DNA from: Pristiophorus japonicus | Lineage: Eukaryota | Direction: 5' to 3' | Assembly: GCF_044704955.1 (NCBI RefSeq) | Contig: NC_091981.1 | Span: 287,432,001 to 287,496,000 of the forward strand | Length of the DNA stretch: 64,000 bases | Shown: piece by piece, positions 1-64,000 of the stretch | How the letters are laid out: each line of letters opens with the position of its first letter | Position numbering within the stretch: position 1 is the first letter of the stretch | Program-made: the position numbers and the translations under genes | The notes under the pieces: model-generated | Databases searched by the model: none | What the model was told of the DNA's origin: nothing | Seen by the model: the letters and a program-made list of their open reading frames with translations, nothing else

Positions 1-2204
1 CTGAACTTCAGGAAAGCTAACTTCGATGGTATGAGGCGTGAATTGGCTAAAATAGACTGGCGAGTGATACTTAAACGGTTGAAGGTGGATAGGCAATGGC
101 AAACATTTATAGATCACATGGATGAACTTCAACAATTGTACATCCCTGTCTGGAGTAAAAATAAAACAGGGAAGGTGGCTCAACCGTGGCTAACAAGGGA
201 AATTAAGGATAATGTTAAATCCAAGGAAGATGCATATAAATTGGCCAGAAAAAGCAGCAAACCTGAGGACTGGGAGAAATTTAGAATTCAGCAGAGGAGG
301 ACAAAGGGTTTAATTAGGAGGGGGAAAATAGAGTACGAGAGGAAGCTTGCTGGGAACATAAAAACTGACTGCAAAAGCTTCTTTAGATATGTGAAGAGAA
401 AAAGATTAGTAAAGACAAATGTAGGTCCCTTGCAGTCAGACTCAGGTGAATTTATAATGGGGAACAAAGAAATGGCAGACCAATTGAACAAATACTTTGG
501 TCTGTCTTCATGAAGGAAGACACAAATAACCTTCCGGATGTACTAGGGGACCGACAGTCTAGTGAGCAGGAGGAACTAAAGGATATCCTTATTAGGCAGG
601 AAATTGTGTTGGGGAAATTGATGGGATTGAAGGCCGATAAATCCCCAGGGCCTGATTGTTTGCATCCCAGAAAACTTAAGGAAGTGGCCCTTAAGGAAGA
701 AATAGTGGATGCATTGGTGATCATTTTCCAACAGTCTATCAACTCTGGATCAGTTCCTATGGACTGGAGGGTAGCTAATTTAACACCACTTTTTAAAAAG
801 GGAGGGGGAGAGAAAACGGGTAATTATAGACCGGTTAGCCTGACATCAGCAGTGGGGAAAATATTGAAATCAATTATTAAGGATGAAATAGCAGTGCATT
901 TGAAAAGCAGTGACAGGATTGGTCGAAGTCAGCATGGATTTATGAAAGGGAAATCATGCTTGACAAATCTTCTGGAATTTTTTGAGGATGTAACTAGTGG
1001 AGTGGACAAGGGAGAACCAGTGGATATGGTGTATTTGGACTTTCAAAAGGCCTTTGACAAGGTCCCACATAAGAGATTGGTGTGCAAAATCAAAGCACAT
1101 GGTATTGGGGGTAATGTACTGGCGTGGATAGAGAATTGGTTGGCAGACAGGAAGCAGAGAGTCGGGATAAACGGGTCCTTTTCGGAATGGGAGGCAGTGA
1201 CTAGTGGAGTGCCGCAGGGCTCACTGCTGGGACCCCAGTTCTTTACAATATACATTAATGATTTGGATGAAGGAATATCTCCAAGTTTGCAGATGACACT
1301 AAACTGGGTGGTGGTGTGAGCTGTGAGGAGGACGCTAAGAGACTGCAGGGTGATTTGGACAGGTTAGGTGAGTGGGCAAATGCATGACAGATGCAGTATA
1401 ATGTGGATAAATGTGAGGTTATCCACTTTGGGGGCAAAAACACAAAGGCAGAATATTATCTGAATGGCGGCAGATTAGGAAAAGGGGAGGTGCAATGAGA
1501 CCTGGGTGTCATGGTTCATCAGTCACTGAAAGTTGGCATGCAGGTACAGCAGGTGGTGAAGAAGGCAAATGGCATGTTGGCCTTCATAGCTCGGGGATTT
1601 GAGTATAGGAGCAGGGAGGTCTTACTGCATTTGTACAGGGCCTTGGTGAAACCTCACCTGGAATATTGTGTTCAGTTTTGGTCTCCTAATCTGCGGAATG
1701 ACATTCTTGCTATTGAGGGAGTGCAGCGAAGGTTCACCAGACTGATTCCAGGGATGGCTGGACTGACATATGAGGAGAGACTGGATCAACTGGGCCTTTA
1801 TACACTGGAGTTTAGAAGGATGAGAGGAGATCTCATAGAAACGTACAAGATTCTGACGGGACTGGACAGGTTAGAATGTTCCCGATGTTGGGGAAGTCCA
1901 GAACTAGGAGACACAGTCTTAGGATAAGGGGTAGGCCATTTAGGACTGAGATGAGGAGAAACTTCTTCACTCAGAGAGTTGTTAACCTGTGGAATTCACT
2001 GCCGCAAAGAGTGTTGATGCCAGTTCATTGGATATATTCAAGAGGGAGTTAGATATGGCCCTTACGGCTAAAGGGATCAGGGGGTCTGGAGAAAAAGCAG
2101 GAAAAGGGTACTGAGGTCATAATCAGCCATGATCTTATTGAATGATGGTGCAGGCTCAAAGGGCCGAATGGCCTACTCTTGCACCTATTTTCTATGTTTC
2201 TATG
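1..2204 (+). mobile_element. CR1 LINE, RT and 3' end, frameshifted, runs off the window start
   Basis: ORFs 31-513, 510-1319 and 1511-1927 carry CR1 RT motifs ([40 protein letters not shown]); tail ends in ttctatgtttctatg. Confidence 0.95.
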
Positions 2205-2489
2205 TTGCGACACGGAGCATCCACAAAAGGGAAACAATTTGCTCCAACCTTCTCAGGGCAACTAGCAATCTCCGTGCTGCCCACATCCCAGGAACGAACG
2301 TTAAGCAACATTTCCCCAAGACTAGTAACCTTGATTCTCCTCTTTAATCCAGGTCAGCGTCAGTAAGCGACTGATCCTGGCACTGGTAAATTATCGGTGA
2401 GGCTCACTGCGTCAGCCAGGTAACTTGCTTCATTTTTTGGTTTCCGTTTCTAGATTTCTGTGCTAGCGGTCTGAATCCGACGGTATTAG

Positions 2490-2790
2490 GTTCAAACCCC
2501 ACTCCAGAGACTTGTGTACATCGCCTCGGTGGACAGTCCAGTGCAGTACCGAGAGAGTATCCAACACTACCAGCAGTTTTGGATGAGACATTAAACCGAG
2601 CTCCAGTCTGCTTTTTCGGGTAGATGGAAAAAGCAGGGGGGTGGATATCACCATTGTCCTGGGCCAATAGTTATCCCTCAATCAACATTACTAAAATAGA
2701 ATATCTGGTCATTTATTTCATTGCTATTTGTCGGATCTTGCTGTGCGGCCGCACCTCATTGGCTGTGTAGCACTTTGTGATGTCAGGAGG
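2490..2790 (+). mobile_element. Deu-domain SINE (SacSINE1/AmnSINE1-like), decayed
   Basis: ccagtgcagtac...ggatgagacattaaaccgag...ggccaatagttatccctcaatcaacat...tctggtcatt matches the recalled Deu-SINE consensus; a second copy lies at 33375-33600. Confidence 0.7.
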
Positions 2791-2989
2791 CCTTGAGAGG
2801 CCAACTATTTGAGTTCTCATCACTGCATTTTGTGGGGCTGGAATCTAGGGCTACTGTCTCCACAAGTTCCTTAGTCAGACACTCATTGTCCTCTTTCACA
2901 ATTTCACGGCTGGGTGTGGGAGCGTAGGAGCCACACGCAGGCTGGGATGTGAAGTGAAAGTCCCTTTCTGTCCCATTTGCCACCAGTAT

Positions 2990-3235
2990 GAGTGCTTGTC
3001 CCTACTTGCAGCCCACTGAGTGTGGGTGTGATAGCCGAACCTGACTGGCCGCAAGCTCTGACCACGCCTCCAGTTCCTAGCGAGCAAGTCTCTGACTGAG
3101 GATTAAGGAGCAGGAACGCTGGGTGTTGTATTTTCGTACTTCCCTCCCTAGTCTAGGACGCTGAAGCCAATTGTAGCACCCCCAACTGAGGGCGGCTCAG
3201 TCGGCACAGGCTGGGAACTGGACCCCGGCGTTCCG
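2990..3235 (-). mobile_element. Ancient SINE fragment (AmnSINE2-like)
   Basis: Minus strand reads ggggtgctacaattggcttcagcgtcctagactagggaggg...gttcctgctcct, similar to the recalled consensus; family name is from memory. Confidence 0.4.
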
Positions 3236-3607
3236 CTTCACTGCTAGTGCCGCGCTCTCTGCTGTTATAAACCGACTCTCGTCCCGCAGTCATCAGAGGA
3301 ATATGCTGTGAGTGGGCGGATGCACTCGGCTGACACACATCCTCGGGAACAGCAGAGAGCAATAACTGTCTCAATATTTTACCTGCTGCTCAAAGCTTGT
3401 AAATTAGTACCAAAGGAGCGTAGGCTGCCGTTTACAATGCAGATCACAGCTCCCAGTGGCGGGTACAAACAAAAGATCTTCTCCTCGGAGATGCTTCCTA
3501 TTATGATCTCAGTGGTAGCAGCAGTTGAATAGAATTCTGTCGTGCAAAATGTCAGTGTGCGCTGACTTCTCATGTGCAGAGGTTTGGTGGAACAGGAATA
3601 GCAGAGG

Positions 3608-4289
3608 TTATGGAGTGTTGACCTTTATTGCAAGGGGGCTACAGTATAAAAGCAGGGAAGTCCTGCTACAACTGTACAGGGTATTGGTGAGGCGACACCT
3701 GGAGTATTGCGTACAGTTTTGGTCTCCTTATTTAAGGAGGGATATACTTACATTGGAGGCAGTGCAGAGAAAGTTCACTAGGTTGATTCCTGAGATGAGG
3801 GGGTTGAATTACGAAGATAGGTTGAGTAGGTTGGGCCGATACTCATTGGCGTTTAGAAGAATAAGAGGTGATCTTATTGAAACATATAAGATACTGAGGG
3901 GGCTCGACAAGGTAGATGCAGAGACGATTGTGGGGGAATCTAGAACTAGGGGGCATAGTTTCAGAATAAGGGGTCAGTCATTTAGAACTGAGATGAGGAG
4001 GAATTTCTTCTCTCAGAGGGTCGTAAATCTGTGGAATTCTCTGCCCCAGAGAGCTGTGGAGGCTGGGTCATTGAATATATTTAAGGCGAAGATTGACTGA
4101 TTTTTGAACAATAAGGGAGTGAAGGATTACCTTATAGACAGATTTTTGAACGATAAGGGAGTGAAGGGTTATGGGGAGCGGGTAGGGAAATGGAGCTGAG
4201 CCCATGATCAGATCAGCCATGATCTTATTGAATGGCGGAGCAGGCTCGAGGGGCCAAATGGCCTCCTCCTACTCCTATTTCTTATGTTT
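3608..4289 (+). mobile_element. CR1 LINE 3' fragment
   Basis: ORF 3525-4100 (LEYCVQFWSPY...FFSQRVVNLWNSLP) followed by the CR1 3' UTR tail. Confidence 0.92.
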
Positions 4290-4294
4290 GGGAA

Positions 4295-6602
4295 TGTTAT
4301 GTATTGATGTGTGTATCGTCCTGGTACCTTAAATGTATAATAAGCACAGAGGGCGCTGTGGTGGGAGACCTGAAAGTACCTGCAAGAGGCAGTATAAAAG
4401 GCCGATCACCACACCTGAGAGTCACTATGGAGCTGTTCAATAAAGGACGAAGGTCACAGCAGTTAGATTAACACCAGACCGTGTGGAGTCAGTGGTTTGT
4501 GTGCTACATACACCACATTGGCGACAAGGAAGCAGACGAACTCCACGCAACCATGGCTACTCTGGACTCGCTAAAGGATTTTACCGTGGGCAATGATTGG
4601 GAGGCCTTTACGGAAAGGCTCGAGTACTACTTCACAGCAAACGATCTGACGGAGGACACGAACGCACTGAGAGAGAAGCATAAGGCGATATTGCTCTCCA
4701 GTTGTGGCGATGAGGTTTACTGTCTCGTCAGGGATTTGCTAACACCAGGGACAAGTCATACGAGGAGCTGACTGAACTCATTCGTGACCAGTTGAAACCG
4801 AAGGAGAGCATCCTCGCGGCCAGATACAAATTTTACCATCACTGCAGACCCAAGGGCCAGGATGACACCAAATATGCTGCGGACCTCAGGAGACTCGTGG
4901 CGCCGTGTGATTTTGGCGCACACCTTGACGAGGCGTTGCGGGACGTTTTTGTCATGGGGATTGGCCACGAGGGCCTCTTTCACAAGCTGCTGGCCACGGA
5001 ACCCACAGTCATCCTGACAAAGGCCATCACCATCAGCTGGGCATATATGACCTCGACTTGCAGCACCAAACAAATGATCCACACAGTCTCGAAACCGGCA
5101 GGCACTGTCCACAGGATAGCGCCCACCACGGACAAAACTGCAGAACGTGGCTCTGCCCGGGGCAGAGAACACGGACCTCGGGGTCCTGGAACTCAGAGTC
5201 CGCTGAAGGGGGCCAATCAAGCAGCAGGTGTATGGAGATGGTCCGTGGGAGCTGGGAAGACTTCACCACTCCAGAGGCTGCTGCTCCTCGGGGTGCTGCC
5301 GTGCCCCGGGTCCCCAGAGAGCAGCGCCGACCGAGCTGGAGCTGCAGCCTCAATCCACCCACAGGCAAGCAGAGCAAGCCCCAGCCCCGGACCTCAAGCC
5401 ACAGAGATCCTGCAGCCTTAGCCCCCACAGGCAAGCAGCCCTGCAGAGGCGGGCCTAGTGGGGGGGGTGAGCCGGCGGGGCGCTGCGGGCGGGGTGCGAG
5501 GGATCCAGGATGGCCGACGGATCGGAGGGGCCCACGCAGAGGGAGAGTCGGGCGGCGGCAGCAGCTGGAGGTCAGCGGCCACGACGGCCGCAGGGGAGGC
5601 AGCTACGGAGGCCGCAGGGGAGGCGGCAAGTGCGGCGGCTGGAGAGGCCACGACGGCCGCAGGGGAGGCAGCTACGGAGGCCGCAGGGGAGGCCGCTATG
5701 GAGGCCGCTGGAGAAGCAATGACGATGGCCGCAGGAGAGGCGGCAAGTCAGGTGGCAGCGGAGGCTGCGGCGGCGGAGGGCATCCGGAGCGGCGGAGAGC
5801 AAGATGGCAGTGGCCTCGTGTCCAGAGCAGCAGAGCATCAAAGATGGCGGCTCCCAAGGAGAAGCCTCGTGGAATCCTGCTGCATCAAAGATGGCGCCTT
5901 AAAAAGGAAATGCACCCGGGAGTCTTAAAAGGGCCTTACCACGTGGTGGCCCCCACAAAGTGACTTCTGTAAGGCAAGAGCGAGTCTAAAATGAGCTATG
6001 TTGATGTGAGATGACGGATTTATAATAAGAATTACTATTTTAATGCTGAATGGTCACTGTGTTTGTGTAAAATAATGGATATGAAGTACAATTAATGATA
6101 AGAGCGAATAAGGAAATCAGGGATCCGTTACCAGTTAATAACTATTTAATGTAACTGCTCAGTGTACCCGCAACCCATTGACGCAACATCCGTACCAGAT
6201 AACATGTACCATACAAACGCACTGTCTATGCCTACCTGCCTTCCGTTGGACAAACAAGGTCGAGATCCCCGGCAACAGCTTCGGGACTGGGGGGGGCGGG
6301 GGGGGGGGAAGTGAGATGTTATGTATCGATGTGTGTATCATCCTGCATCCTGGGGGGGGAAGTGAGATGTCATGTATGGATGTGTGTATCGTCCTGGTTC
6401 CTTAAATGTATAATAAGCACAATGGTACACCACAGATGGCGCTGTGGGGAGAGACCTGAAAGTACCTGCAAGAGGCAGTATAAAAGGCCGACCACCACAC
6501 CTGAGAGTCACTCTGGAGCTGTTCAATAAAGGACGAAGGTCACAGCAGTTAGATTAACACCAGACTGTGTGGAGTCAGTGATTGTGTGCTACATACACCA
6601 CA
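4295..6602 (+). mobile_element. Non-autonomous Gypsy-derived LTR element (gag only, no pol)
   Basis: LTRs 4295-4517 and 6368-6602 (TG...CA, TATAAAA, AATAAA); PBS tggcgac at 4519; G-rich PPT; 5-bp TSD GGGAA at 4290-4294 and 6603-6607; frameshifted gag at ~4553-5220. Confidence 0.9.
5575..5780 (+). repeat. Degenerate ~24-bp GC-rich minisatellite inside the LTR element
   Basis: Repeated ggccgcaggggaggc units; one frame reads (A/T)xxAAGEA, another GGRRGGSY. Confidence 0.8.
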
Positions 6603-6751
6603 GGGAACTTGTGGAAAAGGTGAAGTGATTTAATGCCTTATGGGGAGGGGGCCTCAACATCTTCCTGGAAGGCTCAGTTTTAACACCACACCAGTCAGAT
6701 GCCCTGGCCTGCACCCATTGCTCCACATAGTACAAAGTACTACTCATATTC

Positions 6752-9700
6752 TGTCATGTATTCAACTGTCATTGTAATCCATGTATAAACTGACCTAAGT
6801 TGTACACCGTGAGAACACTGACCACTAGGTGGTGAACTTGTGGGAGACACTACTAACCTGGACTTTCAGGTATAAAAGGGGAAGCTCCACCCATCTTCTT
6901 CACTTCAGTGTTAGCTAATAAATGTTACTGGTCACAGAGTGACCGTCTCTCTGGTATGGGCCTCGTGTGCATTTGTACTGTATAGTAAGGGCATATCATT
7001 GGCGACGAGAAACTGGGATTTAAACCACGCGAGCATGGCCACTAGCAGCACAGACAAGAGGTACTGTGTTGGCGATGATTGGGACGATTTTATTGAGAGA
7101 CTACAGCAAAGTTTCGTCACCAAGGAATGGTTGGGTCAGGATTCAGCCGACAAACGCAGGGCTCATCTCCTGACGGTTTGTGGATCCAGGATGAAGGACC
7201 TTCTAGCGCCAGAGAAGCGGACAAGACTTTGAAGAACACTTTAAACCGGCGAGCAGCATGCACATGGCGAGACACCAGTTTTACACGCAGAGGCGAGAAG
7301 GGCAAAGCGTTCCAGACTTCGAGGCAGACCTCCGGCGACTGGCGAGCCTATGTAAGTTTTCAGATGCATGCAGAGCGGAGATGCTGTGAGACTTTTTTAT
7401 TGAGGGCATCGGGCACGCTGGGGTTTTCAGGAAACTGATTGAGACCAAAGACTTCACCCAGGAAACGGCGGCTTTGATGGCCCAGACATTTATCTCAGGG
7501 GAGGAAGAGACCAGAATGATGTTTGACAAAAATCTTGGTTTAAATGCAGCAAATGGACAGGGAGTCAACATTGTTAATGCAGCACACAGTTCTCCAGGCA
7601 GACAAAGGCAATCGGACATGCCTGAGCATGTAGTCGAACCCAAAGGGGGAATTCAACAGAGACAATGGCTAGCTGAATGGCGATTCATGCCATCGCAAGG
7701 GACAATGCGGCCAGTAATGGGGCCATCAACACCTGTCAATGGTGCGTTTAAGGACAGTTACAGAGACAGTCAGAGATGATCGACTGGTAATGGACCTTTT
7801 GTTCCCAACGGCTCATGTTGGAGGTGTGAAGGCAAACACACAGCCAGAGCTTGCAGGTATCAGCAATATACCTGCAGAAATTGCAACGTCAGCGGTCACT
7901 TGGCATGTATGTGCAGGAAGCCTGCAGCCAGGTTGATGTACGAGGAGGACGGGCCCGATGTAAGCCCTACGAGGCCAAATGGACACTGGGGGAAATCACT
8001 GGAAGCTGAAGTTCAGCGAGTTAATGTGGAGCACATATACAGTTCATACACCAGGATGCCACCGATAATGATGAAAGTGCTCCTCAATGGCATCCCAGTA
8101 CCAATGGAGCTAGACACGGGGGCCAGCCAGTCCCTGATGAGTATCAAACAGTTCGACAAGTTGTGGGCGTCCAAGGCCAGGTGGCCAACATTATTGCCGA
8201 TTGACACACAGCTACGGACATATACAAAGGAGATCATTCCGGTGCTCGGCAGCGCCACGGTAGTCGTGACCCACAAAGATTCGGAGAACAGGTTGCCACT
8301 CTGGATTGTCCCGGGGGACGGTCCCGCACTTCATGGGGAGGAATTGGCTTGCTGTCATGAACTGGAAATGGGGCGATGTCAATGTAATTTCTTCTGTGGA
8401 GCGAATATCATGCTCACAGGTCCCGGACAAATTTCAACCCAGCATTGGCACTTTCATGTGGACCAAGGTAGTGATTCACATAAACCCGAACGCCAGGCCA
8501 GTACACCACAAGGCCAGAGCGGTGCCGTACGTAATGCGGGAAAAGATAGAAGGCGAATTGAACCGCCTGCTGAGGGAAGGCATCATCTCGCCAGTCGAAT
8601 TCAGTGACTGGGCGAGCCCGATTGTGCCGATGCTCAAGGCGGATGGGTCGGTCAGGATATGTGGTGATTACAAGGCCACCATCAATCGGGTGTCACTCCA
8701 AGACCAGTACCCGCTAACGAGAGCGGAGGACCTCTTTGCGATGCTATCCGGTGGCAAACTTATTTCAAAATTGGACCTGACCTCAGCTTACATGACCCAG
8801 GAGCTGGCGAGTGAGTCGAAGAAGCTGACCACCATCACGACACACAAGGGGTTGTTTGAGTACAACAGATGTCCGTTCGGGATTCGCTCGGCCGCCGCGA
8901 TCTTTCAACGAAACATGGAAAGTCTCCTCAAAACATGGATATCATCCTCATCACGGGTTGCGATACTGAAGAACACCTCCACAACCTGGAGGAGGTGCTA
9001 CACAGACTGGACCGGGTAGGGCTGTGACTGAAAAAAGCGAAGTGCATCTTCCTAGCTCCAGAGGTAGAATTCCTGGGGATGAGGGTAGCAGCAGACGGGA
9101 TCAGACCTACTGCGTCCAAAACGGAAGAGATCCAGAGAGCACCCAGACCTCATAACACGACGGATCTGCGTTCGTTCCTGAGGCTCCTGAATTATTTTGG
9201 TAACTTTCTTCCCAAATTGAGCACACTGTTAGAGCCGCTACACGTGCTCCTACGCAAAGGTCACGAATGGGTCTGGGGGGACAGCCAGGAAAGGGCTTTT
9301 GATAGAGCACACAATTTGTTATGCTCCAACAATCTGTTAACGTTATATGACCCATGTAAGAAACTTGTTTTAACGTGTGATGTATCGTCCTATGGGGTCA
9401 GGTGTGTGTTGCAGCATGTTAATGCCAAGGGTCAGTTACAGCCGGTAGCTTATGCCGCCAGAAGTCTGTCCCAGGCAGAAAGGAGCTACGGGATTGTAGA
9501 AAAGGAAGCGCTTGCATGTGTATATGCAGAAAAAAAATGCACTAGTACCTGTTTGGCAGGAAATTTGAGCTGGAGACAGATCACAAACCCCTAACATCCC
9601 TTTTGGCCGACAACAAGGCCATAAATGCAAATGCGTCGGCCCACATACAGAGGTGGGCACTCACGTTAGCCACCTATGACTATACAATTCGGCACAGACC

Positions 9701-11402
9701 GGGCACTGAAAACTGCACCGATGCACTCAGCAGGCTCCCACTAGCCACCACCAAGGGGCAACTGAGCATGCTGCTGAGATGGTCATGGCTGTTGAAGCTT
9801 TCGAAAGCGAAGGCTCACTCGTGACAGCACGTCAGATCAAAGTCTGGACAAATAGAGACCCGCTACTGTCTTTAGTCAAGAAATGTGTCCAGAATGGGGA
9901 CTGGGCAGCCACGTACGGGGCATGCCCTGAGGAATTTAAACCATTTCACAGGCGCAAGGATGAACTCTCGATTCAGGCCGATTGCCTACTATGGGGAAAC
10001 CGAGTAGTCATGCCCCAGATGGGCAGAGAGGCGTTCATCCGAGAACTCCACAATGAGCACCCGGGCATTGTTATGATGAAGGCAATTGCCAGGTTACACG
10101 TTTGGTGGGTAGGGATAGATGCAGACCTGGAACTTTGTGTTCGCAAGTGCAACACGTGTGCCCAGCTGGGCAATGCACCCAGGGAAGCCTCCCCTAGCCC
10201 CTGGTCCTGGTACGCCAAGCCATGGTCACGCATCCATGTGGACTACGCAGGTCCTTTCATGGGAAAAATGCTTTTGGTTGTAGTAGACGCCTACATTCTC
10301 AAGTGTGACATTCTCAATTCAAACACATCCTCTGCCACGGTAGAAAGTCTATGGGCAATGTTTGCCGCCCGTGGTCAACCGGACGTCTTGGTCAGCGACA
10401 ATGGCCTGTGCTTCACAAGCATTGAGTTCAAGGACTTCATGGCAGGCAATGGAATCAACCATGTCAGAATGGCACCATTCAAGCCAGCCTCAAATGGTCA
10501 GGCGGAATGAGCAGTGCAGATAATCAAACGAGATGCTCAGAATCCAAGGGGGTTCCCTAAAAAGCTGCTTATCACGCCTCCTGTTGGCCAATAGATCCCG
10601 ACCACATTCGCTCACAGGGGTTCCACCCGCAGAGCTGCTAATGAAAAGGACGCTCAAAACCAGGTTATCCGTTATACACCCCACCATGAAAGAAATTGTT
10701 GAGCGCAGGCGCCGGTCACAATGTGACTACCATGACGGGAATGCGAGGGTGCGATGTATTGATGTCAATGACCCTGTCTTTGTCCTCAACTGCGCTGCAG
10801 GGCCCAAATGGCTCAAAGGCACTGTGATTGCCAAAGAGGGGAATAGGATGCTGGTAGTTAAACTTACCAATGGACAAATCTGCCGCAAACATGTGGATCA
10901 AACAAAAAGGAGGTTCAGCAACCCCAAAGAAGAAGCAGAGGAAGAACACGATGTTGAGTTCACCCCTCCACAGGTGACCGAACACCGGAACCAAGTGGAG
11001 GAGAGCCCAGTCACTGTGGGCAGTCCGGACAGGCCTGAGGCACCGCAACCAGCAGACACTCAGGCCAGCGCCCAACAACCGGAGCCCCAACTCAGGCACT
11101 CTACAAGGGAGCGTAAACCACCAGAAAGACTTAACCTGTGATCCCAATAAGACTTTGGGGGGAAGGTGATGTCATGTATTCAACTGTCATTGTTACCCAT
11201 GTATAAACTGACCTAAGTTGTACACTGACCACTAGGTGGTGAACTTGTGGGAGACACTCCTAACCTGGATTTTCAGGTATAAAAGGGGAAGCTCCACCCA
11301 CCTTCATCACTTCAGTGCTGGCTAAGAAAGGAGTGGTCACAGAGTGACCTTCTCTGCAGTAAGGGCTCGTGTGCATTTGTACTGTATAGTAAGGACATAT
11401 CA
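6752..11402 (+). mobile_element. Full-length Ty3/Gypsy LTR retrotransposon, decayed
   Basis: LTRs 6752-6998 and 11170-11402; PBS tggcgacgag at ~7000; PPT ggggggaaggtga; perfect TSD TATTC at 6747-6751 and 11403-11407. Confidence 0.96.
7034..11141 (+). pseudogene. Gypsy gag-pol, multiply frameshifted
   Basis: Protease LDTGA, RT (WASPIVP, ICGDYK, KLDL, PFGI), RNase H (PVAYAARSL, EKEALA), integrase (H-x-HPG, C-xx-C, RIHVDYAGP, SDNG) in PR-RT-RH-IN order. Confidence 0.93.
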
Positions 11403-12518
11403 TATTCGACCCCGGTTTCCCCACTCTCCTCGCCCATCCCAACCTGGAAGATATCTCTTGATTCATTACTCCCCCTGCCCCTCGCTCTATTCCAATAGCA
11501 TTTTGTGTTGCCACATTTCTCCCTTGCTTTAGAATCGATCTTGTTGACTGTACTTTTGGTGTTCTCCCCTTAAATTTTTTTAGAGGGAACATTATACATA
11601 GAGGCGCGTGGGGCATGCAGGCAGAGGTGGCTTTTATTTCTGTGCAAAAGTTCTGGTTTGGAATTGGACAACAGTTCAACGTGCGTGTTTTCTGAGTTAA
11701 AACGTGAGTTCGAAGAAATTTGGAATGTTCCTTGACGTGGCCTGGGACTTTGAAAATGCCACTGGTTCTTCAGTGACTAAATAAGCCAAATTCAGTTTTT
11801 GATGACATGGGATTTGGTAATTGGAACTTTGGGGATCACATAACAGAATTGCACTGTAATTTTCAGAAGGGAATTGGATGTATGCTGGAAGGGCAAGCGG
11901 TGGTGGGAGCCATTTGCAGGGCTATGAGGAGGGAGCTGGGGAGTGGGACCGGTTGTGTAGCTCGTGCAATATCGAGCATAGGCACGATGGGCTGAATGGC
12001 CTCCTTCTGTGCTGTATGACTCCATGACCTATCGCAGAGTCAGCACCCTCTAGAACAAGCATGTGCAACATATGGTGAATAACTACATTCCTGTAAAAGG
12101 TTTCTGAGAGGACATTGCCAGTTACAGGGAGCTCGTGGTCACTTTAGGTTGTGATGTTACGGGAGCATCAATGCTCTCCCTGGAGCCTCAGGGAGTCGAA
12201 GAGCAATTGCCCCGAGGTTTTTCCTGAATTGGCCATGTTTCTTTGTATGTTCCAAGAGATAGCGTTACTGGGAGCTGGGACAGGAGCATGTGAGGTTATT
12301 CTGTCTGAGAGTCTTTATCTACTGATAGTCTTTTTGTGCATTTGTATGTGCAGACTGGGGATTGTATCTGGGCCCTTCCTGTTGTGTGGCTCAGAGAGTT
12401 CACCCAGTCAGTAGCTCAGCCCAAGGACAATTCCCAGTCTGCAACCTCCCATCGAAAAATTCATCTCTCCCCCTTTTGTTTCTGTGCTCTGTGCACAAAT
12501 CTGTAAAAATACAGTTCC

Positions 12519-12862
12519 TGTTATGTCTGTAATGCACTTATGAATGACTCCACGAGGCAATGTGTTGTACTCAGACTGTAGTGACCTTGGTCCTTTATTC
12601 GTAACTCCAGAGTGAGGCACAAGCATGGTGGGCAGCCTTTTATACTGGGCCCTGCACACCTAGGCAGGTGACCCTCAGGTCTCCCACCGCAGTGCCCTCT
12701 GATGGACAGCCTCTGCCACAGGGGCAGGAAACCCCGGTCTCCACCAGTTGCACCCTCTAGTGGTGCCAGCATAGTATATACACAGTGTAAACCTTATTGA
12801 TAGTATATGGAACGATACAGTGACTACACAGAGAGTATATCTATAAGTCTGCATATATAACA
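12519..12862 (-). mobile_element. Solo LTR related to the 4295-6602 element's LTRs
   Basis: Termini tgttat...ataaca; minus strand has ggtgggagacctga, gtataaaaggc, aataaaggac and cgtggagtca as in LTR 4295-4517; no clean TSD. Confidence 0.75.
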
Positions 12863-13423
12863 GTAAGTTTGTGAATTTTCAGTGCACCTTTGTTTCCAGA
12901 AGTTAAACTTCTCACATTTAAATCGTTGCAATAACGTGACTTGAAACATAAATAACAGACAGGAAAAGACCCGTTGCTCCATCCAGCCACACAACTTTGA
13001 CATTCTGTATCAGCAGCCAACATCCGACAATGACTTGAAACTGGTCGGTGGGTTGTCCTAAGTTCCCACTTCTGTATCATTCCGGTTTGCACAGAAACGG
13101 TCCCCAATCTTTTGTTGGAAGTGCTAACTGTGGCACCCTTTAATTTGCCAGTCCTTTAGACCGTGCTCGGTGGATTGGAATTGAGTTACAGAGCCAGCAA
13201 TGATTGGATGAAACATCAGCTCCTAAACATTAACGGGGGCTTGGGGTGGCAGTAGGCGATGTGGACCTAATTATCAGGATGCATCGGCACAATTTGTCTG
13301 GGAAAATGTGTTTCCCCTCCGTCCCCGGCTCGCGTACGTGTTAAATTTTAACACACTCCAGAACTCAGCTTGTTGACACCCAAAGACAACCCAGAACGAG
13401 GAAAATCCATTCACTCCTCCCCA

Positions 13424-14435
13424 CATCATCATCATCATCATCATCATAGACAGTCCCTCGGAATTGAGGAACACTTGCTGCCACTCCTGAAGTGAGTTCT
13501 TTGGTGGCTGAACAGTCCAATACGAGAGCCACAGACTCTGTCACAGGTGGGACAGACATTCGCCGAGGGAAGGGGTGGGTGGGACTGGTTTGCCGCACGC
13601 TCCTTCTGCTGCCTGCGCTTGACCTCTTCACGCTCTCTGTGTTGCGGTTCGAAGAGCTCAACGCCCTCCCGGATGCACTTTCTCCACCGAGGGCAGTCTT
13701 CGGCTAGGCACTCCCAGGTGTCAGTGGTGATGTCACACTTTATCAGGGAGGCTTTAAGGGTGTCCTTGTAACGTTTCCGCTGCCCACCTTTGGCTCATTT
13801 GCCATGAAGGAGCTCCACATAGAGCATTTGCTTGGGGAGTCTTGTGTCTGGCATGTGAATTATTTGGTCTGCCCAGCGAAGTGTGGTCAGTGCTTCAATG
13901 CTGGGGATGTTAGCCTGGACGAGGACATTGATGTTGGTACGCTTGTCCTCCCAGGGGATTTGCAGGATCTTGCGGAGACATCGTTGGTGATACATCTCCA
14001 GCGACTTGGTGTCTTCTGTACATCGTCCATGCCTCTGATCCATACAAGAGGGCGGGTATTACTACAGCCCTGTAGATCATGAGCTTGGTGGTAGATTTGA
14101 GGGCCTGGTCTTCGAATACTCTTTTCCTCAGGCGGCCGAAGGCTGCACTGGCGCACTGGAGGCGGTGTTGAATCTCCGCATCAATGTCTGCTTTTCTTGA
14201 CAAGAGGTTCCTGAAGGAAAGGAAATGGTCCACGTTGTCGAGGGCTACGCCATGAATCTTGATGACGGGGGCAGTGCTGTGCGGCGAGGACAGGCTGGTG
14301 GAGGACCTTTGTCTTACGGATGTTAAGCGTAAGGCCCATTGTTTTCATATGCCTCGGTGAATACATCAACTCTATCCTGGAGTTCAGCCTCAGAATGTGA
14401 GCAGACGCAGGCATCGTCCGCGTACTGTAGCTCAA
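13424..14435 (-). mobile_element. RTE-clade LINE 3' fragment
   Basis: IQHRLQCASAAFGRLRKRVF, LLYGSEAW, YHQRCLRKILQI motifs; (CAT)n tail at 13424-13447. Confidence 0.92.
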
Positions 14436-14656
14436 CAACAGACAACCAGATGGCTTGAAAATGCCGTCACTTGAAGAATGAAGAGGAGCTTACAAGAGAA
14501 CAGCTTACACGGGAGCTGCTCTTCATTTGGGCATTCTCCATACACTGCTGGCGACTGACCAAGTAGACGAGGAGGACGGAAACGCGGATTAAGTGACCGG
14601 GACAGACATGATAAAGTGATCATTACCCATTAATGCCACACTGCTGGTATACCCTA

Positions 14657-15449
14657 ATAAGAACATAAGAAATAGGAACCAGGAGTAGGCCATACATCCC
14701 CTCGAGCCTGCTCCGCCATTCATCATCATCATCATAGGTGGTCCCTTGAATGAGGATGACTTGCTTCCATAAGAGTTCACAGATGTTTCAATGAAGGACC
14801 CGATTTTCCAGTCCTGAACTCCAATTGAAGGGTGGAAGATGCCTGTGGATTTTTTTAACGTGTGGTGACCGTTGCACATCAGCCACCACACGGGCTTGAC
14901 AGAGCTAGGCCTTTATCCAGTGGCAAAGGTTAAACAGGACGACTGGAGACCTGCTCTGCTGCACGGACCTAGAGTGCATGCATATCGCAGTGTGGGCTGG
15001 TCGGTGCTGCCCCTGGGCCCTCGGCTCTTCTGGGCCCCGTACCCTCACCATGGCTGATCTGATCATGGACTCAGCTCCACTTCCCCGCCCGCTCCCCATA
15101 ACCCCGTATCCCCTTGTCGTTTAAGAAACTGTCTATTTCTGTCTTAAATGTATTCAATGTCCCAGCTTCCACAGCTCTCTGGGGCAGAGAATTCCACAGA
15201 TTTACAACCCTCAGAGAAGAAATTTTTCCTCATCTCTGTTTTAAATGGGCGGCCCCTTATTCTAAGATCATGCCCTCTAGTTCTAGTTTCCCCGATCAGT
15301 GGAAACATCCTCTCTGCATCCACCTTGTCAAGCCCCCTCATAATCTTATACATTTCGTTAAGATCACCTCTCATTCTTCTGAATTCCAATGAGTAGAGGC
15401 CCAACCTACTCAACCTTTCCTCATAAGTCAACCTCCTCATCCCCGGCAT
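14657..15449 (-). mobile_element. CR1 3' fragment interrupted by an RTE-derived SINE
   Basis: ORF 15144-15449 is a CR1 C-terminus; the tail is split at ~14718/15046. Confidence 0.88.
14718..15045 (-). mobile_element. Internally deleted RTE-derived SINE
   Basis: (CAT)n RTE tail joined to a 5'UTR-like block shared with 34389-34888, 35772-35983 and 44895-45183. Confidence 0.8.
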
Positions 15450-16000
15450 TCCATCTCAACAGCCAGGCCACCAATCAGAAGTTAGCAAGATGGTCTAGTT
15501 TACTGTTTGGATCTGGTGCTGGCGCCTGTGAATAACACTCACGTTGATCAATTTGTCCTGGGAGCCGGAGAGACCCTTGCAGGGTCCGCCCTTCTCACCC
15601 CGAGTACTAGTTGGTCAGTGTCCAACAGTGTGTGGAGAACGTTGGAATGAAAAATAAAGATTCCCTAAAAATAAAATGTAGGCTTGTCTTTAATCTTTAA
15701 ATGACTCCTGTGAGCTTCTGAAGCCAGACCGACAATATTCAATACCAGGGTGTATGAGAAGCATGGTTTGTGAGGCAAGTAAAAGCTTAACCAGAACCAC
15801 CATCTGTAGCATCCTGGAGATCAGGCAAACCTGAGCAACAGAATCTAGAAATTAAAGAACGAAAGGCTGTCCAGCCTCCACCCTGGCTGCCTGAGGTCCT
15901 CGTAGTGGGTGGTGTGTGGGGTCAGGTTCACCTCTGACCTTCTGAGCGGTTCGAATCGCTTCCACTCCCTGGGTTCTAGACTTTGGATTTATTTGGGAGA

Positions 16001-17700
16001 TGTGTCAAAGTGCAAGAGACAACTGGTTTGGTGCAAAGAACTTCGATTTTATTAAGGACAGGAAAATACAATATCAAACTTGTAATCATTCAAATAAAGA
16101 AGACTATATCACACATTCAAAGGGGTTACAGAAATAATACACCTCCCACCAATGCCTAACTCTGACTAGGTTAAACTCCAGGGCAAACAGGGACTATGCT
16201 CACCAATCCTTTATTGTCAGTTGGCGGTGGTTTGCGATTTCAGGGTTCGCTGAACTCTGCAGGTTCTGCTTGCCGTTCCCTGAACGTCGTAGAGGACTTC
16301 TCACTGCGTAGTCTTCAGTTGGGTGGTGTCCGCTGATGCGGTCGGGCGCGTATTGAACTTATGGGGTGAGTACCCACTTTCTTTCGTTAGCAATAGGTTT
16401 CAAAAGTCTCTTTAGATAATGCTTCACCTGTTGGTAGTCAGGACTAGATTGTAGGACTAGTGGAAACTTTCGAATCTACGGTTTCTTCTTTGAGGAGTTT
16501 GGTTTCGGAGTTGGTCGATCGCGGTGATTTCGATGGTACCACGTTGGCTGCGGTCGGTTGCTGCCGCGATGGTGATGTCCGAGTTCTGGAGCCACTTTCT
16601 CTGCCGTGGTGATGTTTTTCATTCCTTCTCAACAGCAGGGCAGCGTGGCCCCGAGAGTGTCGTCGAAGCTGGAGAAGCTTGTTAAAACTGTTGCAGTGGT
16701 CTCTCTCTCCTCCCTTCTTGATGCTCTATGATGCTATGCATCTGATGCTATATCTCGTTTAAAACATGGCCCCATTTATACTTTTGGAGCTGTTCTAATT
16801 TTTGCGTCAAATCAGCTCTGATTCTTTGTTTAATTTTTGGCGGGCTTGATATTTCTTTGTCATATTTTGGCGGGTTCATTATCGTTAAAAGATCGACACA
16901 TCCGAGACAGGTTAAGTCTGTTTCTTGATGGGGAAAAATTAGCTTTGGTATTTGCAATGTCTGCCTAGGCCTGGGTTTTCCATGCGGTTCATTATGTATA
17001 TGCTGGGTTGGTTTCTTGCTCACAGTGATGGCTGGTTATCTCTGGGTTGATTGTTGCTATGTTAATGTCTCCTGGGGAGAAGAGTTTTCGAGTTTACACA
17101 ATTCCCCAGACAATTTGTTTTAGCTTCAATAGCCCAGACAGTTTCAATACTCAAAACTGGTTTATTTTAAAGTTCTTAGCCCTTCCCACACGGACCCAAT
17201 CTGCCTTGTAAAATCCCAAATTCGATTAAATCTCGTAGTTTCTTTCATGTGCGCTTTAGGATCTCAAACTTTCTGGTAGATAGTTCCAAATTAAATTTCC
17301 TTTCCAATGAGTCCAAACACTGAGGGGGGGGGGCTTCCCACGAATTTTGCAACTCTACATCCTCGAGCAGATTGGTGATTATCCAGTGATACGAGCAAGT
17401 CGAGCGATCTGGTAACCCCCCCAAAGTCCTGAAGAAATTCTGGACTACGTCAATGTGGATCATCCACTTGTTCGGGTGAACCAACGAGCAGCTGAATGTG
17501 CCCACTGTAGTATTGTCCACCCCGGCATAATGTGGCAGCAAGAGTGTCACCCTGTCGTTCAAGCATCAATGGGAAGCAACACCTCAACTTGTCAGAGGGA
17601 TCCAGGAGGGAGTCCCACACTGGACATACCAGACTATTGTCATACTGTCAGTCTGTAGACATGCTGACTTACCCCGCACCCAGTCTGAAAGTGTATAATA
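16001..17700 (-). mobile_element. Unclassified long LTR-like segment (possible ERV LTR)
   Basis: Minus strand has TATAAA near 16775, AATAAA near 16050 and ends ...gacaca at 16001; no LINE similarity; far boundary and TSD not resolved. Confidence 0.35.
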
Positions 17701-17714
17701 TCCTATTATACCAT

Positions 17715-18270
17715 TCACTCTTCATCTAATTATCAGCATAACCCTCTATTCTCTTGTCCCTCATGCTTATCTTGCCCCTCATGCTTATCTTGCCTCAACT
17801 ACTCCCTGTGGTAGCGAGTTCCACATTCTCACCACTCTCTGGGTAAAGAAGTTTCTTCTGAATTCCCTATTGAATTGTAAATCTTCTCTGCACCCTCTCC
17901 GGTGCCTCTATATCCTTTCTATAATATGGCGACCAGAACTTTACGCAATACTCCAAGTGTGGTCTAACCAAGTTTCGATACAAGTTTAGTATAACTTCAC
18001 TTCTTTTCAATTCTATCCCTCTAGAAATAAACCCTGGTGCTTGGTTTGCTTTATTAAATGCCCTTGTTAACCTATCGCCACTTTGTGATTTGTGCATTTG
18101 TACTCTGAGATCCCTTTGTTCCTCTACCCCACCCAGACTCACAGCCTCCAAGTAATAAGTGACCTCCCTATTCTTCCTACCAAAATGTAATACCTCACAT
18201 TTAGCTGTGTTGAAATTGATTTGCCAAGTATATGTTCATTCTGCAAGTTTATTAATGTCCTCTTGTAGGA
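17715..18270 (-). mobile_element. CR1 fragment(s)
   Basis: ORF 17867-18151 with PHLEYCVKFWSPYYRKDI. Confidence 0.85.
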
Positions 18271-18471
18271 CCACTACAGCAACAGCCTGAGGCCTTTGCA
18301 AAACCCGAGTAAAGACCCACCCCCAACTGAAGGGACTTCTGGAACCCACAGTTTCAGACTAGGTTAACCTTGTGTTAAATACATGAAAAAGCCTAGGTTA
18401 CAATGACTTGATGCACTAGAATGCAATAACAGGCTTCCATGTTATGACCCAGAGAACAGGTGTATGTGTGA

Positions 18472-20468
18472 TAGAAACATAGAAACATAGAAAATAGGTG
18501 CAGGAGTAGGCCATTCGTCCCTTCAGGCCTGCACCACCATTCAATAAGATCATGGCTGATCATTCCCTCAGTAGCCCTTTCCTGCTTTCTCTCCATACCC
18601 CTTGATCACCCTAGCCGGAAGGGCCATATCTAACTCCCTCTTGAATATATCCAATGAACTGACATCAACAACTCTCTGCGGCAGGGAATTCCACAGGTTA
18701 ACAACTCTCTGAGTGAAGAAGTTTCTCCTCATCTCAGTCCTAAATGGCCTACCCCTTATCCTAAGACTGCGTCCCCTGCTTCTGGACTTCCCCAACAATG
18801 GGAACATTCTTCCTTGTCCAACATCTAACTTGTCCAGTCCCGTCAGAATCTTATATGTTTTTGTGAGATCCCTCTCATCCTTCTAAACTCCAGTGTATAA
18901 AGGCCGAGTTGATCCAGTCTCTTCTCATATGTCAGTCCAGCCATCCTGGGAATCAGTCTGGTGAACCTTCGCTGCAGTCCCTCAATAGCAAGAATGTCCT
19001 TCCTCAGATTAGGAGACCAAAACTGAACACAATATTCCAGGTGAGGCCTCACCAAGGCCCTGTACAACTGCAGTAAGACCTCCCTGCTCCTATACTCAAA
19101 TCCCCTAGCTATGAAGGCCTGCTGTATCTGCATGCCAACTTTCAATGACTGATGAACCATGACACCCAGGTCTCGTTGCACCTCCCCTTTTCCTAATCTG
19201 TCGCCATTCAGACAATATTCTGCCTTCGTGTTTTTGCCCCAAAAGTGGATAACCTCACATTTATCCACATTATACTGCATCTGCCATGCATTTGCCCACT
19301 CATCTAACCTGTCCAAGTTACCCTGCAGCCTCTTAGCCTCCTCCTCACAGCTCACACCGCCACCCAGTTTAGTGTCATCTGCAAACTTGGAGATATTACA
19401 CTCAATTCTTTCGTCTAAATCATTAATGTATATTGTAAAGAGCTGGGGTCCCAGCACTGAGCCCTGCGACACTCCATTAGTCACTGTCTGCCATTCTGAA
19501 AAGGACTCGTTTATCCCGACTCTCTGCTTCCTGCCTGCCAACCAGTTCTCTATCCACGTCAGTACGTTATCCCCAATACCATGTGTTTTGATTTTGCACA
19601 CCAATCTCTTGTGTGGGACCTTGTCAAAAGCCTTTTGAAAGTCCAAATACACCACATCCACTGGTTCTCCCTTGTCCACTCTACTAGTTACATCCTTAAA
19701 AAATTCCAGAAGATTTGTCAAGCAAGATTTCCCTTTCATAAATCCATGCTGACTTGGACCGATCCCGTCACTGCTTTCCAGACGCGCTGCTATTTCATCC
19801 TTAATAATTGATTCCAACATTTTCCTCACTACTGATATCAGGCTAACTGGTCTATAATTTTCTCTCTCCCTCCCTTTTTAAAAAATGGTGTTACATTAGT
19901 TACCCTCCAGTCCATAGGAACTGATCCAGAGTTGATAGACTGTTGGAAAATGATCACCAATGCATCCACCATTTCTTGGGCCAGTTCCTTAAGTACTCAG
20001 GGATGCAGACTATCGGGCCTCGGGGATTTATCGGCCTTCAATCCCATCAATTTCCCTAACACAATTTCCCGCCTAATAAGGACATCCTTCAGTTCCTCCT
20101 TCTCACTAGACCCTTGGTCCCCTAGTACTTCCGGAAGGCTATTTGTTCTTCCTTCATGAAGACAGAGCCAAAGTACTTGTTCAATTGGTCTGCCATTTCT
20201 TTGTTCCCCATTATAAATTCACCTGAATCCGACTGCAAGAGACCTACGTTTGTCTTTACTAATCTTTTTCTCTTCACATATCTATAGAAGCTTGAGCAGT
20301 CAGTTTTTATGTTCCCAGCAAGCTTCTTCTCGTACTCTATTTTCCCCCTCTTAATTAAGCCCTTTGTCCTCCTCTGCTGAATTCTAAATTTCTCCCAGTC
20401 CTCAGGTTTGCTGCTTTTTCTGGCCAATTTATATGCCTCTTCTTTAGATTTAGCACTATACTTAATTT
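18472..20468 (-). mobile_element. CR1 LINE, ~2 kb 3' portion
   Basis: ORF 18843-19829 has the RT core including KFADDTKL; tail atagaaacatagaaacatagaaaatagg. Confidence 0.95.
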
Positions 20469-20809
20469 CCAGTGGGCAGTGGAGAGATTGTTTGCCTTTT
20501 ACCAATGATGTTAAGTAATTGTATACATTACAGCAACAGTCGGCCATTCAGCCCCTTGAGCTTGCTCCACGATTTAATTGGATCATGGCTGATCTGTACG
20601 TCAACTCCAATTACCCCGCTTTGATCCATATCCTTGATCAACTCAGGAACATAAGAGTGGGCCATTCAACCCCTCGAGCCTCTTCCACCATTCAGTCAGA
20701 CCATATTTAGGGTCTATCAAGGACATTACCATAGATAGATCTTATTTACTCTATCAAAACCCTTCACGATTAGAAACAACTCTATCAAATCTCTTAACTG
20801 TTGGTCTAC

Positions 20810-21190
20810 AACTGCACTTACCAACTCAAAACTGACCAACCTTTCACCCTCTTTTAACAATTACATTTCTGCAGCCACCTTTGATGTCCTAGTCCCTATT
20901 AAAAAGATTACTCTCTCCCACGCTGGCCGTTACCCCTGGTACAGCCCTCAACTTTGCTCCCTCAAGTTCAAGGGACGTAGACTTGAACGGATATGGCAGA
21001 CAACTGGTTTAGCCATTCACCGCCAGATCTAGCTCGAACACATATATCATTATCGGTTCCTACTCTTGTTTACAAAAACTGCTCACTATTCCAGTGATCA
21101 TTCTGGATTGCAAAAGTAACCCCCGGAAACTATTCTCTACTGCTAACCGTCTCCTTAAACCCCTCTCCCCTGTCTCCACCACACTCACCT
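20810..21190 (+). mobile_element. L2-type LINE fragment
   Basis: Translates to TFDVLVPIKKITLSH...PWYSPQLCSLKFKGRRLERIWQTTGLAIHRQI with stops. Confidence 0.65.
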
Positions 21191-21354
21191 TACAGCAAGT
21201 GATCATCAGGCAGAATGTATTTCCAGATGGCAGCAAAGGGAAATTCCTGGTGTAAGTTACCAATACTGTGATTGGGAAAACCAACACTTCTTTTTGTAAA
21301 ATGAGCCAGACAGCCTCCCCCGCCCAACCTTCCCTTTCCACGCTCAAAAAATAC

Positions 21355-21530
21355 CTGCAATTCTTTTGATGGTGGCGGTGTTAAAGATGTTGAAGTAATG
21401 GGCACCGTAGAGTTTGCCGGGAGCTCGGTCAGACGCTTCTTAACCATCTCCTCCCGTTTGGAAACATTCTTTGTCACAGAGCTCTCTGCTTCCTGATGCT
21501 GCTGGCAGTGTCTGTCGCCTGAAAGTCCAC
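21355..21530 (-). other. Candidate exon of an unidentified minus-strand transcript
   Basis: Acceptor tttatgtttttgacccaag, donor CAG|gtattt; one open frame GLSGDRHCQQHQEAESSVTKN...PPPSKELQ. Confidence 0.4.
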
Positions 21531-21685
21531 CTTGGGTCAAAAACATAAACACTCGCAGTTACACAGAGCGCCGTCAGGTCGAAACATCTCAACGCTCTTC
21601 GGGCAACAAGTTACTTTTTGGAACGTGATAGGGAGACCAAGCACGATTGGGAAGGCAAATATCAACGCAAGAGGTCAGACACTTG

Positions 21686-22452
21686 AGTGGAGAAATTTGC
21701 CTGGTTTGCGACTGCCGTTAGCGCCTCCAGGGGGAGGGGGGCGCTAATGAGGCGAGAACCATTCTTGCCGGGGGTGGGGGGGATGGGGGACACGACCAAC
21801 TCTGGCGAAATAGCCCAGGAGTTAGCAAAGGAGCAAAACTGGTAGCATACCCCGCTCCCGCCGGTAGCGCTCCGGACTGCTGTGCCTCCGGCGATGACGT
21901 CATCGGCATGTGCAGCGGCCCGGTTTCGCCCCGCGGTGGATATTGGGCAGCACCCCCTGAGGCCGCCGCGGGCAATGCCAGTGCCATCCTCGCGGGTCGT
22001 GAACCAGACCGCACTCCGCTCGCGGGTTCGAAATTTAACGGGGAGGTGCGTGGCGCCATCTCGATTTTTTCCGGCCGACTTACCGGTCTAGCCTTTTGTG
22101 GTATTTTTTGCGGCGTCCGTGTCACTATGGTGCAGCAGGCTGCAGACACGGCACCCTGCATCCCCGGTCGCCCCCACTGCTGCGCTCGTCGCCTTTAATA
22201 GAAGGGGAGGCTCTGTGATCGCCTCAGCGCCTTGAAGAGAGGCCGCATAGCGCTCGACATTCCCGAGGTTAGTGCCCCAGACCCGCCCCCGAGAAGGGAT
22301 GGGTCACCCGACATTGTGCTCCACTTCCTCTCGGGGACGGTAACCCCAATTTCGGTCGCGGGGCAGGACTTCCACGCCGGGCGAAGGGAGTTCCACCTCG
22401 CCACAGGCGGTACGCAATTGCTGCCCGTTGAATTCTACCTGTTGAATTCTAC
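21686..22452. mobile_element. GC-rich non-autonomous DNA-transposon-like element
   Basis: Termini ggagaaattt... and ...gaattctacc form an imperfect inverted pair; CpG-rich with no credible ORF. Confidence 0.45.
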
Positions 22453-22468
22453 ATCGAAAAGAACACAC

Positions 22469-22555
22469 CTGAAGGAAGCCCGTGAGGACATGCTGTGCCT
22501 TCTCCACAGCGGTTACATAAGCCACTGCCTGGTCATTGGTTATGATGAACAGAGC
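22469..22555 (-). other. Candidate exon of an unidentified minus-strand transcript
   Basis: Strong pyrimidine acceptor ctctctcttcccacccctcag, donor CAG|gtgtgt; 87 nt open as ALFIITNDQAVAYVTAVEKAQHVLTGFLQ. Confidence 0.45.
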
Positions 22556-23149
22556 CTGAGGGGTGGGAAGAGAGAGTCTGGGGAGGGGGGCTCGGGGGGG
22601 AAAGAGAAAGACGGAGCCTGGGGCCGGGGCGGGGGGGGAGGGGAGAGAGAGAGAGAAAGAGAGAGACACAGGGAGTGGGGGGGGGGGGGAATTGGAGGGA
22701 AAAGCGGGAACTCAGGGAAGAAGGATCACGTTCTTCCAACCCACTTTACACCCATGCCCGATTTCTCGGAAAGCTCAGTGAATGTGTTGCAAGGGACAAG
22801 TGTTGGAGTGGATGAAATCCAAAAGTCACGACACTGTCACTATTCACTTCACACCCAATAAACCTGTTAACAATCTGCACACAATGCCACATCTATGGCG
22901 GGCGGTGGAGGGGGGGGGGGGGGGGCACTTGAACTGGGGCAAGACCCACCGGCTGGCGGAGGTAGCACGCACTGGGATAACGGACTTCGGCTGAAACTTG
23001 GTGGCTTTTGCTGGGTTGTTCGCGATCTGTTCTCTCTGGCTTCCAAAGTCAGAATGGATCAAATTAAAATTTGCAAAGTCAGTCACAAGTTGGGCTGGGA
23101 GGTTCCAGTTACATGTTCCAGAGAAACTTTAGGGTGTGGCTTATCCTCC

Positions 23150-23370
23150 AAGGGGACCAATCAGCAATAAGTCATATGATAAAGAAGAACCAATCAGAGA
23201 TACAGCGGCCATTTTGTTAGTACAAATAAGCGCATCAAAATAAATATGGTCGCAACTCGTGGCAACGACCAGAAGCGTTCTGCGCATGTGCACTTTCAGT
23301 TCTTTTACGAACTTAAAAGTGCAGATGTTGGCCAGGACTGAACAGCCGCCTCCATCTTGTTTTGCCTGCA
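23150..23370 (-). promoter_or_regulatory. Housekeeping-type promoter candidate
   Basis: Two CCAAT boxes (ccaatcag), YY1-like gcggccattttg and aagatggaggcgg, NRF1-like tgcgcatgtgca. Confidence 0.5.
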
Positions 23371-23384
23371 GCCAGGGAGACACG

Positions 23385-24615
23385 GGAGGAGGGTGGCGGG
23401 TGGGGGGGGGGGGAGTGGCGAGGGAGGGAGGGAAGAGAGAGAGAGGAGGGGAATGAGAGGGAGTGGAGAGAGAGATAGGGGGTGAAGAGAGAGATGGAGG
23501 GGGGGAGAGAGAGAGATGGGGGAAGAGAGAGAGATGGATGGAGGAGAAAGAGAGATGGAGGGCAGGGGGGGAGAGAGAGAGCTGGGGATGGAGATGGAGA
23601 TGGAGGGGGGAATAGAGAGATGGGGAGGAATGAGAGAGAGAACTGGGGGGGGAGGGAGAGAGAACTGGGGGGGAGGGAGAGAGAGATGGGGGGGTGGGGA
23701 GGGAGAGATTGGGAGAGAGAGATGGGGGAAGAGAGAGATTGGGGGAAAGAGAGATGGGGGGGGGAGAGAGATGGGGTAGGGAGAGCGATGGGGGAGGGAG
23801 AGAGAGAGATGGGGGGGAGAGAGAGATGGGGAGAGAGAGAGAGATGGGGGGAGGGAGAGAGAGATGGGGCAGGAAGAGAGAGATGGGGGAGAAAGAGAGA
23901 GATGGGGGGAGAGAGAGAGATGGGGAGAGGGAGAGAGAGATGGGGAGAGAGAGATGGGAGGGGAGAGAGATGGGGGGAAGAGAGTGAGATGGGGGGAAGA
24001 GAGTGAGATGGGGGAAGAGAGTGAGAGAGGTGGTGGGNNNNNNNNNNNNNNNNNNNNNNNNNNNNNNNNNNNNNNNNNNNNNNNNNNNNNNNNNNNNNNN
24101 NNNNNNNNNNNNNNNNNNNNNNNNNNNNNNNNNNNNNNNNNNNNNNNNNNNNNNNNNNNNNNNNNNNNNNNNNNNNNNNNNNNNNNNNNNNNNNNNNNNN
24201 NNNNNNNNNNNNNNNNNNNNNNNNNNNNNNNNNNNNNNNNNNNNNNNNNNNNNNNNNNNNNNNNNNNNNNNNNNNNNNNNNNNNNNNNNNNNNNNNNNNN
24301 NNNNNNNNNNNNNNNNNNNNNNNNNNNNNNNNNNNNNNNNNNNNNNNNNNNNNNNNNNNNNNNNNGAGATGGAGGGGGGAGAGAGAGATGGGGGAGAGAG
24401 GGGGAGAGATGAGGAGAGAGAGGGGGAGAGAGAGAGATGAGGGAGAGAGAGATGGGGGGGAGAGAGAGAGATGGGGGGGAGAGAGAGAGATGGAGGGGGA
24501 GAAAGAGAGATGGAGGGGGGGAGAGAGATGGGGGGAAGAGATAGAGATATGGGGGGGAAGAGAGATTTGGGGGGGAAGAGAGAGAGAGATGTTGGGGCAG
24601 GTGAGGGGGGGAGAG
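23385..24615. repeat. GA-rich low-complexity repeat spanning an assembly gap
   Basis: (gagagagatggggg)n-like purine tract; Ns at 24038-24365. Confidence 0.95.
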
Positions 24616-24664
24616 ACACGTTGTCGCTCTCTCTCTCCCCGCCCCCTCCTGTCGTCTTCCGGCT

Positions 24665-25461
24665 GTCGCCGTATTTACTGAGGTGTACGAAATCATGGGC
24701 CTTACGCTAAACATCCGTAAGACAAAGGTCCTCCACTAGCCTGTCCTCACCAAAAAGCATTGCCCCCCAGTCATCAAGATCCACGGCACGGCCCTGGACA
24801 CCGTGGACCACTTCCCATATCTCGGGAGCCTCCTATCAACAAGAGCAGGCATCGACGACGAGATCCAACACCGCCTCCAGTGTGCCAGTGCAGCCTTTGG
24901 TCGCCTGAGGAAAAAAGTGTTTGAAGACCAGGCCCTTCAAATTGCCACCAAGCTCATGGTTTACAGGGCTGTAGTAATACCTGCCCTCCTGTATGGCTCA
25001 GAGACATGGACCATGTACAATAGACACCTCAAGTTGCTGGAGAAATATCACCAAAGATGTCTCCGCAAGATCCTACAAATCCCTTGGGAGGACAGGCGCA
25101 CCAAAATCAGCGTCCTCACTCAGGCATCCCCAGCATTGAAGCACTGACCACACTCGATCAGCTCTGCTGGGCAGGCCAGACTCGAGTCTCCCAAAGCAAG
25201 TGCTCTACTCGGAGCTCCTTCATGGCAAACGAGCCAAAGGTGGGCAGCGAAACGCTACAAGGACACCCTCAAAGCCTCCCTGATAAAGTGCGACATCCCC
25301 ACTGACACCTGGGAGTCCCTGGCCCAAGATCACCCTAAGTGGAGGAAGTGCATCCGGGAGGGCACTGAGCACCTCGAGCCTCAACGCCGAGAGCATGCAG
25401 AAATCAAGCGCAGACAGCGGAATGAGCATGTGGTGAAACAGTCCCACTCACCCCTTCCCTC
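24665..25461 (+). mobile_element. RTE LINE 3' fragment, split by a Gypsy insertion and resuming at 29908-29957
   Basis: ORF 24803-25147 has RTE motifs; ...cccttccctc resumes as ctctcaacgactatc after the Gypsy element. Confidence 0.9.
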
Positions 25462-28400
25462 TGTAATGTCTGTAAGCTTGTAATGTTGTAATGTTTGTAG
25501 CGCCACACTGTGAGTGTGGACGTATTGTGTATTGCAACTGCAGGGTTAATAATAAACGGAACCAAGCAGATTCCGGAGGCTTCCGAGAGAGCTACCTGCC
25601 ATGTTAGGAGCTGTGTGTGCTGTGTTTCACTGCAAATAACATAATCGAAGTTCCAGACAATGCAGTCCAGAACCAGGCTGTGTTGGAATGTAAGAGAGCG
25701 ATCTTCTTATCGGAGGCAGGTCCGGCATTGTATGACACTCTTGTAAATCTGCTTGTGCCTGACGAGCCAAAGGACACAATGCTTAAAGAGATAGTAATGA
25801 AGCTGGAGCAGCACTATAACCCCAAACCGTTAGATATTGCTGAATCGTTTCAGGATTCGGAATCAAAAGACTGAAGGAGTATCAGTGATTACATCGTTGC
25901 ATTAAAAAAGCTATCGATGCACTGTAACTTTGGAAACTTTCAAAACCGAGCATTACGGGATCGTTTTGTTTGTGGGGTGAAAAATGATGCGATCAGAAGG
26001 AAGTTATTGACGACGGATGACTTGACTTTTGAGATTGCTTGTCAGACAGCGAGGTCGATGGCCATGGCCGAACAATATTCCCGAGAATTAAATAATAATT
26101 ACGGTCGTCAGTCAACCGAAGTAAATCACCTGCAGGTTCAAAGTAAAAGATGGTGGAGGCCCAAAGTCTCAGAGACTGGAAATTCTACCAGAGCATCGAA
26201 GTCGTGCTATAGGTGCCTGGGACAACACATTGCTCAAAGTTGTCCATACGTGAAGGCAGAGTGTTTCTTCTACAGGAATACTGGGCATCTTGCGAAGGCA
26301 TGCTGACTGAAGGGTAAACCAGCTTTTAAAGCTATGAGTCCAGTGTTCAAAGCTATGAGTAGAAATCCCAAGAGGCTACATAGCATGGAAGAACAACAAC
26401 AGGACGAGGAGATGTTAGAGGAGCACGAGGTTAATGGACAGCGATTCGGAAATCATCCAAATCCACATAGATGTTGCGGGATTCAAGATACCAATGGAAA
26501 TTGACACGGGTGCATCCGTGAGTGTAGTACCGGAGTCACTATATCGCGACAAATTGCGTGATTTCCAACTGGAGAAATCCAAGTTGGAGCTGTGAGGCTA
26601 CTCGGGAGAGAAAATTCCTGTGGTAGGTCGTATCACCGCACCGGTGAAATGTAAAGATCAATTTCAGAACTTGCCTCTAATAGTAGTGAAAGGAGACAAA
26701 CCTGCCTTACTAGGAAGAAATTGGTTGAGCTCACTGAAGCTGGATTGGAGTAAGATTTTCTGTGTGGAAGCGAGATTTTCATCAACAGATGGTGTTCTGC
26801 GAAACGGGCAGTCCGATCCAAGGCTTCAAGGCGAGTGTCAGGGTACAGAAGGACGCTAGATCGGTTTACTACAAGCCACATTCCGTACCATATGCACTCA
26901 AGGAGAAAGTTGAGCAAGAACTCAAAAGACTAGAGACGGAGAACATTATTTGTAAGATAAATCGATGTAATTGGGCTACACCCATTGTTGTTGTACCTAA
27001 GTCCGATGGTAAGGTAAGATTGTGTGGTGATTATAAAGTAACCGTAAACCAGGTTCTACAGGGTAATGTCCCCAATACATTGCCAAATATAGAAGATTTG
27101 TTCACAACACTGACAGGTGGTCAGATCTTCTCAAAACTGGATCTTACGAATGCCTACTTACAGCTTGAACTAGATGAGGAGTCCAAGTCATGTTTGACTA
27201 TAAATACTTATCTAGGCCTATATCAATTTAATAGGCTACCGTTTGGAGTGTCTTCCGCCTCTGCCATATTCCATGGGGCGATGAACCAGATTTTGCAAGG
27301 TATTGAAGGGGTAGTATGTTATTTGGATGACATACTAATTTCTGCACCAAATAGGCAAATTCATAATAACATATTGAATGAAGTCCTCAAACGGCTAGAG
27401 AAGCACAGAGTACGAGTGTCTGCTCGTAAGTGTGAGTTATTTAAAAACTCAGTGGAGTACTTAGGGTACAGAGTAGACAAAGGTGGTTTACATCCGACCA
27501 AGGAAAAACTGGATGCAATCAGAAATGCACCCACTCCCAGGAATGTCACTGAACTTCATTCATTCTTGGGTCTTTTGAACTATTATGGGAAGTTCCTACC
27601 AAATTTGGCTACAGTATTACGTCCACTGAATGAACTTTTGAAAAAACAGGTCCAGTGGAAGTGGTCAAAAGAATGCGATACAGCATTCAAGGAGTGTAAA
27701 AGCAAATTGGTAGAGAGCACCATGTTAGTTCACTATGACATATCTAAGGAGATTAAGTTAGCATGTGATGCCTCTCCGTATGGAATTGGGGCAGTGATTT
27801 TTCATGTATTAAGTAGTGGGGAGGAGAGACCAATTGCTTTTGCTTCACGCACTCTCAGTACCAATGAGAGTAATTATGCGCAAATTGAAAGGGAAGCTTT
27901 GGCATTAATTTTTGGGGTCAAGAACTTTCACAAATACTTGTATGGTCGTAAGTTTACCATCGTTACGGACCATAAGCCCCTAACAGCAATCCTCCATCCA
28001 AAGTCCCCAGTTCCAACATTAGCTGCAGCCCGAATGCAGAGATGGGCTTTGATTTTGTCAGCATATACATATGATATTGAACACAGACGATCAGCTGATC
28101 ACAGTAATGCTGATGCAATGTCTAGATTGCCTTCCCCATCACGGGTTACACCCGATAGGGAAAAAGTGTTTTATTTTTCATACATTGATGAACTGCCAGT
28201 CACAGCTGGGGGAGATTGGTAGAGCAACCAAATGTGACCCAGTGATACCAAAGGTGTATGATTATATTGCAAATGGATGGCCAAACCAGGTAACATACAA
28301 AGATACACATCTATTCTTCATTCGTAGGAATGAATTATCAGTCGATAAAGATTGTATCATGTGGGGTGCAAGAGTGGTTATACCAAATAAGTTCAGGTCC

Positions 28401-29907
28401 AAATTATTAGGAGACCTCCATGACCAGCACCTGGGAATGTGCTTGACCAAGAGTTTTGCACGCAGTTATTTATGGTGGCCAGGTCTTGATAAAGATATAG
28501 AGTACATCGTGAGTCAGTGTACGACATGTCAATCGGTAAGCAAGCAACCACCACCAGTACCATTACAGCCATGGAAATGGCTTCCCAGGGTGTGGCAAAG
28601 GCTACATATTGATTTTGCTGAGTTAGAAGGACAACAATTGTTCATTGTGATTGATAGCTATTCGAAGTGGGTTGAGGTGTTTCCAACGTGAAAAATAACA
28701 GCAAGTAAAACATTAGACAGTTTACAAAAATTATTTTCTTCATTTGGCCTCCCTGAAGAAATTGTTTCGCATAATGGACCACAATTACGTTCAGAAGAAT
28801 TTGCACAATTCACGAGCAAAATGGTGTGAAACATACCAAAGTTCCACCATAACACCCTGCCTCGAATGGTGCAGCAGAGCACACTGTACAATTGTAAAAC
28901 ATGCCCTCATAAAACAAATGTTAGCTCCAAATCCAAGGAAACGACAGTTGTCATTGGATCACAAATTGGCTAATTTTTTGATTACATATTGAAATACTCC
29001 TCATACAACTACTGGTAGAACAACAGAGTTGTTTCTCAAAAGACAGCCACAAACCAGATTTTCGTTGTTAAAGCCAAATTTTTCACAGTCCGTAGAAGAG
29101 ACACAATTAAGACTGAAAAAGAATCATGATAGAGGAGTAAAAGAGAGAAGTGTGAAATTAAACCAGAAGGTAAGAGTGAAGAACCATCACCATAAATGGT
29201 TAAAGTGGTTACCAGGAAGAGTTGTGAAGATATGTGGTCCTCGCACATATTTGGTGAAGATGTTTGATAATGGACAGGTTAGGTTTGTTCATATTGATCA
29301 TATTTTACCGACAGACAAGGAAGGAGTTGAAGGTGGGAATGATTCAATTATTTCTGACTCACCAGATAGTATACACCAGAAGCAAATCCTAAATCCAATG
29401 TACTGGAAACAAATCCAGGAGAGAAGCAGAATGAAAGTCTGAGTCTGAGTCAGGAAAACAAAGAGCCTGACGTTAGAGTGAGTTCAAATGAAAATCAAGG
29501 AAATTCCGTGGAGGAAAACGTTCCTCAGGATGAGCCTCGAATGAGTTTAGATTCGACACCAGGTTTAGAAGGTTCTGTTCGAGAGCGAAGGTATCCTCTT
29601 CGAAACAGAAAACAAGTGGTAAAGTTAAATTTGTAAATATGGAAAAAAAATTAGTTTATATCCTGTGTTATGTATAATCATGAAAGTTATGTATGATGTT
29701 TATTATGGTGGCTTCTTCATTAAGGAGGGAGAAGTGTAATGTCTGTAAGCTTGTAATGTTTGTAGCACCACACTGTGGATGTGGATGTATTGTGTACTGC
29801 AAGTGCAGGGTTAATAATAAACAGAACCAGGCTGATTCCGGAGGCTTCCGAGAAAGCTGCCTGCCATGTTAGGAGCTGTGTATGCTGTGCTCTGTGAATA
29901 TATCACA
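25462..29907 (+). mobile_element. Ty3/Gypsy LTR retrotransposon, second family, decayed
   Basis: 5' LTR from 25462 (end, PBS and gag start deleted near 25624); 3' LTR 29735-29907; PPT aaggagggagaag; TSD ccctc/ctctc; gag zinc knuckle, IDTGA protease, RT YLDD, RNase H, integrase. Confidence 0.94.
26762..28222 (+). pseudogene. Gypsy RT-RNase H open segment (486 aa)
   Basis: WATPIVVVPK, LCGDYK, YLDDILI, LACDASPYG, TDHKPL; flanked by frameshifts and stops. Confidence 0.9.
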
Positions 29908-29957
29908 CTCTCAACGACTATCTATCCCACCTGTGACAGAGTCTGTGGCTCTCGTAT

Positions 29958-32328
29958 TACATAGAAACATAGAAATTAGGTGCAGGCGCAGGCTATTCGG
30001 CCCTTGGAGCATACACCGCCATTCAATAAGATCATGGATGATCATTCAACCTCAGTACCCCTTTCCTGCTTTCTCTCCATATCCCTTGATCCCTTTGGCT
30101 GTAAGGGCCATATCTAACTCCCTTTTGAATATATCTAACGAACTGGCCTCAACAATTTTCTGCGGTAGAGAATTCCACAGATTAACCACTCTCTGAGTGA
30201 AGAAGTTTCTCCTCATCTTGCTCCTAAATGACTTACCCCTTATTCTTAGACAGTGATCCCTGGTTCTGGAACTCCCCAGGAACGGGAACATTCTTCCTGC
30301 ATCTAACCTGTCCGATCCCATCAGAATTATATATGTTTCTATGAGATCCCCCCTCATTCTTCTGAACTCCAGTGGATACAAGCCCAGTTGATCCAGTCTC
30401 TCCTCATATGTCAGTCCTGCCATCCCGGGAATCAGTCTGGTGAACCCTCGCTGTACTCCCTCAATAGCAAGAACGTCCTTCCTCAGATTAGGAGACAAAA
30501 ACTGAACACAATATTCCAGGTGAGGCCTCACCAAGGCCCTGTACAACTGCAGTAAGACCTCCCTGCTCCTATACTCATATCCCCTAGCTATGTAGGCCAA
30601 CATGAGATTGGTGTACAAAATCAAAGCGCATGGTATTGGGGGTAATGTACTGACGTAGATAGAGAACTGGTTGGCGGACAGGAAGCAGAGAGTCGGGATA
30701 AACAGGTCCTTTTCAGAATGGCAGGCAGTTACTAGTGGGGTGCCGCAGGGCTCAGTGCTGGAACCCCAGCTCTTTACAATATACATTAACGATTTGGATG
30801 AAGGAATAGAGTGTAATATCTCCAAGTTTGTGGATGACACTAAACTGGGTGGCAGTGTGAGCTGTGAGGAGGACGCTAAGCGGCTGCAGGGTGACTTGGA
30901 CAGATTAGGTGAGTGGGCAAATACATGGCAGAGGCAGTATAATGTGGATAAATGTGAGGTTATCCATTTTGGGGGCAAAAACACAAAGGCAGAATAGTAT
31001 CTGAATGGTGGCAGACTAGAAAAAGGGGAGGTGCAACGAGACCTGGGTGTCATGGTTCATCAGTCACTGAAAGTGGGCACGCAGGTACAACAGGCGGTAA
31101 AGAAGGCTAATGGTATGTTGGCCTTCATAGCCAGGAGATTTGAATATAGGAGCAGGGAGGTCTTACTGCAGTTGTACAGGGCCTTAGTGAGGCCTCACCT
31201 GGAATATTGTGTTCAGTTTTGGTCTTCTAGTCTGAGGAAGGACGTTCTTGCTATTGAGGGAGTGCAACGCAGGTTCACCAGGCTGATTCCTGGAATGGCA
31301 GGACTGACATATGAGGAGAGACTGGATCGACTGGGCCGACTGGGCCTGTATTCACTGGAGTTTAGAAGGATGAGAGGGGATCTCATAGCAACATATAAGA
31401 TTCTGACGGGACTGGACAGGTTCGATGCGGGAAGAAGGTTCTCGATGTTGGGGAAGTCCAGAATCAGGGGACATAGTCTTAGGATAAGGGGTCGGCCATT
31501 TAGGACTGAGATGAGGAGAAACTTCTTCACTCAGAGTTGTTAACCTGTGGAATTCCCTACTACAGAGAGTTGTTGATGCCAGTTCATTGTATATATTCAA
31601 GAGGGAGTTAGATATGGCCTTTACGGTTAAGGGGATCAAGGGGTATGGAGAGAAAGCAGGAAAGAGGTACTGAAGAAATGATCAGCCATGATCTTATTGA
31701 ATGGCGGTGCAGGCTCGAAGGGCCGAATGGCCTACTCCTGCACCTATTGTCTATGTTTCTATGCCATTTGCCTTCTTTACTGCCTGCTGTAGCTGCATGC
31801 CAACCTTCAGTGACTGATGTACCATGACACCCAGGTGTCATTGCACCTTCCCTTTTCCTAATCTGTCACCATTCAGATAATATTCTGTCTTCCTGTTTTT
31901 GCCACCAAAGTGGATAACCTCACATTTATCCACATTATACTGCATCTGCCATGCATTTGCCCACTCACCTAACCTGTCCAAATCACCCTGCAGCCTCTTG
32001 GCATCCTCCTCACAGCTCACACCGCCACCCAGCTTAGTGTCATCTGCAAACTTGGAGATATTACATTCAATTCCTTCATCTAAATCATTGATGTATATTG
32101 TAAATAGCTGAGGCCCCAGAATTGAACCCTGCGGTACTCCACTAGTCACTGCCTGCCATTCTGAAAAGGACCCGTTTATCCCGACTCTCTGCTTCCTGTC
32201 TGCCAACCAGTTCTCTATCCACGTCAGTATATTACCCCCAATACCATGTGCTTTGATTTTGCACACCAATCTCTTGTGTGGGACCTTGTCAAAAGCCTTT
32301 TGAAAGTCCAAATACACCACATCCACTG
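29958..32328 (-). mobile_element. CR1 LINE interrupted by a nested antisense CR1
   Basis: Sequence breaks at ...ggccaacat (30603) and resumes gccatttgcc (~31763). Confidence 0.88.
30604..31762 (+). mobile_element. CR1 LINE nested in opposite orientation
   Basis: ORFs 30671-30997 and 31031-31543 plus its own 3' tail. Confidence 0.9.
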
Positions 32329-32417
32329 TTCAGCCACCAAAGAACTCACTTCAGGAGTGGAAGCAAGTCTTCCTCGATTCCGAGGGACTGCCTATGATGA
32401 TGATGATGATGATGATG
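32329..32417 (+). mobile_element. RTE 3' tail
   Basis: gattccgagggactgcctatgatgatgat... Confidence 0.85.
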
Positions 32418-32597
32418 TCGGGTCCCGACCCCGAAGCTGGGTTTGTGCGGGTTTTTGTGCACGTGTGCACTTGCGGTTCTATCCAGTTGTGACGCAGTTG
32501 TGGGCAACGAGCAGTAAGCTTTTCACGCATGTGCAGAAAGCCACTGCGTGGCCTTGAGTCGTTGTCCATAAACGCTCATAATATACAACGTATTATG

Positions 32598-32700
32598 TAA
32601 GTTCTGACGAAGGGTCATCGAGCTGAAACGTTAACCCTGTTTCTCTCTCCACAAATGCTGCCTAACCCGCTGAGATTTCCAGCATGTTCTGTTTGTTTGA
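32598..32700 (+). ncRNA. Penelope-like repeat fragment with a minimal hammerhead ribozyme motif
   Basis: CTGACGA-agggtc-atc-gagct-GAAAcgTTA at 32604-32633, followed by tctctctccacaaatgctgcc. Confidence 0.55.
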
Positions 32701-32724
32701 CAGATTCCGCTGTATTTGAATTGT

Positions 32725-33330
32725 GTTCCTTGGTGATGTTTCGCGGCAGAGCGTCCGATTGGCTGGCTGGAACCACGTGACGCGATAAAAAGGCCGGTGC
32801 CGGGAGCGGCGCGGCCATTTTGAAGCGGCGGTTGACGGTTGCGGCGAGCGCGATTGAGGGAAGGAGGCAGCGGGACAGGGCCGCCTGTGGGTAAGGATTC
32901 GGCCTTGCTAAATTCCCACCAGCTGGAGGCGGAGGGGTCGGCTTTACCTAGCAGCCCGGGGCCGAGTGCACAGCACGGGGGGGGGGAGCCAGTCCGCGGG
33001 GGGAGAGAGGTGGGCGCGCTTTCAGTTGGCAGTGCCGGCCGGGGATTGAGTTCAGCTGTAATCGAGAGGCCTATCACAGGACTCGCCGATTGGGGGGGGG
33101 GCGGGGGGGACGCTGATTGGTTGCGGCACTCAGTGCGGGGTAATTGGCTGGTTCGGAGACGAGGGCCGCGCCCCATTAGCTGTTCCGGGGACTGGGGCCG
33201 CGCCCCATTGGCTGGTCCGGAGGCCGCGCCCCATTGCTTAGTCCGGAGTCCGCGCCCCATTGGCTGGTCCGGAAGCTGGAGGCTGCACCCCATAGGCTCG
33301 TCCGGAGGCACGCCACATTGGCTGGCTTGA
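32725..33330 (+). promoter_or_regulatory. CpG-island promoter and first exon of transposase-derived gene, copy 1
   Basis: ATTGG, E-box CACGTGAC, TATA-like gataaaa, YY1 gcggccattttg, donor G|gtaagg near 32890, tandem GC-box/CCAAT units; paralogous to 48215-48900. Confidence 0.8.
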
Positions 33331-33374
33331 TGAGGGATTTTGCGAAGTGATTATCTGCACGAGTATTTTCTGCT

Positions 33375-33600
33375 GAGTGCTGAGGGAGTGCTGCACTGTC
33401 GGAGGTGCCGTCTTTCGGATGAGACGTTAAACCGAGGCCCCTCTGCTCTCTGAAGTGGATGTAAAAGATCCATTATTTTGAAGAAGAGCAGGGGAATTCT
33501 TGCCAATATTTATCCCTCAATCAACATAACCAAAAAACAAATTATCTGCTCCTATTCACATTGCTGTTTGCGGCAGCTTGCCTGTGTGCAAATTGGCTGG
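33375..33600 (+). mobile_element. Deu-domain SINE (SacSINE1-like)
   Basis: gagggagtgctgcactgtcggaggtgccgtctttcggatgagacgttaaaccgaggcc...aaattggctg. Confidence 0.8.
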
Positions 33601-33795
33601 AGAGATGGTGCAGGAGGGAGGCTTTCCAGAGTAATAATACTTGAATGGTCAAAGGCCAATTTCAAGTGGGATGAGAACGGATTGGCACTGTTGTAATGTA
33701 GGAAACGCGGCAGTCAACTGGTTTGATTTTTAGTTGGTCAGAGTTTTAAAATTTTGTTTTACCGATGGTGTCCTATAAAATGGAACTTAATCATC

Positions 33796-34116
33796 ATGTT
33801 GGGGAAGTCCAGAACCAGGGGTCACAGTCTAAGGATAAGGGGTAAGCCATTCAGGACCGAGATGAGGAGAAACTTCTTCACCCAGAGAGTGGTGAATCTG
33901 TGGAATTCTCTACCACAGAAAGTAGTTGAGGCCAATTCACTAAATATATTCAAAAGGGAGTTAGATGAAGTCCTTACTACCCGGGGGATCAAGGGTTATG
34001 GCGAGAAAGCAGGAAGGGGGTACTGAAGTTTCATGTTCAGCCATGAACTCATTGAATGGCGGTGCAGGCTAGAAGGGCTGAATGGCCTGCTCCTGCACCT
34101 ATTTTCTATGTTTCTA
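33796..34116 (+). mobile_element. CR1 3' tail
   Basis: GHSLRIRGKPFRTEMRRNFF plus tail; nearly identical to 50044-50362. Confidence 0.9.
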
Positions 34117-34388
34117 TCATACGAGCAGGAAACTGGGAACAAAAACATCGAGCAATATTCTGGATTGGTTTTAATCTGCCCTCCTGCTGAACAAAGGAAT
34201 TTGATACTGATTTGTGCTCGGGAACCCATGGATTCAATGCTTGTAATGTTGATATTAAATGAATCGTTTTATTTCTTTCCGAAATGTGAAAGTTACATCC
34301 AAGGATAGGATGATGCTCAGATTTGTGTATATTTATTTTCTATTTTAGACCGCCTTAGAATTGGCTGTCCAAACTAATAATCTCCAGT

Positions 34389-34888
34389 CATCATAGGCAG
34401 TCCCTTGAAACGAGGATGACTTGCTTCCACGCTGAAAAGGGATGAGTTCACTGGTGTTTCAATGAAGGACCTAATGTTCCAGATCCCGAACTACATCATG
34501 AAGGGTGGAAGATGCCTGTGGGTGGGTTTTAACGTTGCACTCCAGCCACCACACGGGCTTGACAGAGCTAGGTCTTGGTCCAGTGGCAAGGGTTAACCAA
34601 GACATCTTGAGACCAGCTCTGCTGCATGGACCTAGTGCGCACACATGTCGCAGTGTGGGCTGGACCGTGCTGCCCCTGGGCCCTCACCTCATCTGTGCCC
34701 CGAACTCACGCCTCTCCTGGGCCCCGATCACATCCCTCTACGAACTCTTGCCGCTCCTTCGCCCTGACCTCGCCACTCTTACTGTACCTGCCTGCACTGC
34801 AATCAGCCGTCGCCCTCCTGCAGCAGCACGCGCTGCTCCCTGCAGTGGCACGCCGCTGCACGCTGCTCCCTTTAATGGCCCTGGCCTG
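34389..34888 (-). mobile_element. RTE-derived SINE with 7-bp TSD, present only in unit 1
   Basis: TSD ctccagt at 34382-34388 and 34889-34895; empty site aatctccagtg present in paralogs near 52015 and 42712. Confidence 0.88.
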
Positions 34889-35179
34889 CTCCAGTGTAGA
34901 CCAGAGGAGCCACAGTCATGTTGCTCAGTCTGGTGTATGTTTACTAAATGATCCTCTATTTTATTTATCTTGGTGAGTAACAGCAGGACCGGTCTGCCTA
35001 TGACCTTGTTTTTTCCTAATACTTGCTACATTGATGATGAGGGGATAGTTTGAGGCCTTCTTCAGTTCAAAGAACAAGGTTATGGAAATCTCATACATCT
35101 TGTGTTTATATTTGCTGAGAGCGTTAAAAATTCTGCTTTACCCATTTCAAACTAATTTACGAATTGCCCACTTTTACAG

Positions 35180-35289
35180 AGTCAACTACAATGGAACGCA
35201 TGGCTGTGACTTTATTTCCCTGATGTGAGTCTGCAGCAGATGCTTTGCACATCTATGGACATAGAATTTAGATTTCAAAGAAATGGCAG
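35180..35289 (+). other. Predicted exon supplying the start codon (ATG 35283) of copy 1
   Basis: Acceptor cacttttacag, ends gaaATGGCAG|gtatgt; in-frame TAG upstream; conserved at 52297-52406. Confidence 0.65.
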
Positions 35290-35994
35290 GTATGTATTCA
35301 GGATCATCCTGCTACATTTCATGTTCCTGTTCAACTGAGAAACATGCTAAACCATTCAGGGTCAACCATGTGGAGAATTGTGTAGTGTGGTACAGGTCAG
35401 GTTGGTAGGATTTCTTCCCTGGGGTATTTGGGTTTCAATGGCAGTCTGGCAGCCTTTGTGGTTACTTTCCTGTCCGTCTGCAAACTACCAGATTTATTGA
35501 TGTGGTCACCAGTGCTGTTCATTTGCCTCTGTTCCTTTGTGTGTCTCCATGAGACTGCCTTGTGTAGTTCATGTCTGAAAACCACCAGTGTAGCTCCTGC
35601 AATGGTTGGACTTGTCTCATGACTGCAGCTTTGTATTGCTCCTTTGCTTCCTTCCAGTTTATTAATCGTCTCAAACCCTGTCTTTATGTCCACCCTCCAC
35701 CCTCCCCATAAAGAGCCATACAATATTTATTTTGTTAAAAGGTGCTACTTAAATGCTAGTTGTTTCTGTTGTCCCCAGGGACAGCACGGGCCAGCCCACA
35801 CTGCGATCTATGGATAGTAGGAGCATGTGTGCGCACTAGGTCCGTGCAGCAGAGCTTGGTCTCCAGTCGTCATGGTTAACCCTTGCCACTGGACCAAGAC
35901 CTAGCTCTGTCAAGCATATGTGGTGGCTGGTGTGCAACGACCACCCCACGTTAAACGAATCCATGCACAGGCATCTTCCACCGTGCTGGTCACG

Positions 35995-37497
35995 GGAATG
36001 TGGGAAGGGAGGACCTTGAGACTATCACTAGGGGGGTAGTGTTGAACAGGTTAATGGATCTCAAGGTAGACAAGTCCCCTGTTCCTGATGAAATGCATCC
36101 CAGGGTATTAAAAGAGATGGCGGAAGTTATAGCAGATGCATTCGTTATAATCTACCAAAATTCTCTGGACTCTGGGGAGGTACCAGCGGATTGGAAAGCA
36201 GCTAATGTAACGCCTCTGTTTAAAAAAAGGGGGCAGACAAAAGGCAGGTAACTATAGGCCGGTTAGTTTAACATCTGTAGTGGGGAAAATGCTTGAAGCT
36301 ATCATTAAGGAAGAAATAGCGGGACATCTAGATAGGAAAAGTGCAATCAAGCAGATGCAGCATGGATTCATGAAGGGGAAATCATGTTTAACTAATTTAC
36401 TGGAATTCTTTGAGGATATAACGAGCATGGTGGATAGAGGTGTATCGATGGATGTGGTGTATTTAGATTTCCAAAAGGCATTCGATAAGGTGCCACACAA
36501 AAGGTTACTGTAGAAGATAAAGGTACGCGGAGTCAGGAAATGTATTAGCATGGATCGAGAATTGGCTGGCTAACAGAAAGCAGACAGTCGGGTCCTTTTG
36601 GGTCCTTTTCAGGTTGGAAATCGGTGGTTAGTGGTGTGCCACAGGGATCGGTGCTGGGACCACAACTGTTTACAATGTACATAGATGACCTGGAAGAGGG
36701 GACAGAGTGCAGTGTAACAAAATTTGCAGATGACACAAAGATTAGTGGGAAAGCGGGTTGTGCAGAGGACACAGAGAGGCTGCAAAGAGATTTAGATAGA
36801 TTAAGCGAATGGGCTAAGGTTTGGCAGATGGAATACAATGTCAGAAAATGTGAGGTCATCCACCTTGGGGGAAAAAAACAGTAAAAGGGAATATTATTTG
36901 AATGGGGAGAAATTACAACATGCTGCGGTGCAGCGGGACCTGGGGGTCCTTGTGCATGAAACTCTTTTTTTGTTTGAACTCAAAAAGTTAATTTGCAGGT
37001 GCAGCAGGTAATCAGGAAGGCGAATGGAATGTTGGCCTTCATTGCAAGAGGGATGGAGTACAAAAGCAGGGAGGTCCTGCTGCAACTGTACAGGGTATTG
37101 GTGAGGCCGCACCTGGAGTACTGCGTGCAGTTTTGGTCACCTTACTTAAGGAAGGATATACTAGCTTTGGAGGGGTTCAGAGACGATTCACTAGGCTGAT
37201 TCCGGAGATGAGGGGATTACCTTATGATGATAGATTGAGTAGACTGGGTCTTTACTCGTTGGAGTTCAGAAGGGTGAGGGTTGATTTTATAGAAACATTT
37301 AAAATAATGAAAGGGATAGACAAAATAGAAGCAGAGGTTGTTTCCGCTGGTCGGGGAGACTAGAACTAGGGGGCACATCCTCAAAATACGGGGGAGCCAA
37401 TTTAAAACCGAGTTGAGAAGGAATTTCTTCTCCCAGAGGGTTGTGAATCTTTGGAATTCTCTGCCCAAGGAAGCAGTTGAGGCTAGCTCATTGAATT
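35995..37497 (+). mobile_element. CR1 LINE, intronic, unit 1 only
   Basis: Fragmented RT ORFs 36000-37682. Confidence 0.92.
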
Positions 37498-37499
37498 TG

Positions 37500-37889
37500 A
37501 GTGAAGGTGGGGAGGGTTGGAGGCCATCGAGAGATTTGAGAACAGGGATGATTTTAAAATCAAGGCATTGTCAGAGCGAAAGCCAGTGTCGGTCAGAGAG
37601 CATGTGTGATGGGTGCCCTAAGTGGGGGTTCCGATATGACCCCGGGTGCGAGTTTGGATTCGGCCAGCAGAGTTTTGGATGAGTTGAAGTTTAGAAGGTG
37701 GAAGATGGGAGGCCGGCTAGGGGAGCACCGGAACAGTAGATTCGAGAGTTAACGAAGCCATTTAGGTTTTCCACAGCAAATGAGCTGAGGCAGGAGCGGA
37801 GACAGGCAATGTTCATCTCGGTGTCAAATAGGACACAAGGTTGCCAATCGTCTGGTTTAGCCTCCAACAGTGGTCAGGGCTGCAACAAG
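37500..37889 (-). mobile_element. Old L2-like fragment, the hAT insertion target; paralog at 52640-53013
   Basis: gagttttggatgagttgaagtttagaaggtggaagatgggagg shared between both units immediately left of the TIR. Confidence 0.55.
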
Positions 37890-37897
37890 GGCTAGGG

Positions 37898-37913
37898 CAG
37901 GGGTTCTCAACCT
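37898..37913 (+). mobile_element. Left TIR of Buster/Charlie hAT element, copy 1
   Basis: caggggttctcaacct preceded by 8-bp ggcTAggg with central TA. Confidence 0.85.
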
Positions 37914-38298
37914 CAGTACCCCCTAGGACAGGGGGTACTGAGGGAATGATCAGCCATGATCTTATTGAATGGTGGTGCAGGCTCGAAGGGCCGAATGGCC
38001 TACTCCTGCACCTATTTTCTTTGTTTCAACCAGGGATTTACTTATGTGGCTTGATGTCATAAAAATCTCAATGCTGTGAAGCGCCTTGGGACATTTCACT
38101 ACATTAATGGTACTATATAAATACAAGTTGCCGTACTACGTGCTGACTGCGCAGAAATTAACATTCTAATGTTATGTAATACATTCTTGCTTCAAGTGAA
38201 GGGTCGTAGAACTGTTTCAGCAGGAGCAAGATAAATGATAAAACAGGAAAAGTTGTTGTAAATACCAGATATGGATAAATGTTTGATTTGACCATCAG

Positions 38299-40187
38299 CC
38301 TCAGAACAACAACACCCACAGAGCGATGAGACAGAACTTCCTTCAAGTTCAACCTCAAGGGCTGAAGAGTGGCGAGAAGGTGGAAGTGTGCGCAAAAAAA
38401 GTAAAACGGCAAAAGTAAGACGATACCAAGACAGCTACTTGAATTTTGGTTTTATTTGTAATAAAAGTGGATACACACCTCAACCGCAGTGTGTAATTTG
38501 TGCACAAGTACTGGTCAATGAAGCTTTGAAACCCTCCAAATTACGGAGACATTTAATTACCAAGCATGAAATGTACAAGGACAAACACCGTGCCTTTTTT
38601 GAGCGAAAGGCTAAGGAACTGCCTGGGAGTACTGAAGTAGTAATGAAATCCACACCTACCGCTGATAAAAAGCTTGTCTCATCCTACTTAGTGGCGCAGC
38701 AGATTGCGAAAGCAAAAAGACCCTATACGGTTGCTGAGGAGCTGATAATGCCGTGTGCCATTGCAATCGTAAAGGAAATGTTTGGAGAGCAGGAGGCCCG
38801 GGAACTGGAAAAAATACCAATGTCAGATGACACTATCAAACGGCGGATTGGTTCAATGTCAGAAGACATAGTTTTGCAGTGCATCGATCGGCTGCGTGTC
38901 AGTGACTTTGCTCTACAGCTTGATGTGACCACAGACTTTTCTAAAAGGTCCCATTTACTCGTCTATGTTCGCTATGTGTGGAATAAGGAAATAAAGGAAG
39001 ACTTTTTGTTTAGCAAAGAGCTCAAGATAACAAAGTCAGAGGATATTTTCACATTGTTGGATGATTTCATGACTTCAGCAGAAATCAGCTGGACAAACTG
39101 CATTGGGGTGTGCACTGATGGGGCTGCAGCAATGACTGGAAAGCATTCGAGTGTTGTGCAAAAGATCAAAGCTGCTTCACCTGGCGCTATTTGGACACAT
39201 TGCTTTTTACACCGAGAGGCCCTTGCTGCGAAAGATATTGAGCCGGGTCTTCACGGTGTTCTCAACACTGCAGTGACTCTCGTTAATTTTATCAAGTCCA
39301 GAGCAAGGAACTCCAGGTGTTTTGATGCACTTTGTGAGGAGGTGGGTGCAGAGCACAATTCCTTGCTCATGCATACAAAGGCGAGGTGGCTCTCTCGAGG
39401 CAGAATGCTTACCCGTATATTTCATCTCAGGGGAGATGTTCACATTTTCTTAGCTGACAAGAAACCTGAACTTGCCGAGGTGCTGAAAGATGACGTGTGG
39501 CTGGCTAAACTGGCTTACCTCGCAGACATGTTCAGTGAAATGAATAAGCTAAATAAAGCTATGCAAGTTGAGAACACTCATTTTTTTGCCCAGCGTGGAA
39601 GAATTGACGCATTCAAAGGGAAACTGCAAGTGTGGAAGGTTCTTATCTCTGGGGGCACGGCAGATATGTTTGAGCTCTTGCATTCTTTCATTCAAGAAAG
39701 AAAAGTTAACTTTGACGCCATCAAACCACAGCTGGTAGCGCATCTTTCTGGTCTGCTCAACAAATTCAATACTTATTTCCCAGAACTCACGACGGAACAA
39801 TCTGCTGCATACCTGTGGGCTACAAACCCCTTTAGTGAGAATATTGAAGCGAAACTCCTAACCTCTGTCCCACCAAAGTTATTGGAAGAGCTCATTGACA
39901 TTTCATCCGACAGCTTCCTCAGAACCAAGTTCAGTGAGTTGCCGCTGGAGACATTTTGGTGTGAATGCTCTGACGAATACAGGACTGCTTCTTCTGCAGC
40001 ACTGAAAGTGTTGCTCCCATTTAGTACAACCTACTTCTGCGATGTTGGAGTTTCAGCAATGACGTTGATGAAAACTAAGAACCGAGGCAGGGTGAACATT
40101 GACCATGAAATGCGCGTGTGCTTGTCGAAGATACCTCCGCGCCTTGACAGAATTGTTGCTCAGCATCAGCAACTGGTTTCATATTAA
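38299..40187 (+). CDS. hAT (Buster/Charlie) transposase-derived BED-finger protein, ZBED5/ZBED8/FAM200/SCAND3-like, copy 1 main coding exon
   Basis: Uninterrupted ORF (track 38388-40187, 599 aa; open back to 38292) with BED finger C-x2-C...H-x4-H, FALQLD, CTDGA, HCFLH, RWLSRG, hAT dimerisation domain; 5' boundary is a predicted acceptor. Confidence 0.9.
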
Positions 40188-40264
40188 GTACGTAAAACAA
40201 ATATATTAAACATACGTTTATTTAGATATCTACAGAGAAAGTTCAATACAACAGAGCAGTGTAG

Positions 40265-42030
40265 TGATTTGGGTTTTTAAAAAAAAAGTGTGTGACCAGG
40301 AAGGGACAGAGTTTAATGGTAGCAGTGCAGCAGAGAATAAAGTCAAAGCAGGGAATAGTGGTAAAACAATTAAATTGAAGACTCTTTATCTGAATGCACG
40401 GAGCATTTGTAACAAGATAGACAAACTAGTGGCACAAATAGGAGATAAATGGGTTTGGTCAATTACAGAGACATGGTTGCAAAGTGACCAAGGTTGGGAA
40501 CTAAATGTTCCAGAGTACTTGACGTTTCGAAAAGACAGGCAGACTGCTAAATGAGGGGGGCGCGGTAGCCCTGATAACAAAGGATGACAAGGACAGCAGA
40601 GGGAATGGATCTCGGCTCGGAAGATCTGGAAGTAGAATCTGCATGGGTGGAGATGAGGAATAACAAGGGGGCAGAAAACACTGGTGGAACTAGTATATAG
40701 GTCCCCTAACAGTAGACTGTTGGACAGAATATTAATCAAGAAATAATAAGATCTTGTAACAAAGGTAATGCAATAATCGTGGGAGACTTTAATCTTCATA
40801 TGGATTGGACAAATCAAATTGGCAAAGGTAGTCTGGATGACGAGTTCATGGAATGCATTCGGGAAAATTTCCTAGAACAGTACATCATGGAACCAACAAG
40901 GGAACAGGCTATTTTAGATCTTATATTGTGTAATGAGACAGGGCTAATTAACAATCTCTTAGTGAAGGATCCTCTGGGGGCAGAGTGATCATAATACCAT
41001 AGAACTACTTTTGAGAATAACTTACTGATGCCTGAAACTAGATCTTTCAAACTTTAAATAAAGCCAATTACATAGGTATAAAGGGTGAGTTGGCTAAGTT
41101 GGAAAAATAGGTATGGCAGTAGATAAGCAGTGGCTAGCATTTTAAGAAATATTTCATCATTCTCAATAAAAATACATTCCATTGAGAAACAAAAACTCCA
41201 CAGGAAAAGTGATCCATCCATGGCTAACTAAAGAAGTTGAGGAGGATAGCATTAGATTGAAAGAAGAAGCTTATAATGTTGTGAAGAATAGGGTTAGGGT
41301 AAGCCTGAGAATTGGGAAAGGTTTCAGAAACCAGCAAAGGATGACCCAAAATTTGATTTAAAAAAAAGGAAAAAATAGACTTTGAGCGAAAACTAGCAAG
41401 AAATTTAAAAACTGATTGCAAGAGCTTCTACAAATATGTGAAAAGGAAGAGAGTAGCAAAAGTAAACATTGGTCCCTTAGAGGCTGAGGCAGGAGAAATT
41501 ATGGGGAATAAGGAAATGGCAGAAACATTAACTAAATATTTTCTATCTGTCTTCACAGTAGTAGATGCAAAAAACATACCTAAAATGGTGGGGAACCAAG
41601 GGTCTAATGAGGGTGAGGAACTTGATGTAATTCATATAAGTAGAGAAAAAGTATTAGACAAACTAATGGGACTAAAAGCTGATAAATCCCCTGGACCTGA
41701 CGGCCTACCTCCTCGGGTTCTAAAAGAGGTGGCTGCAGAGATAATGGATACATTGGTTTTGATCTTTCAAAATTCCCTACATTCTAGAACGGTCCCAGCA
41801 GATTGGAAGGTAGCAAATGTAACACCGCTATTCAAGAAAAGAGCGAGAGAGAAAACGGGGAACTACAGGCCAGTCAGCCTGACATCAGAAAAATGTCAGA
41901 ATCCATTGTTAAGGAAGTGGTATCATGGCACTTAAAAAATCATAACATGATTAGGCAGTCGTCATGGTTTTATGAAAGAGAAATCGTGTTTGACAAATTT
42001 AAGAGTTTTGTGGGGATGTAACTAGCAGGG
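40265..42030 (+). mobile_element. CR1 LINE including endonuclease region, decayed
   Basis: LYLNARSI, ITETWL, GDFN, ILDLILCN, KSPGPDG motifs. Confidence 0.9.
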
Positions 42031-42074
42031 GCCATATGGCCTACTCCTGCTCCTATTTCTTATGTTCTTATTAA

Positions 42075-42632
42075 CTCTGAAGACACTGGTTAGGCCACAG
42101 CAAGAGTACTGCATGCAGTTCTGGTCACCACATTACAGGAAAGATGTAATTGCACGAGAGAGGGTACAGAGGAGATTTATGAGGATGTTGCCTGGACGGA
42201 GAATTTTAGCTATGAGGAAAGATTGGATAGGTTGGGGTTGTTTTTTTTTGGAACAGAGGAGGCTGAGGGAAGACCTTTCTGAGGTATATAAAATTAGGAG
42301 GGGCCTTGATATGAAGGACTTATTTCCCTTAGAGGGGTCAACAACCAGGCGGCATAGATTTAAAGTAATTGGTAAGAGGTTTAGAGGGGATATGAGGGAA
42401 AATGTTTTCACCCAGAGGGTGATGGGGGGTCTGAAACTCGCTGCCTGAAATGGTGGTAAGAGGCAGAAACTCTCACCACATTTATTAAGTATTTGGATGT
42501 GCACTTGAAGTGCCGTAACCTACAATACTACGGACTAAGAGCTGGAAAGTGGGATTCGGCTGGATAGCTCTTTGTCGGCTGACGTGGACACGATGGGCCA
42601 AGATGGCCTCCTTCCCTGCTGTAAATTTCTAC
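42075..42632 (+). mobile_element. CR1 3' fragment, different subfamily
   Basis: ORF 42062-42448 plus tail. Confidence 0.85.
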
Positions 42633-42634
42633 GA

Positions 42635-42922
42635 TAGGATGATGCTCAGAGTTGTGTATCTTTACTTTCTATTTTAGATGTCATTAGAATTGGCTGTCCA
42701 CACTAATAATCTCCAGTGCAGACCAGAGGAGCCGTATCCATGTCACTCAGTCTGGTCTGCCTTTACTCAAAGGTTCGCTATTTTATGTTTCTCGTGCGAG
42801 CCACAGCAGGTCAGGTCTGCCTGTGACCTTGTCGCTTCCTAATACTTGCTCGATTGATGATGAGAGGATAGTTTGAGGCCGCCTTCTGATCAAAGAACAA
42901 GGTTATGGAAACCTCATACATC
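42635..42922 (+). repeat. Third, more diverged copy of the gene's non-coding exon/intron block
   Basis: gataggatgatgctcaga...ttttag...gaaacctcatacatc aligns to 34304-34388 plus 34896-35100 and to 51937-52210. Confidence 0.85.
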
Positions 42923-43334
42923 CTGCTGCATTGCGGAGGTAATGGGAGCTTTTAAATTCAGGTTTTCACCATTTGTTTAAAAGTTCCAATAACATATCGG
43001 AGTGCAGTCAGAATTGAAGGAGCGCAGAGTTCTCAGACGATTTTAGGGCTGGAGGCTGGGAGGGATCAGGAGGGATGAGACTTTTACATTCAAGGTGATA
43101 GTGGAATGGGACTTTGTGATTTATGGGGCAATAATCAATGACATGGAGCTCCTCACTACCTGTAGATTGTAAACTAATTCCTGTGCAATAAACAAGGTTG
43201 GTGCTTTGAAATGGGAGGCTAGTTCTTCTTCTGTGGCTTTGAGGCAGCTTGCTTTGGGAGCTTGAATCCTAAACATGAAGATGTAAATACCCAGGGATTT
43301 GTGGACTGATGTATTTTTTGTTCTTCCCCTGCAG

Positions 43335-43680
43335 GTATACCAATTGCAATACTGTCGGCAGGATAGCTCAATCCTGGAGCTGAGACTGACTGTGAACGTC
43401 CCCTCCCCCCACCATCCGATTTGGGTCACAAACTGTCGTATTGTGCAATGAAGTGGAAGACTGTGGTGATCAATCTGAAGCTCTACATCTAGTCATGGAT
43501 CCAGTTATGATGGGCAAGAAACGAGAGGCATTCAGGCAACGTAGAGGGGAGCCTGGGGATGTGTTCTGGTCAGTGAGAGGAAGCCGTGGACTCTTCAACC
43601 TGGACAGAAGGCACCTGAGCTGTATAGTACAGTTCGGAATACGGAAAATGCATTTCTGTAATACTGCAAATCCTGAGTAG
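43335..43680 (+). other. Duplicated downstream exon-like block, copy 1
   Basis: Strong acceptor tttttgttcttcccctgcag; paralog at 56867-57217; reading frame broken. Confidence 0.6.
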
Positions 43681-44894
43681 GACAAAGGGCACGTGTTCAA
43701 ACAGTAAATTTAAGACTGATGCTCTTCCCCTCGTGATCAATATTGGGGGAAAGTCGTCGTCATCATCATCATCATCATAGGCAGTCCCTCAGAATCGAGG
43801 AAGACCTGCTTCCACTCCTAAAGTGAGTTCTTTGGTGGCCCTCCTGTATGGATCAGAGGCATGGGGGAAAGTAGGCATGGACTAAATACAGAGTTTGAGA
43901 GTTCAGAGCCCACCACGGGCAGTTTGAGATTCTGAATTCAGTTTAACGCTGGTCGATACAAAAACAGGTATTGGTAAAGGTGACCTTGAAGCTGTTGGAT
44001 TGTTGTAAAACCCAACTGGTTCACAAATGTCCTTCAGGGAAGGAAAACCTGCTGTCCTTATGGGTCCAACCTGCATGTGACTCCAGTCCCACACCAATGT
44101 GGCTGAGGTGGCCTCGCAAGCCATTCAATTGTATCAAACTGCGAGCAGCAGTCCAGGGAAAGGCCCACCATCTATGAGCAATAAATGCCAGTGATGCCCA
44201 TAACCTGAGAGTGAAGGAAGATACATGGAGTGGACTCTGAAATAGAGCAGTGAAGGTTTAAAAATCCCTGCAACAGCTAAACCGTTAGATGCAGGATGGA
44301 GGTGGACTTTCTCGATGAATGGGCTGAACAGCCTTCCTCATCTGTGCAGCATTTTCTCCTCGAGCTGAGTTTCTGTGGAGGCAATTTATTGGAAGCAAAC
44401 GTTCGAGCTGCACATGGCAGATTTAACTTGGATACATTGAACTTTTCCATAATCCGTTTGCACCTTCCTCAAGTATTTACTTGCGAGTATTTACAATTTA
44501 CTATCATTGTCCATTTGAGGTTGTATAATTGTGATGTTTTACTTTGTATTTTTTAAACAAGCACACATTTAAATGCTACACTAACTTAATTGATTTAAAT
44601 AAATTATTGTGTTTTACATATTCCCTGTTTACAGCAGCTTCAGTCTGTGGCAATGTTTATGCTCCACACAAGTCTCCTCCCACCTTGTTTTATCTCATCC
44701 TATCAACATACCGCTTTCACTCTGTACTTGTCTTGCTTGCCCTCTTGTTTCTATTCACACTAGTGACTCATTCCCTCCTCATCACCTATCTTGCTCTCTC
44801 TGGGCCATCGGTCACTTTCTTTAATTCCACTACAGTTTGGCTTCTCACTCTGCAAGAGGTTATTACACAAAATTAGGACATGGGATTGGGAGTA

Positions 44895-45183
44895 AGGCCC
44901 AGGGGCAGCACGGGCCAGCCCACACTGCGATATGTGTGCATACTAGGTCAGTGCAGCAGAGCTGGTCTCCAGTTAGTCTTGGGTAATCCTTGCCACTGGA
45001 CCAAGACCTAGCTCTGTCAAGCCCGTGTGGTGGCTGGTGTGCAACGGTCACCACACGTTAAAAAAATCCAAGCACAGGCATCTTCCACCCTCCAAGATGT
45101 AGTTCGGGATCTGGAATATTAGATCCTTCATTGAAATATGGAAGAAGCCATCCTCGTTTCGAGGGACTGCCTATGAAGGATGA
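44895..45183 (+). mobile_element. RTE-derived SINE
   Basis: 5'UTR block, decayed ORF start (M*FGIWNIRSFIE) and gagggactgcctatga tail. Confidence 0.8.
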
Positions 45184-46049
45184 TTAACATGGATTGAGGA
45201 TTGGTTAAAGGAAATAAAACAGTAGAAATAAACAGGTCATTTTCAGATTAGCAGGCTTTAACTACTGCAAGGACCAGTCCTTGGGGCCCCAGCAATGTAA
45301 AAGCAAGTTTGGTTGCATGGAGTAACTGAGACTGTCACTTGCAATAGCATTGGGGAGTGGAGAATGGGACTAAAATGCAGAGTTTCATGATGTGATCCCC
45401 ATTTGGGGTTCAGCTGTTCTACCTGGTGGGGTTTGTGACACATGTACAAAGGGAGCCAGCATTGATAGTTGATGCAACCCTTGGTTCTTGGGGTGTGGAT
45501 GATCTTTCACTCCTTGTTTCCCCGAGAACCAGTTCACCGATGCTCAGTTTGGTCAGCAAGGACCAACCCAGCTCTGCACCTCATTACAGCTTTGGTCCAA
45601 GCATGGCCAGGAGCTCAATTTTGGAGTGGAGTGACTATTGACAACACCGAAGGGTGGGATTTGTAGCAAACCGTCTTGTTTACTCGGCAAACAATCTATT
45701 TTACAGCAGAGTCTGCAGCAAATAGAACTCATGACAAACTCCTGCTGCTCTAGCATTCAGTGTCTGGATCATAGCTGTGATGAGGTCTGGAGCCAAGTGG
45801 TTCTGGCTGAGTCATTGAATACCAAAGAAGGGTGGTTCAGCTCTTTCTGGTTGGAGCCAATCGAGCATACTGCTTTATCCTGGATGGTGTTGAGTTTATT
45901 GAGTGTGTTGCGGCTGCACCCATGAAGGCAAGACGCTCCTTAAAACCTACCTTTTTGACCAAGTTTTTGGTCACCTGTCCTATGTGGCACGGGTCACATT
46001 TCAATTGATAATGCTTCTGTGAAGCAGCTTGCAATGTTTTACAACAAAT

Positions 46050-46780
46050 AGAAAAACTGAATATTTTTTAAATGGTGAGAAACTTTGTTGGTGTTCAGAG
46101 ATTTAGGTGTTCTTGTGCATGAAACACAAAGCTAGCATGCAGGTACACCAAGCAATAAGGAAGGCAAATGGAATGTTGGCCTTTATTGCAAGGGGGATGA
46201 AGTATAAAAGTAGCGAAGTCCTGCTATAGCTGTACAGAGTATTGGTAAGACCACACCTGGAGTACTGCGTACAGTTTTGGTCTTATTTAAGGAAGGATAT
46301 ACTTGCATTGGAGGCAGTTCAAAGAAGGTTCACTAGGTTGATTCTGGAGATGAGGTTGAGCCTATACACATTGGAGTTTAGAAGAATCAGGTGTGATCTT
46401 ATTGAAACGTATAAAATTCTGAGGGGGCTTGACAGGGTAGATGCAGAGAGGTTGTTTCCACACATGGGGGAATCTAGAACTGGGGGGCATAGTTTCAGTT
46501 TAACGGGTCGCCCATTTAAAACAGAAATGAGGAATTTCTTCTCTAAGGGTCGTGAATCTTTGGAATTCTCTGCCCCAGAGAGCTGTGGAGGCTGGGTCAT
46601 TGAATATATTTAAGGTATAAATAGACAGATTTTTGAAGGATAAGGGAGTCGAGGATTATGGGGAACAGGCGGGGAAGTGGAGTTGAGGTCGGGATCAGAT
46701 CACCCATGAGCTTATTGAATAGTGGAGCAGGCTCGAGGGGTCAAATAGCCTACTCCTGCTCCTATTTCTTATGTTCTTAG
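46050..46780 (+). mobile_element. CR1 3' fragment
   Basis: ORF 46242-46613 plus tail. Confidence 0.9.
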
Positions 46781-47654
46781 CCGGTTTAAGTACAGCCAGC
46801 CTTTCTAGTACCGCCTCCTTAGCAATTTTTATCCCATCCAGTATCTCAACTGCCTCATCTTTCACTATGACTGGCAGCAGCATCTTCCTTGGTAAAGACA
46901 AATGCAAAGTACTGATTTAGTACTTCAGCTATGCCCTCTGCCTCCATGCATAGGTCTCCATTTTGGTCCCTAATTGGCCCCACCTGTCCTCTTACTACAC
47001 GTTTACTATTTATACACTTGTCGAAGACTTTTGGATTCCCTTTTATGTTAGCTGCCAATCTATTCACATACTCTCTCTTTGCCCCTATTATTTCCTATTT
47101 CACTGCCCCTTTGAACTTTCTATATTCAGCCTGGTTCTCACTTGTATTCTCAAACTGACACCCGTCATATACCTCCTTTTACAGGATATCAAGGGGAACA
47201 GATAGGGTAGATAGAGAGAAACTATTCCCGCTGGTTGGGGATTCCAGGACTAGGGGGCATAATCTAAAAATAAGAGTTTTCGGGAGTGAAATCAGGAAAC
47301 ACTTCTACACAGGGTGGTAGATGTTTGGAACTCTCCTTAAATTCCTCAGCTTGTGGGATCTGAACTCATATCTCTGGATCATTAGTCCAGGCCTCTGCTC
47401 TTCAAATGTGCCATGAGATTTTTTTACATCCACCTTAGAGACACGAATGTCAGCCTAAATTTTCGTGCTCAAGTCTCTGGATTTTGACGAGCCCACAACC
47501 ATCTGACTTGGAGGCGGGAACCATCTGAGCCATCGCTGACAACTGGAGGCTTCATCACAATCCTGGAAGGTCAGTACCCTAACTGCAAACAATCCTTTTT
47601 CTAGCTGTCTAAGCCACCATTCTCAACAACGGCCCTCCAAGGTAGTGATACTGT

Positions 47655-48163
47655 GGTTGGATCCTGCAAATCCCCTGGGATAATCAACGTCGGTGTTCTT
47701 GATCAGGCCAACATCGAAACACTGACCACATTCAACCAGCTCCATTGGGTGGGCCACATCGTCCACAAGCCCGACACGAGAGCAAGCGCTCTACTCGGAA
47801 CTCCTACACGGCCAGCGAGCCCTAGGTGGGCAGAGGAAACGTTACAAGGACACCCTCAAAGCCTCCCTGATAAAGTGCAACATCCCCACCGACACCTGGG
47901 AGTCCCTGGCCAAAGACCGCTCTAAGTGGAGGAAGTGCATCCGGGAGGACGCTGAGCACCTCGAGTCTCATCGCCGAGAGCATGCAGAAAACAAGCGGAA
48001 GGAGCGTGTGGCAAACCAGACTCCCCACCCACCTTTTCCCTCAATGACTATCTGTCCTACCTGTGACAGGGACTGTGGTTCTAGTATTGGACTGTTCAGC
48101 CACTTTTACAGTGAAGTAAGTCTTCCTCGAGTCCGAGGGACTGCCTATGGTGATGATGACGAT
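47655..48163 (+). mobile_element. RTE LINE 3' fragment
   Basis: aaggacaccctcaaagcctccctg region and (GAT)n tail. Confidence 0.85.
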
Positions 48164-48214
48164 GCCGTGGCTGGAGGACCTCCGTCCCTTGTGCTGCGAT
48201 GCGAACCATCTTGC

Positions 48215-48900
48215 AGCTTCCGCAGCTCCTTGGTTATGTTTCGCGGCAGAGCGTCCGAGTGGCTGGCTGGCACCACGTGACGCGGTATAAATGTCGGTGT
48301 CGGGAGCGGCGCGGCCATTTTGAAACGGCGGTTGAAGATGGCGGTGAGGTGAGCGAGTGAGGCAGCCGGTCAGGGCCGCCTGTGGGGGAGGATTCGGCCT
48401 TAGTGAGTCTCCCCCCGGTCCGAGGTTGTAGGGCGGAGGGGGGCGGAGGCTTCACCTTGCAGCCCGGGTCCGAGTGTACAATATTGGGGAGGGCCGGCGG
48501 GCCGCGGGCAGGGAATGGCGGCGGAGGGGGGCGTCTCCCCGCGGGCTCGAGCGCGCTTTCATTTGGCAGCGCCGGCCGGGGCTCGAGCTGGGCTGTAATC
48601 GGGAGACACGCAGCGCCGTGGTTAGCGGCTGGGGCCGCGCCCCATTGGCTGTGGGGGGGTGGGGGGCAGCGGTCGCGCCCTATTGGCTGGTCCGTCAGAT
48701 GGCATTGCGCTCCATTGGTTGGTCCTTGGGCTGGGGCCGCGCCCCATTGGCTGGTCCGGGAGCTGGGACCGCGCCCAATTGGCTGGGATGGGTCCGCGCC
48801 CCATTGGATGGTCCGTGGGTTGGGGCCGCGCTCCATTGGCTGGTCGAGTGCTGGGGCCGCGCCCCATTGGCGAAGCTAAGGTTGTCTTCCCGCTGGTGCA
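48215..48900 (+). promoter_or_regulatory. CpG-island promoter and first exon of transposase-derived gene, copy 2
   Basis: Same order as copy 1: CACGTGAC, TATAAA, YY1 gcggccattttg and aagatggcgg, gtgag donors, ggggccgcgccccattggctgg array. Confidence 0.8.
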
Positions 48901-49334
48901 GTATGCGAATGCGAGCAGACTGGCAGCAGCCCGGATGCGGCATTTTGCACGGTGATTGTCCGCGCGAACATTTCTGTGGCTTTCTGCGTTAGCGCGCGGC
49001 GTACAGGGGCCCTCGGCAGCGCAGCGCGGGACACACTTTGCTCAGCTCGGGGGACTGGGGCCGTGCTGACCGGCCGGCCAGGCAGAGAGAATCGTCCGGG
49101 GGGGGGAGAGGAAGGAGAGAGAGGGTCAGGAACGGGGGTATAGCCAGCTCTACCAATTCTTATCCAGTATCTTCTCTATCTCCTCCTTCACTGCCGATGG
49201 CAACATCTTCCTTGGTGAAGACAGATGCAAAGTACTGATCCTGTGCCTCAGCCATCCTGCTGCCTCCATGCATAGGTCTGTCTCCTTTTTTTGTCCCTAA
49301 TCAGCTCCAACCCTCCTCTTACTATCTGCCTACT

Positions 49335-50362
49335 GGGACTAGTGGGGTACCGCAAGGTTCTGTGCTGGGGCCCCAGCTGTTTACATTGTACATTAATAAT
49401 TTAGACGAGGGGATTAAATGTAGTATCTCCAAATTTGCGGATGACACTAAGTTGGGTGGCAGTGTGAGCTGCGAGGAGGATGCTATGAGGCTGCAGAGTG
49501 ACTTGGATAGGTTAGGTGAGTGGGCAAATGAATGGCAGATGAAGTATAATGTGAATAAATGTGAGGTTATCCACTTTGGTGGTTAAAAACAGAGAGACAG
49601 ACTATTATCTGAACGGTGACAGATTAGGAAAAGGGAAGGTGCAACGAGACCTGGGTGTCATGGTACATCAGTCATTGAAGGTTGGCATGCAGGTACAGCA
49701 GGCGGTTAAGAAAGCAAATGGCATGTTGGCCTTCATAGCGAGGGGATTTGAGTACAGGGGCAGGGAGGTGTTACTACAGTTGTACAGGGCCTTGGTGAGG
49801 CCACACCTGGAGTAGTGTGTACAGTTTTGGTCTCCTAACTTGAGGAAGGACATTCTTGCTATTGAGGGAGTGCAGCGAAGATTCACCAGACTGATTCATG
49901 GGATGGTGGGACTGACCTATCAAGAAAGACTGGATCAACTGGGCTTGTATTCACTGGAGTTCAGAAGAATGAGAGGGGACCTCATAGAAACGTTTAAAAT
50001 TCTGACGGGGTTAGACAGGTTAGATGCAGGAAGAATGTTCCCAATGTTGGGGAAGTCCAGAACCAGGGGTCACAGTCTAAGGATAAAGGGTAAGCCATTT
50101 AGGACCGAGATGAGGAGAAACTTCTTCACCCAGAGTGGTGAACCTGTGGAATTCTCTACCACAGAAAGTAGTTTAGGCCAATTCACTAAATATATTCAAA
50201 AGGGAGTTAGATGAAGTCCTTACTACTCGGGGGATCAAGGGGTATGGCGAGAAAGCAGGAAGGGGGTACTGAAGTTTCATGTTCAGCCATGAACTCATTG
50301 AATGGCGGTGCAGGCTAGAAGGGCTGAATGGCCTGCTCCTGCACCTATTTTCTATGTTTCTA
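49335..50362 (+). mobile_element. CR1 LINE 3' ~1 kb
   Basis: ORFs 49362-50214 plus tail. Confidence 0.92.
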
Positions 50363-50794
50363 ATCCTGCCCTTTTTTGAGCCAGGTCTCTGTTTTTGCCC
50401 TGGCATCATATTCCCATTTGGCTATTTGCACCTGCAGCTCACCAACCTTGTTCACTGTGCTTCGTTCGTTCACATACATACGCTGTAAGCCTATCTTGAA
50501 GTTGGAAACTTTTTCCACCCAGAGTATGGTGAGGCTCTGGAACTCACTGCCTGAAAGGGTGATAGAGGCAGAAAATCTCAGCACAATTTAAAAAGTACTT
50601 GAGGTGCTGTAACTTACAGAGCTATGGACCAAGAGCTGGAATGTGGACTGGGTTGGTGGCACAGGCATGATGGGTCGAATGGCCTTCTTCTGCGCTCTAA
50701 GTTTCTGTGATTCTATAAAAACCTCATCCATTTTGCTGGTTTGTTTTTTTAAGTTGGTCAGGCCTTTTAAAATTCTATATTACTGATAGCATCC

Positions 50795-51730
50795 TGAATA
50801 TAATGAGTGTAACGTAGCCAAGTTTGCTGACGATACAAAGATGGGAGGAAAAGCAATGTGTGAGGAGAACACACAAAATCTGCAAAAGGACATAGACAGG
50901 CTAAGTGAGTGGGCAAAAATTTGGCAGATGGAGTATAATGTTGGAAAGTGTGAGGTCATGCACTTAGGCAGAAAAAAATCAAAGAGCAAGTTATTTAAAT
51001 GGAGAAAGATTGCAAAAAGCTACAGTACAGTGGGACCTGCAGGTACTTGTGCATGAAACACAAAAGTTTAGTATGCAGGTACAGTAAGTGATCAGGAATG
51101 CCAATGGAATCTTGGCCTTTATTGCAAAGGGGATGGAGTATAAAAGCAGTGAAGTCTTGCTACAGCTGTACAGGGTATTGGTGAGGCCACACTTGGAATA
51201 CTGCGTGCAGTTTCAGTTTCCATATTTACGAAAGGATCTGCTTGCTTTGGAGGCAGTTCAGAGAAGGTTCACTAGGTTGATTCCAGAGATGAGGGGGTTG
51301 ACTTATGAGGAAAGGTTGAGTAGGTTGGGCCTCTACTCAATGGAATTCAGAAGAATGAGAGGTGATCTTATCGAAACATAATAAGATTATGAGGGGGCTT
51401 GATAAGGATGCAGAGAGGATGTTTCCACTGATGGGGGAGGTTAGAACTAGAGGGCATAATTTTAGAATAAAGGGCTGCCCATTTAAAACTGAGATGAAGA
51501 GAAATTTCTTCTGAGGGTTGAGGATCTGTGAAATTCGCTGCCTCAGAGAGCTGTGGCAGCTGGGTCATTGAATAAATTTAAGACAGAAATAAGACAGTTT
51601 CTTAACCGATAAGGGAATAAGGGGAAGTGGAACTGAATTCATGATCAGATCAGCCATGATCTTATTGAATGGCGGAGCAGGCTCGAGGGGCCATATGACC
51701 TACTCCTGCTCCTATTTCTTATGTTCTTAT
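50795..51730 (+). mobile_element. CR1 LINE 3' fragment
   Basis: KFADDTK region through tail ttcttatgttcttat. Confidence 0.9.
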
Positions 51731-52296
51731 ATGGAACTGAATCATCTATATGAGCGGGAATCTGGGAACAAAAGCATCTAGCAATATTCCGGATTGATTT
51801 TAATCTGCCTTCCTAGTTGCTGGACAAAGGAATTTGATGCTGATTTGTGCTTGGGAATCCATGGATTCAATGCTTGTAATGTTGATATTAAATGAATCGT
51901 TTTATTTCTTTACGAAATGTGAGAGTTCCATCCAAGGATAGGGTGATGCTCAGAGTTGTGTATCCTAATTTTCTATTTAGACCGCCTTAGAATTGGTTGT
52001 CTACACTAATAATCTCCAGTGTGGACCAGAGGAGCCACAGTCATGTTGCTCAGTCTGGTGTGTGTTTACTAAATGATCCTCTATTTTATTTATCTTCTGC
52101 GAGTCGCAGCAGGACCTTGTCTCTTCCTAATACTTGCTACATTGATGATGACGGGATAGTTTGAGGCCTTCTTCAGTTTAAAGAACAAGTTTACGGAAAC
52201 CTCATACATCTTGTTGCTGTGTTTATAGTTGCTGAGAGCATTAAAAATTCTGTTTTACCCATTTAAATCTAATTTACGAATTGCCCACTTTTACAG

Positions 52297-52406
52297 AGTC
52301 AAGTACAATGGAATGCACTGCTGTGACTTTATTTCGCTGATGTGAGTTTGCAGCATATGTTTTACACATCTGTGGACATAGAATTTGGATTTCAAAGAAA
52401 TGGCAG
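52297..52406 (+). other. Predicted exon supplying the start codon (ATG 52400) of copy 2
   Basis: Acceptor cacttttacag; ends gaaATGGCAG|gtgtgt. Confidence 0.65.
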
Positions 52407-53013
52407 GTGTGTATTCAGAATCATCCTGCTACATTTCATGTTCCTGTACAACTGAGAAACATGCTAAACCATTCAGGGTCAACCATGTGGAGAATTATGT
52501 AGTGTGGTACAGGTTGGGTTGGTAGGATTCCTTCCCTGCGGTATTTGGGTTTCAATGGCAGTCTGGCAGCCTTTGTGGTTACTTTCCTGTCAGTCTGCAA
52601 ATCACCAGATTTATTAATGTCACCAGTGCTGTTCATTCAAAGGTGGGGAGGGTTGGCGGCCATGGAGGGATTTGAGAATAGGGATAATTTTATCAAGGCA
52701 TTGTCAGAGCGGAAGCCAGTGTAGGTCAGTGAGCATGTGTGATGGGTGAATGGCCCGGGGTGGGAGTTCGGGGGGGCTGGGGCCCCCCCGGGTGGGAGTT
52801 AGGATACGAACGGCAGAATTTTGGATGAGTTGAAGTTTAGAAGGTGGGAAATGGGAGGCTGGCTAGGAGAGCATTGGAATAGTAGATTCAAGAAGTAATG
52901 AAATCAGGTTTTCCACAGCAGATGAACTGAGGCAGAGGCAGAGGCGGAGACGGGCAATGTTCATCTCGGTGTCAAATAGCGAACAAGGTTGCCAACAGTC
53001 TGGTTTAGCCTGC

Positions 53014-53158
53014 AACAGGGGCTAGGCCAGGGGTTCTCAACAGGGGCTAGGGCAGGGGTTCTCAACAGGGGCTAGGGCAGAGGTTCTCAACAGGGGTTCC
53101 CAACAGGGGCTAGGGCAGGGGTTCACAACAGGGGCTAGGGCAGGGGTTCTCAACAGGG
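53014..53158 (+). repeat. 25-bp tandem array built from the hAT TSD plus left TIR
   Basis: aacaggggctagggcaggggttctc x5 plus one partial unit. Confidence 0.92.
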
Positions 53159-53392
53159 AACGGTGAGGTGTCGAGGCGTCCACCAAAAGTAAGCATAGAA
53201 TGTGTAGGAAGGAAAGTAAATCTTCGTCCGTGTTTATTACGTACCGAGTGTGCAGAAGTCTGAGGTTATGTAATACATTCTTGCTTTATGTTAAGGGTCG
53301 TAGAACTGTTTCAGCAGGAGCAAGATAAATGACAAAACAGGAAAAGTTGTTGTAAATACCAGATATGGATAAATGTTTGATTTGACCATCAG

Positions 53393-55269
53393 CCTCAGAA
53401 CAACAACACCCACAGAGCGATGAGACAGAACTTCCTTCAAGTTCAATCTCAAGGATTGAAGAATGCCGAGGAGGTGGAGGTGTGCGCAAAAAGCTTAAAG
53501 TTTCAAGAACAAGGAGATACCAAGACAGCTACTTGAATTTTGGTTTTATTTGTAATAGAAGTGGATACACACCTCAACCGCAGTGTGTAATTTGTGCACA
53601 AGTACTGGCCAATGAATCGATGAAACCCTCCAAATTACAGAGACATTTAATTACCAAGCATCAAATGTACAAGGACAAACACCGTGCCTTTTTTGAGCGA
53701 AAGGCTAAGGAACTGCCGGGAACTACTGAAGTAGTAACGAAATCCACACCTACCGCTGATAAAAAGCTTGTCTCATCCTACTTAGTGGCGCAGCAGATTG
53801 CGAAAGCAAAAAGACCCTATACGGTTGCTGAGGAGCTGATAATGCCGTGTGCCATTGCAATCGTAAGGGAAATGTTTGGAGAACAGGAGGCCCGGGAACT
53901 GGAAAAAATACCAATGTCAGACGACACTATCAAACGGCGGATTGGTTCAATGTCAGAAGACATAGTTTTGCAGTGCATCGATCGGCTGCGTGACAATGAC
54001 TTTGCTCTACAGCTTGATGTGACCACAGACTTTTCTAAAAGGTCGCATTTACTCGTCTATGTTCGCTATGTGTGGAATAAGGAAATAAAGGAAGACTTTT
54101 TGTTTAGCAAAGAGCTCAAGATAACAAAGTCAGAAGATATTTTCACATTGTTGGATGATTTCATGACTTCAGCAGAAATCAGCTGGACAAACTGCATTGG
54201 GGTGTGCACTGATGGGGCTGCAGCAATGACTGGAAAGCATTCGAGTGTTGTGCAAAAGATCAAAGCCACTTCACCTGGCGCTATTTGGACACATTGCTTT
54301 TTACACCGAGAGGCCCTTGCTGCGAAAGATATTGAGCCGGGTCTTCACGGTGTTCTCAACACTGCAGTGACTCTTGTTAATTTTATCAAGTCCAGAGCAA
54401 GGAACTCCAGGTGTTTTGTTGCACTTTGTGAGGAGGTGGGTGCAGAGCACAATTCCTTGCTCATGCATACAAAGGCGAGGTGGCTCTCTCGAGGCAGAAT
54501 GCTTACCCGTATATTTCATCTCAGGGGAGATGTTCACATTTTCTTAGCTGACAAGAAACCTGAACTTGCCGAGGTGCTGAAAGATGACGTGTGGCTGGCT
54601 AAACTGGCTTACCTCGCAGACATGTTCAGTGAAATGAATAAGCTAAATAAAGCTATGCAAGTTGAGAACACTCATTTTTTTGCCCAGCGTGGAAGAATTG
54701 ACGCATTCAAAGGGAAACTGCAAGTGTGGAAGGTTCTTATCTCTGGGGGCACTGCAGATATGTTTGAGCTCCTGCATTCTTTCATTCAAGAAAGAAAAGT
54801 TAACTTTGACGCCATCAAACCACAGCTGGTAGCGCATCTTTCTGGTCTGCTCAACAAATTCAATAATTATTTCCCAGAACTCACGACGGAACAATCTGCT
54901 GCATACCTGTGGGCTACAAACCCCTTTAGTGAGAATATTGAAGCGAAACTCCTAACCTCTGTCCCACCAAAGTTATTGGAAGAGCTCATTGACATTTCAT
55001 CCGACAGCTTCCTCAGAACCAAGTTCAGTGAATTGCCGCTGGAGACATTTTGGTGTGAATGCTCCGACGAATACAGGACTGCTTCTTCTGCAGCACTGAA
55101 AGTGTTGCTCCCATTTAGTACAACCTACTTCTGCGATGTTGGAGTTTCAGCAATGACGTTGATGAAAACTAAGAACAGGGTGAACATCGACCATGAAATG
55201 CGCGTGTGCTTGTCGAAGATACCTCCTCGCCTTGACAGAATTGTTGCTCAGCACCAGGTTTCACATTAA
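53393..55269 (+). CDS. hAT (Buster/Charlie) transposase-derived BED-finger protein, copy 2 main coding exon
   Basis: Uninterrupted ORF (track 53482-55269, 595 aa; open back to 53386); same motifs as copy 1; 5' boundary is a predicted acceptor. Confidence 0.9.
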
Positions 55270-55402
55270 GTGGGTAAAACAAAAATATTAAAGATATAAA
55301 CTTAACTGCATAACACATTTTTTACAGAAAAAAAGCTTGTATTGTGTTACATTGTTGTTGATCGAGTTTTTATAACACGGGAGAAGGGGGTCTCATGCAG
55401 CA

Positions 55403-55418
55403 AGGTTGAGATCCCCTG
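55403..55418 (-). mobile_element. Right TIR of the hAT element, copy 2
   Basis: aggttgagatcccctg (reverse complement caggggatctcaacct) followed by ggcTAtgt, a 6/8 match to the left TSD. Confidence 0.85.
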
Positions 55419-55497
55419 GGCTATGTATTGACATGGCAGCAACAATGGCACTTAATGTTACCAATTAATATTGCGTGATGATCTTAATTCATCACAT

Positions 55498-56760
55498 TAA
55501 GAACATAAGAAGTAGGAGCAGGAGTAGGCCATACGGCCCCTCGAGCCTGTTCCGCCATTCGATAAGATCATATCTGATCATGGACTCAGCTCCACTTCCC
55601 TGCCCGCTCCCCAAAACCCCTTATTCCCTTATCGTTTAAGAAACTGTCTGAATAAATTTAAGACAGAAACAATGTCCCAGCTTCCACAGCTCTCTGAGGC
55701 AGCGAATTCCATAGATTTACAACCCTGAGAAGAAATTTCTCCTCATCTCTGTTTTAAATGGCCGACCCCTTATTCTAAGATTATGGGCCCAAGTTTCGGC
55801 ATCTGGTGAAAACGGCGCACCTCCGAGACTTACGTGACCTGCCTGGGCTCGAAGGTGCACTGGAATACACTGCAGCAATTCTCCGGTCCTACTGGACCGT
55901 GGCGTGGTGCAGCGTAGTCTCCTTGGGGCGGAGCAAGCCGATCGCAGCCTGCAGGGGGGCGGGGCTAAGGATCATGCCGCCTTGTCAGTGCCGGCAGCGT
56001 TGCGCAGATGCGTTGGAGCATGCGCGCCTGCGCAATGGCTCGGGGAAGCGTGGATGGGTAGGGGGGCGCGGGGGGTGCGTGGCTACCGGATTAGCCAACC
56101 CCCAACCCCGATAACTTTTATCTTGTACCGTAACCTTTTATGTGGCACCTTGTCAAATGCCTGCTGGGAGTCCAAATACACCATATCCACTGGTTTCCCT
56201 TTATCCACCCTGTTCGTTACATCCACAAAGCACTCCAGCAAATTTGTCAAACATGACATCCCCTTAATAAATCCATGCTGGCTCTGCCTGACCTAATTTT
56301 GCTGCTTCTTTTAATAATGGACTTCCAACACATAACCACAGATGTTAGGCTAACTGATCTATAGTTTCCTGCTTTTTGTCTTCCTCCTTTCTTAAATAGG
56401 CGTGTTACATTTGCAGTTTTACAATCTGCTGGGACCTCCCCAGAATCCAGGGAATTTTGGTAAATTACAACCAAACCAATGCATCCACAATACCTGTCGC
56501 TACTTCTCTTAAGACCCTAGGATGTAAGCCATCAGGTCCAGGGGATTTTATCTGCCTTTAGTCCCAATATCTTACTGAGTACCACCTTAGTGATTGTGAT
56601 TGTGTCAAGTTCCTCCCCTTTCCCCCCCCCCCCCCCTCCCCCCGACTATCCACTGTCAGAATATTGTTAGTGTCCTCTACCGTAAAGACTGATAGAAATT
56701 CTGAACAAATATTTTGTGCCATCTTCATGTTCCCATTACTAATTCCCTGGTCTCGTCCTC
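55498..56760 (-). mobile_element. CR1 fragments around a GC-rich MITE-like piece (~55785-56090)
   Basis: CR1 tail at 55498-55783; RT fragment ORF 56247-56474. Confidence 0.75.
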
Positions 56761-56866
56761 TAAGGGATGGAGGGAGGGAGGCGGGTGGAGTCCAGTGCGT
56801 GCATGCGCAGAAGGACACACAAAAAACTTGAAAATTATCACTTTGTTTATTTTTCTTCCCTTGCAG

Positions 56867-57217
56867 GTATATCAATTGAAATACTGTCGGCAGGATAGCT
56901 CACTACTGGAGCTAAGACTGACTGTGAACGTCCCCTCCCCCACCATCCAATTTGGGTCATAAACTGTTGTGTTGTGTAATGAAGTGGAAGACTGTCGTGA
57001 TCAATCTGAAGCTCTACATCTAGTCATGGATCAAGTTGTGGTGGCAAGAAACGAGAGGCATTCAGACAGTGTAGAGGGGAGCTTGGGGCTGTGTCCTAGT
57101 ACCAGTGGGAGGAAGGCGTGGACTCTTCAACCAGGAAAGGAGGCACCTAACATCACCTGAGGTGTACAGTTAAAAGGAATGGAAATTGCATTTCTGTAAT
57201 ACTGCAAATCCTGAGTA
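56867..57217 (+). other. Duplicated downstream exon-like block, copy 2
   Basis: Acceptor tttttcttcccttgcag; paralog of 43335-43680; internal TAA. Confidence 0.6.
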
Positions 57218-58644
57218 GGGATTTCATGGCCTTCTGTGGGAGAGGGAGAGGGAGAGACTGGGGAGGGGGATATGAAGGACCTATTTCCCTAACAGAGAGG
57301 TCAATAACCAAGGGGCATAGATTTAAAGTAATTGGTAGAAGGATTGGAGGGAATTTTTATTTCACCCAGAGGGTGGTGGGGGTCTGGAACTCTCACCACA
57401 TTTAAAAAGTACTTGGATGTGCACTTGAAGTGCTGTAACCTACAGGGCTATGGACCAAGAGCTGGAAAGTGGGATTAGGCTGGATATCTTTTTCAGCTGG
57501 CACAGACACGATGTGCTGAATGGCGTCGTTCTCTGCTGTAAATTTCTATGATTCTAATCACTTGGCTCCTCCAGACCTTATCACGCTTGTCATTCAGATA
57601 TGGATGGAAGAGCTGAATGCCAGAGAGGAGGTGTGAGCAGCTGCCATTAACATTAATGCGTTGATTGACCAACTGTTGCAACAAGAAGCTCCTGCAAAGT
57701 AGAAGCAAGATAGGGTCAAAGGGAAAAGCCTCCAGTGGTTGAGGTCATACCTCACAGAAAGGAAGATGGTTATGGTTCTTGGAGGCCAGCCATCATAGCC
57801 CCAGGAATCTCTCTGGGAATGGGACCATCCTCGGCCCAGCCATCTTCAGCTGCTTTATCAATGATCTTCCCTCTGTCGTAATGATATATAATTTTATTTT
57901 GTATCATGTATGAAGCGCCTAATGCAGTTTTATTTTATATTTGCTTACATAATTAGAGCTAGCACATCACGCCTGAGCTCTCTGACTTAGATTAAACAAC
58001 GCCTCGATTTCTTAATTCTCATCATTGTTTTCAAATTCCTGTCTGGTCTATCTCTAGAGAAGAGGATTCTGCCAATGTAGCAGTGAAGGCGGAGGCAGTA
58101 GCGATATTGGATAAAGAGGATGTACTTGGGGTTGGCAGTCCTCAAAGTAGAAAAATCACCTGGTCCGGATTGGATGTACCCTAGGTTACTGAGGGAAGTA
58201 ACGGTGGAAATTGCAGAGGCTCTAGCCACAATCTTCCAATCCTTGCATATGGAGGTGGTCCCAGAGGACTAAAGGATTGCAAATGTTGTACCTCTGTTTT
58301 AAAAAAAAAAGGAGAGAGTGAGAAATGAATCCGGCATCTACAGGCCAGTCAGCCTAACATTGGTGGTAGGAAAACTTTTAGACAATTCTGGACAAAGTTA
58401 ATTGGCATTTGGAAAAGTGCTGAAATGGGCAAAAACATGGCAAATGAAATTTAACACACAAAAGTGGAAAGTGAATCATTTTAGTCGGAAGAATGAGGAA
58501 AGGCATTATGAACGAAATGGTACAATTGTAAAGGGGGTGCAGGAACAGAGGGATTTGTATGTACACAAATCCTTGAAGTTAGCAGGACAAGTTGAGAAAG
58601 CTGTTATAAAAGCATTAAATATCCTCTGCTTTATAAACAGGCAA

Positions 58645-59053
58645 CGGCTGGAATTTTCCGGTGGGGGAGGTCCGAGGTGGGCTGGAAACCCAGGATGCTG
58701 GGATTCCCGCAGGCCCTGCCAACTTTACTGGCAGTGTCTTAATTTGAGAGGCTGGCTGGCTGCAGGTGGGTAGGCCTCGGTTGCGAGGGGTCAGTCGTAA
58801 CGGGGGGGGGGCAAGAGGGTAAAGAATTAGGATGTGGTCGGCACAATTGGCTGGAGGGGGGGGTAGTTGGCAATTGGGGGAGGGGAAAGAGAGGATCAGC
58901 CGGAGGAGTTGCAGGATCACCAGCGGATCAGGGATTGTGGAGGGGCGGGGGTAACTGGGGATTGCAGGGGCGGGATCAGGTCAGGATTCATATTTTTAAC
59001 GATTTAACTTGCCCCACGCTCCAAACCCACCCGTTTAGGGGAAAATTACCGCC
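58645..59053. mobile_element. MITE-like element inside a decayed CR1
   Basis: Terminal inverted repeats ggctggaattttcc and ggaaaattaccgcc. Confidence 0.55.
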
Positions 59054-59199
59054 ACAGAGCACTAGTCAGGCCTGCAGGAAGAACGCATTTAACTTGAAGT
59101 AAGCTGACAATTAAAGCTGCCAGCAGGAACGAAATGCAGGAAGAAATGACTCAAACAGAGACACGGACACGATTGATTGACTTTATCAGACTACACAAT

Positions 59200-59450
59200 G
59201 ACATTTGTTGGACCTCGGCCATCAGCCGCCTGTAGAGCTGCTTTGTTGCTCCCGAATTGGATTGCTGCATTAAGTTCAGAAATGCCTTGAGCTTGCGGCT
59301 TATTAGCTCCTGGATCTCCAGGTTGTTCTCATCAAACCAGTCTTGGGTGTTTCCTGGTTGAGTGACCAAGCGCCTCTTCGCAGGCGCTGGTTATGGAAGC
59401 CTTGAGGGCAGACCAATCGCTGTGGGCACTCTGCGTCTCGGGATTTGTTT
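59200..59450 (-). mobile_element. RTE internal fragment
   Basis: QDWFDENNLEIQELISRK motif. Confidence 0.75.
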
Positions 59451-60448
59451 CAATCTAAAGGACTGCTTGTCAATTCACCTCCCCTGGTGAGGCTGTTGGC
59501 AAAACAGGACAGGTAATGACCACAGCCCCACCAAGTCTGGAGTGGTCGCCTCATCCTTTTGAAATACCAATGGCAACCTTGTTGCAGGAGTGAAAAACCC
59601 ATTATGGATCTGAAACTCCCCATCAAAAACACTGATAATGGTGGAACATCGATCAGAAGGAGGACATTTCTTTGAGTGACAATGAACTATTCGCTGACTC
59701 AGGATGGGGAAGTGATCAAATGGTACATTAAAAGGAGGGATTGTGTCATTATTGTCACGGGTAGGACCTTTGTGTTTTAAAAGGAGTGTGTTTAGGGACA
59801 ACCCTTAGCAGCTTGCAAGGGAACTTCGGGCTGAGTTGGGCAATCGCACATATGGAAACATGCTCTGAATGACCATGGGAGTGAGTAGTGCTTGAAGTTA
59901 GAGAGTTACAGTTCGAAGTTAAAGAGAACAGTGCAGTGATGTTTGTTATCTGTAGTATAATAAACAGTTAAAAGAATACTGAGTCGTGAACCTTGACTGT
60001 TTTATCCCATCCGGACAGCTTCAGGTTGGATTCTGGAGTTGGAGAAAAGAGAAAGGTGTGGATTCACCTACCTAAAGCACAACTGCAAGGAAGTTATGCT
60101 AAACCTTTATATAACACTAGTTTGGCCCCTGGCTGGAGTATTGTCCAATTCTGGGTACCACACTTTTTAAGAAGGATGCAGAAGAGATTTACATGAATGG
60201 TACCGGGGATAGGGGACTTCAGTTACGTGGATAGACTAGAGAAATTGGGGTTATTGTCATTAGAGCAGAGACTAATGAGGGGAGATTTGATGGAGGTATT
60301 CAAAATCGTGAAGGATTTTAATAGAGTAAATAAGGAGAAACTGTTTCCATTGGCAGATGGGTCAGTAACCAGAGGATGCAGATTTATGGTGATTGGCGAC
60401 ATGAGGAGAAATGTTTTTATAGAGTTATTATGGGCCGGAATGCACTTA

Positions 60449-60877
60449 CAGATATGGCGTCCTAAATCCAGAAGCCTCGGGACTGAGGCTGTTCCGGATT
60501 TTGGAAAGTCTCTCCGATGTCCCGAATCCAGAAATGCGGTATAAGCAAGATAAGGGGGGGGGGGGGGGGGGGAATGCATGCATAGCAGTAAAATCACTAA
60601 ACTGTTTCAGACAGAGTTCAATCCTAGACCTATATATTATGTCTCTCTGTAACAGGCGGACAACTGATGTCAACAGTACTGCACAAATAATTCAATCCAT
60701 TGTTTCTGTAATTATACTCTTGTCACTGCCTACAATAGTTACTACCAAGCGAAATGGGGGTCCGGGCAAGGGGCAGGTTCAGATTTTGGAACATTTTCCG
60801 GATTCTGGACAACCTCGCCACGGATCGGTCTGGATTCAGGGACATTTCGGAACTCCGGATTTCAGACGCTCAACCTG
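60449..60877. mobile_element. Tc1/mariner (pogo/Tigger-like) MITE inserted in a CR1 tail
   Basis: TA duplicated at 60447-48 and 60878-79; termini cagatatggcgtcctaaatcc and ggatttcagacgctcaacctg; CR1 ggaatgcact|cctgaaagg rejoins across it. Confidence 0.75.
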
Positions 60878-61201
60878 TACCTGAAAGGGTTGTGGAAGCA
60901 GACTCAATAATCACTTTCAAAAGAAAATTGGATAATTGTTTGAAGGGGGAAAATTTGCACAGCTTTGGGGAATGAGTAATGGGAGTGTGACTAATTGGAC
61001 AGCACCTTGCACAACGTTCCAAAGTACCTCACAGCCAATGAAGTACTTTTTGAATACTGATGTAATGTGGGAAACGCGAAAGCCAGTTTGTGCACAGCAG
61101 GCTCCCACAAGCAGCAAACAGCCAGCTCAGGCATGATGGGCCAAATAGCCTCTGCTGTATCATTCTATGATAATTGCAAGTTGTTGAGATTTTTTTCTGT
61201 A

Positions 61202-61930
61202 TGTAGAATGATCTATATAGAAAAGCAGATGTCTTTCTTTAGATTTGTACGGTCTGTAAGAAAACACCATCTTCTGCTATAAGTTTGCTGTAACTGCTAT
61301 AACTTGGCCAAACTTAAAAGTTGACCAAATTTTATATACCATCATGCTTTGCGAGACCAGGAGGCTAGTTGCTGTGAAACTCTAATTAAAAGAAACTGCT
61401 AAACACTGCAAAAGCTGCCTTTCTCTCAGATAAAAGGAGTGACCTCGGACAAAAACAGACGGTTGGGCTATCCCGAGGAATTGATAAGACCATCTGTGGA
61501 CAATTTAATGAACTGACTTTTTAACTGAAAAAAAACTGCCAGTCTAATTTTAAATGTACAAAGTGGGCAAGTTGCCAAGCTTTTTGGTATAACCCATGCT
61601 GCGAAAAGACAGACTACAATCAAGAGAGAGGGCAACTTGGTCAGTTGTCAGTTAAAATCATACGTCCAAGCCATCAACGAACCAACCACTCACTGGTGTT
61701 GGCATATTTGCTGCTTATCACTTGATCTGAAAGTAAGGGGATATTGCTGTGTGCTGAAGTATAATCAGGAGTATTATATGGTACAGTTGTGTGTGAACTT
61801 ATTTGTAGTTCCCTGCTGTCTTTAAGTAAAATAAGTTTTATTTCACAAATCCATTGTCTTGTGTTTGTTCTATGGTTCTGAACTTTGGAAACTGTTGGAC
61901 GGGGCAAGATGCGATTTCCGCATTCCTACA
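61202..61930 (+). mobile_element. LTR-like segment, unclassified
   Basis: Inverted termini tgtagaatg...cattcctaca; agtaaa/aataa poly(A)-like signal near 61825; no TSD. Confidence 0.45.
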
Positions 61931-61994
61931 GGCGGAGCAAGGGGTCTACACGACACGGAGATTTCCTCTGTTCCTGTGTTGATGCATCAATTTC

Positions 61995-62640
61995 TCTTAG
62001 AATCCTAGATGTTTACGGCACAGAAGGAGGCCATTCAGCCCATCGTGTATATACCGGCCAAAAAGAGCTATCCAGCCTAATCACACTTTCCAGCTCTTGG
62101 TCCGTAACCCTGCAGGTTATGGCACTTCAAGTGCACATCCAAGTACTTTTTAAATGTGGTGAGGGTTCCTGCGTCTACCACCCTTTTAGGCAGTGAGTTT
62201 CAGACCCCCACCACCCTCTGGGTGAAAATATTTCCTCTCAAATCCCCTCTAAACCTCTTGCCAGTTACTTTAAATCTATGCCGTCTTGTTGTTGACCCAT
62301 CTGCTAAGGGAAATAGGTCCTTCCCATCTACTCTATCTAGGCACCTCATAATTTTATACACCTCAATAAGGTCTCTCCTCACACTCTGTTCCAAAGGAAA
62401 CGACCCCAGCCTTTTTTTCTTCATATCTAGAATTCTCCAGTCCAGGCAACATCCTTGTAAATCTCCTCTGCACCCTCTCTAGTGCAATCACATCTTTCCT
62501 ATAATGTGACCAGAACTGTACCTAACTAGTGTTTTATACAGTTCAAGCATAACCTCCCTGCTCTTGTATTCTATGCCTCGGCTAATAAAGGCAAGTATGT
62601 CTTAACCACCTTATCTACAGGGCCTGCTATCTTCAGGGGT
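61995..62640 (-). mobile_element. CR1 3' fragment
   Basis: ORF 62200-62424 plus tail. Confidence 0.85.
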
Positions 62641-62644
62641 CTAC

Positions 62645-63535
62645 AGTTGCCAAAGGCTGAACTGGCACACTGAAGGTGGTGCTGGACCTCGTTATCGATG
62701 TCTGCCCTTGTTGACGGTAGGTTCCTGAGGTATGGAAAATGGTCCATGTTGTCCAATAACTTGGGGGGGGGGGGGGGGGCAAAGCTGTGTGACGGGGAAG
62801 GTTAGTAGAAGATCTTTGTCTTACAGATGTTTAGTGTAAGGCCCATGGTCTCATACGCCTAGGTGAAGGTGTTGACAATGGCTTGGAGTTTTGCCTCCGA
62901 GTGTGCGCAGACGCAAGCATCATCTGCGTACTGTAGTATGATAATGATGAGGAAGAGAGCGAAGACCAGCACCTCAAAGTTGGCAACAAACTCATGGTCA
63001 ACTGAGCAGTAGTTATACCCGCCCTCGTTTTTGGTTCCGAGACATGGACTATGTACAGCAGGCACCATAAAACACTGGAGAAGTACCACCAACGTTGCCT
63101 CTGCAAGATCCTGAAAATCCATTGGCAGGATAGGCGCACCAACGTCCGTGTTCTCGCTCAGGTCAACATCCCCAGCATCGAAGCATTGGCCACAATCAGC
63201 TCCGCTGGACGGGCCACTTTGTCCACATGCCTGACACGAGACTCCCAAAGCAAGCGGTCTACTCTGAACTCCTGCATGGCAAACTAACCCCAGGTGGGCA
63301 GAGGAAACGCTTCAAGGACACCCTCAAAGCCTCCTTGGAAAAAGTGCAACATCCCCATCGACACTTGGGAATCCCTGGTCCAAGACCGCTCAAAGTAGAG
63401 GAAGTGCATCTGGGAGGGCGCTGAGCACCTCGAGTTTTATTGCTGAGACTGTAGGTCCTGCGGTGGACTCTTCAGTCACCTGAGAACTAATTTTTAGTGT
63501 GGAAGCAAGTCATCCTCGATTCCGAGGGACTACCG
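62645..63535. mobile_element. RTE LINE with inverted 5' segment
   Basis: 62645-62938 is minus (QYADDA...CASSAFG); ~62960-63535 is plus and continues the same protein region. Confidence 0.8.
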
Positions 63536-63809
63536 CAAAAGAAGATAGTCGCCAAGAAATCCAATTGGGAATTCAGAAGAAACTTCTTTACCCAGAGAGT
63601 GATGAGAATGTGGAACTCACTACCACAGGGAGTGGTTGGGGTGAATAGTATTGATGCATTTAAAGGGGAGGCTGGACAAGTATATGAAGGAGAAGGGAAT
63701 GGAGGGTTATGCTGATAGTTAGGTGAGGAAAGACGGGAGGAGGCTGGAGTGCAACATAAACCTGTTGGGCCGAATGGCCTGTCTCTGCGCCGCATATCCG
63801 GTGTAATAG

Positions 63810-64000
63810 CGGGCAAGTCAGGCCGTCACGTGACAGAACACGGAGCCGACCAATAACAAGCCGGACCAATCAAAACCCGAGTGGAACCAGGGCCAATCAA
63901 AGCCCGAGCGGGAGTGGACCAATCAGCGCCCGCCGGGCTGGGCTCCAGCCCCTCCCCCCTCCCTCACTCACTCAGGCCCTGGAGATGCTGCGTTTCCAAG
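63810..64000. promoter_or_regulatory. Edge of another CpG/CCAAT-array promoter
   Basis: gtcacgtgac E-box and four evenly spaced CCAAT boxes, CpG-rich; truncated by the window end. Confidence 0.6.

Follow-up and report, generated by a model that had tools for sequence, protein, structure and literature searches.

ZBED5 corresponds to Buster1 and ZBED7–9 to Buster2–4 (symbols ZMYM6, ZBED8 and SCAND3); in these genes, as in FAM200A/B, a host promoter drives a Buster-family transposase whose coding block is a single exon. ZBED genes have been domesticated and duplicated repeatedly, with the DDE triad conserved (PMC3606216). Transposases are also captured in host–transposase fusions, and in the survey of Cosby et al. 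(bioRxiv 10.1101/2020.05.07.082677), which covers tetrapods only, the acceptor comes from the transposon at the start of the ORF in 8 of 9 cases, and the parental isoform persists alongside fusions that are young; ‘E2F’ does not occur in the main text of that preprint. Our literature search, in which subscription journals were thinly covered, found no survey of transposase capture in cartilaginous fish and no earlier account of Buster domestication, or of an E2F6 fusion, in a shark.

The window, a 64,000-nucleotide stretch of the Pristiophorus japonicus genome, has its longest open frames at 38292–40187 (631 codons, unit A) and 53386–55269 (627 codons, unit B), confirming the two intact ORFs of about 600 codons reported in a first-pass annotation of this DNA; the third-longest frame is a 494-codon gypsy piece. 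Both encode Buster-type hAT transposases (744 homology matches, the named ones Buster-type), with Hermes the best match in both sequence and fold searches, and a Pfam scan of the two proteins gave no match over the cut-off. They share with the active hATs Hermes and TcBuster the fold, the D/D positions, CxxH, W, the BED finger, short terminal inverted repeats (TIRs) and an 8-bp nnnTAnnn target site, which is the rule for Buster elements. As opposed to those transposons, their start is dead, the third catalytic residue has changed from E to D, the TIRs are incomplete, and copies arose not by transposition but by tandem duplication and retroposition. A and B are a further case of known transposase capture, now in cartilaginous fish, and are very probably domesticated host genes. 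Orthology with the mammalian Buster-derived genes was rejected: in a FastTree, a check proposed by the first-pass annotation, A and B are separate from SCAND3-type P0305, ZMYM6-type P0330 and FAM200-like P0346 (rows identified by architecture or length), and identity to the SCAND3-type and ZMYM6-type proteins is only about 40% and 37%. No protein row in the comparison was identified as ZBED5 or ZBED8 itself. Whereas ZBEDs conserve DDE (PMC3606216), A and B have DDD, and unlike the mammalian genes they come from a burst with relics in this same genome.

Each unit has its own CpG promoter, paralogous exons and different CR1/RTE insertions, as the first-pass annotation had stated. The features described here lie on the plus strand, except for the unstranded L2-like flank. 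In unit A, the CpG island and promoter (32500–33350) contains what we take to be a CACGTGAC box, a GCCATTTT motif and a CCAAT/GC-box array, as well as a predicted first exon with a predicted donor. Host exon 2 (35180–35289, 5′ edge predicted from an acceptor) ends AAAGAA-ATG-GCA-G before a donor GT, with the ATG at 35283, and UniRef P0124 starts MA-ASEQ, in agreement with this exon as the source of the start codon. Only 3 copies of the promoter block were found in the genome, and the exon 2 block is confined to this locus. An L2-like flank (37504–37897) ends in the target site GGCTAGGG (37890–37897) and is followed by the left TIR CAGGGGTTCTCAAC (37898–37911), the only end of the element left in A, where the right TIR is lost. 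Downstream are the dead native start (38271–38291), the transposase exon (38299–40187), which runs from the acceptor CATCAG to the stop with a donor GT adjoining it and encodes a 631-aa product, and a non-coding 3′ exon (43335–43689, 3′ end provisional). Unit B has a CpG island and promoter at 48000–49000, paralogous to those of A and C, host exon 2 at 52297–52406 (5′ edge predicted, ATG 52400, donor GT 52407), a transposase exon at 53393–55269 (627-aa product, motif states as in A, donor after the stop) and a non-coding 3′ exon at 56868–57219. Its left end (53013–53158) is a short tandem array of amplified target site and TIR, and its right end (55405–55426) keeps a TIR (55405–55418) and a degenerate target-site copy, GGCTATGT, matching GGCTAGGG at 6 of 8 bases; the sister copy L004 has two TIRs and the target site CCGTAGAC/CTGTAGAC. 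The shared insertion site that had been proposed for A and B holds for the L2-like flank, GGCTAGGG and the left TIR. The duplication of the target site is only half visible, since the right TIR and the second target copy are kept in B alone, followed by 16 nt of old flank and no continuation of the L2 sequence.

The native ATGs of A (38271) and B (53365) run into an in-frame TGA at codon 7, which is CGA in several relics, and both frames thus lack a start of their own. The upstream host exon provides ATG-GCA-G to an acceptor inside the element, and the donor directly after the stop leads to the non-coding 3′ exon. Of the 10 relics covering the N terminus, 5 show CATCAG, so the acceptor is ancestral to the element. 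Splice joins are recorded in retrocopies: exon 2 is joined to the acceptor in L044/L120, and the stop is joined to the 3′ exon, the intron being absent, in 6 of 22 dispersed loci. All retrocopies with joins come from unit C, which lies upstream of the window, or a C-like parent, and 0 from A or B. The 3′ exon of C has a CR1-type tail at its end, where 17 of the 22 loci also stop, as expected for stringent 3′-end recognition; LINE-tail-dependent retroposition is known from SINE/LINE pairs (PMC3747384), but the RNA mobilised here is a spliced transposase-gene mRNA, not a tRNA-derived SINE. Contigs from sequencing runs (probably RNA, with library type guessed or unrecorded) match B and likely A; a run search turned up none recorded as RNA, which weighs neither way. 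In runs X10, X1 and X5, contigs begin at precisely the acceptor CAG (53390), with further letters lying upstream; one X10 contig piece has 0 differences from B, and the exon 2 bin of B is covered in 4 of 4 runs. The joint between exon 2 and the acceptor is absent among the contig joints listed, with 322 more beyond the list. Subtraction of allele depths points to expression of A in run X8, and X10 gave no sign of it. The C retrocopy joins and the contigs at the B acceptor establish transcription and splicing, with the join from promoter to exon 2 predicted.

The tandem pair of the first-pass annotation belongs to a triplet, C-A-B. The ORFs of A and B are 96.5% identical (98.8% in the core), whereas flank identity is 87–93% in aligned blocks and 69% across the whole promoter region. 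ORF identity, being far above that of the flanks, is unfit to date the duplication, and such dating was rejected. The ORF cores have most likely been homogenised by gene conversion: only 4 of 156 four-fold sites in the core differ between A and B, against 7–12% in the flanks, and synonymous changes are AT-to-GC biased (35:7, versus 85:118 in relics). In its unconverted 5′ part, unit C has several frameshifts (10 by BLAST gaps), whereas the same part of A and B has none. Unit C has also lost the BED finger and has a dN/dS of 0.88 in its C-terminal part, and it keeps D211, D276, E584, CxxH and W366. Three changes, E212V, E363K and G426V, are common to all units at positions conserved in most homologs.

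A star-like DNA tree traces the relics, the units and two further intact copies to one burst. A and B each have 0 disablements, compared with a mean of 12.5 per kb in 18 relic elements of the same age (17,935 nt), for which the Poisson probability is 5e-11, or 7e-6 at half the relic rate. The dN/dS is 0.42 in A and 0.40 in B, against 0.79 in pooled relics (Fisher p 7e-4 and 3e-4), and falls to 0.26 versus 0.67 in residues 206–500. Residues 1–205 show no constraint in a class-matched test (dN/dS 1.2–1.4, p 0.8–1), and the BED region gives 0.91 in A, 0.63 in B and 0.92 in relics. Constraint thus appears to be moderate overall and located in residues 206–500, not in the BED finger. The frames have been kept past neutral expectation with a dN/dS below 1 that depends on mutation class: the signal comes wholly from AT-to-GC transitions (0.28, p 2e-4, residues 206–end), whereas GC-to-AT transitions give 1.1 (6 synonymous, 14 replacement). 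In the converted core, A and B count as one lineage for constraint. Run contigs from two other organisms are 91–95% identical with no frameshift gaps, and in the ABC-type pieces listed for them, gaps amount to just 0 or 6 nt. Protein searches of cluster representatives returned no close protein from another named shark or ray, the best proteins from outside P. japonicus being 57–58% identical over full length and 71% over 146 aa; this absence is weak evidence, because only representatives were searched and the E2F6 fusion itself is masked by a short one. An independent, expanded chondrichthyan domestication had been claimed; independent domestication and local expansion are supported, and the breadth is narrower, with contigs from two other organisms only.

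Could A and B be transcribed but functionless relics, exonised by chance, whose three-copy, GC-biased conversion keeps frames open and mimics a low dN/dS? Conversion is evident in the four-fold sites, the synonymous bias is as such a process would leave it, and the N-terminal third changes almost at the neutral rate, but conversion takes no account of codon position and cannot repair a disablement that the copies share, and AT-to-GC replacements are depleted relative to synonymous changes. The unconverted frameshifts of C, absent from A and B, and the gap pattern in two other organisms likewise make this reading unlikely. Full-length frames at 96.5% identity might also suggest transposon copies that are young and active, or a duplication made in assembly; this is very improbable. 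The former was rejected because the native start is dead, a single insertion site is shared, the right TIR of A is lost, and no dispersed near-identical copies occur among 57 genome matches (107 of 147 candidates unscored), where the dispersed matches are old relics or retrocopies rather than young copies with distinct target sites; the latter was rejected because the flanks are 7–13% diverged and carry different insertions. The first-pass annotation had listed dispersed copies, a dN/dS near 1, lack of transcription and an assembly artefact as grounds for doubt, and what was found at each point runs the other way.

The BED ligands C67/C70/H87/H92 are intact in A and B, and D211 and D276 are kept, but E584 is replaced by D; 117 of 118 homologs have E at this position, which corresponds in the alignment to the glutamate of Hermes SERTFS. 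Position 587, F in 118 of 118 homologs, is V. A and B therefore lack the intact DDE triad of active hATs. The predicted fold is intact (pLDDT 89.4, best matches Hermes), and the product is likely a non-cutting, oligomer-forming nuclear protein. An active nuclease or recombinase, in which C or a C-A-B hetero-oligomer cuts DNA for the host with A and B as DNA-binding partners, would agree with the catalytic residues retained in C and with constraint being strongest in the RNase-H region; it is quite improbable given the lost BED finger and the relaxed C-terminal part of C and the three substitutions found in all units. Somewhat less remote, and still unlikely, is a dominant-negative repressor, a dead transposase that poisons active Buster oligomers or blocks their ends. 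The altered catalytic residue, the conserved oligomer-forming fold and the C transcript, which reaches the germline according to its retrocopies, suit such a role, but the constraint covers an old lineage common to other organisms. The source family moreover looks extinct (the best non-self match to full-length L004 is 83% over its length), so that no present-day target for a repressor is evident.

The two other intact copies are located elsewhere in the genome, one in E2F6 and one, without a BED finger, on contig C28. The E2F6 copy is a host–transposase fusion, known here from the annotation: the 867-aa isoform P0161 consists of E2F_TDP, CC-MB and transposase, with the host domain in frame and the splice site from the element, and the parental isoform is retained in a 238-aa form whose last exon lies downstream of the element, similar to the coexistence described by Cosby et al. 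Acceptor capture in A and B is also similar, but the host gives them two codons only, making them captures without a host domain, and a single shark genome keeps one family intact at three sites that are not linked. No host exon could be identified for the C28 copy, whose exact ORF is missing from the protein collection. A quick protein tree groups the E2F6 and C28 copies, whereas the DNA tree with relics does not; their different insertion sites suggest that they are independent. A speculative extension is that, in one shark lineage, a single extinct Buster family underwent domestication at least 3 times through its splice-ready 5′ end (C-A-B, the E2F6 fusion and C28), that the products co-assemble via their conserved transposase cores, so that interchangeable BED fingers would bring E2F6 to sites derived from transposons, and that conversion keeps the cluster core uniform.

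The explanation that we favour, with a probability of roughly 0.7, is capture by splicing between host exons with loss of the start, yielding a probably non-cutting, oligomer-forming nuclear protein with an RNase-H/insertion core under purifying selection. One element of the burst would have inserted in an intron of a transcript that started at a CpG promoter and coded for little or nothing, and exon 2 would have supplied ATG-GCA-G in phase with CATCAG at codons 8–9. A last exon junction at the stop avoids nonsense-mediated decay, and the donor directly after the stop would have placed it there. Tandem duplication of the unit would then have given C-A-B, with GC-biased conversion holding the cores near-identical while the basic linker and BED finger diverged between A and B and broke down in C. 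The most likely role at present, about an even bet, is that of a FAM200/ZBED8-type scaffold for chromatin or transcription, in which A and B would rely mainly on protein contacts made by the transposase fold and less on sequence-specific BED binding.

These genes carry the range of transposase capture beyond tetrapods to cartilaginous fish, and their record is unusually full: relics provide a neutral clock, retrocopies fossilise splice joins and three intact lineages descend from one burst. E2F6 is a Polycomb-associated repressor of germline genes (PMC8195999), and the E2F6–transposase isoform ties this repressor to a transposon DNA-binding module. The pattern of constraint suggests that selection may favour the transposase core over the DNA-binding finger, which makes it easier to test what proteins of the FAM200/ZBED8 type do.

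The two Buster-type hAT transposase genes, A and B, in the window (G000:C5:287432001-287496000, part of the 5.9-Gb Pristiophorus japonicus assembly) have the long intact frames ascribed to them by the first-pass annotation, A being open for 631 codons (38292-40187) and B for 627 (53386-55269). They lie in tandem, as proposed, but are not a simple pair: a third unit, C, lies upstream (G000:C5 ~287391100-287414100; L003, L023-L025), with its promoter ~40.9 kb from the start of the window and its element 24.0-22.1 kb from it, a frameshifted BED region and the catalytic E kept. A promoter search of the genome gave 3 matches, units A, B and C, and 9 of 10 matches to the block of exon 2, the host exon supplying the start codon, fall inside the cluster (the remaining match is 53 nt); no fourth unit was found in the 264 kb around the window. 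Each unit has its own CpG island, exon-2 block and non-coding 3′ exon, and LINE insertions differ between units, in agreement with the paralogous promoters and exons described earlier. The proposed shared insertion site stands on the left, where A and B both run from the L2-like flank through GGCTAGGG and the left TIR to the frame, but the right TIR and a target-site copy (6/8 bases) are kept in B only.

The left end of unit B carries a short tandem array of target site and left TIR (53013-53158). Beside its right end, 64 nt (55435-55498) are identical, reversed, to a stretch ~19 kb past the window end and probably mark one edge of a recent insertion. The exon-2 block of C has five repeats upstream of the ORF and one downstream; A likewise has a partial additional block 3′ of its ORF (42633-42929), and B has none. 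Within exon 2 of all three units, a short upstream ORF (35189-35224 and paralogs) stops before the main ATG. Elsewhere, broken gypsy-like LTR elements occupy 4294-11403 and 25462-29889, with 494 codons (26738-28222) as the longest open piece, and a CpG-rich segment (21500-22500) matches nothing else in the 264 kb and shows no apparent connection with units A, B or C.

Proteins A and B are already annotated automatically: the UniRef records matching both frames come from Pristiophorus japonicus (Japanese sawshark) and are labelled FAM200-like, P0003 being protein B and P0124 protein A except for the first two residues. No published description of either was found in literature listings. In both, the native ATG runs into a TGA at codon 7, and the annotated N-terminus MA-ASEQ is exon 2 (ATG GCA G|GT) spliced to CATCAG|CC. 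This acceptor was brought by the element, because 5 of the 10 relics (old decayed dispersed copies of the family) that reach this end still show it. A GT donor directly follows the stop codon in all three units.

Intron-less retrocopies of the unit C transcript prove its splice joins. In a genome search, the C 3′ exon matched 26 places: the 3 units themselves and 23 dispersed ones. Of the latter, 22 were analysed, one being set aside as the second piece of a split copy. The stop is joined to the 3′ exon in 6 of the 22 loci (two are one duplicated insertion), nearby alternative donors are used in 2, and L044/L120 carries exon 2, the 5′ portion of the transposase exon and the 3′ exon as one contiguous stretch. 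The six joined copies are 94–98% identical to C and 81–89% to A or B, and none among them derives from A or B. The C 3′ exon closes with a CR1-type tail, the seed of this retrocopy family, and 17/22 loci end there, which fits LINE-tail-dependent copying (PMC3747384). The 3′-exon copies L020/L137 (C6), L054/L132 (C14) and L059/L138 (C2), at 75–89%, fit all three units poorly and may stem from earlier retroposition of an ancestral unit.

The check for transcription was also positive. Four of 10 listed sequencing runs were compared with unit B at 80% likeness, and in 4/4 (library type unrecorded for X8 and X10, guessed RNA for X1 and X5) the bins with exon 2, ORF and 3′ exon are covered, with far lower coverage in the adjoining unique intronic bins. 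At piece level (32 of ~135,000 pieces, among the matches listed), X10, X1 and X5 have one piece each beginning exactly at the acceptor CAG, with 26–81 extra upstream letters; the exon 2–acceptor joint itself is absent among the matches listed. This X10 piece shows 0 differences from B over 261 nt, and, from subtracted allele depths, X8 but not X10 seems to contain an A-type contig. Two organisms in the run set (organisms A and B) each have a series 91–95% identical to unit B, in which gaps are 0 or 6 nt long, in match tables that show neither stop codons nor synteny, and a second series at ~85–89%, matching the distance expected for the copy in E2F6 (L004).

Across the ORF core, A and B differ at 13/1110 nt and 4/156 four-fold sites, whereas they differ by 6.6–12.5% over six blocks of flank and by 11% over the opening 179 nt of the frame. 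Unit C matches them as closely there, but has diverged and taken frameshifts on the 5′ side of the core and has diverged beyond ~39770 on the 3′ side. The simplest reading is that gene conversion homogenised the core. Between A and B, residues 1–130 hold 18 replacement and 6 synonymous changes, and those beyond hold 7 and 12.

The relic pool (18 elements, 17,935 nt, projected on A, retrocopies excluded) has 12.5 frameshifts or stops per kb, compared with none in A and none in B. In the DNA tree (20 rows of at least 600 nt), which has a star-like shape, the C-A-B lineage, the E2F6 copy, a copy on C28 (L005) and the relics all branch from a single node region. By simple counting from the column-majority codon of the relics, with no branch model, dN/dS is 0.42 (A), 0.40 (B), 0.39 (C), 0.37 (E2F6 copy) and 0.33 (C28 copy). 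Pooled relics give 0.79, and in the four copies tested Fisher p lies between 2e-6 and 7e-4. Along A, it is 0.93 in the linker, 0.91 in BED, 0.75 in residues 101-205, 0.26 in 206-500 and 0.40 in the C-terminus. Three features of A count against reading the low ratios as purifying selection: its synonymous changes are biased AT-to-GC (35:7), its low ratio is due solely to that class (0.28, p 2e-4), and the ratio for its GC-to-AT transitions, though counts are small, is 1.1. In the latter class, depletion is seen in the E2F6 copy (0.27) and the C28 copy (0.30).

The predicted structure is confident (pLDDT 89.4, pTM 0.77), with residues 1-36 largely disordered, and best matches Hermes. In a profile alignment, D211, D276 and position 584 fall on the three acidic motifs of Hermes, which are catalytic. 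Of 111 highly conserved columns, A departs from consensus in 10, with E584D, F587V, E212V and G426V among the changes; C keeps E584 and has lost the BED finger. Judged from these sequences, cutting activity has probably been lost.

Sister captures lie elsewhere in the genome. L004 (G000:C7:58427848-58432919; exon 408-582, element 1365-3693) sits within the final intron of E2F6. The element is complete: both TIRs and both target sites are present, its native start is frameshifted, and its 641-codon frame is in phase with the acceptor that the C-A-B units use; DDE and BED are intact. UniRef P0161 is an E2F6-transposase isoform of 867 aa; the parental 238-aa isoform is also present, and a Heptranchias perlo record in the P0161 cluster has the short form only. 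L005 (G000:C28:14364540-14369515, minus strand), a third intact lineage of the family, has ACG in place of its start ATG, a damaged BED finger and an open frame of ~590 codons that starts at an internal ATG. No host transcript was found for it, and pieces with its difference count are present in X8 and X10 among the matches listed.

Orthology of A and B with SCAND3-, ZMYM6- or FAM200-type proteins was rejected by protein comparison and tree. By analogy, they may work as domesticated Buster genes do, and their origin is as described for host-transposase fusions in bioRxiv 10.1101/2020.05.07.082677, a survey of tetrapods only; its main text contains no E2F case, and its supplements may list one. 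In the portions available, PMC3606216 does not mention 'shark', nor PMC10027918 'shark' or 'chondrichth', and neither covers A and B. The independent, expanded chondrichthyan domestication first proposed holds for domestication and tandem expansion, but in narrower form: the C-A-B locus is real and likely functional, a domestication restricted to a lineage, whose units multiplied in tandem and evolved in concert. Interest is added by the recurrent capture of this Buster family and by the E2F6 fusion.

Follow-up and report, generated by a model that had tools for sequence, protein, structure and literature searches.

A SNORA9-like snoRNA host gene of Pristiophorus japonicus likely made protein-coding by splicing onto a captured Buster-type transposase

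In a 64,000-nt stretch of Pristiophorus japonicus DNA (NC_091981.1, 287,432,001 to 287,496,000; hereafter the window), a host ATG exon spliced onto an in-frame acceptor inside a transposase quite probably makes two units protein-coding, giving a domesticated, likely non-cutting DNA-binding protein. The host is predicted to be a SNORA9-like snoRNA host gene in which one intron holds a Buster-type hAT element, and the whole unit is triplicated. The upstream unit (promoter homologue at C5:287391086) carries six SNORA9 copies and a frameshifted transposase; units 1 and 2, both in the window, carry intact transposase ORFs and decaying SNORA9-like snoRNAs. This reading is carried by the observed junction, the snoRNA matches, frames that are open in the window and wrecked in sibling insertions, and a change at the catalytic site. 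The features of the window are as follows.

32727..33302, +, putative CpG-island promoter of unit 1, with an E-box (CACGTG) at 32774; homologues at 48184-48845 and C5:287391086
34971..35100, +, SNORA9-like H/ACA snoRNA of unit 1, intronic, 80 nt 5' of the ATG exon; H box degenerate, ACA box kept
35180..35289, +, host ATG exon of unit 1 (110 nt); ATG 35283 (GAAATGG), preceded by five other ATGs; phase-1 donor
37898..37911, +, left terminal inverted repeat (TIR) of element copy 1
38271..38291, +, native ATG (38271) and in-frame TGA (38289, apparently from CGA) of copy 1, now intronic
38299..40187, +, transposase exon of copy 1; 631-aa product identical to P0122; retains D211 and D276 but has E584>D and F587>V
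42794..42923, +, second SNORA9-like copy of unit 1, 3' of the element; 43.4 bits, E 8.1e-6; H box broken
43335..43681, +, probable last host exon of unit 1, predicted from sequence; strong acceptor; counterpart in all three units
48184..48845, +, putative CpG-island promoter of unit 2; E-box at 48274
52096..52211, +, SNORA9 copy of unit 2, in decay; 5' hairpin shortened by a 15-nt deletion
52297..52406, +, host ATG exon of unit 2; ATG 52400; four upstream ATGs; spliced in contigs
53028..53154, +, left end of element copy 2, tandemly repeated; last TIR 53141-53154, 8-bp target site 53133-53140
53365..53385, +, native ATG (53365) and in-frame TGA (53383) of copy 2, intronic
53393..55269, +, transposase exon of copy 2; 627-aa product identical to P0001; hAT fold
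55405..55426, +, right TIR (55405-55418) and target-site copy of element copy 2; 6/8 target-site letters match the left
56846..57219, +, probable last host exon of unit 2, likewise predicted; 86% to 43314-43681

The sequence-only reading had predicted a GT..AG joint 52406>53393 that brings the host ATG in frame with the transposase. This joint was present in contigs of all four runs (3 studies, 3 organisms), one contig per run; the contigs are of transcript type, with RNA status guessed and none recorded as RNA. Because it was seen in 4/4 runs, the joint is more than a chance product. Organism C is probably P. japonicus itself, and the database annotation may derive from it. The joint was also found in the two others (A and B), in partial contigs that are ~92% alike and show no gap across the 396 and 454 nt counted from the joint. 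All these contigs concern copy 2; the corresponding joint of copy 1, 35289>38299, rests on the identical site and on protein P0122. None of the 15 joints listed, of 19, used the acceptors upstream of the in-frame stop that would have spoken against the prediction. The donor of unit 2 also joins the transposase of the upstream unit (2/4 runs) and further copies of the ATG exon.

As predicted, the joined ORFs encode 631 and 627 aa with a single terminal stop each, and the products (MAASE...) are letter-for-letter identical to database proteins P0122 (631 aa) and P0001 (627 aa); gene models for both window copies are thus already in the automated annotation. The donors are CAG/GTATGT (copy 1) and CAG/GTGTGT (copy 2), leading to acceptors 38299 and 53393. 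The ATGs at 35283 and 52400 lie in strong Kozak context with an in-frame TAG earlier in the exon, and the host ATG is invariant in 7/7 exon copies. The cautions that came with the prediction are equally real: competing in-frame AGs occur at 38221/38224/38227/38269/38305 and 53315/53318/53321/53363/53399, the pyrimidine tract at the acceptor is weak (55%), and the exon contains five (unit 1) or four (unit 2) upstream ATGs, of which one has a strong context and one or two overlap out of frame. We infer translation from the host ATG from selection on the frame (below). The proposed capture of a transposase by a host exon therefore stood in that the joint exists in transcript-type contigs, but the exon apparently belongs to a SNORA9-like snoRNA host and not to a protein-coding gene.

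The transposase's own start had been described as dead, and in both copies the native ATG (38271/53365) is indeed followed by an in-frame TGA (38289/53383). At that codon, CGA is found in 11/17 aligned decayed siblings and in the C28 copy, and TGA in 2/17, which bears out the suggested CGA origin; the stop is CpG decay of CGA. The acceptor AG is kept in 14/17 aligned siblings, so the acceptor is ancestral and was supplied by the element. Given this ancestral acceptor, capture most likely preceded the stop, which would then have appeared in sequence already intronic instead of being rescued by splicing.

Searching the genome with Rfam RF00411 (SNORA9), we obtained 8 matches, all at this locus, scoring 43-64 bits (best 64.1) and all under the gathering score of 85; model positions 1-133 were matched, with a genome-wide E of 2e-9. 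The copy at 34971..35100 matched the full model (46 bits, E 1.7e-6). The ACA box is present in 8/8 copies and a canonical H box in 1/8. At gathering level Rfam gave 0 matches on the window, the snoRNA being visible by E-value only, and the unit 2 copy had no Rfam match at E<=0.05. The conserved block had been taken for a host exon and then for a C/D snoRNA; both assignments were dropped for the SNORA9-like H/ACA identity. These predicted snoRNAs point to a SNORA9-like snoRNA host as the host gene. Synteny with human SNHG15 was examined through one neighbour, CCM2, and was not found: CCM2_C matches lay on C7 and C12, not on C5. A genome search for a parent gene of the host ATG exon or promoter elsewhere found none, with one 59-nt match on C9. 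According to PMC6480895, human SNORA9 sits in the non-coding gene SNHG15, which has E-boxes, and both window promoters carry one. By that paper and PMC4233243, the loci are alike in an intronic SNORA9 ~80 nt before an acceptor, short mini-ORF exons and a promoter E-box, whereas the shark locus is triplicated, carries six to eight SNORA9 copies where SNHG15 has one, and embeds a transposase exon.

The nearest named database matches of the transposase are SCAND3/ZBED5/FAM200-like, and by these proteins rather than by phylogeny the element is assigned to the hAT superfamily, Buster-type, with a BED finger and a hAT fold. As a mark of hAT elements we took short TIRs (14-16 bp) with an 8-bp target-site duplication. 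Copy 2 has 14-bp TIRs and target sites GGCTAGGG/GGCTATGT, as does the sibling on C7; the central TA of the copy 2 site presumably fits the Buster rule. For copy 1, no right TIR was found at 37400-41000 with 3 mismatches allowed, leaving the left TIR only, and no TIRs were found for the upstream unit. The BED finger ligands C67, C70, H87 and H92 are kept. Pfam gave no match on the two ORFs at E<=0.001 (matches occurred only below this cut-off), and a PDB sequence search with the products gave none. A structure model (pLDDT 87.9) matched Hermes transposase best (PDB 4d1q and others; same fold, E 9e-11, TM 0.44-0.56), but identity is 15% and Hermes is an active enzyme; a single-sequence fold reached pLDDT 35 only and was set aside. 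We take D211/D276/E584, assigned by alignment and recall, to be the hAT D-D-E triad. Position 584 is E in 110/110 homologues and D in the window proteins, and position 587 is F in 110/110 homologues and V in the window proteins. The intact D-D-E triad of an active hAT transposase is therefore replaced by DDD. D211, D276, CxxH and W366 are kept, so some residual catalysis may be possible. A literature search on TcBuster catalytic residues yielded nothing useful.

Decayed insertions of the same family served as a neutral yardstick. We fetched 20 loci and excluded L097 and L098 (no family match); one of the remaining 18 (L096) lacks its 5' end. The 18 siblings contain 55 stops in 4723 codons and 134 frameshifts in 15,294 nt, with a pooled dN/dS of 0.80. 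At this rate ~24 lesions are expected per ORF length; the window ORFs have 0, with no stop and no net frameshift, and dN/dS of 0.39 (Fisher p 2e-4) and 0.36 (Fisher p 4e-5). Much of the low dN/dS against this column yardstick is due to raised dS (0.19 vs 0.12; dN 0.07 vs 0.10), so part of it may predate insertion. Between the window copies, indels are in-frame only, and the core shows dN/dS of 0.14 (0.04-0.40; 7 replacement, 12 silent changes); the N-terminal 125 codons show 20 replacement and 6 silent changes. Open frames under purifying selection beyond neutral siblings, as expected of domestication, are thus found, with the caveat on dS, and the same joint in organisms A and B, in partial contigs of guessed RNA status, is the orthologous expression available. 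No close shark orthologue was found among shorter relatives or among longer or fused relatives, the second search being weak evidence. The upstream unit has 10 frameshifting indels in the first 350 nt of its transposase, yet 518 open codons remain, annotated from an internal Met as a 509-aa protein (P0121). It is near-identical to the window copies mid-ORF; gene conversion can therefore also hold a frame open.

Conversion tracts among the units also bear on a reading in which the transposase is no more than an exonised piece of a non-coding transcript that serves to release snoRNAs; little or no protein would be made, and recent duplication and gene conversion would hold the frames open. The upstream ATGs and the replacement-rich N terminus would agree with this, and the frameshifted upstream unit is spliced alike, its joint contigs being deeper (67, 48 vs 23, 25; a poor measure). 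However, conversion homogenises and does not remove the lesions expected, and neither the in-frame indels and silent-rich core nor the gapless orthologous contigs fit decay; we consider this explanation improbable.

That the gene is functional but its translation begins at a Met within the transposase exon, or goes through another acceptor, the host ATG being incidental, appears very unlikely. In-frame Met 79/94/153 exist, the upstream unit is annotated in this way and the acceptor tract is weak, but the first 93 codons including the BED ligands are in frame in both window copies, where the upstream unit is riddled with indels. Initiation at Met 79 or Met 94 would leave the set of BED finger ligands truncated or absent, and the host ATG is strong and invariant. 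Just as unlikely, in our judgement, is a working selfish transposase that borrows a strong housekeeping promoter, with selection for family mobility. An open frame of full length, the hAT fold, the two acidic residues retained out of three and both TIRs of copy 2 would suit such an element. Against it stand E584D and F587V at invariant columns, the incomplete or missing TIRs of copy 1 and the upstream unit, and the absence of young near-identical dispersed copies among those counted, the counts being lower bounds (all 18 siblings are broken and resemble the C7 copy at 72-89%); besides, an ATG fixed in the host cannot travel with the element.

For the preferred reading, a domesticated protein started from the host exon, we propose the following history. 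A Buster-type element would have inserted in sense in an intron of the SNORA9 host, and its own CAG acceptor, 28 nt past the native ATG, would have come into use, making the transposase frame an alternative last exon. A host start codon that opens a mini-ORF of 11-16 codons when spliced to host exons would thereby gain a 630-codon frame, and the native start, now intronic, would decay. The promoter-to-last-exon block would then have been triplicated in tandem and its labour divided: the upstream unit would keep six snoRNAs while its transposase frameshifts, and the window units would keep the protein while their snoRNAs decay. The protein likely binds specific DNA sequences or regulates chromatin by means of its BED finger, with the upstream ATGs damping its level.

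The capture resembles the host-transposase fusions KRABINER, SETMAR and PGBD3-CSB (bioRxiv 10.1101/2020.05.07.082677). As described there by Cosby et al., these share with the shark locus an intronic sense insertion, an element-supplied acceptor, an alternative last exon, purifying selection and later duplication. The definition given there needs a host domain in frame, whereas the shark host gives only M-A plus one base and falls outside it. Their acceptor lies upstream of the transposase frame in 8/9 cases, but inside it, after codon 9, in the shark; and their survey covers tetrapod annotations, whereas the present host is a non-coding snoRNA host in a cartilaginous fish. Buster-derived ZBED5/7/8/9 (PMC3606216) and FAM200A/B (by database record name) are likewise Buster-type host genes with a BED finger and RNase H-like core. 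The DDE triad is reported to be conserved in ZBED genes (PMC3606216), whereas the shark proteins have DDD. The shark genes differ further in independent origin, their nearest relatives outside the species being element-like proteins 55-60% identical, and in TIRs and a target site that are still visible. In the open-access literature we found no paper on these genes or on transposase capture by a snoRNA host. Beyond the automated gene models, the predicted SNORA9-like host identity, intronic Buster capture and triplication would be new, as a variant of known transposase capture. If correct, the locus lets one trace how a non-coding housekeeping gene that hosts snoRNAs became protein-coding, its promoter, splicing and a throw-away mini-ORF start having pre-existed the capture. 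The triplicated locus would display functions parting, snoRNAs upstream and protein downstream, with 18 dead siblings as a built-in neutral control, and would extend to a cartilaginous fish a process that has been surveyed in tetrapods.

Two other Buster siblings that show constraint are inserted in sense orientation into phase-1 introns, one in an E2F gene and one in an MGA paralogue. The E2F exon concerned is at C7:58428429 and the element region at C7:58429490; the MGA-paralogue exon is at C28:14369987, with its element likewise on C28. No E2F-to-transposase junction occurred among the 7 joints listed in 4 runs, in contigs that drop rare forms; the E2F exon was joined to its normal last exon in 3/4 runs (loose ends listed). 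It is conceivable, though rather doubtful, that one Buster family was captured three times independently in this shark lineage via the same phase-1 acceptor, by the SNORA9 host as described above, an E2F6-like gene and an MGA paralogue. Sharks would then possess transposase fusions of both E2F and MGA, the former with its catalytic triad intact, in addition to the stand-alone proteins that arose from a non-coding gene hosting snoRNAs. The E2F6-like and MGA-paralogue hosts are relatives of DNA-binding subunits of the Polycomb complex PRC1.6.

LINE-rich vertebrate sequence makes up the window, in which two long plus-strand ORFs (38292-40187, copy 1, and 53386-55269, copy 2) are 96.5% identical to each other. 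CR1-like LINE fragments are numerous all across it, and two broken Gypsy-like LTR retrotransposon bodies lie at 4714-11141 and 25875-29442. The sequence-only reading had proposed that a host exon donates the start codon of each transposase by splicing; its coordinates were all correct when rechecked. The predicted joins, 35283-35289 to 38299 and 52400-52406 to 53393, gave proteins of 631 aa (copy 1) and 627 aa (copy 2) that match the database entries P0122 and P0001, respectively, at every residue; both entries are named 'FAM200B-like, Pristiophorus japonicus'. The gene model was therefore already present in the automated annotation.

The sequence preceding the ATG exon is confined to contig C5, where it occurs nine times within 92 kb, and the conserved core of this repeat matches SNORA9 along the entire model. 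A genome search with SNORA9 (42 candidates scored) returned 8 matches, all at this locus (best 64.1 bits), none of which reached the gathering score. PMC6480895 places human SNORA9 in intron 2 of SNHG15, a non-coding gene with MYC E-boxes, and PMC4233243 describes SNHG15 as an NMD substrate in human; synteny support for SNHG15 orthology was not found. Three homologous units are present on C5:

Upstream unit (C5:287391086-287413704, L043-L046, outside the window): promoter, five repeats of SNORA9 plus ATG exon, element, sixth SNORA9, last exon
Unit 1 (around copy 1, plus strand): SNORA9 (46 bits), ATG exon, intact transposase, SNORA9 (43 bits, broken H box)
Unit 2 (around copy 2, plus strand): SNORA9 with a 15-nt deletion, ATG exon, intact transposase, without a second snoRNA

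Each unit is headed by a homologous CpG island containing CACGTG, and a probable last exon lies 3' of the element in all three. Only the sixth SNORA9 of the upstream unit has a canonical H box. When spliced to host exons instead, the ATG opens merely 11-16 codons. Directly downstream of both window promoters are CCAAT/GC-box-like repeat arrays (33140-33320 and 48620-48875), longer than that of the upstream unit.

Four sequencing runs from three studies (organisms A, B and C; library types guessed or unrecorded) were aligned to 51990-55400. A joint at 52403>53390 was found in all four; with the cut shifted three places to the right it is bordered by GT..AG and becomes 52406>53393, exactly the junction foreseen for copy 2, supported by one contig per run (depths 22.8, 24.6, 10.2 and 24.6). 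None of the 15 joints listed, of 19 for this region in the four runs, ended at the more upstream AGs, whose use would retain the stop, or at the alternative acceptor 53399. From the GT..AG joints and from exon-to-exon contigs of an E2F gene, we infer that the runs contain spliced RNA. Organism C showed 0 differences from the genome over many pieces and is therefore probably P. japonicus; its contigs may not be independent of the automated annotation. The contigs of organisms A and B were ~92% alike from the joint onward, with 0 gaps over 396 and 454 nt. The unit 2 donor was also spliced to the upstream unit's transposase in two of the four runs. The alignments further contained 'back' joints that connect different copies of the ATG exon to each other.

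Copy 2 retains its TIRs (14 bp) and a target site of 8 bp (for these lengths in Buster, see PMC12637253); its left TIR and target site stand six times in tandem at 53028-53154. The predicted structure of the transposase (pLDDT 87.9, from a 113-sequence alignment) best matched Hermes, and homologues begin with MDK(Y/F)V(V/I)RP. Employing the 5' end of the element as query, we obtained 40 matches and fetched 20 loci, 18 of them family members (siblings). The acceptor AG is kept in 14 of the 17 siblings having the start region, which indicates that it is ancestral to the element. At the stop position, 11 of the 17 still carry CGA and 2 carry TGA; as judged from these siblings, the in-frame stop is ordinary CpG decay, in agreement with the CGA>TGA origin suggested earlier.

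In the 18 siblings, 55 of 4723 codons are stops and 134 frameshifts occur across 15,294 nt; their pooled dN/dS is 0.80. Their lesion rate is ~24 per ORF length, giving a Poisson P(0) of 4e-11 if the window ORFs were equally old. The window ORFs have zero stops; all five indels of copy 1 are multiples of three, and the two non-triplet alignment gaps of copy 2 sum to twelve. Their dN/dS values are 0.39 (copy 1) and 0.36 (copy 2), but part of this signal may be older than the insertion, because dS is raised (0.19 vs 0.12) and dN just modestly lower. Divergence between the two copies since duplication amounts to 7 replacement versus 12 silent differences for the core and to 20 versus 6 for the N-terminal 125 codons (p 0.013); these small numbers suggest that the DNA-binding ends are relaxed or diverging. 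Both proteins retain the BED ligands, D211, D276, CxxH and W366. Residue 584, E in 110/110 homologues, is D in the window proteins, and F587 is replaced by V. An E>D change is expected to cripple DDE enzymes. The upstream unit's transposase, spliced like copy 2, is frameshifted about ten codons in, and 518 codons past the frameshift remain open, with the catalytic Glu retained. A further caveat on the selection signal is its near-identity to the window copies in the middle part despite the frameshift, which points to gene conversion.

Based on the observed junction, snoRNA matches, open frames and catalytic change, we consider it highly probable that the ATG exon of a SNORA9-like host gene and a captured transposase together encode a domesticated protein, predicted to bind DNA and likely non-cutting. 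The element would have inserted in sense into an intron of the host, its own acceptor making the transposase an alternative last exon; the native start would have decayed after capture, and triplication of the host unit would have preceded a division of labour among the units. Translation is predicted to start at the host ATG, which has a strong context, at a level lowered by the four or five ATGs that precede it. Transposase capture by splicing, as described in 10.1101/2020.05.07.082677, has the same working principle; unlike the host-domain fusions there, the shark locus joins no host domain. ZBED5/7/8/9, as presented in PMC3606216, are a parallel case, the shark genes being of independent origin. 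Published work on these genes or on snoRNA-host capture of a transposase was not found in the open-access literature. The finding is real and its mechanism already known; the host type and the proposed division of labour are new.

Two other siblings lie in sense orientation within introns and keep a long frame. One, a complete element, occupies the final intron of an E2F gene (C7:58429212-58431541, L004), which we take to be E2F6-like from its motifs and a six-residue tail. Its own ATG is frameshifted; the triad, BED finger, TIRs and target site are intact, and its constraint is the strongest of all copies (dN 0.034 vs dS 0.10). With its phase-1 end, the preceding E2F exon would read in frame onto the same acceptor. 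A contig of organism A covers this exon and the intron sequence behind it and then enters the element; the insertion is therefore common to organism A. No E2F-transposase fusion junction was seen among the 7 joints listed for the four runs. The other, also constrained, lies in a T-box gene (C28:14364136-14368161, L005 and L055) whose second-best genome match adjoins the MGA domain on C4. Its ATG has become ACG, and the loss of 22 nt from the BED finger brings a second AG into phase 1 with a ~570-codon frame; the upstream exon is likewise predicted to be phase 1. E2F6 and MGA are members of PRC1.6. The T-box gene that hosts the C28 insertion, in the region C28:14345001-14403000, is an MGA paralogue, a second and divergent MGA-like gene apart from the MGA-domain gene on C4. 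Clustered copies of a different Buster family, ~40% identical, occur at C11:136.5-137.8 Mb (L006, L011, L013 and others), some with 494-codon frames.
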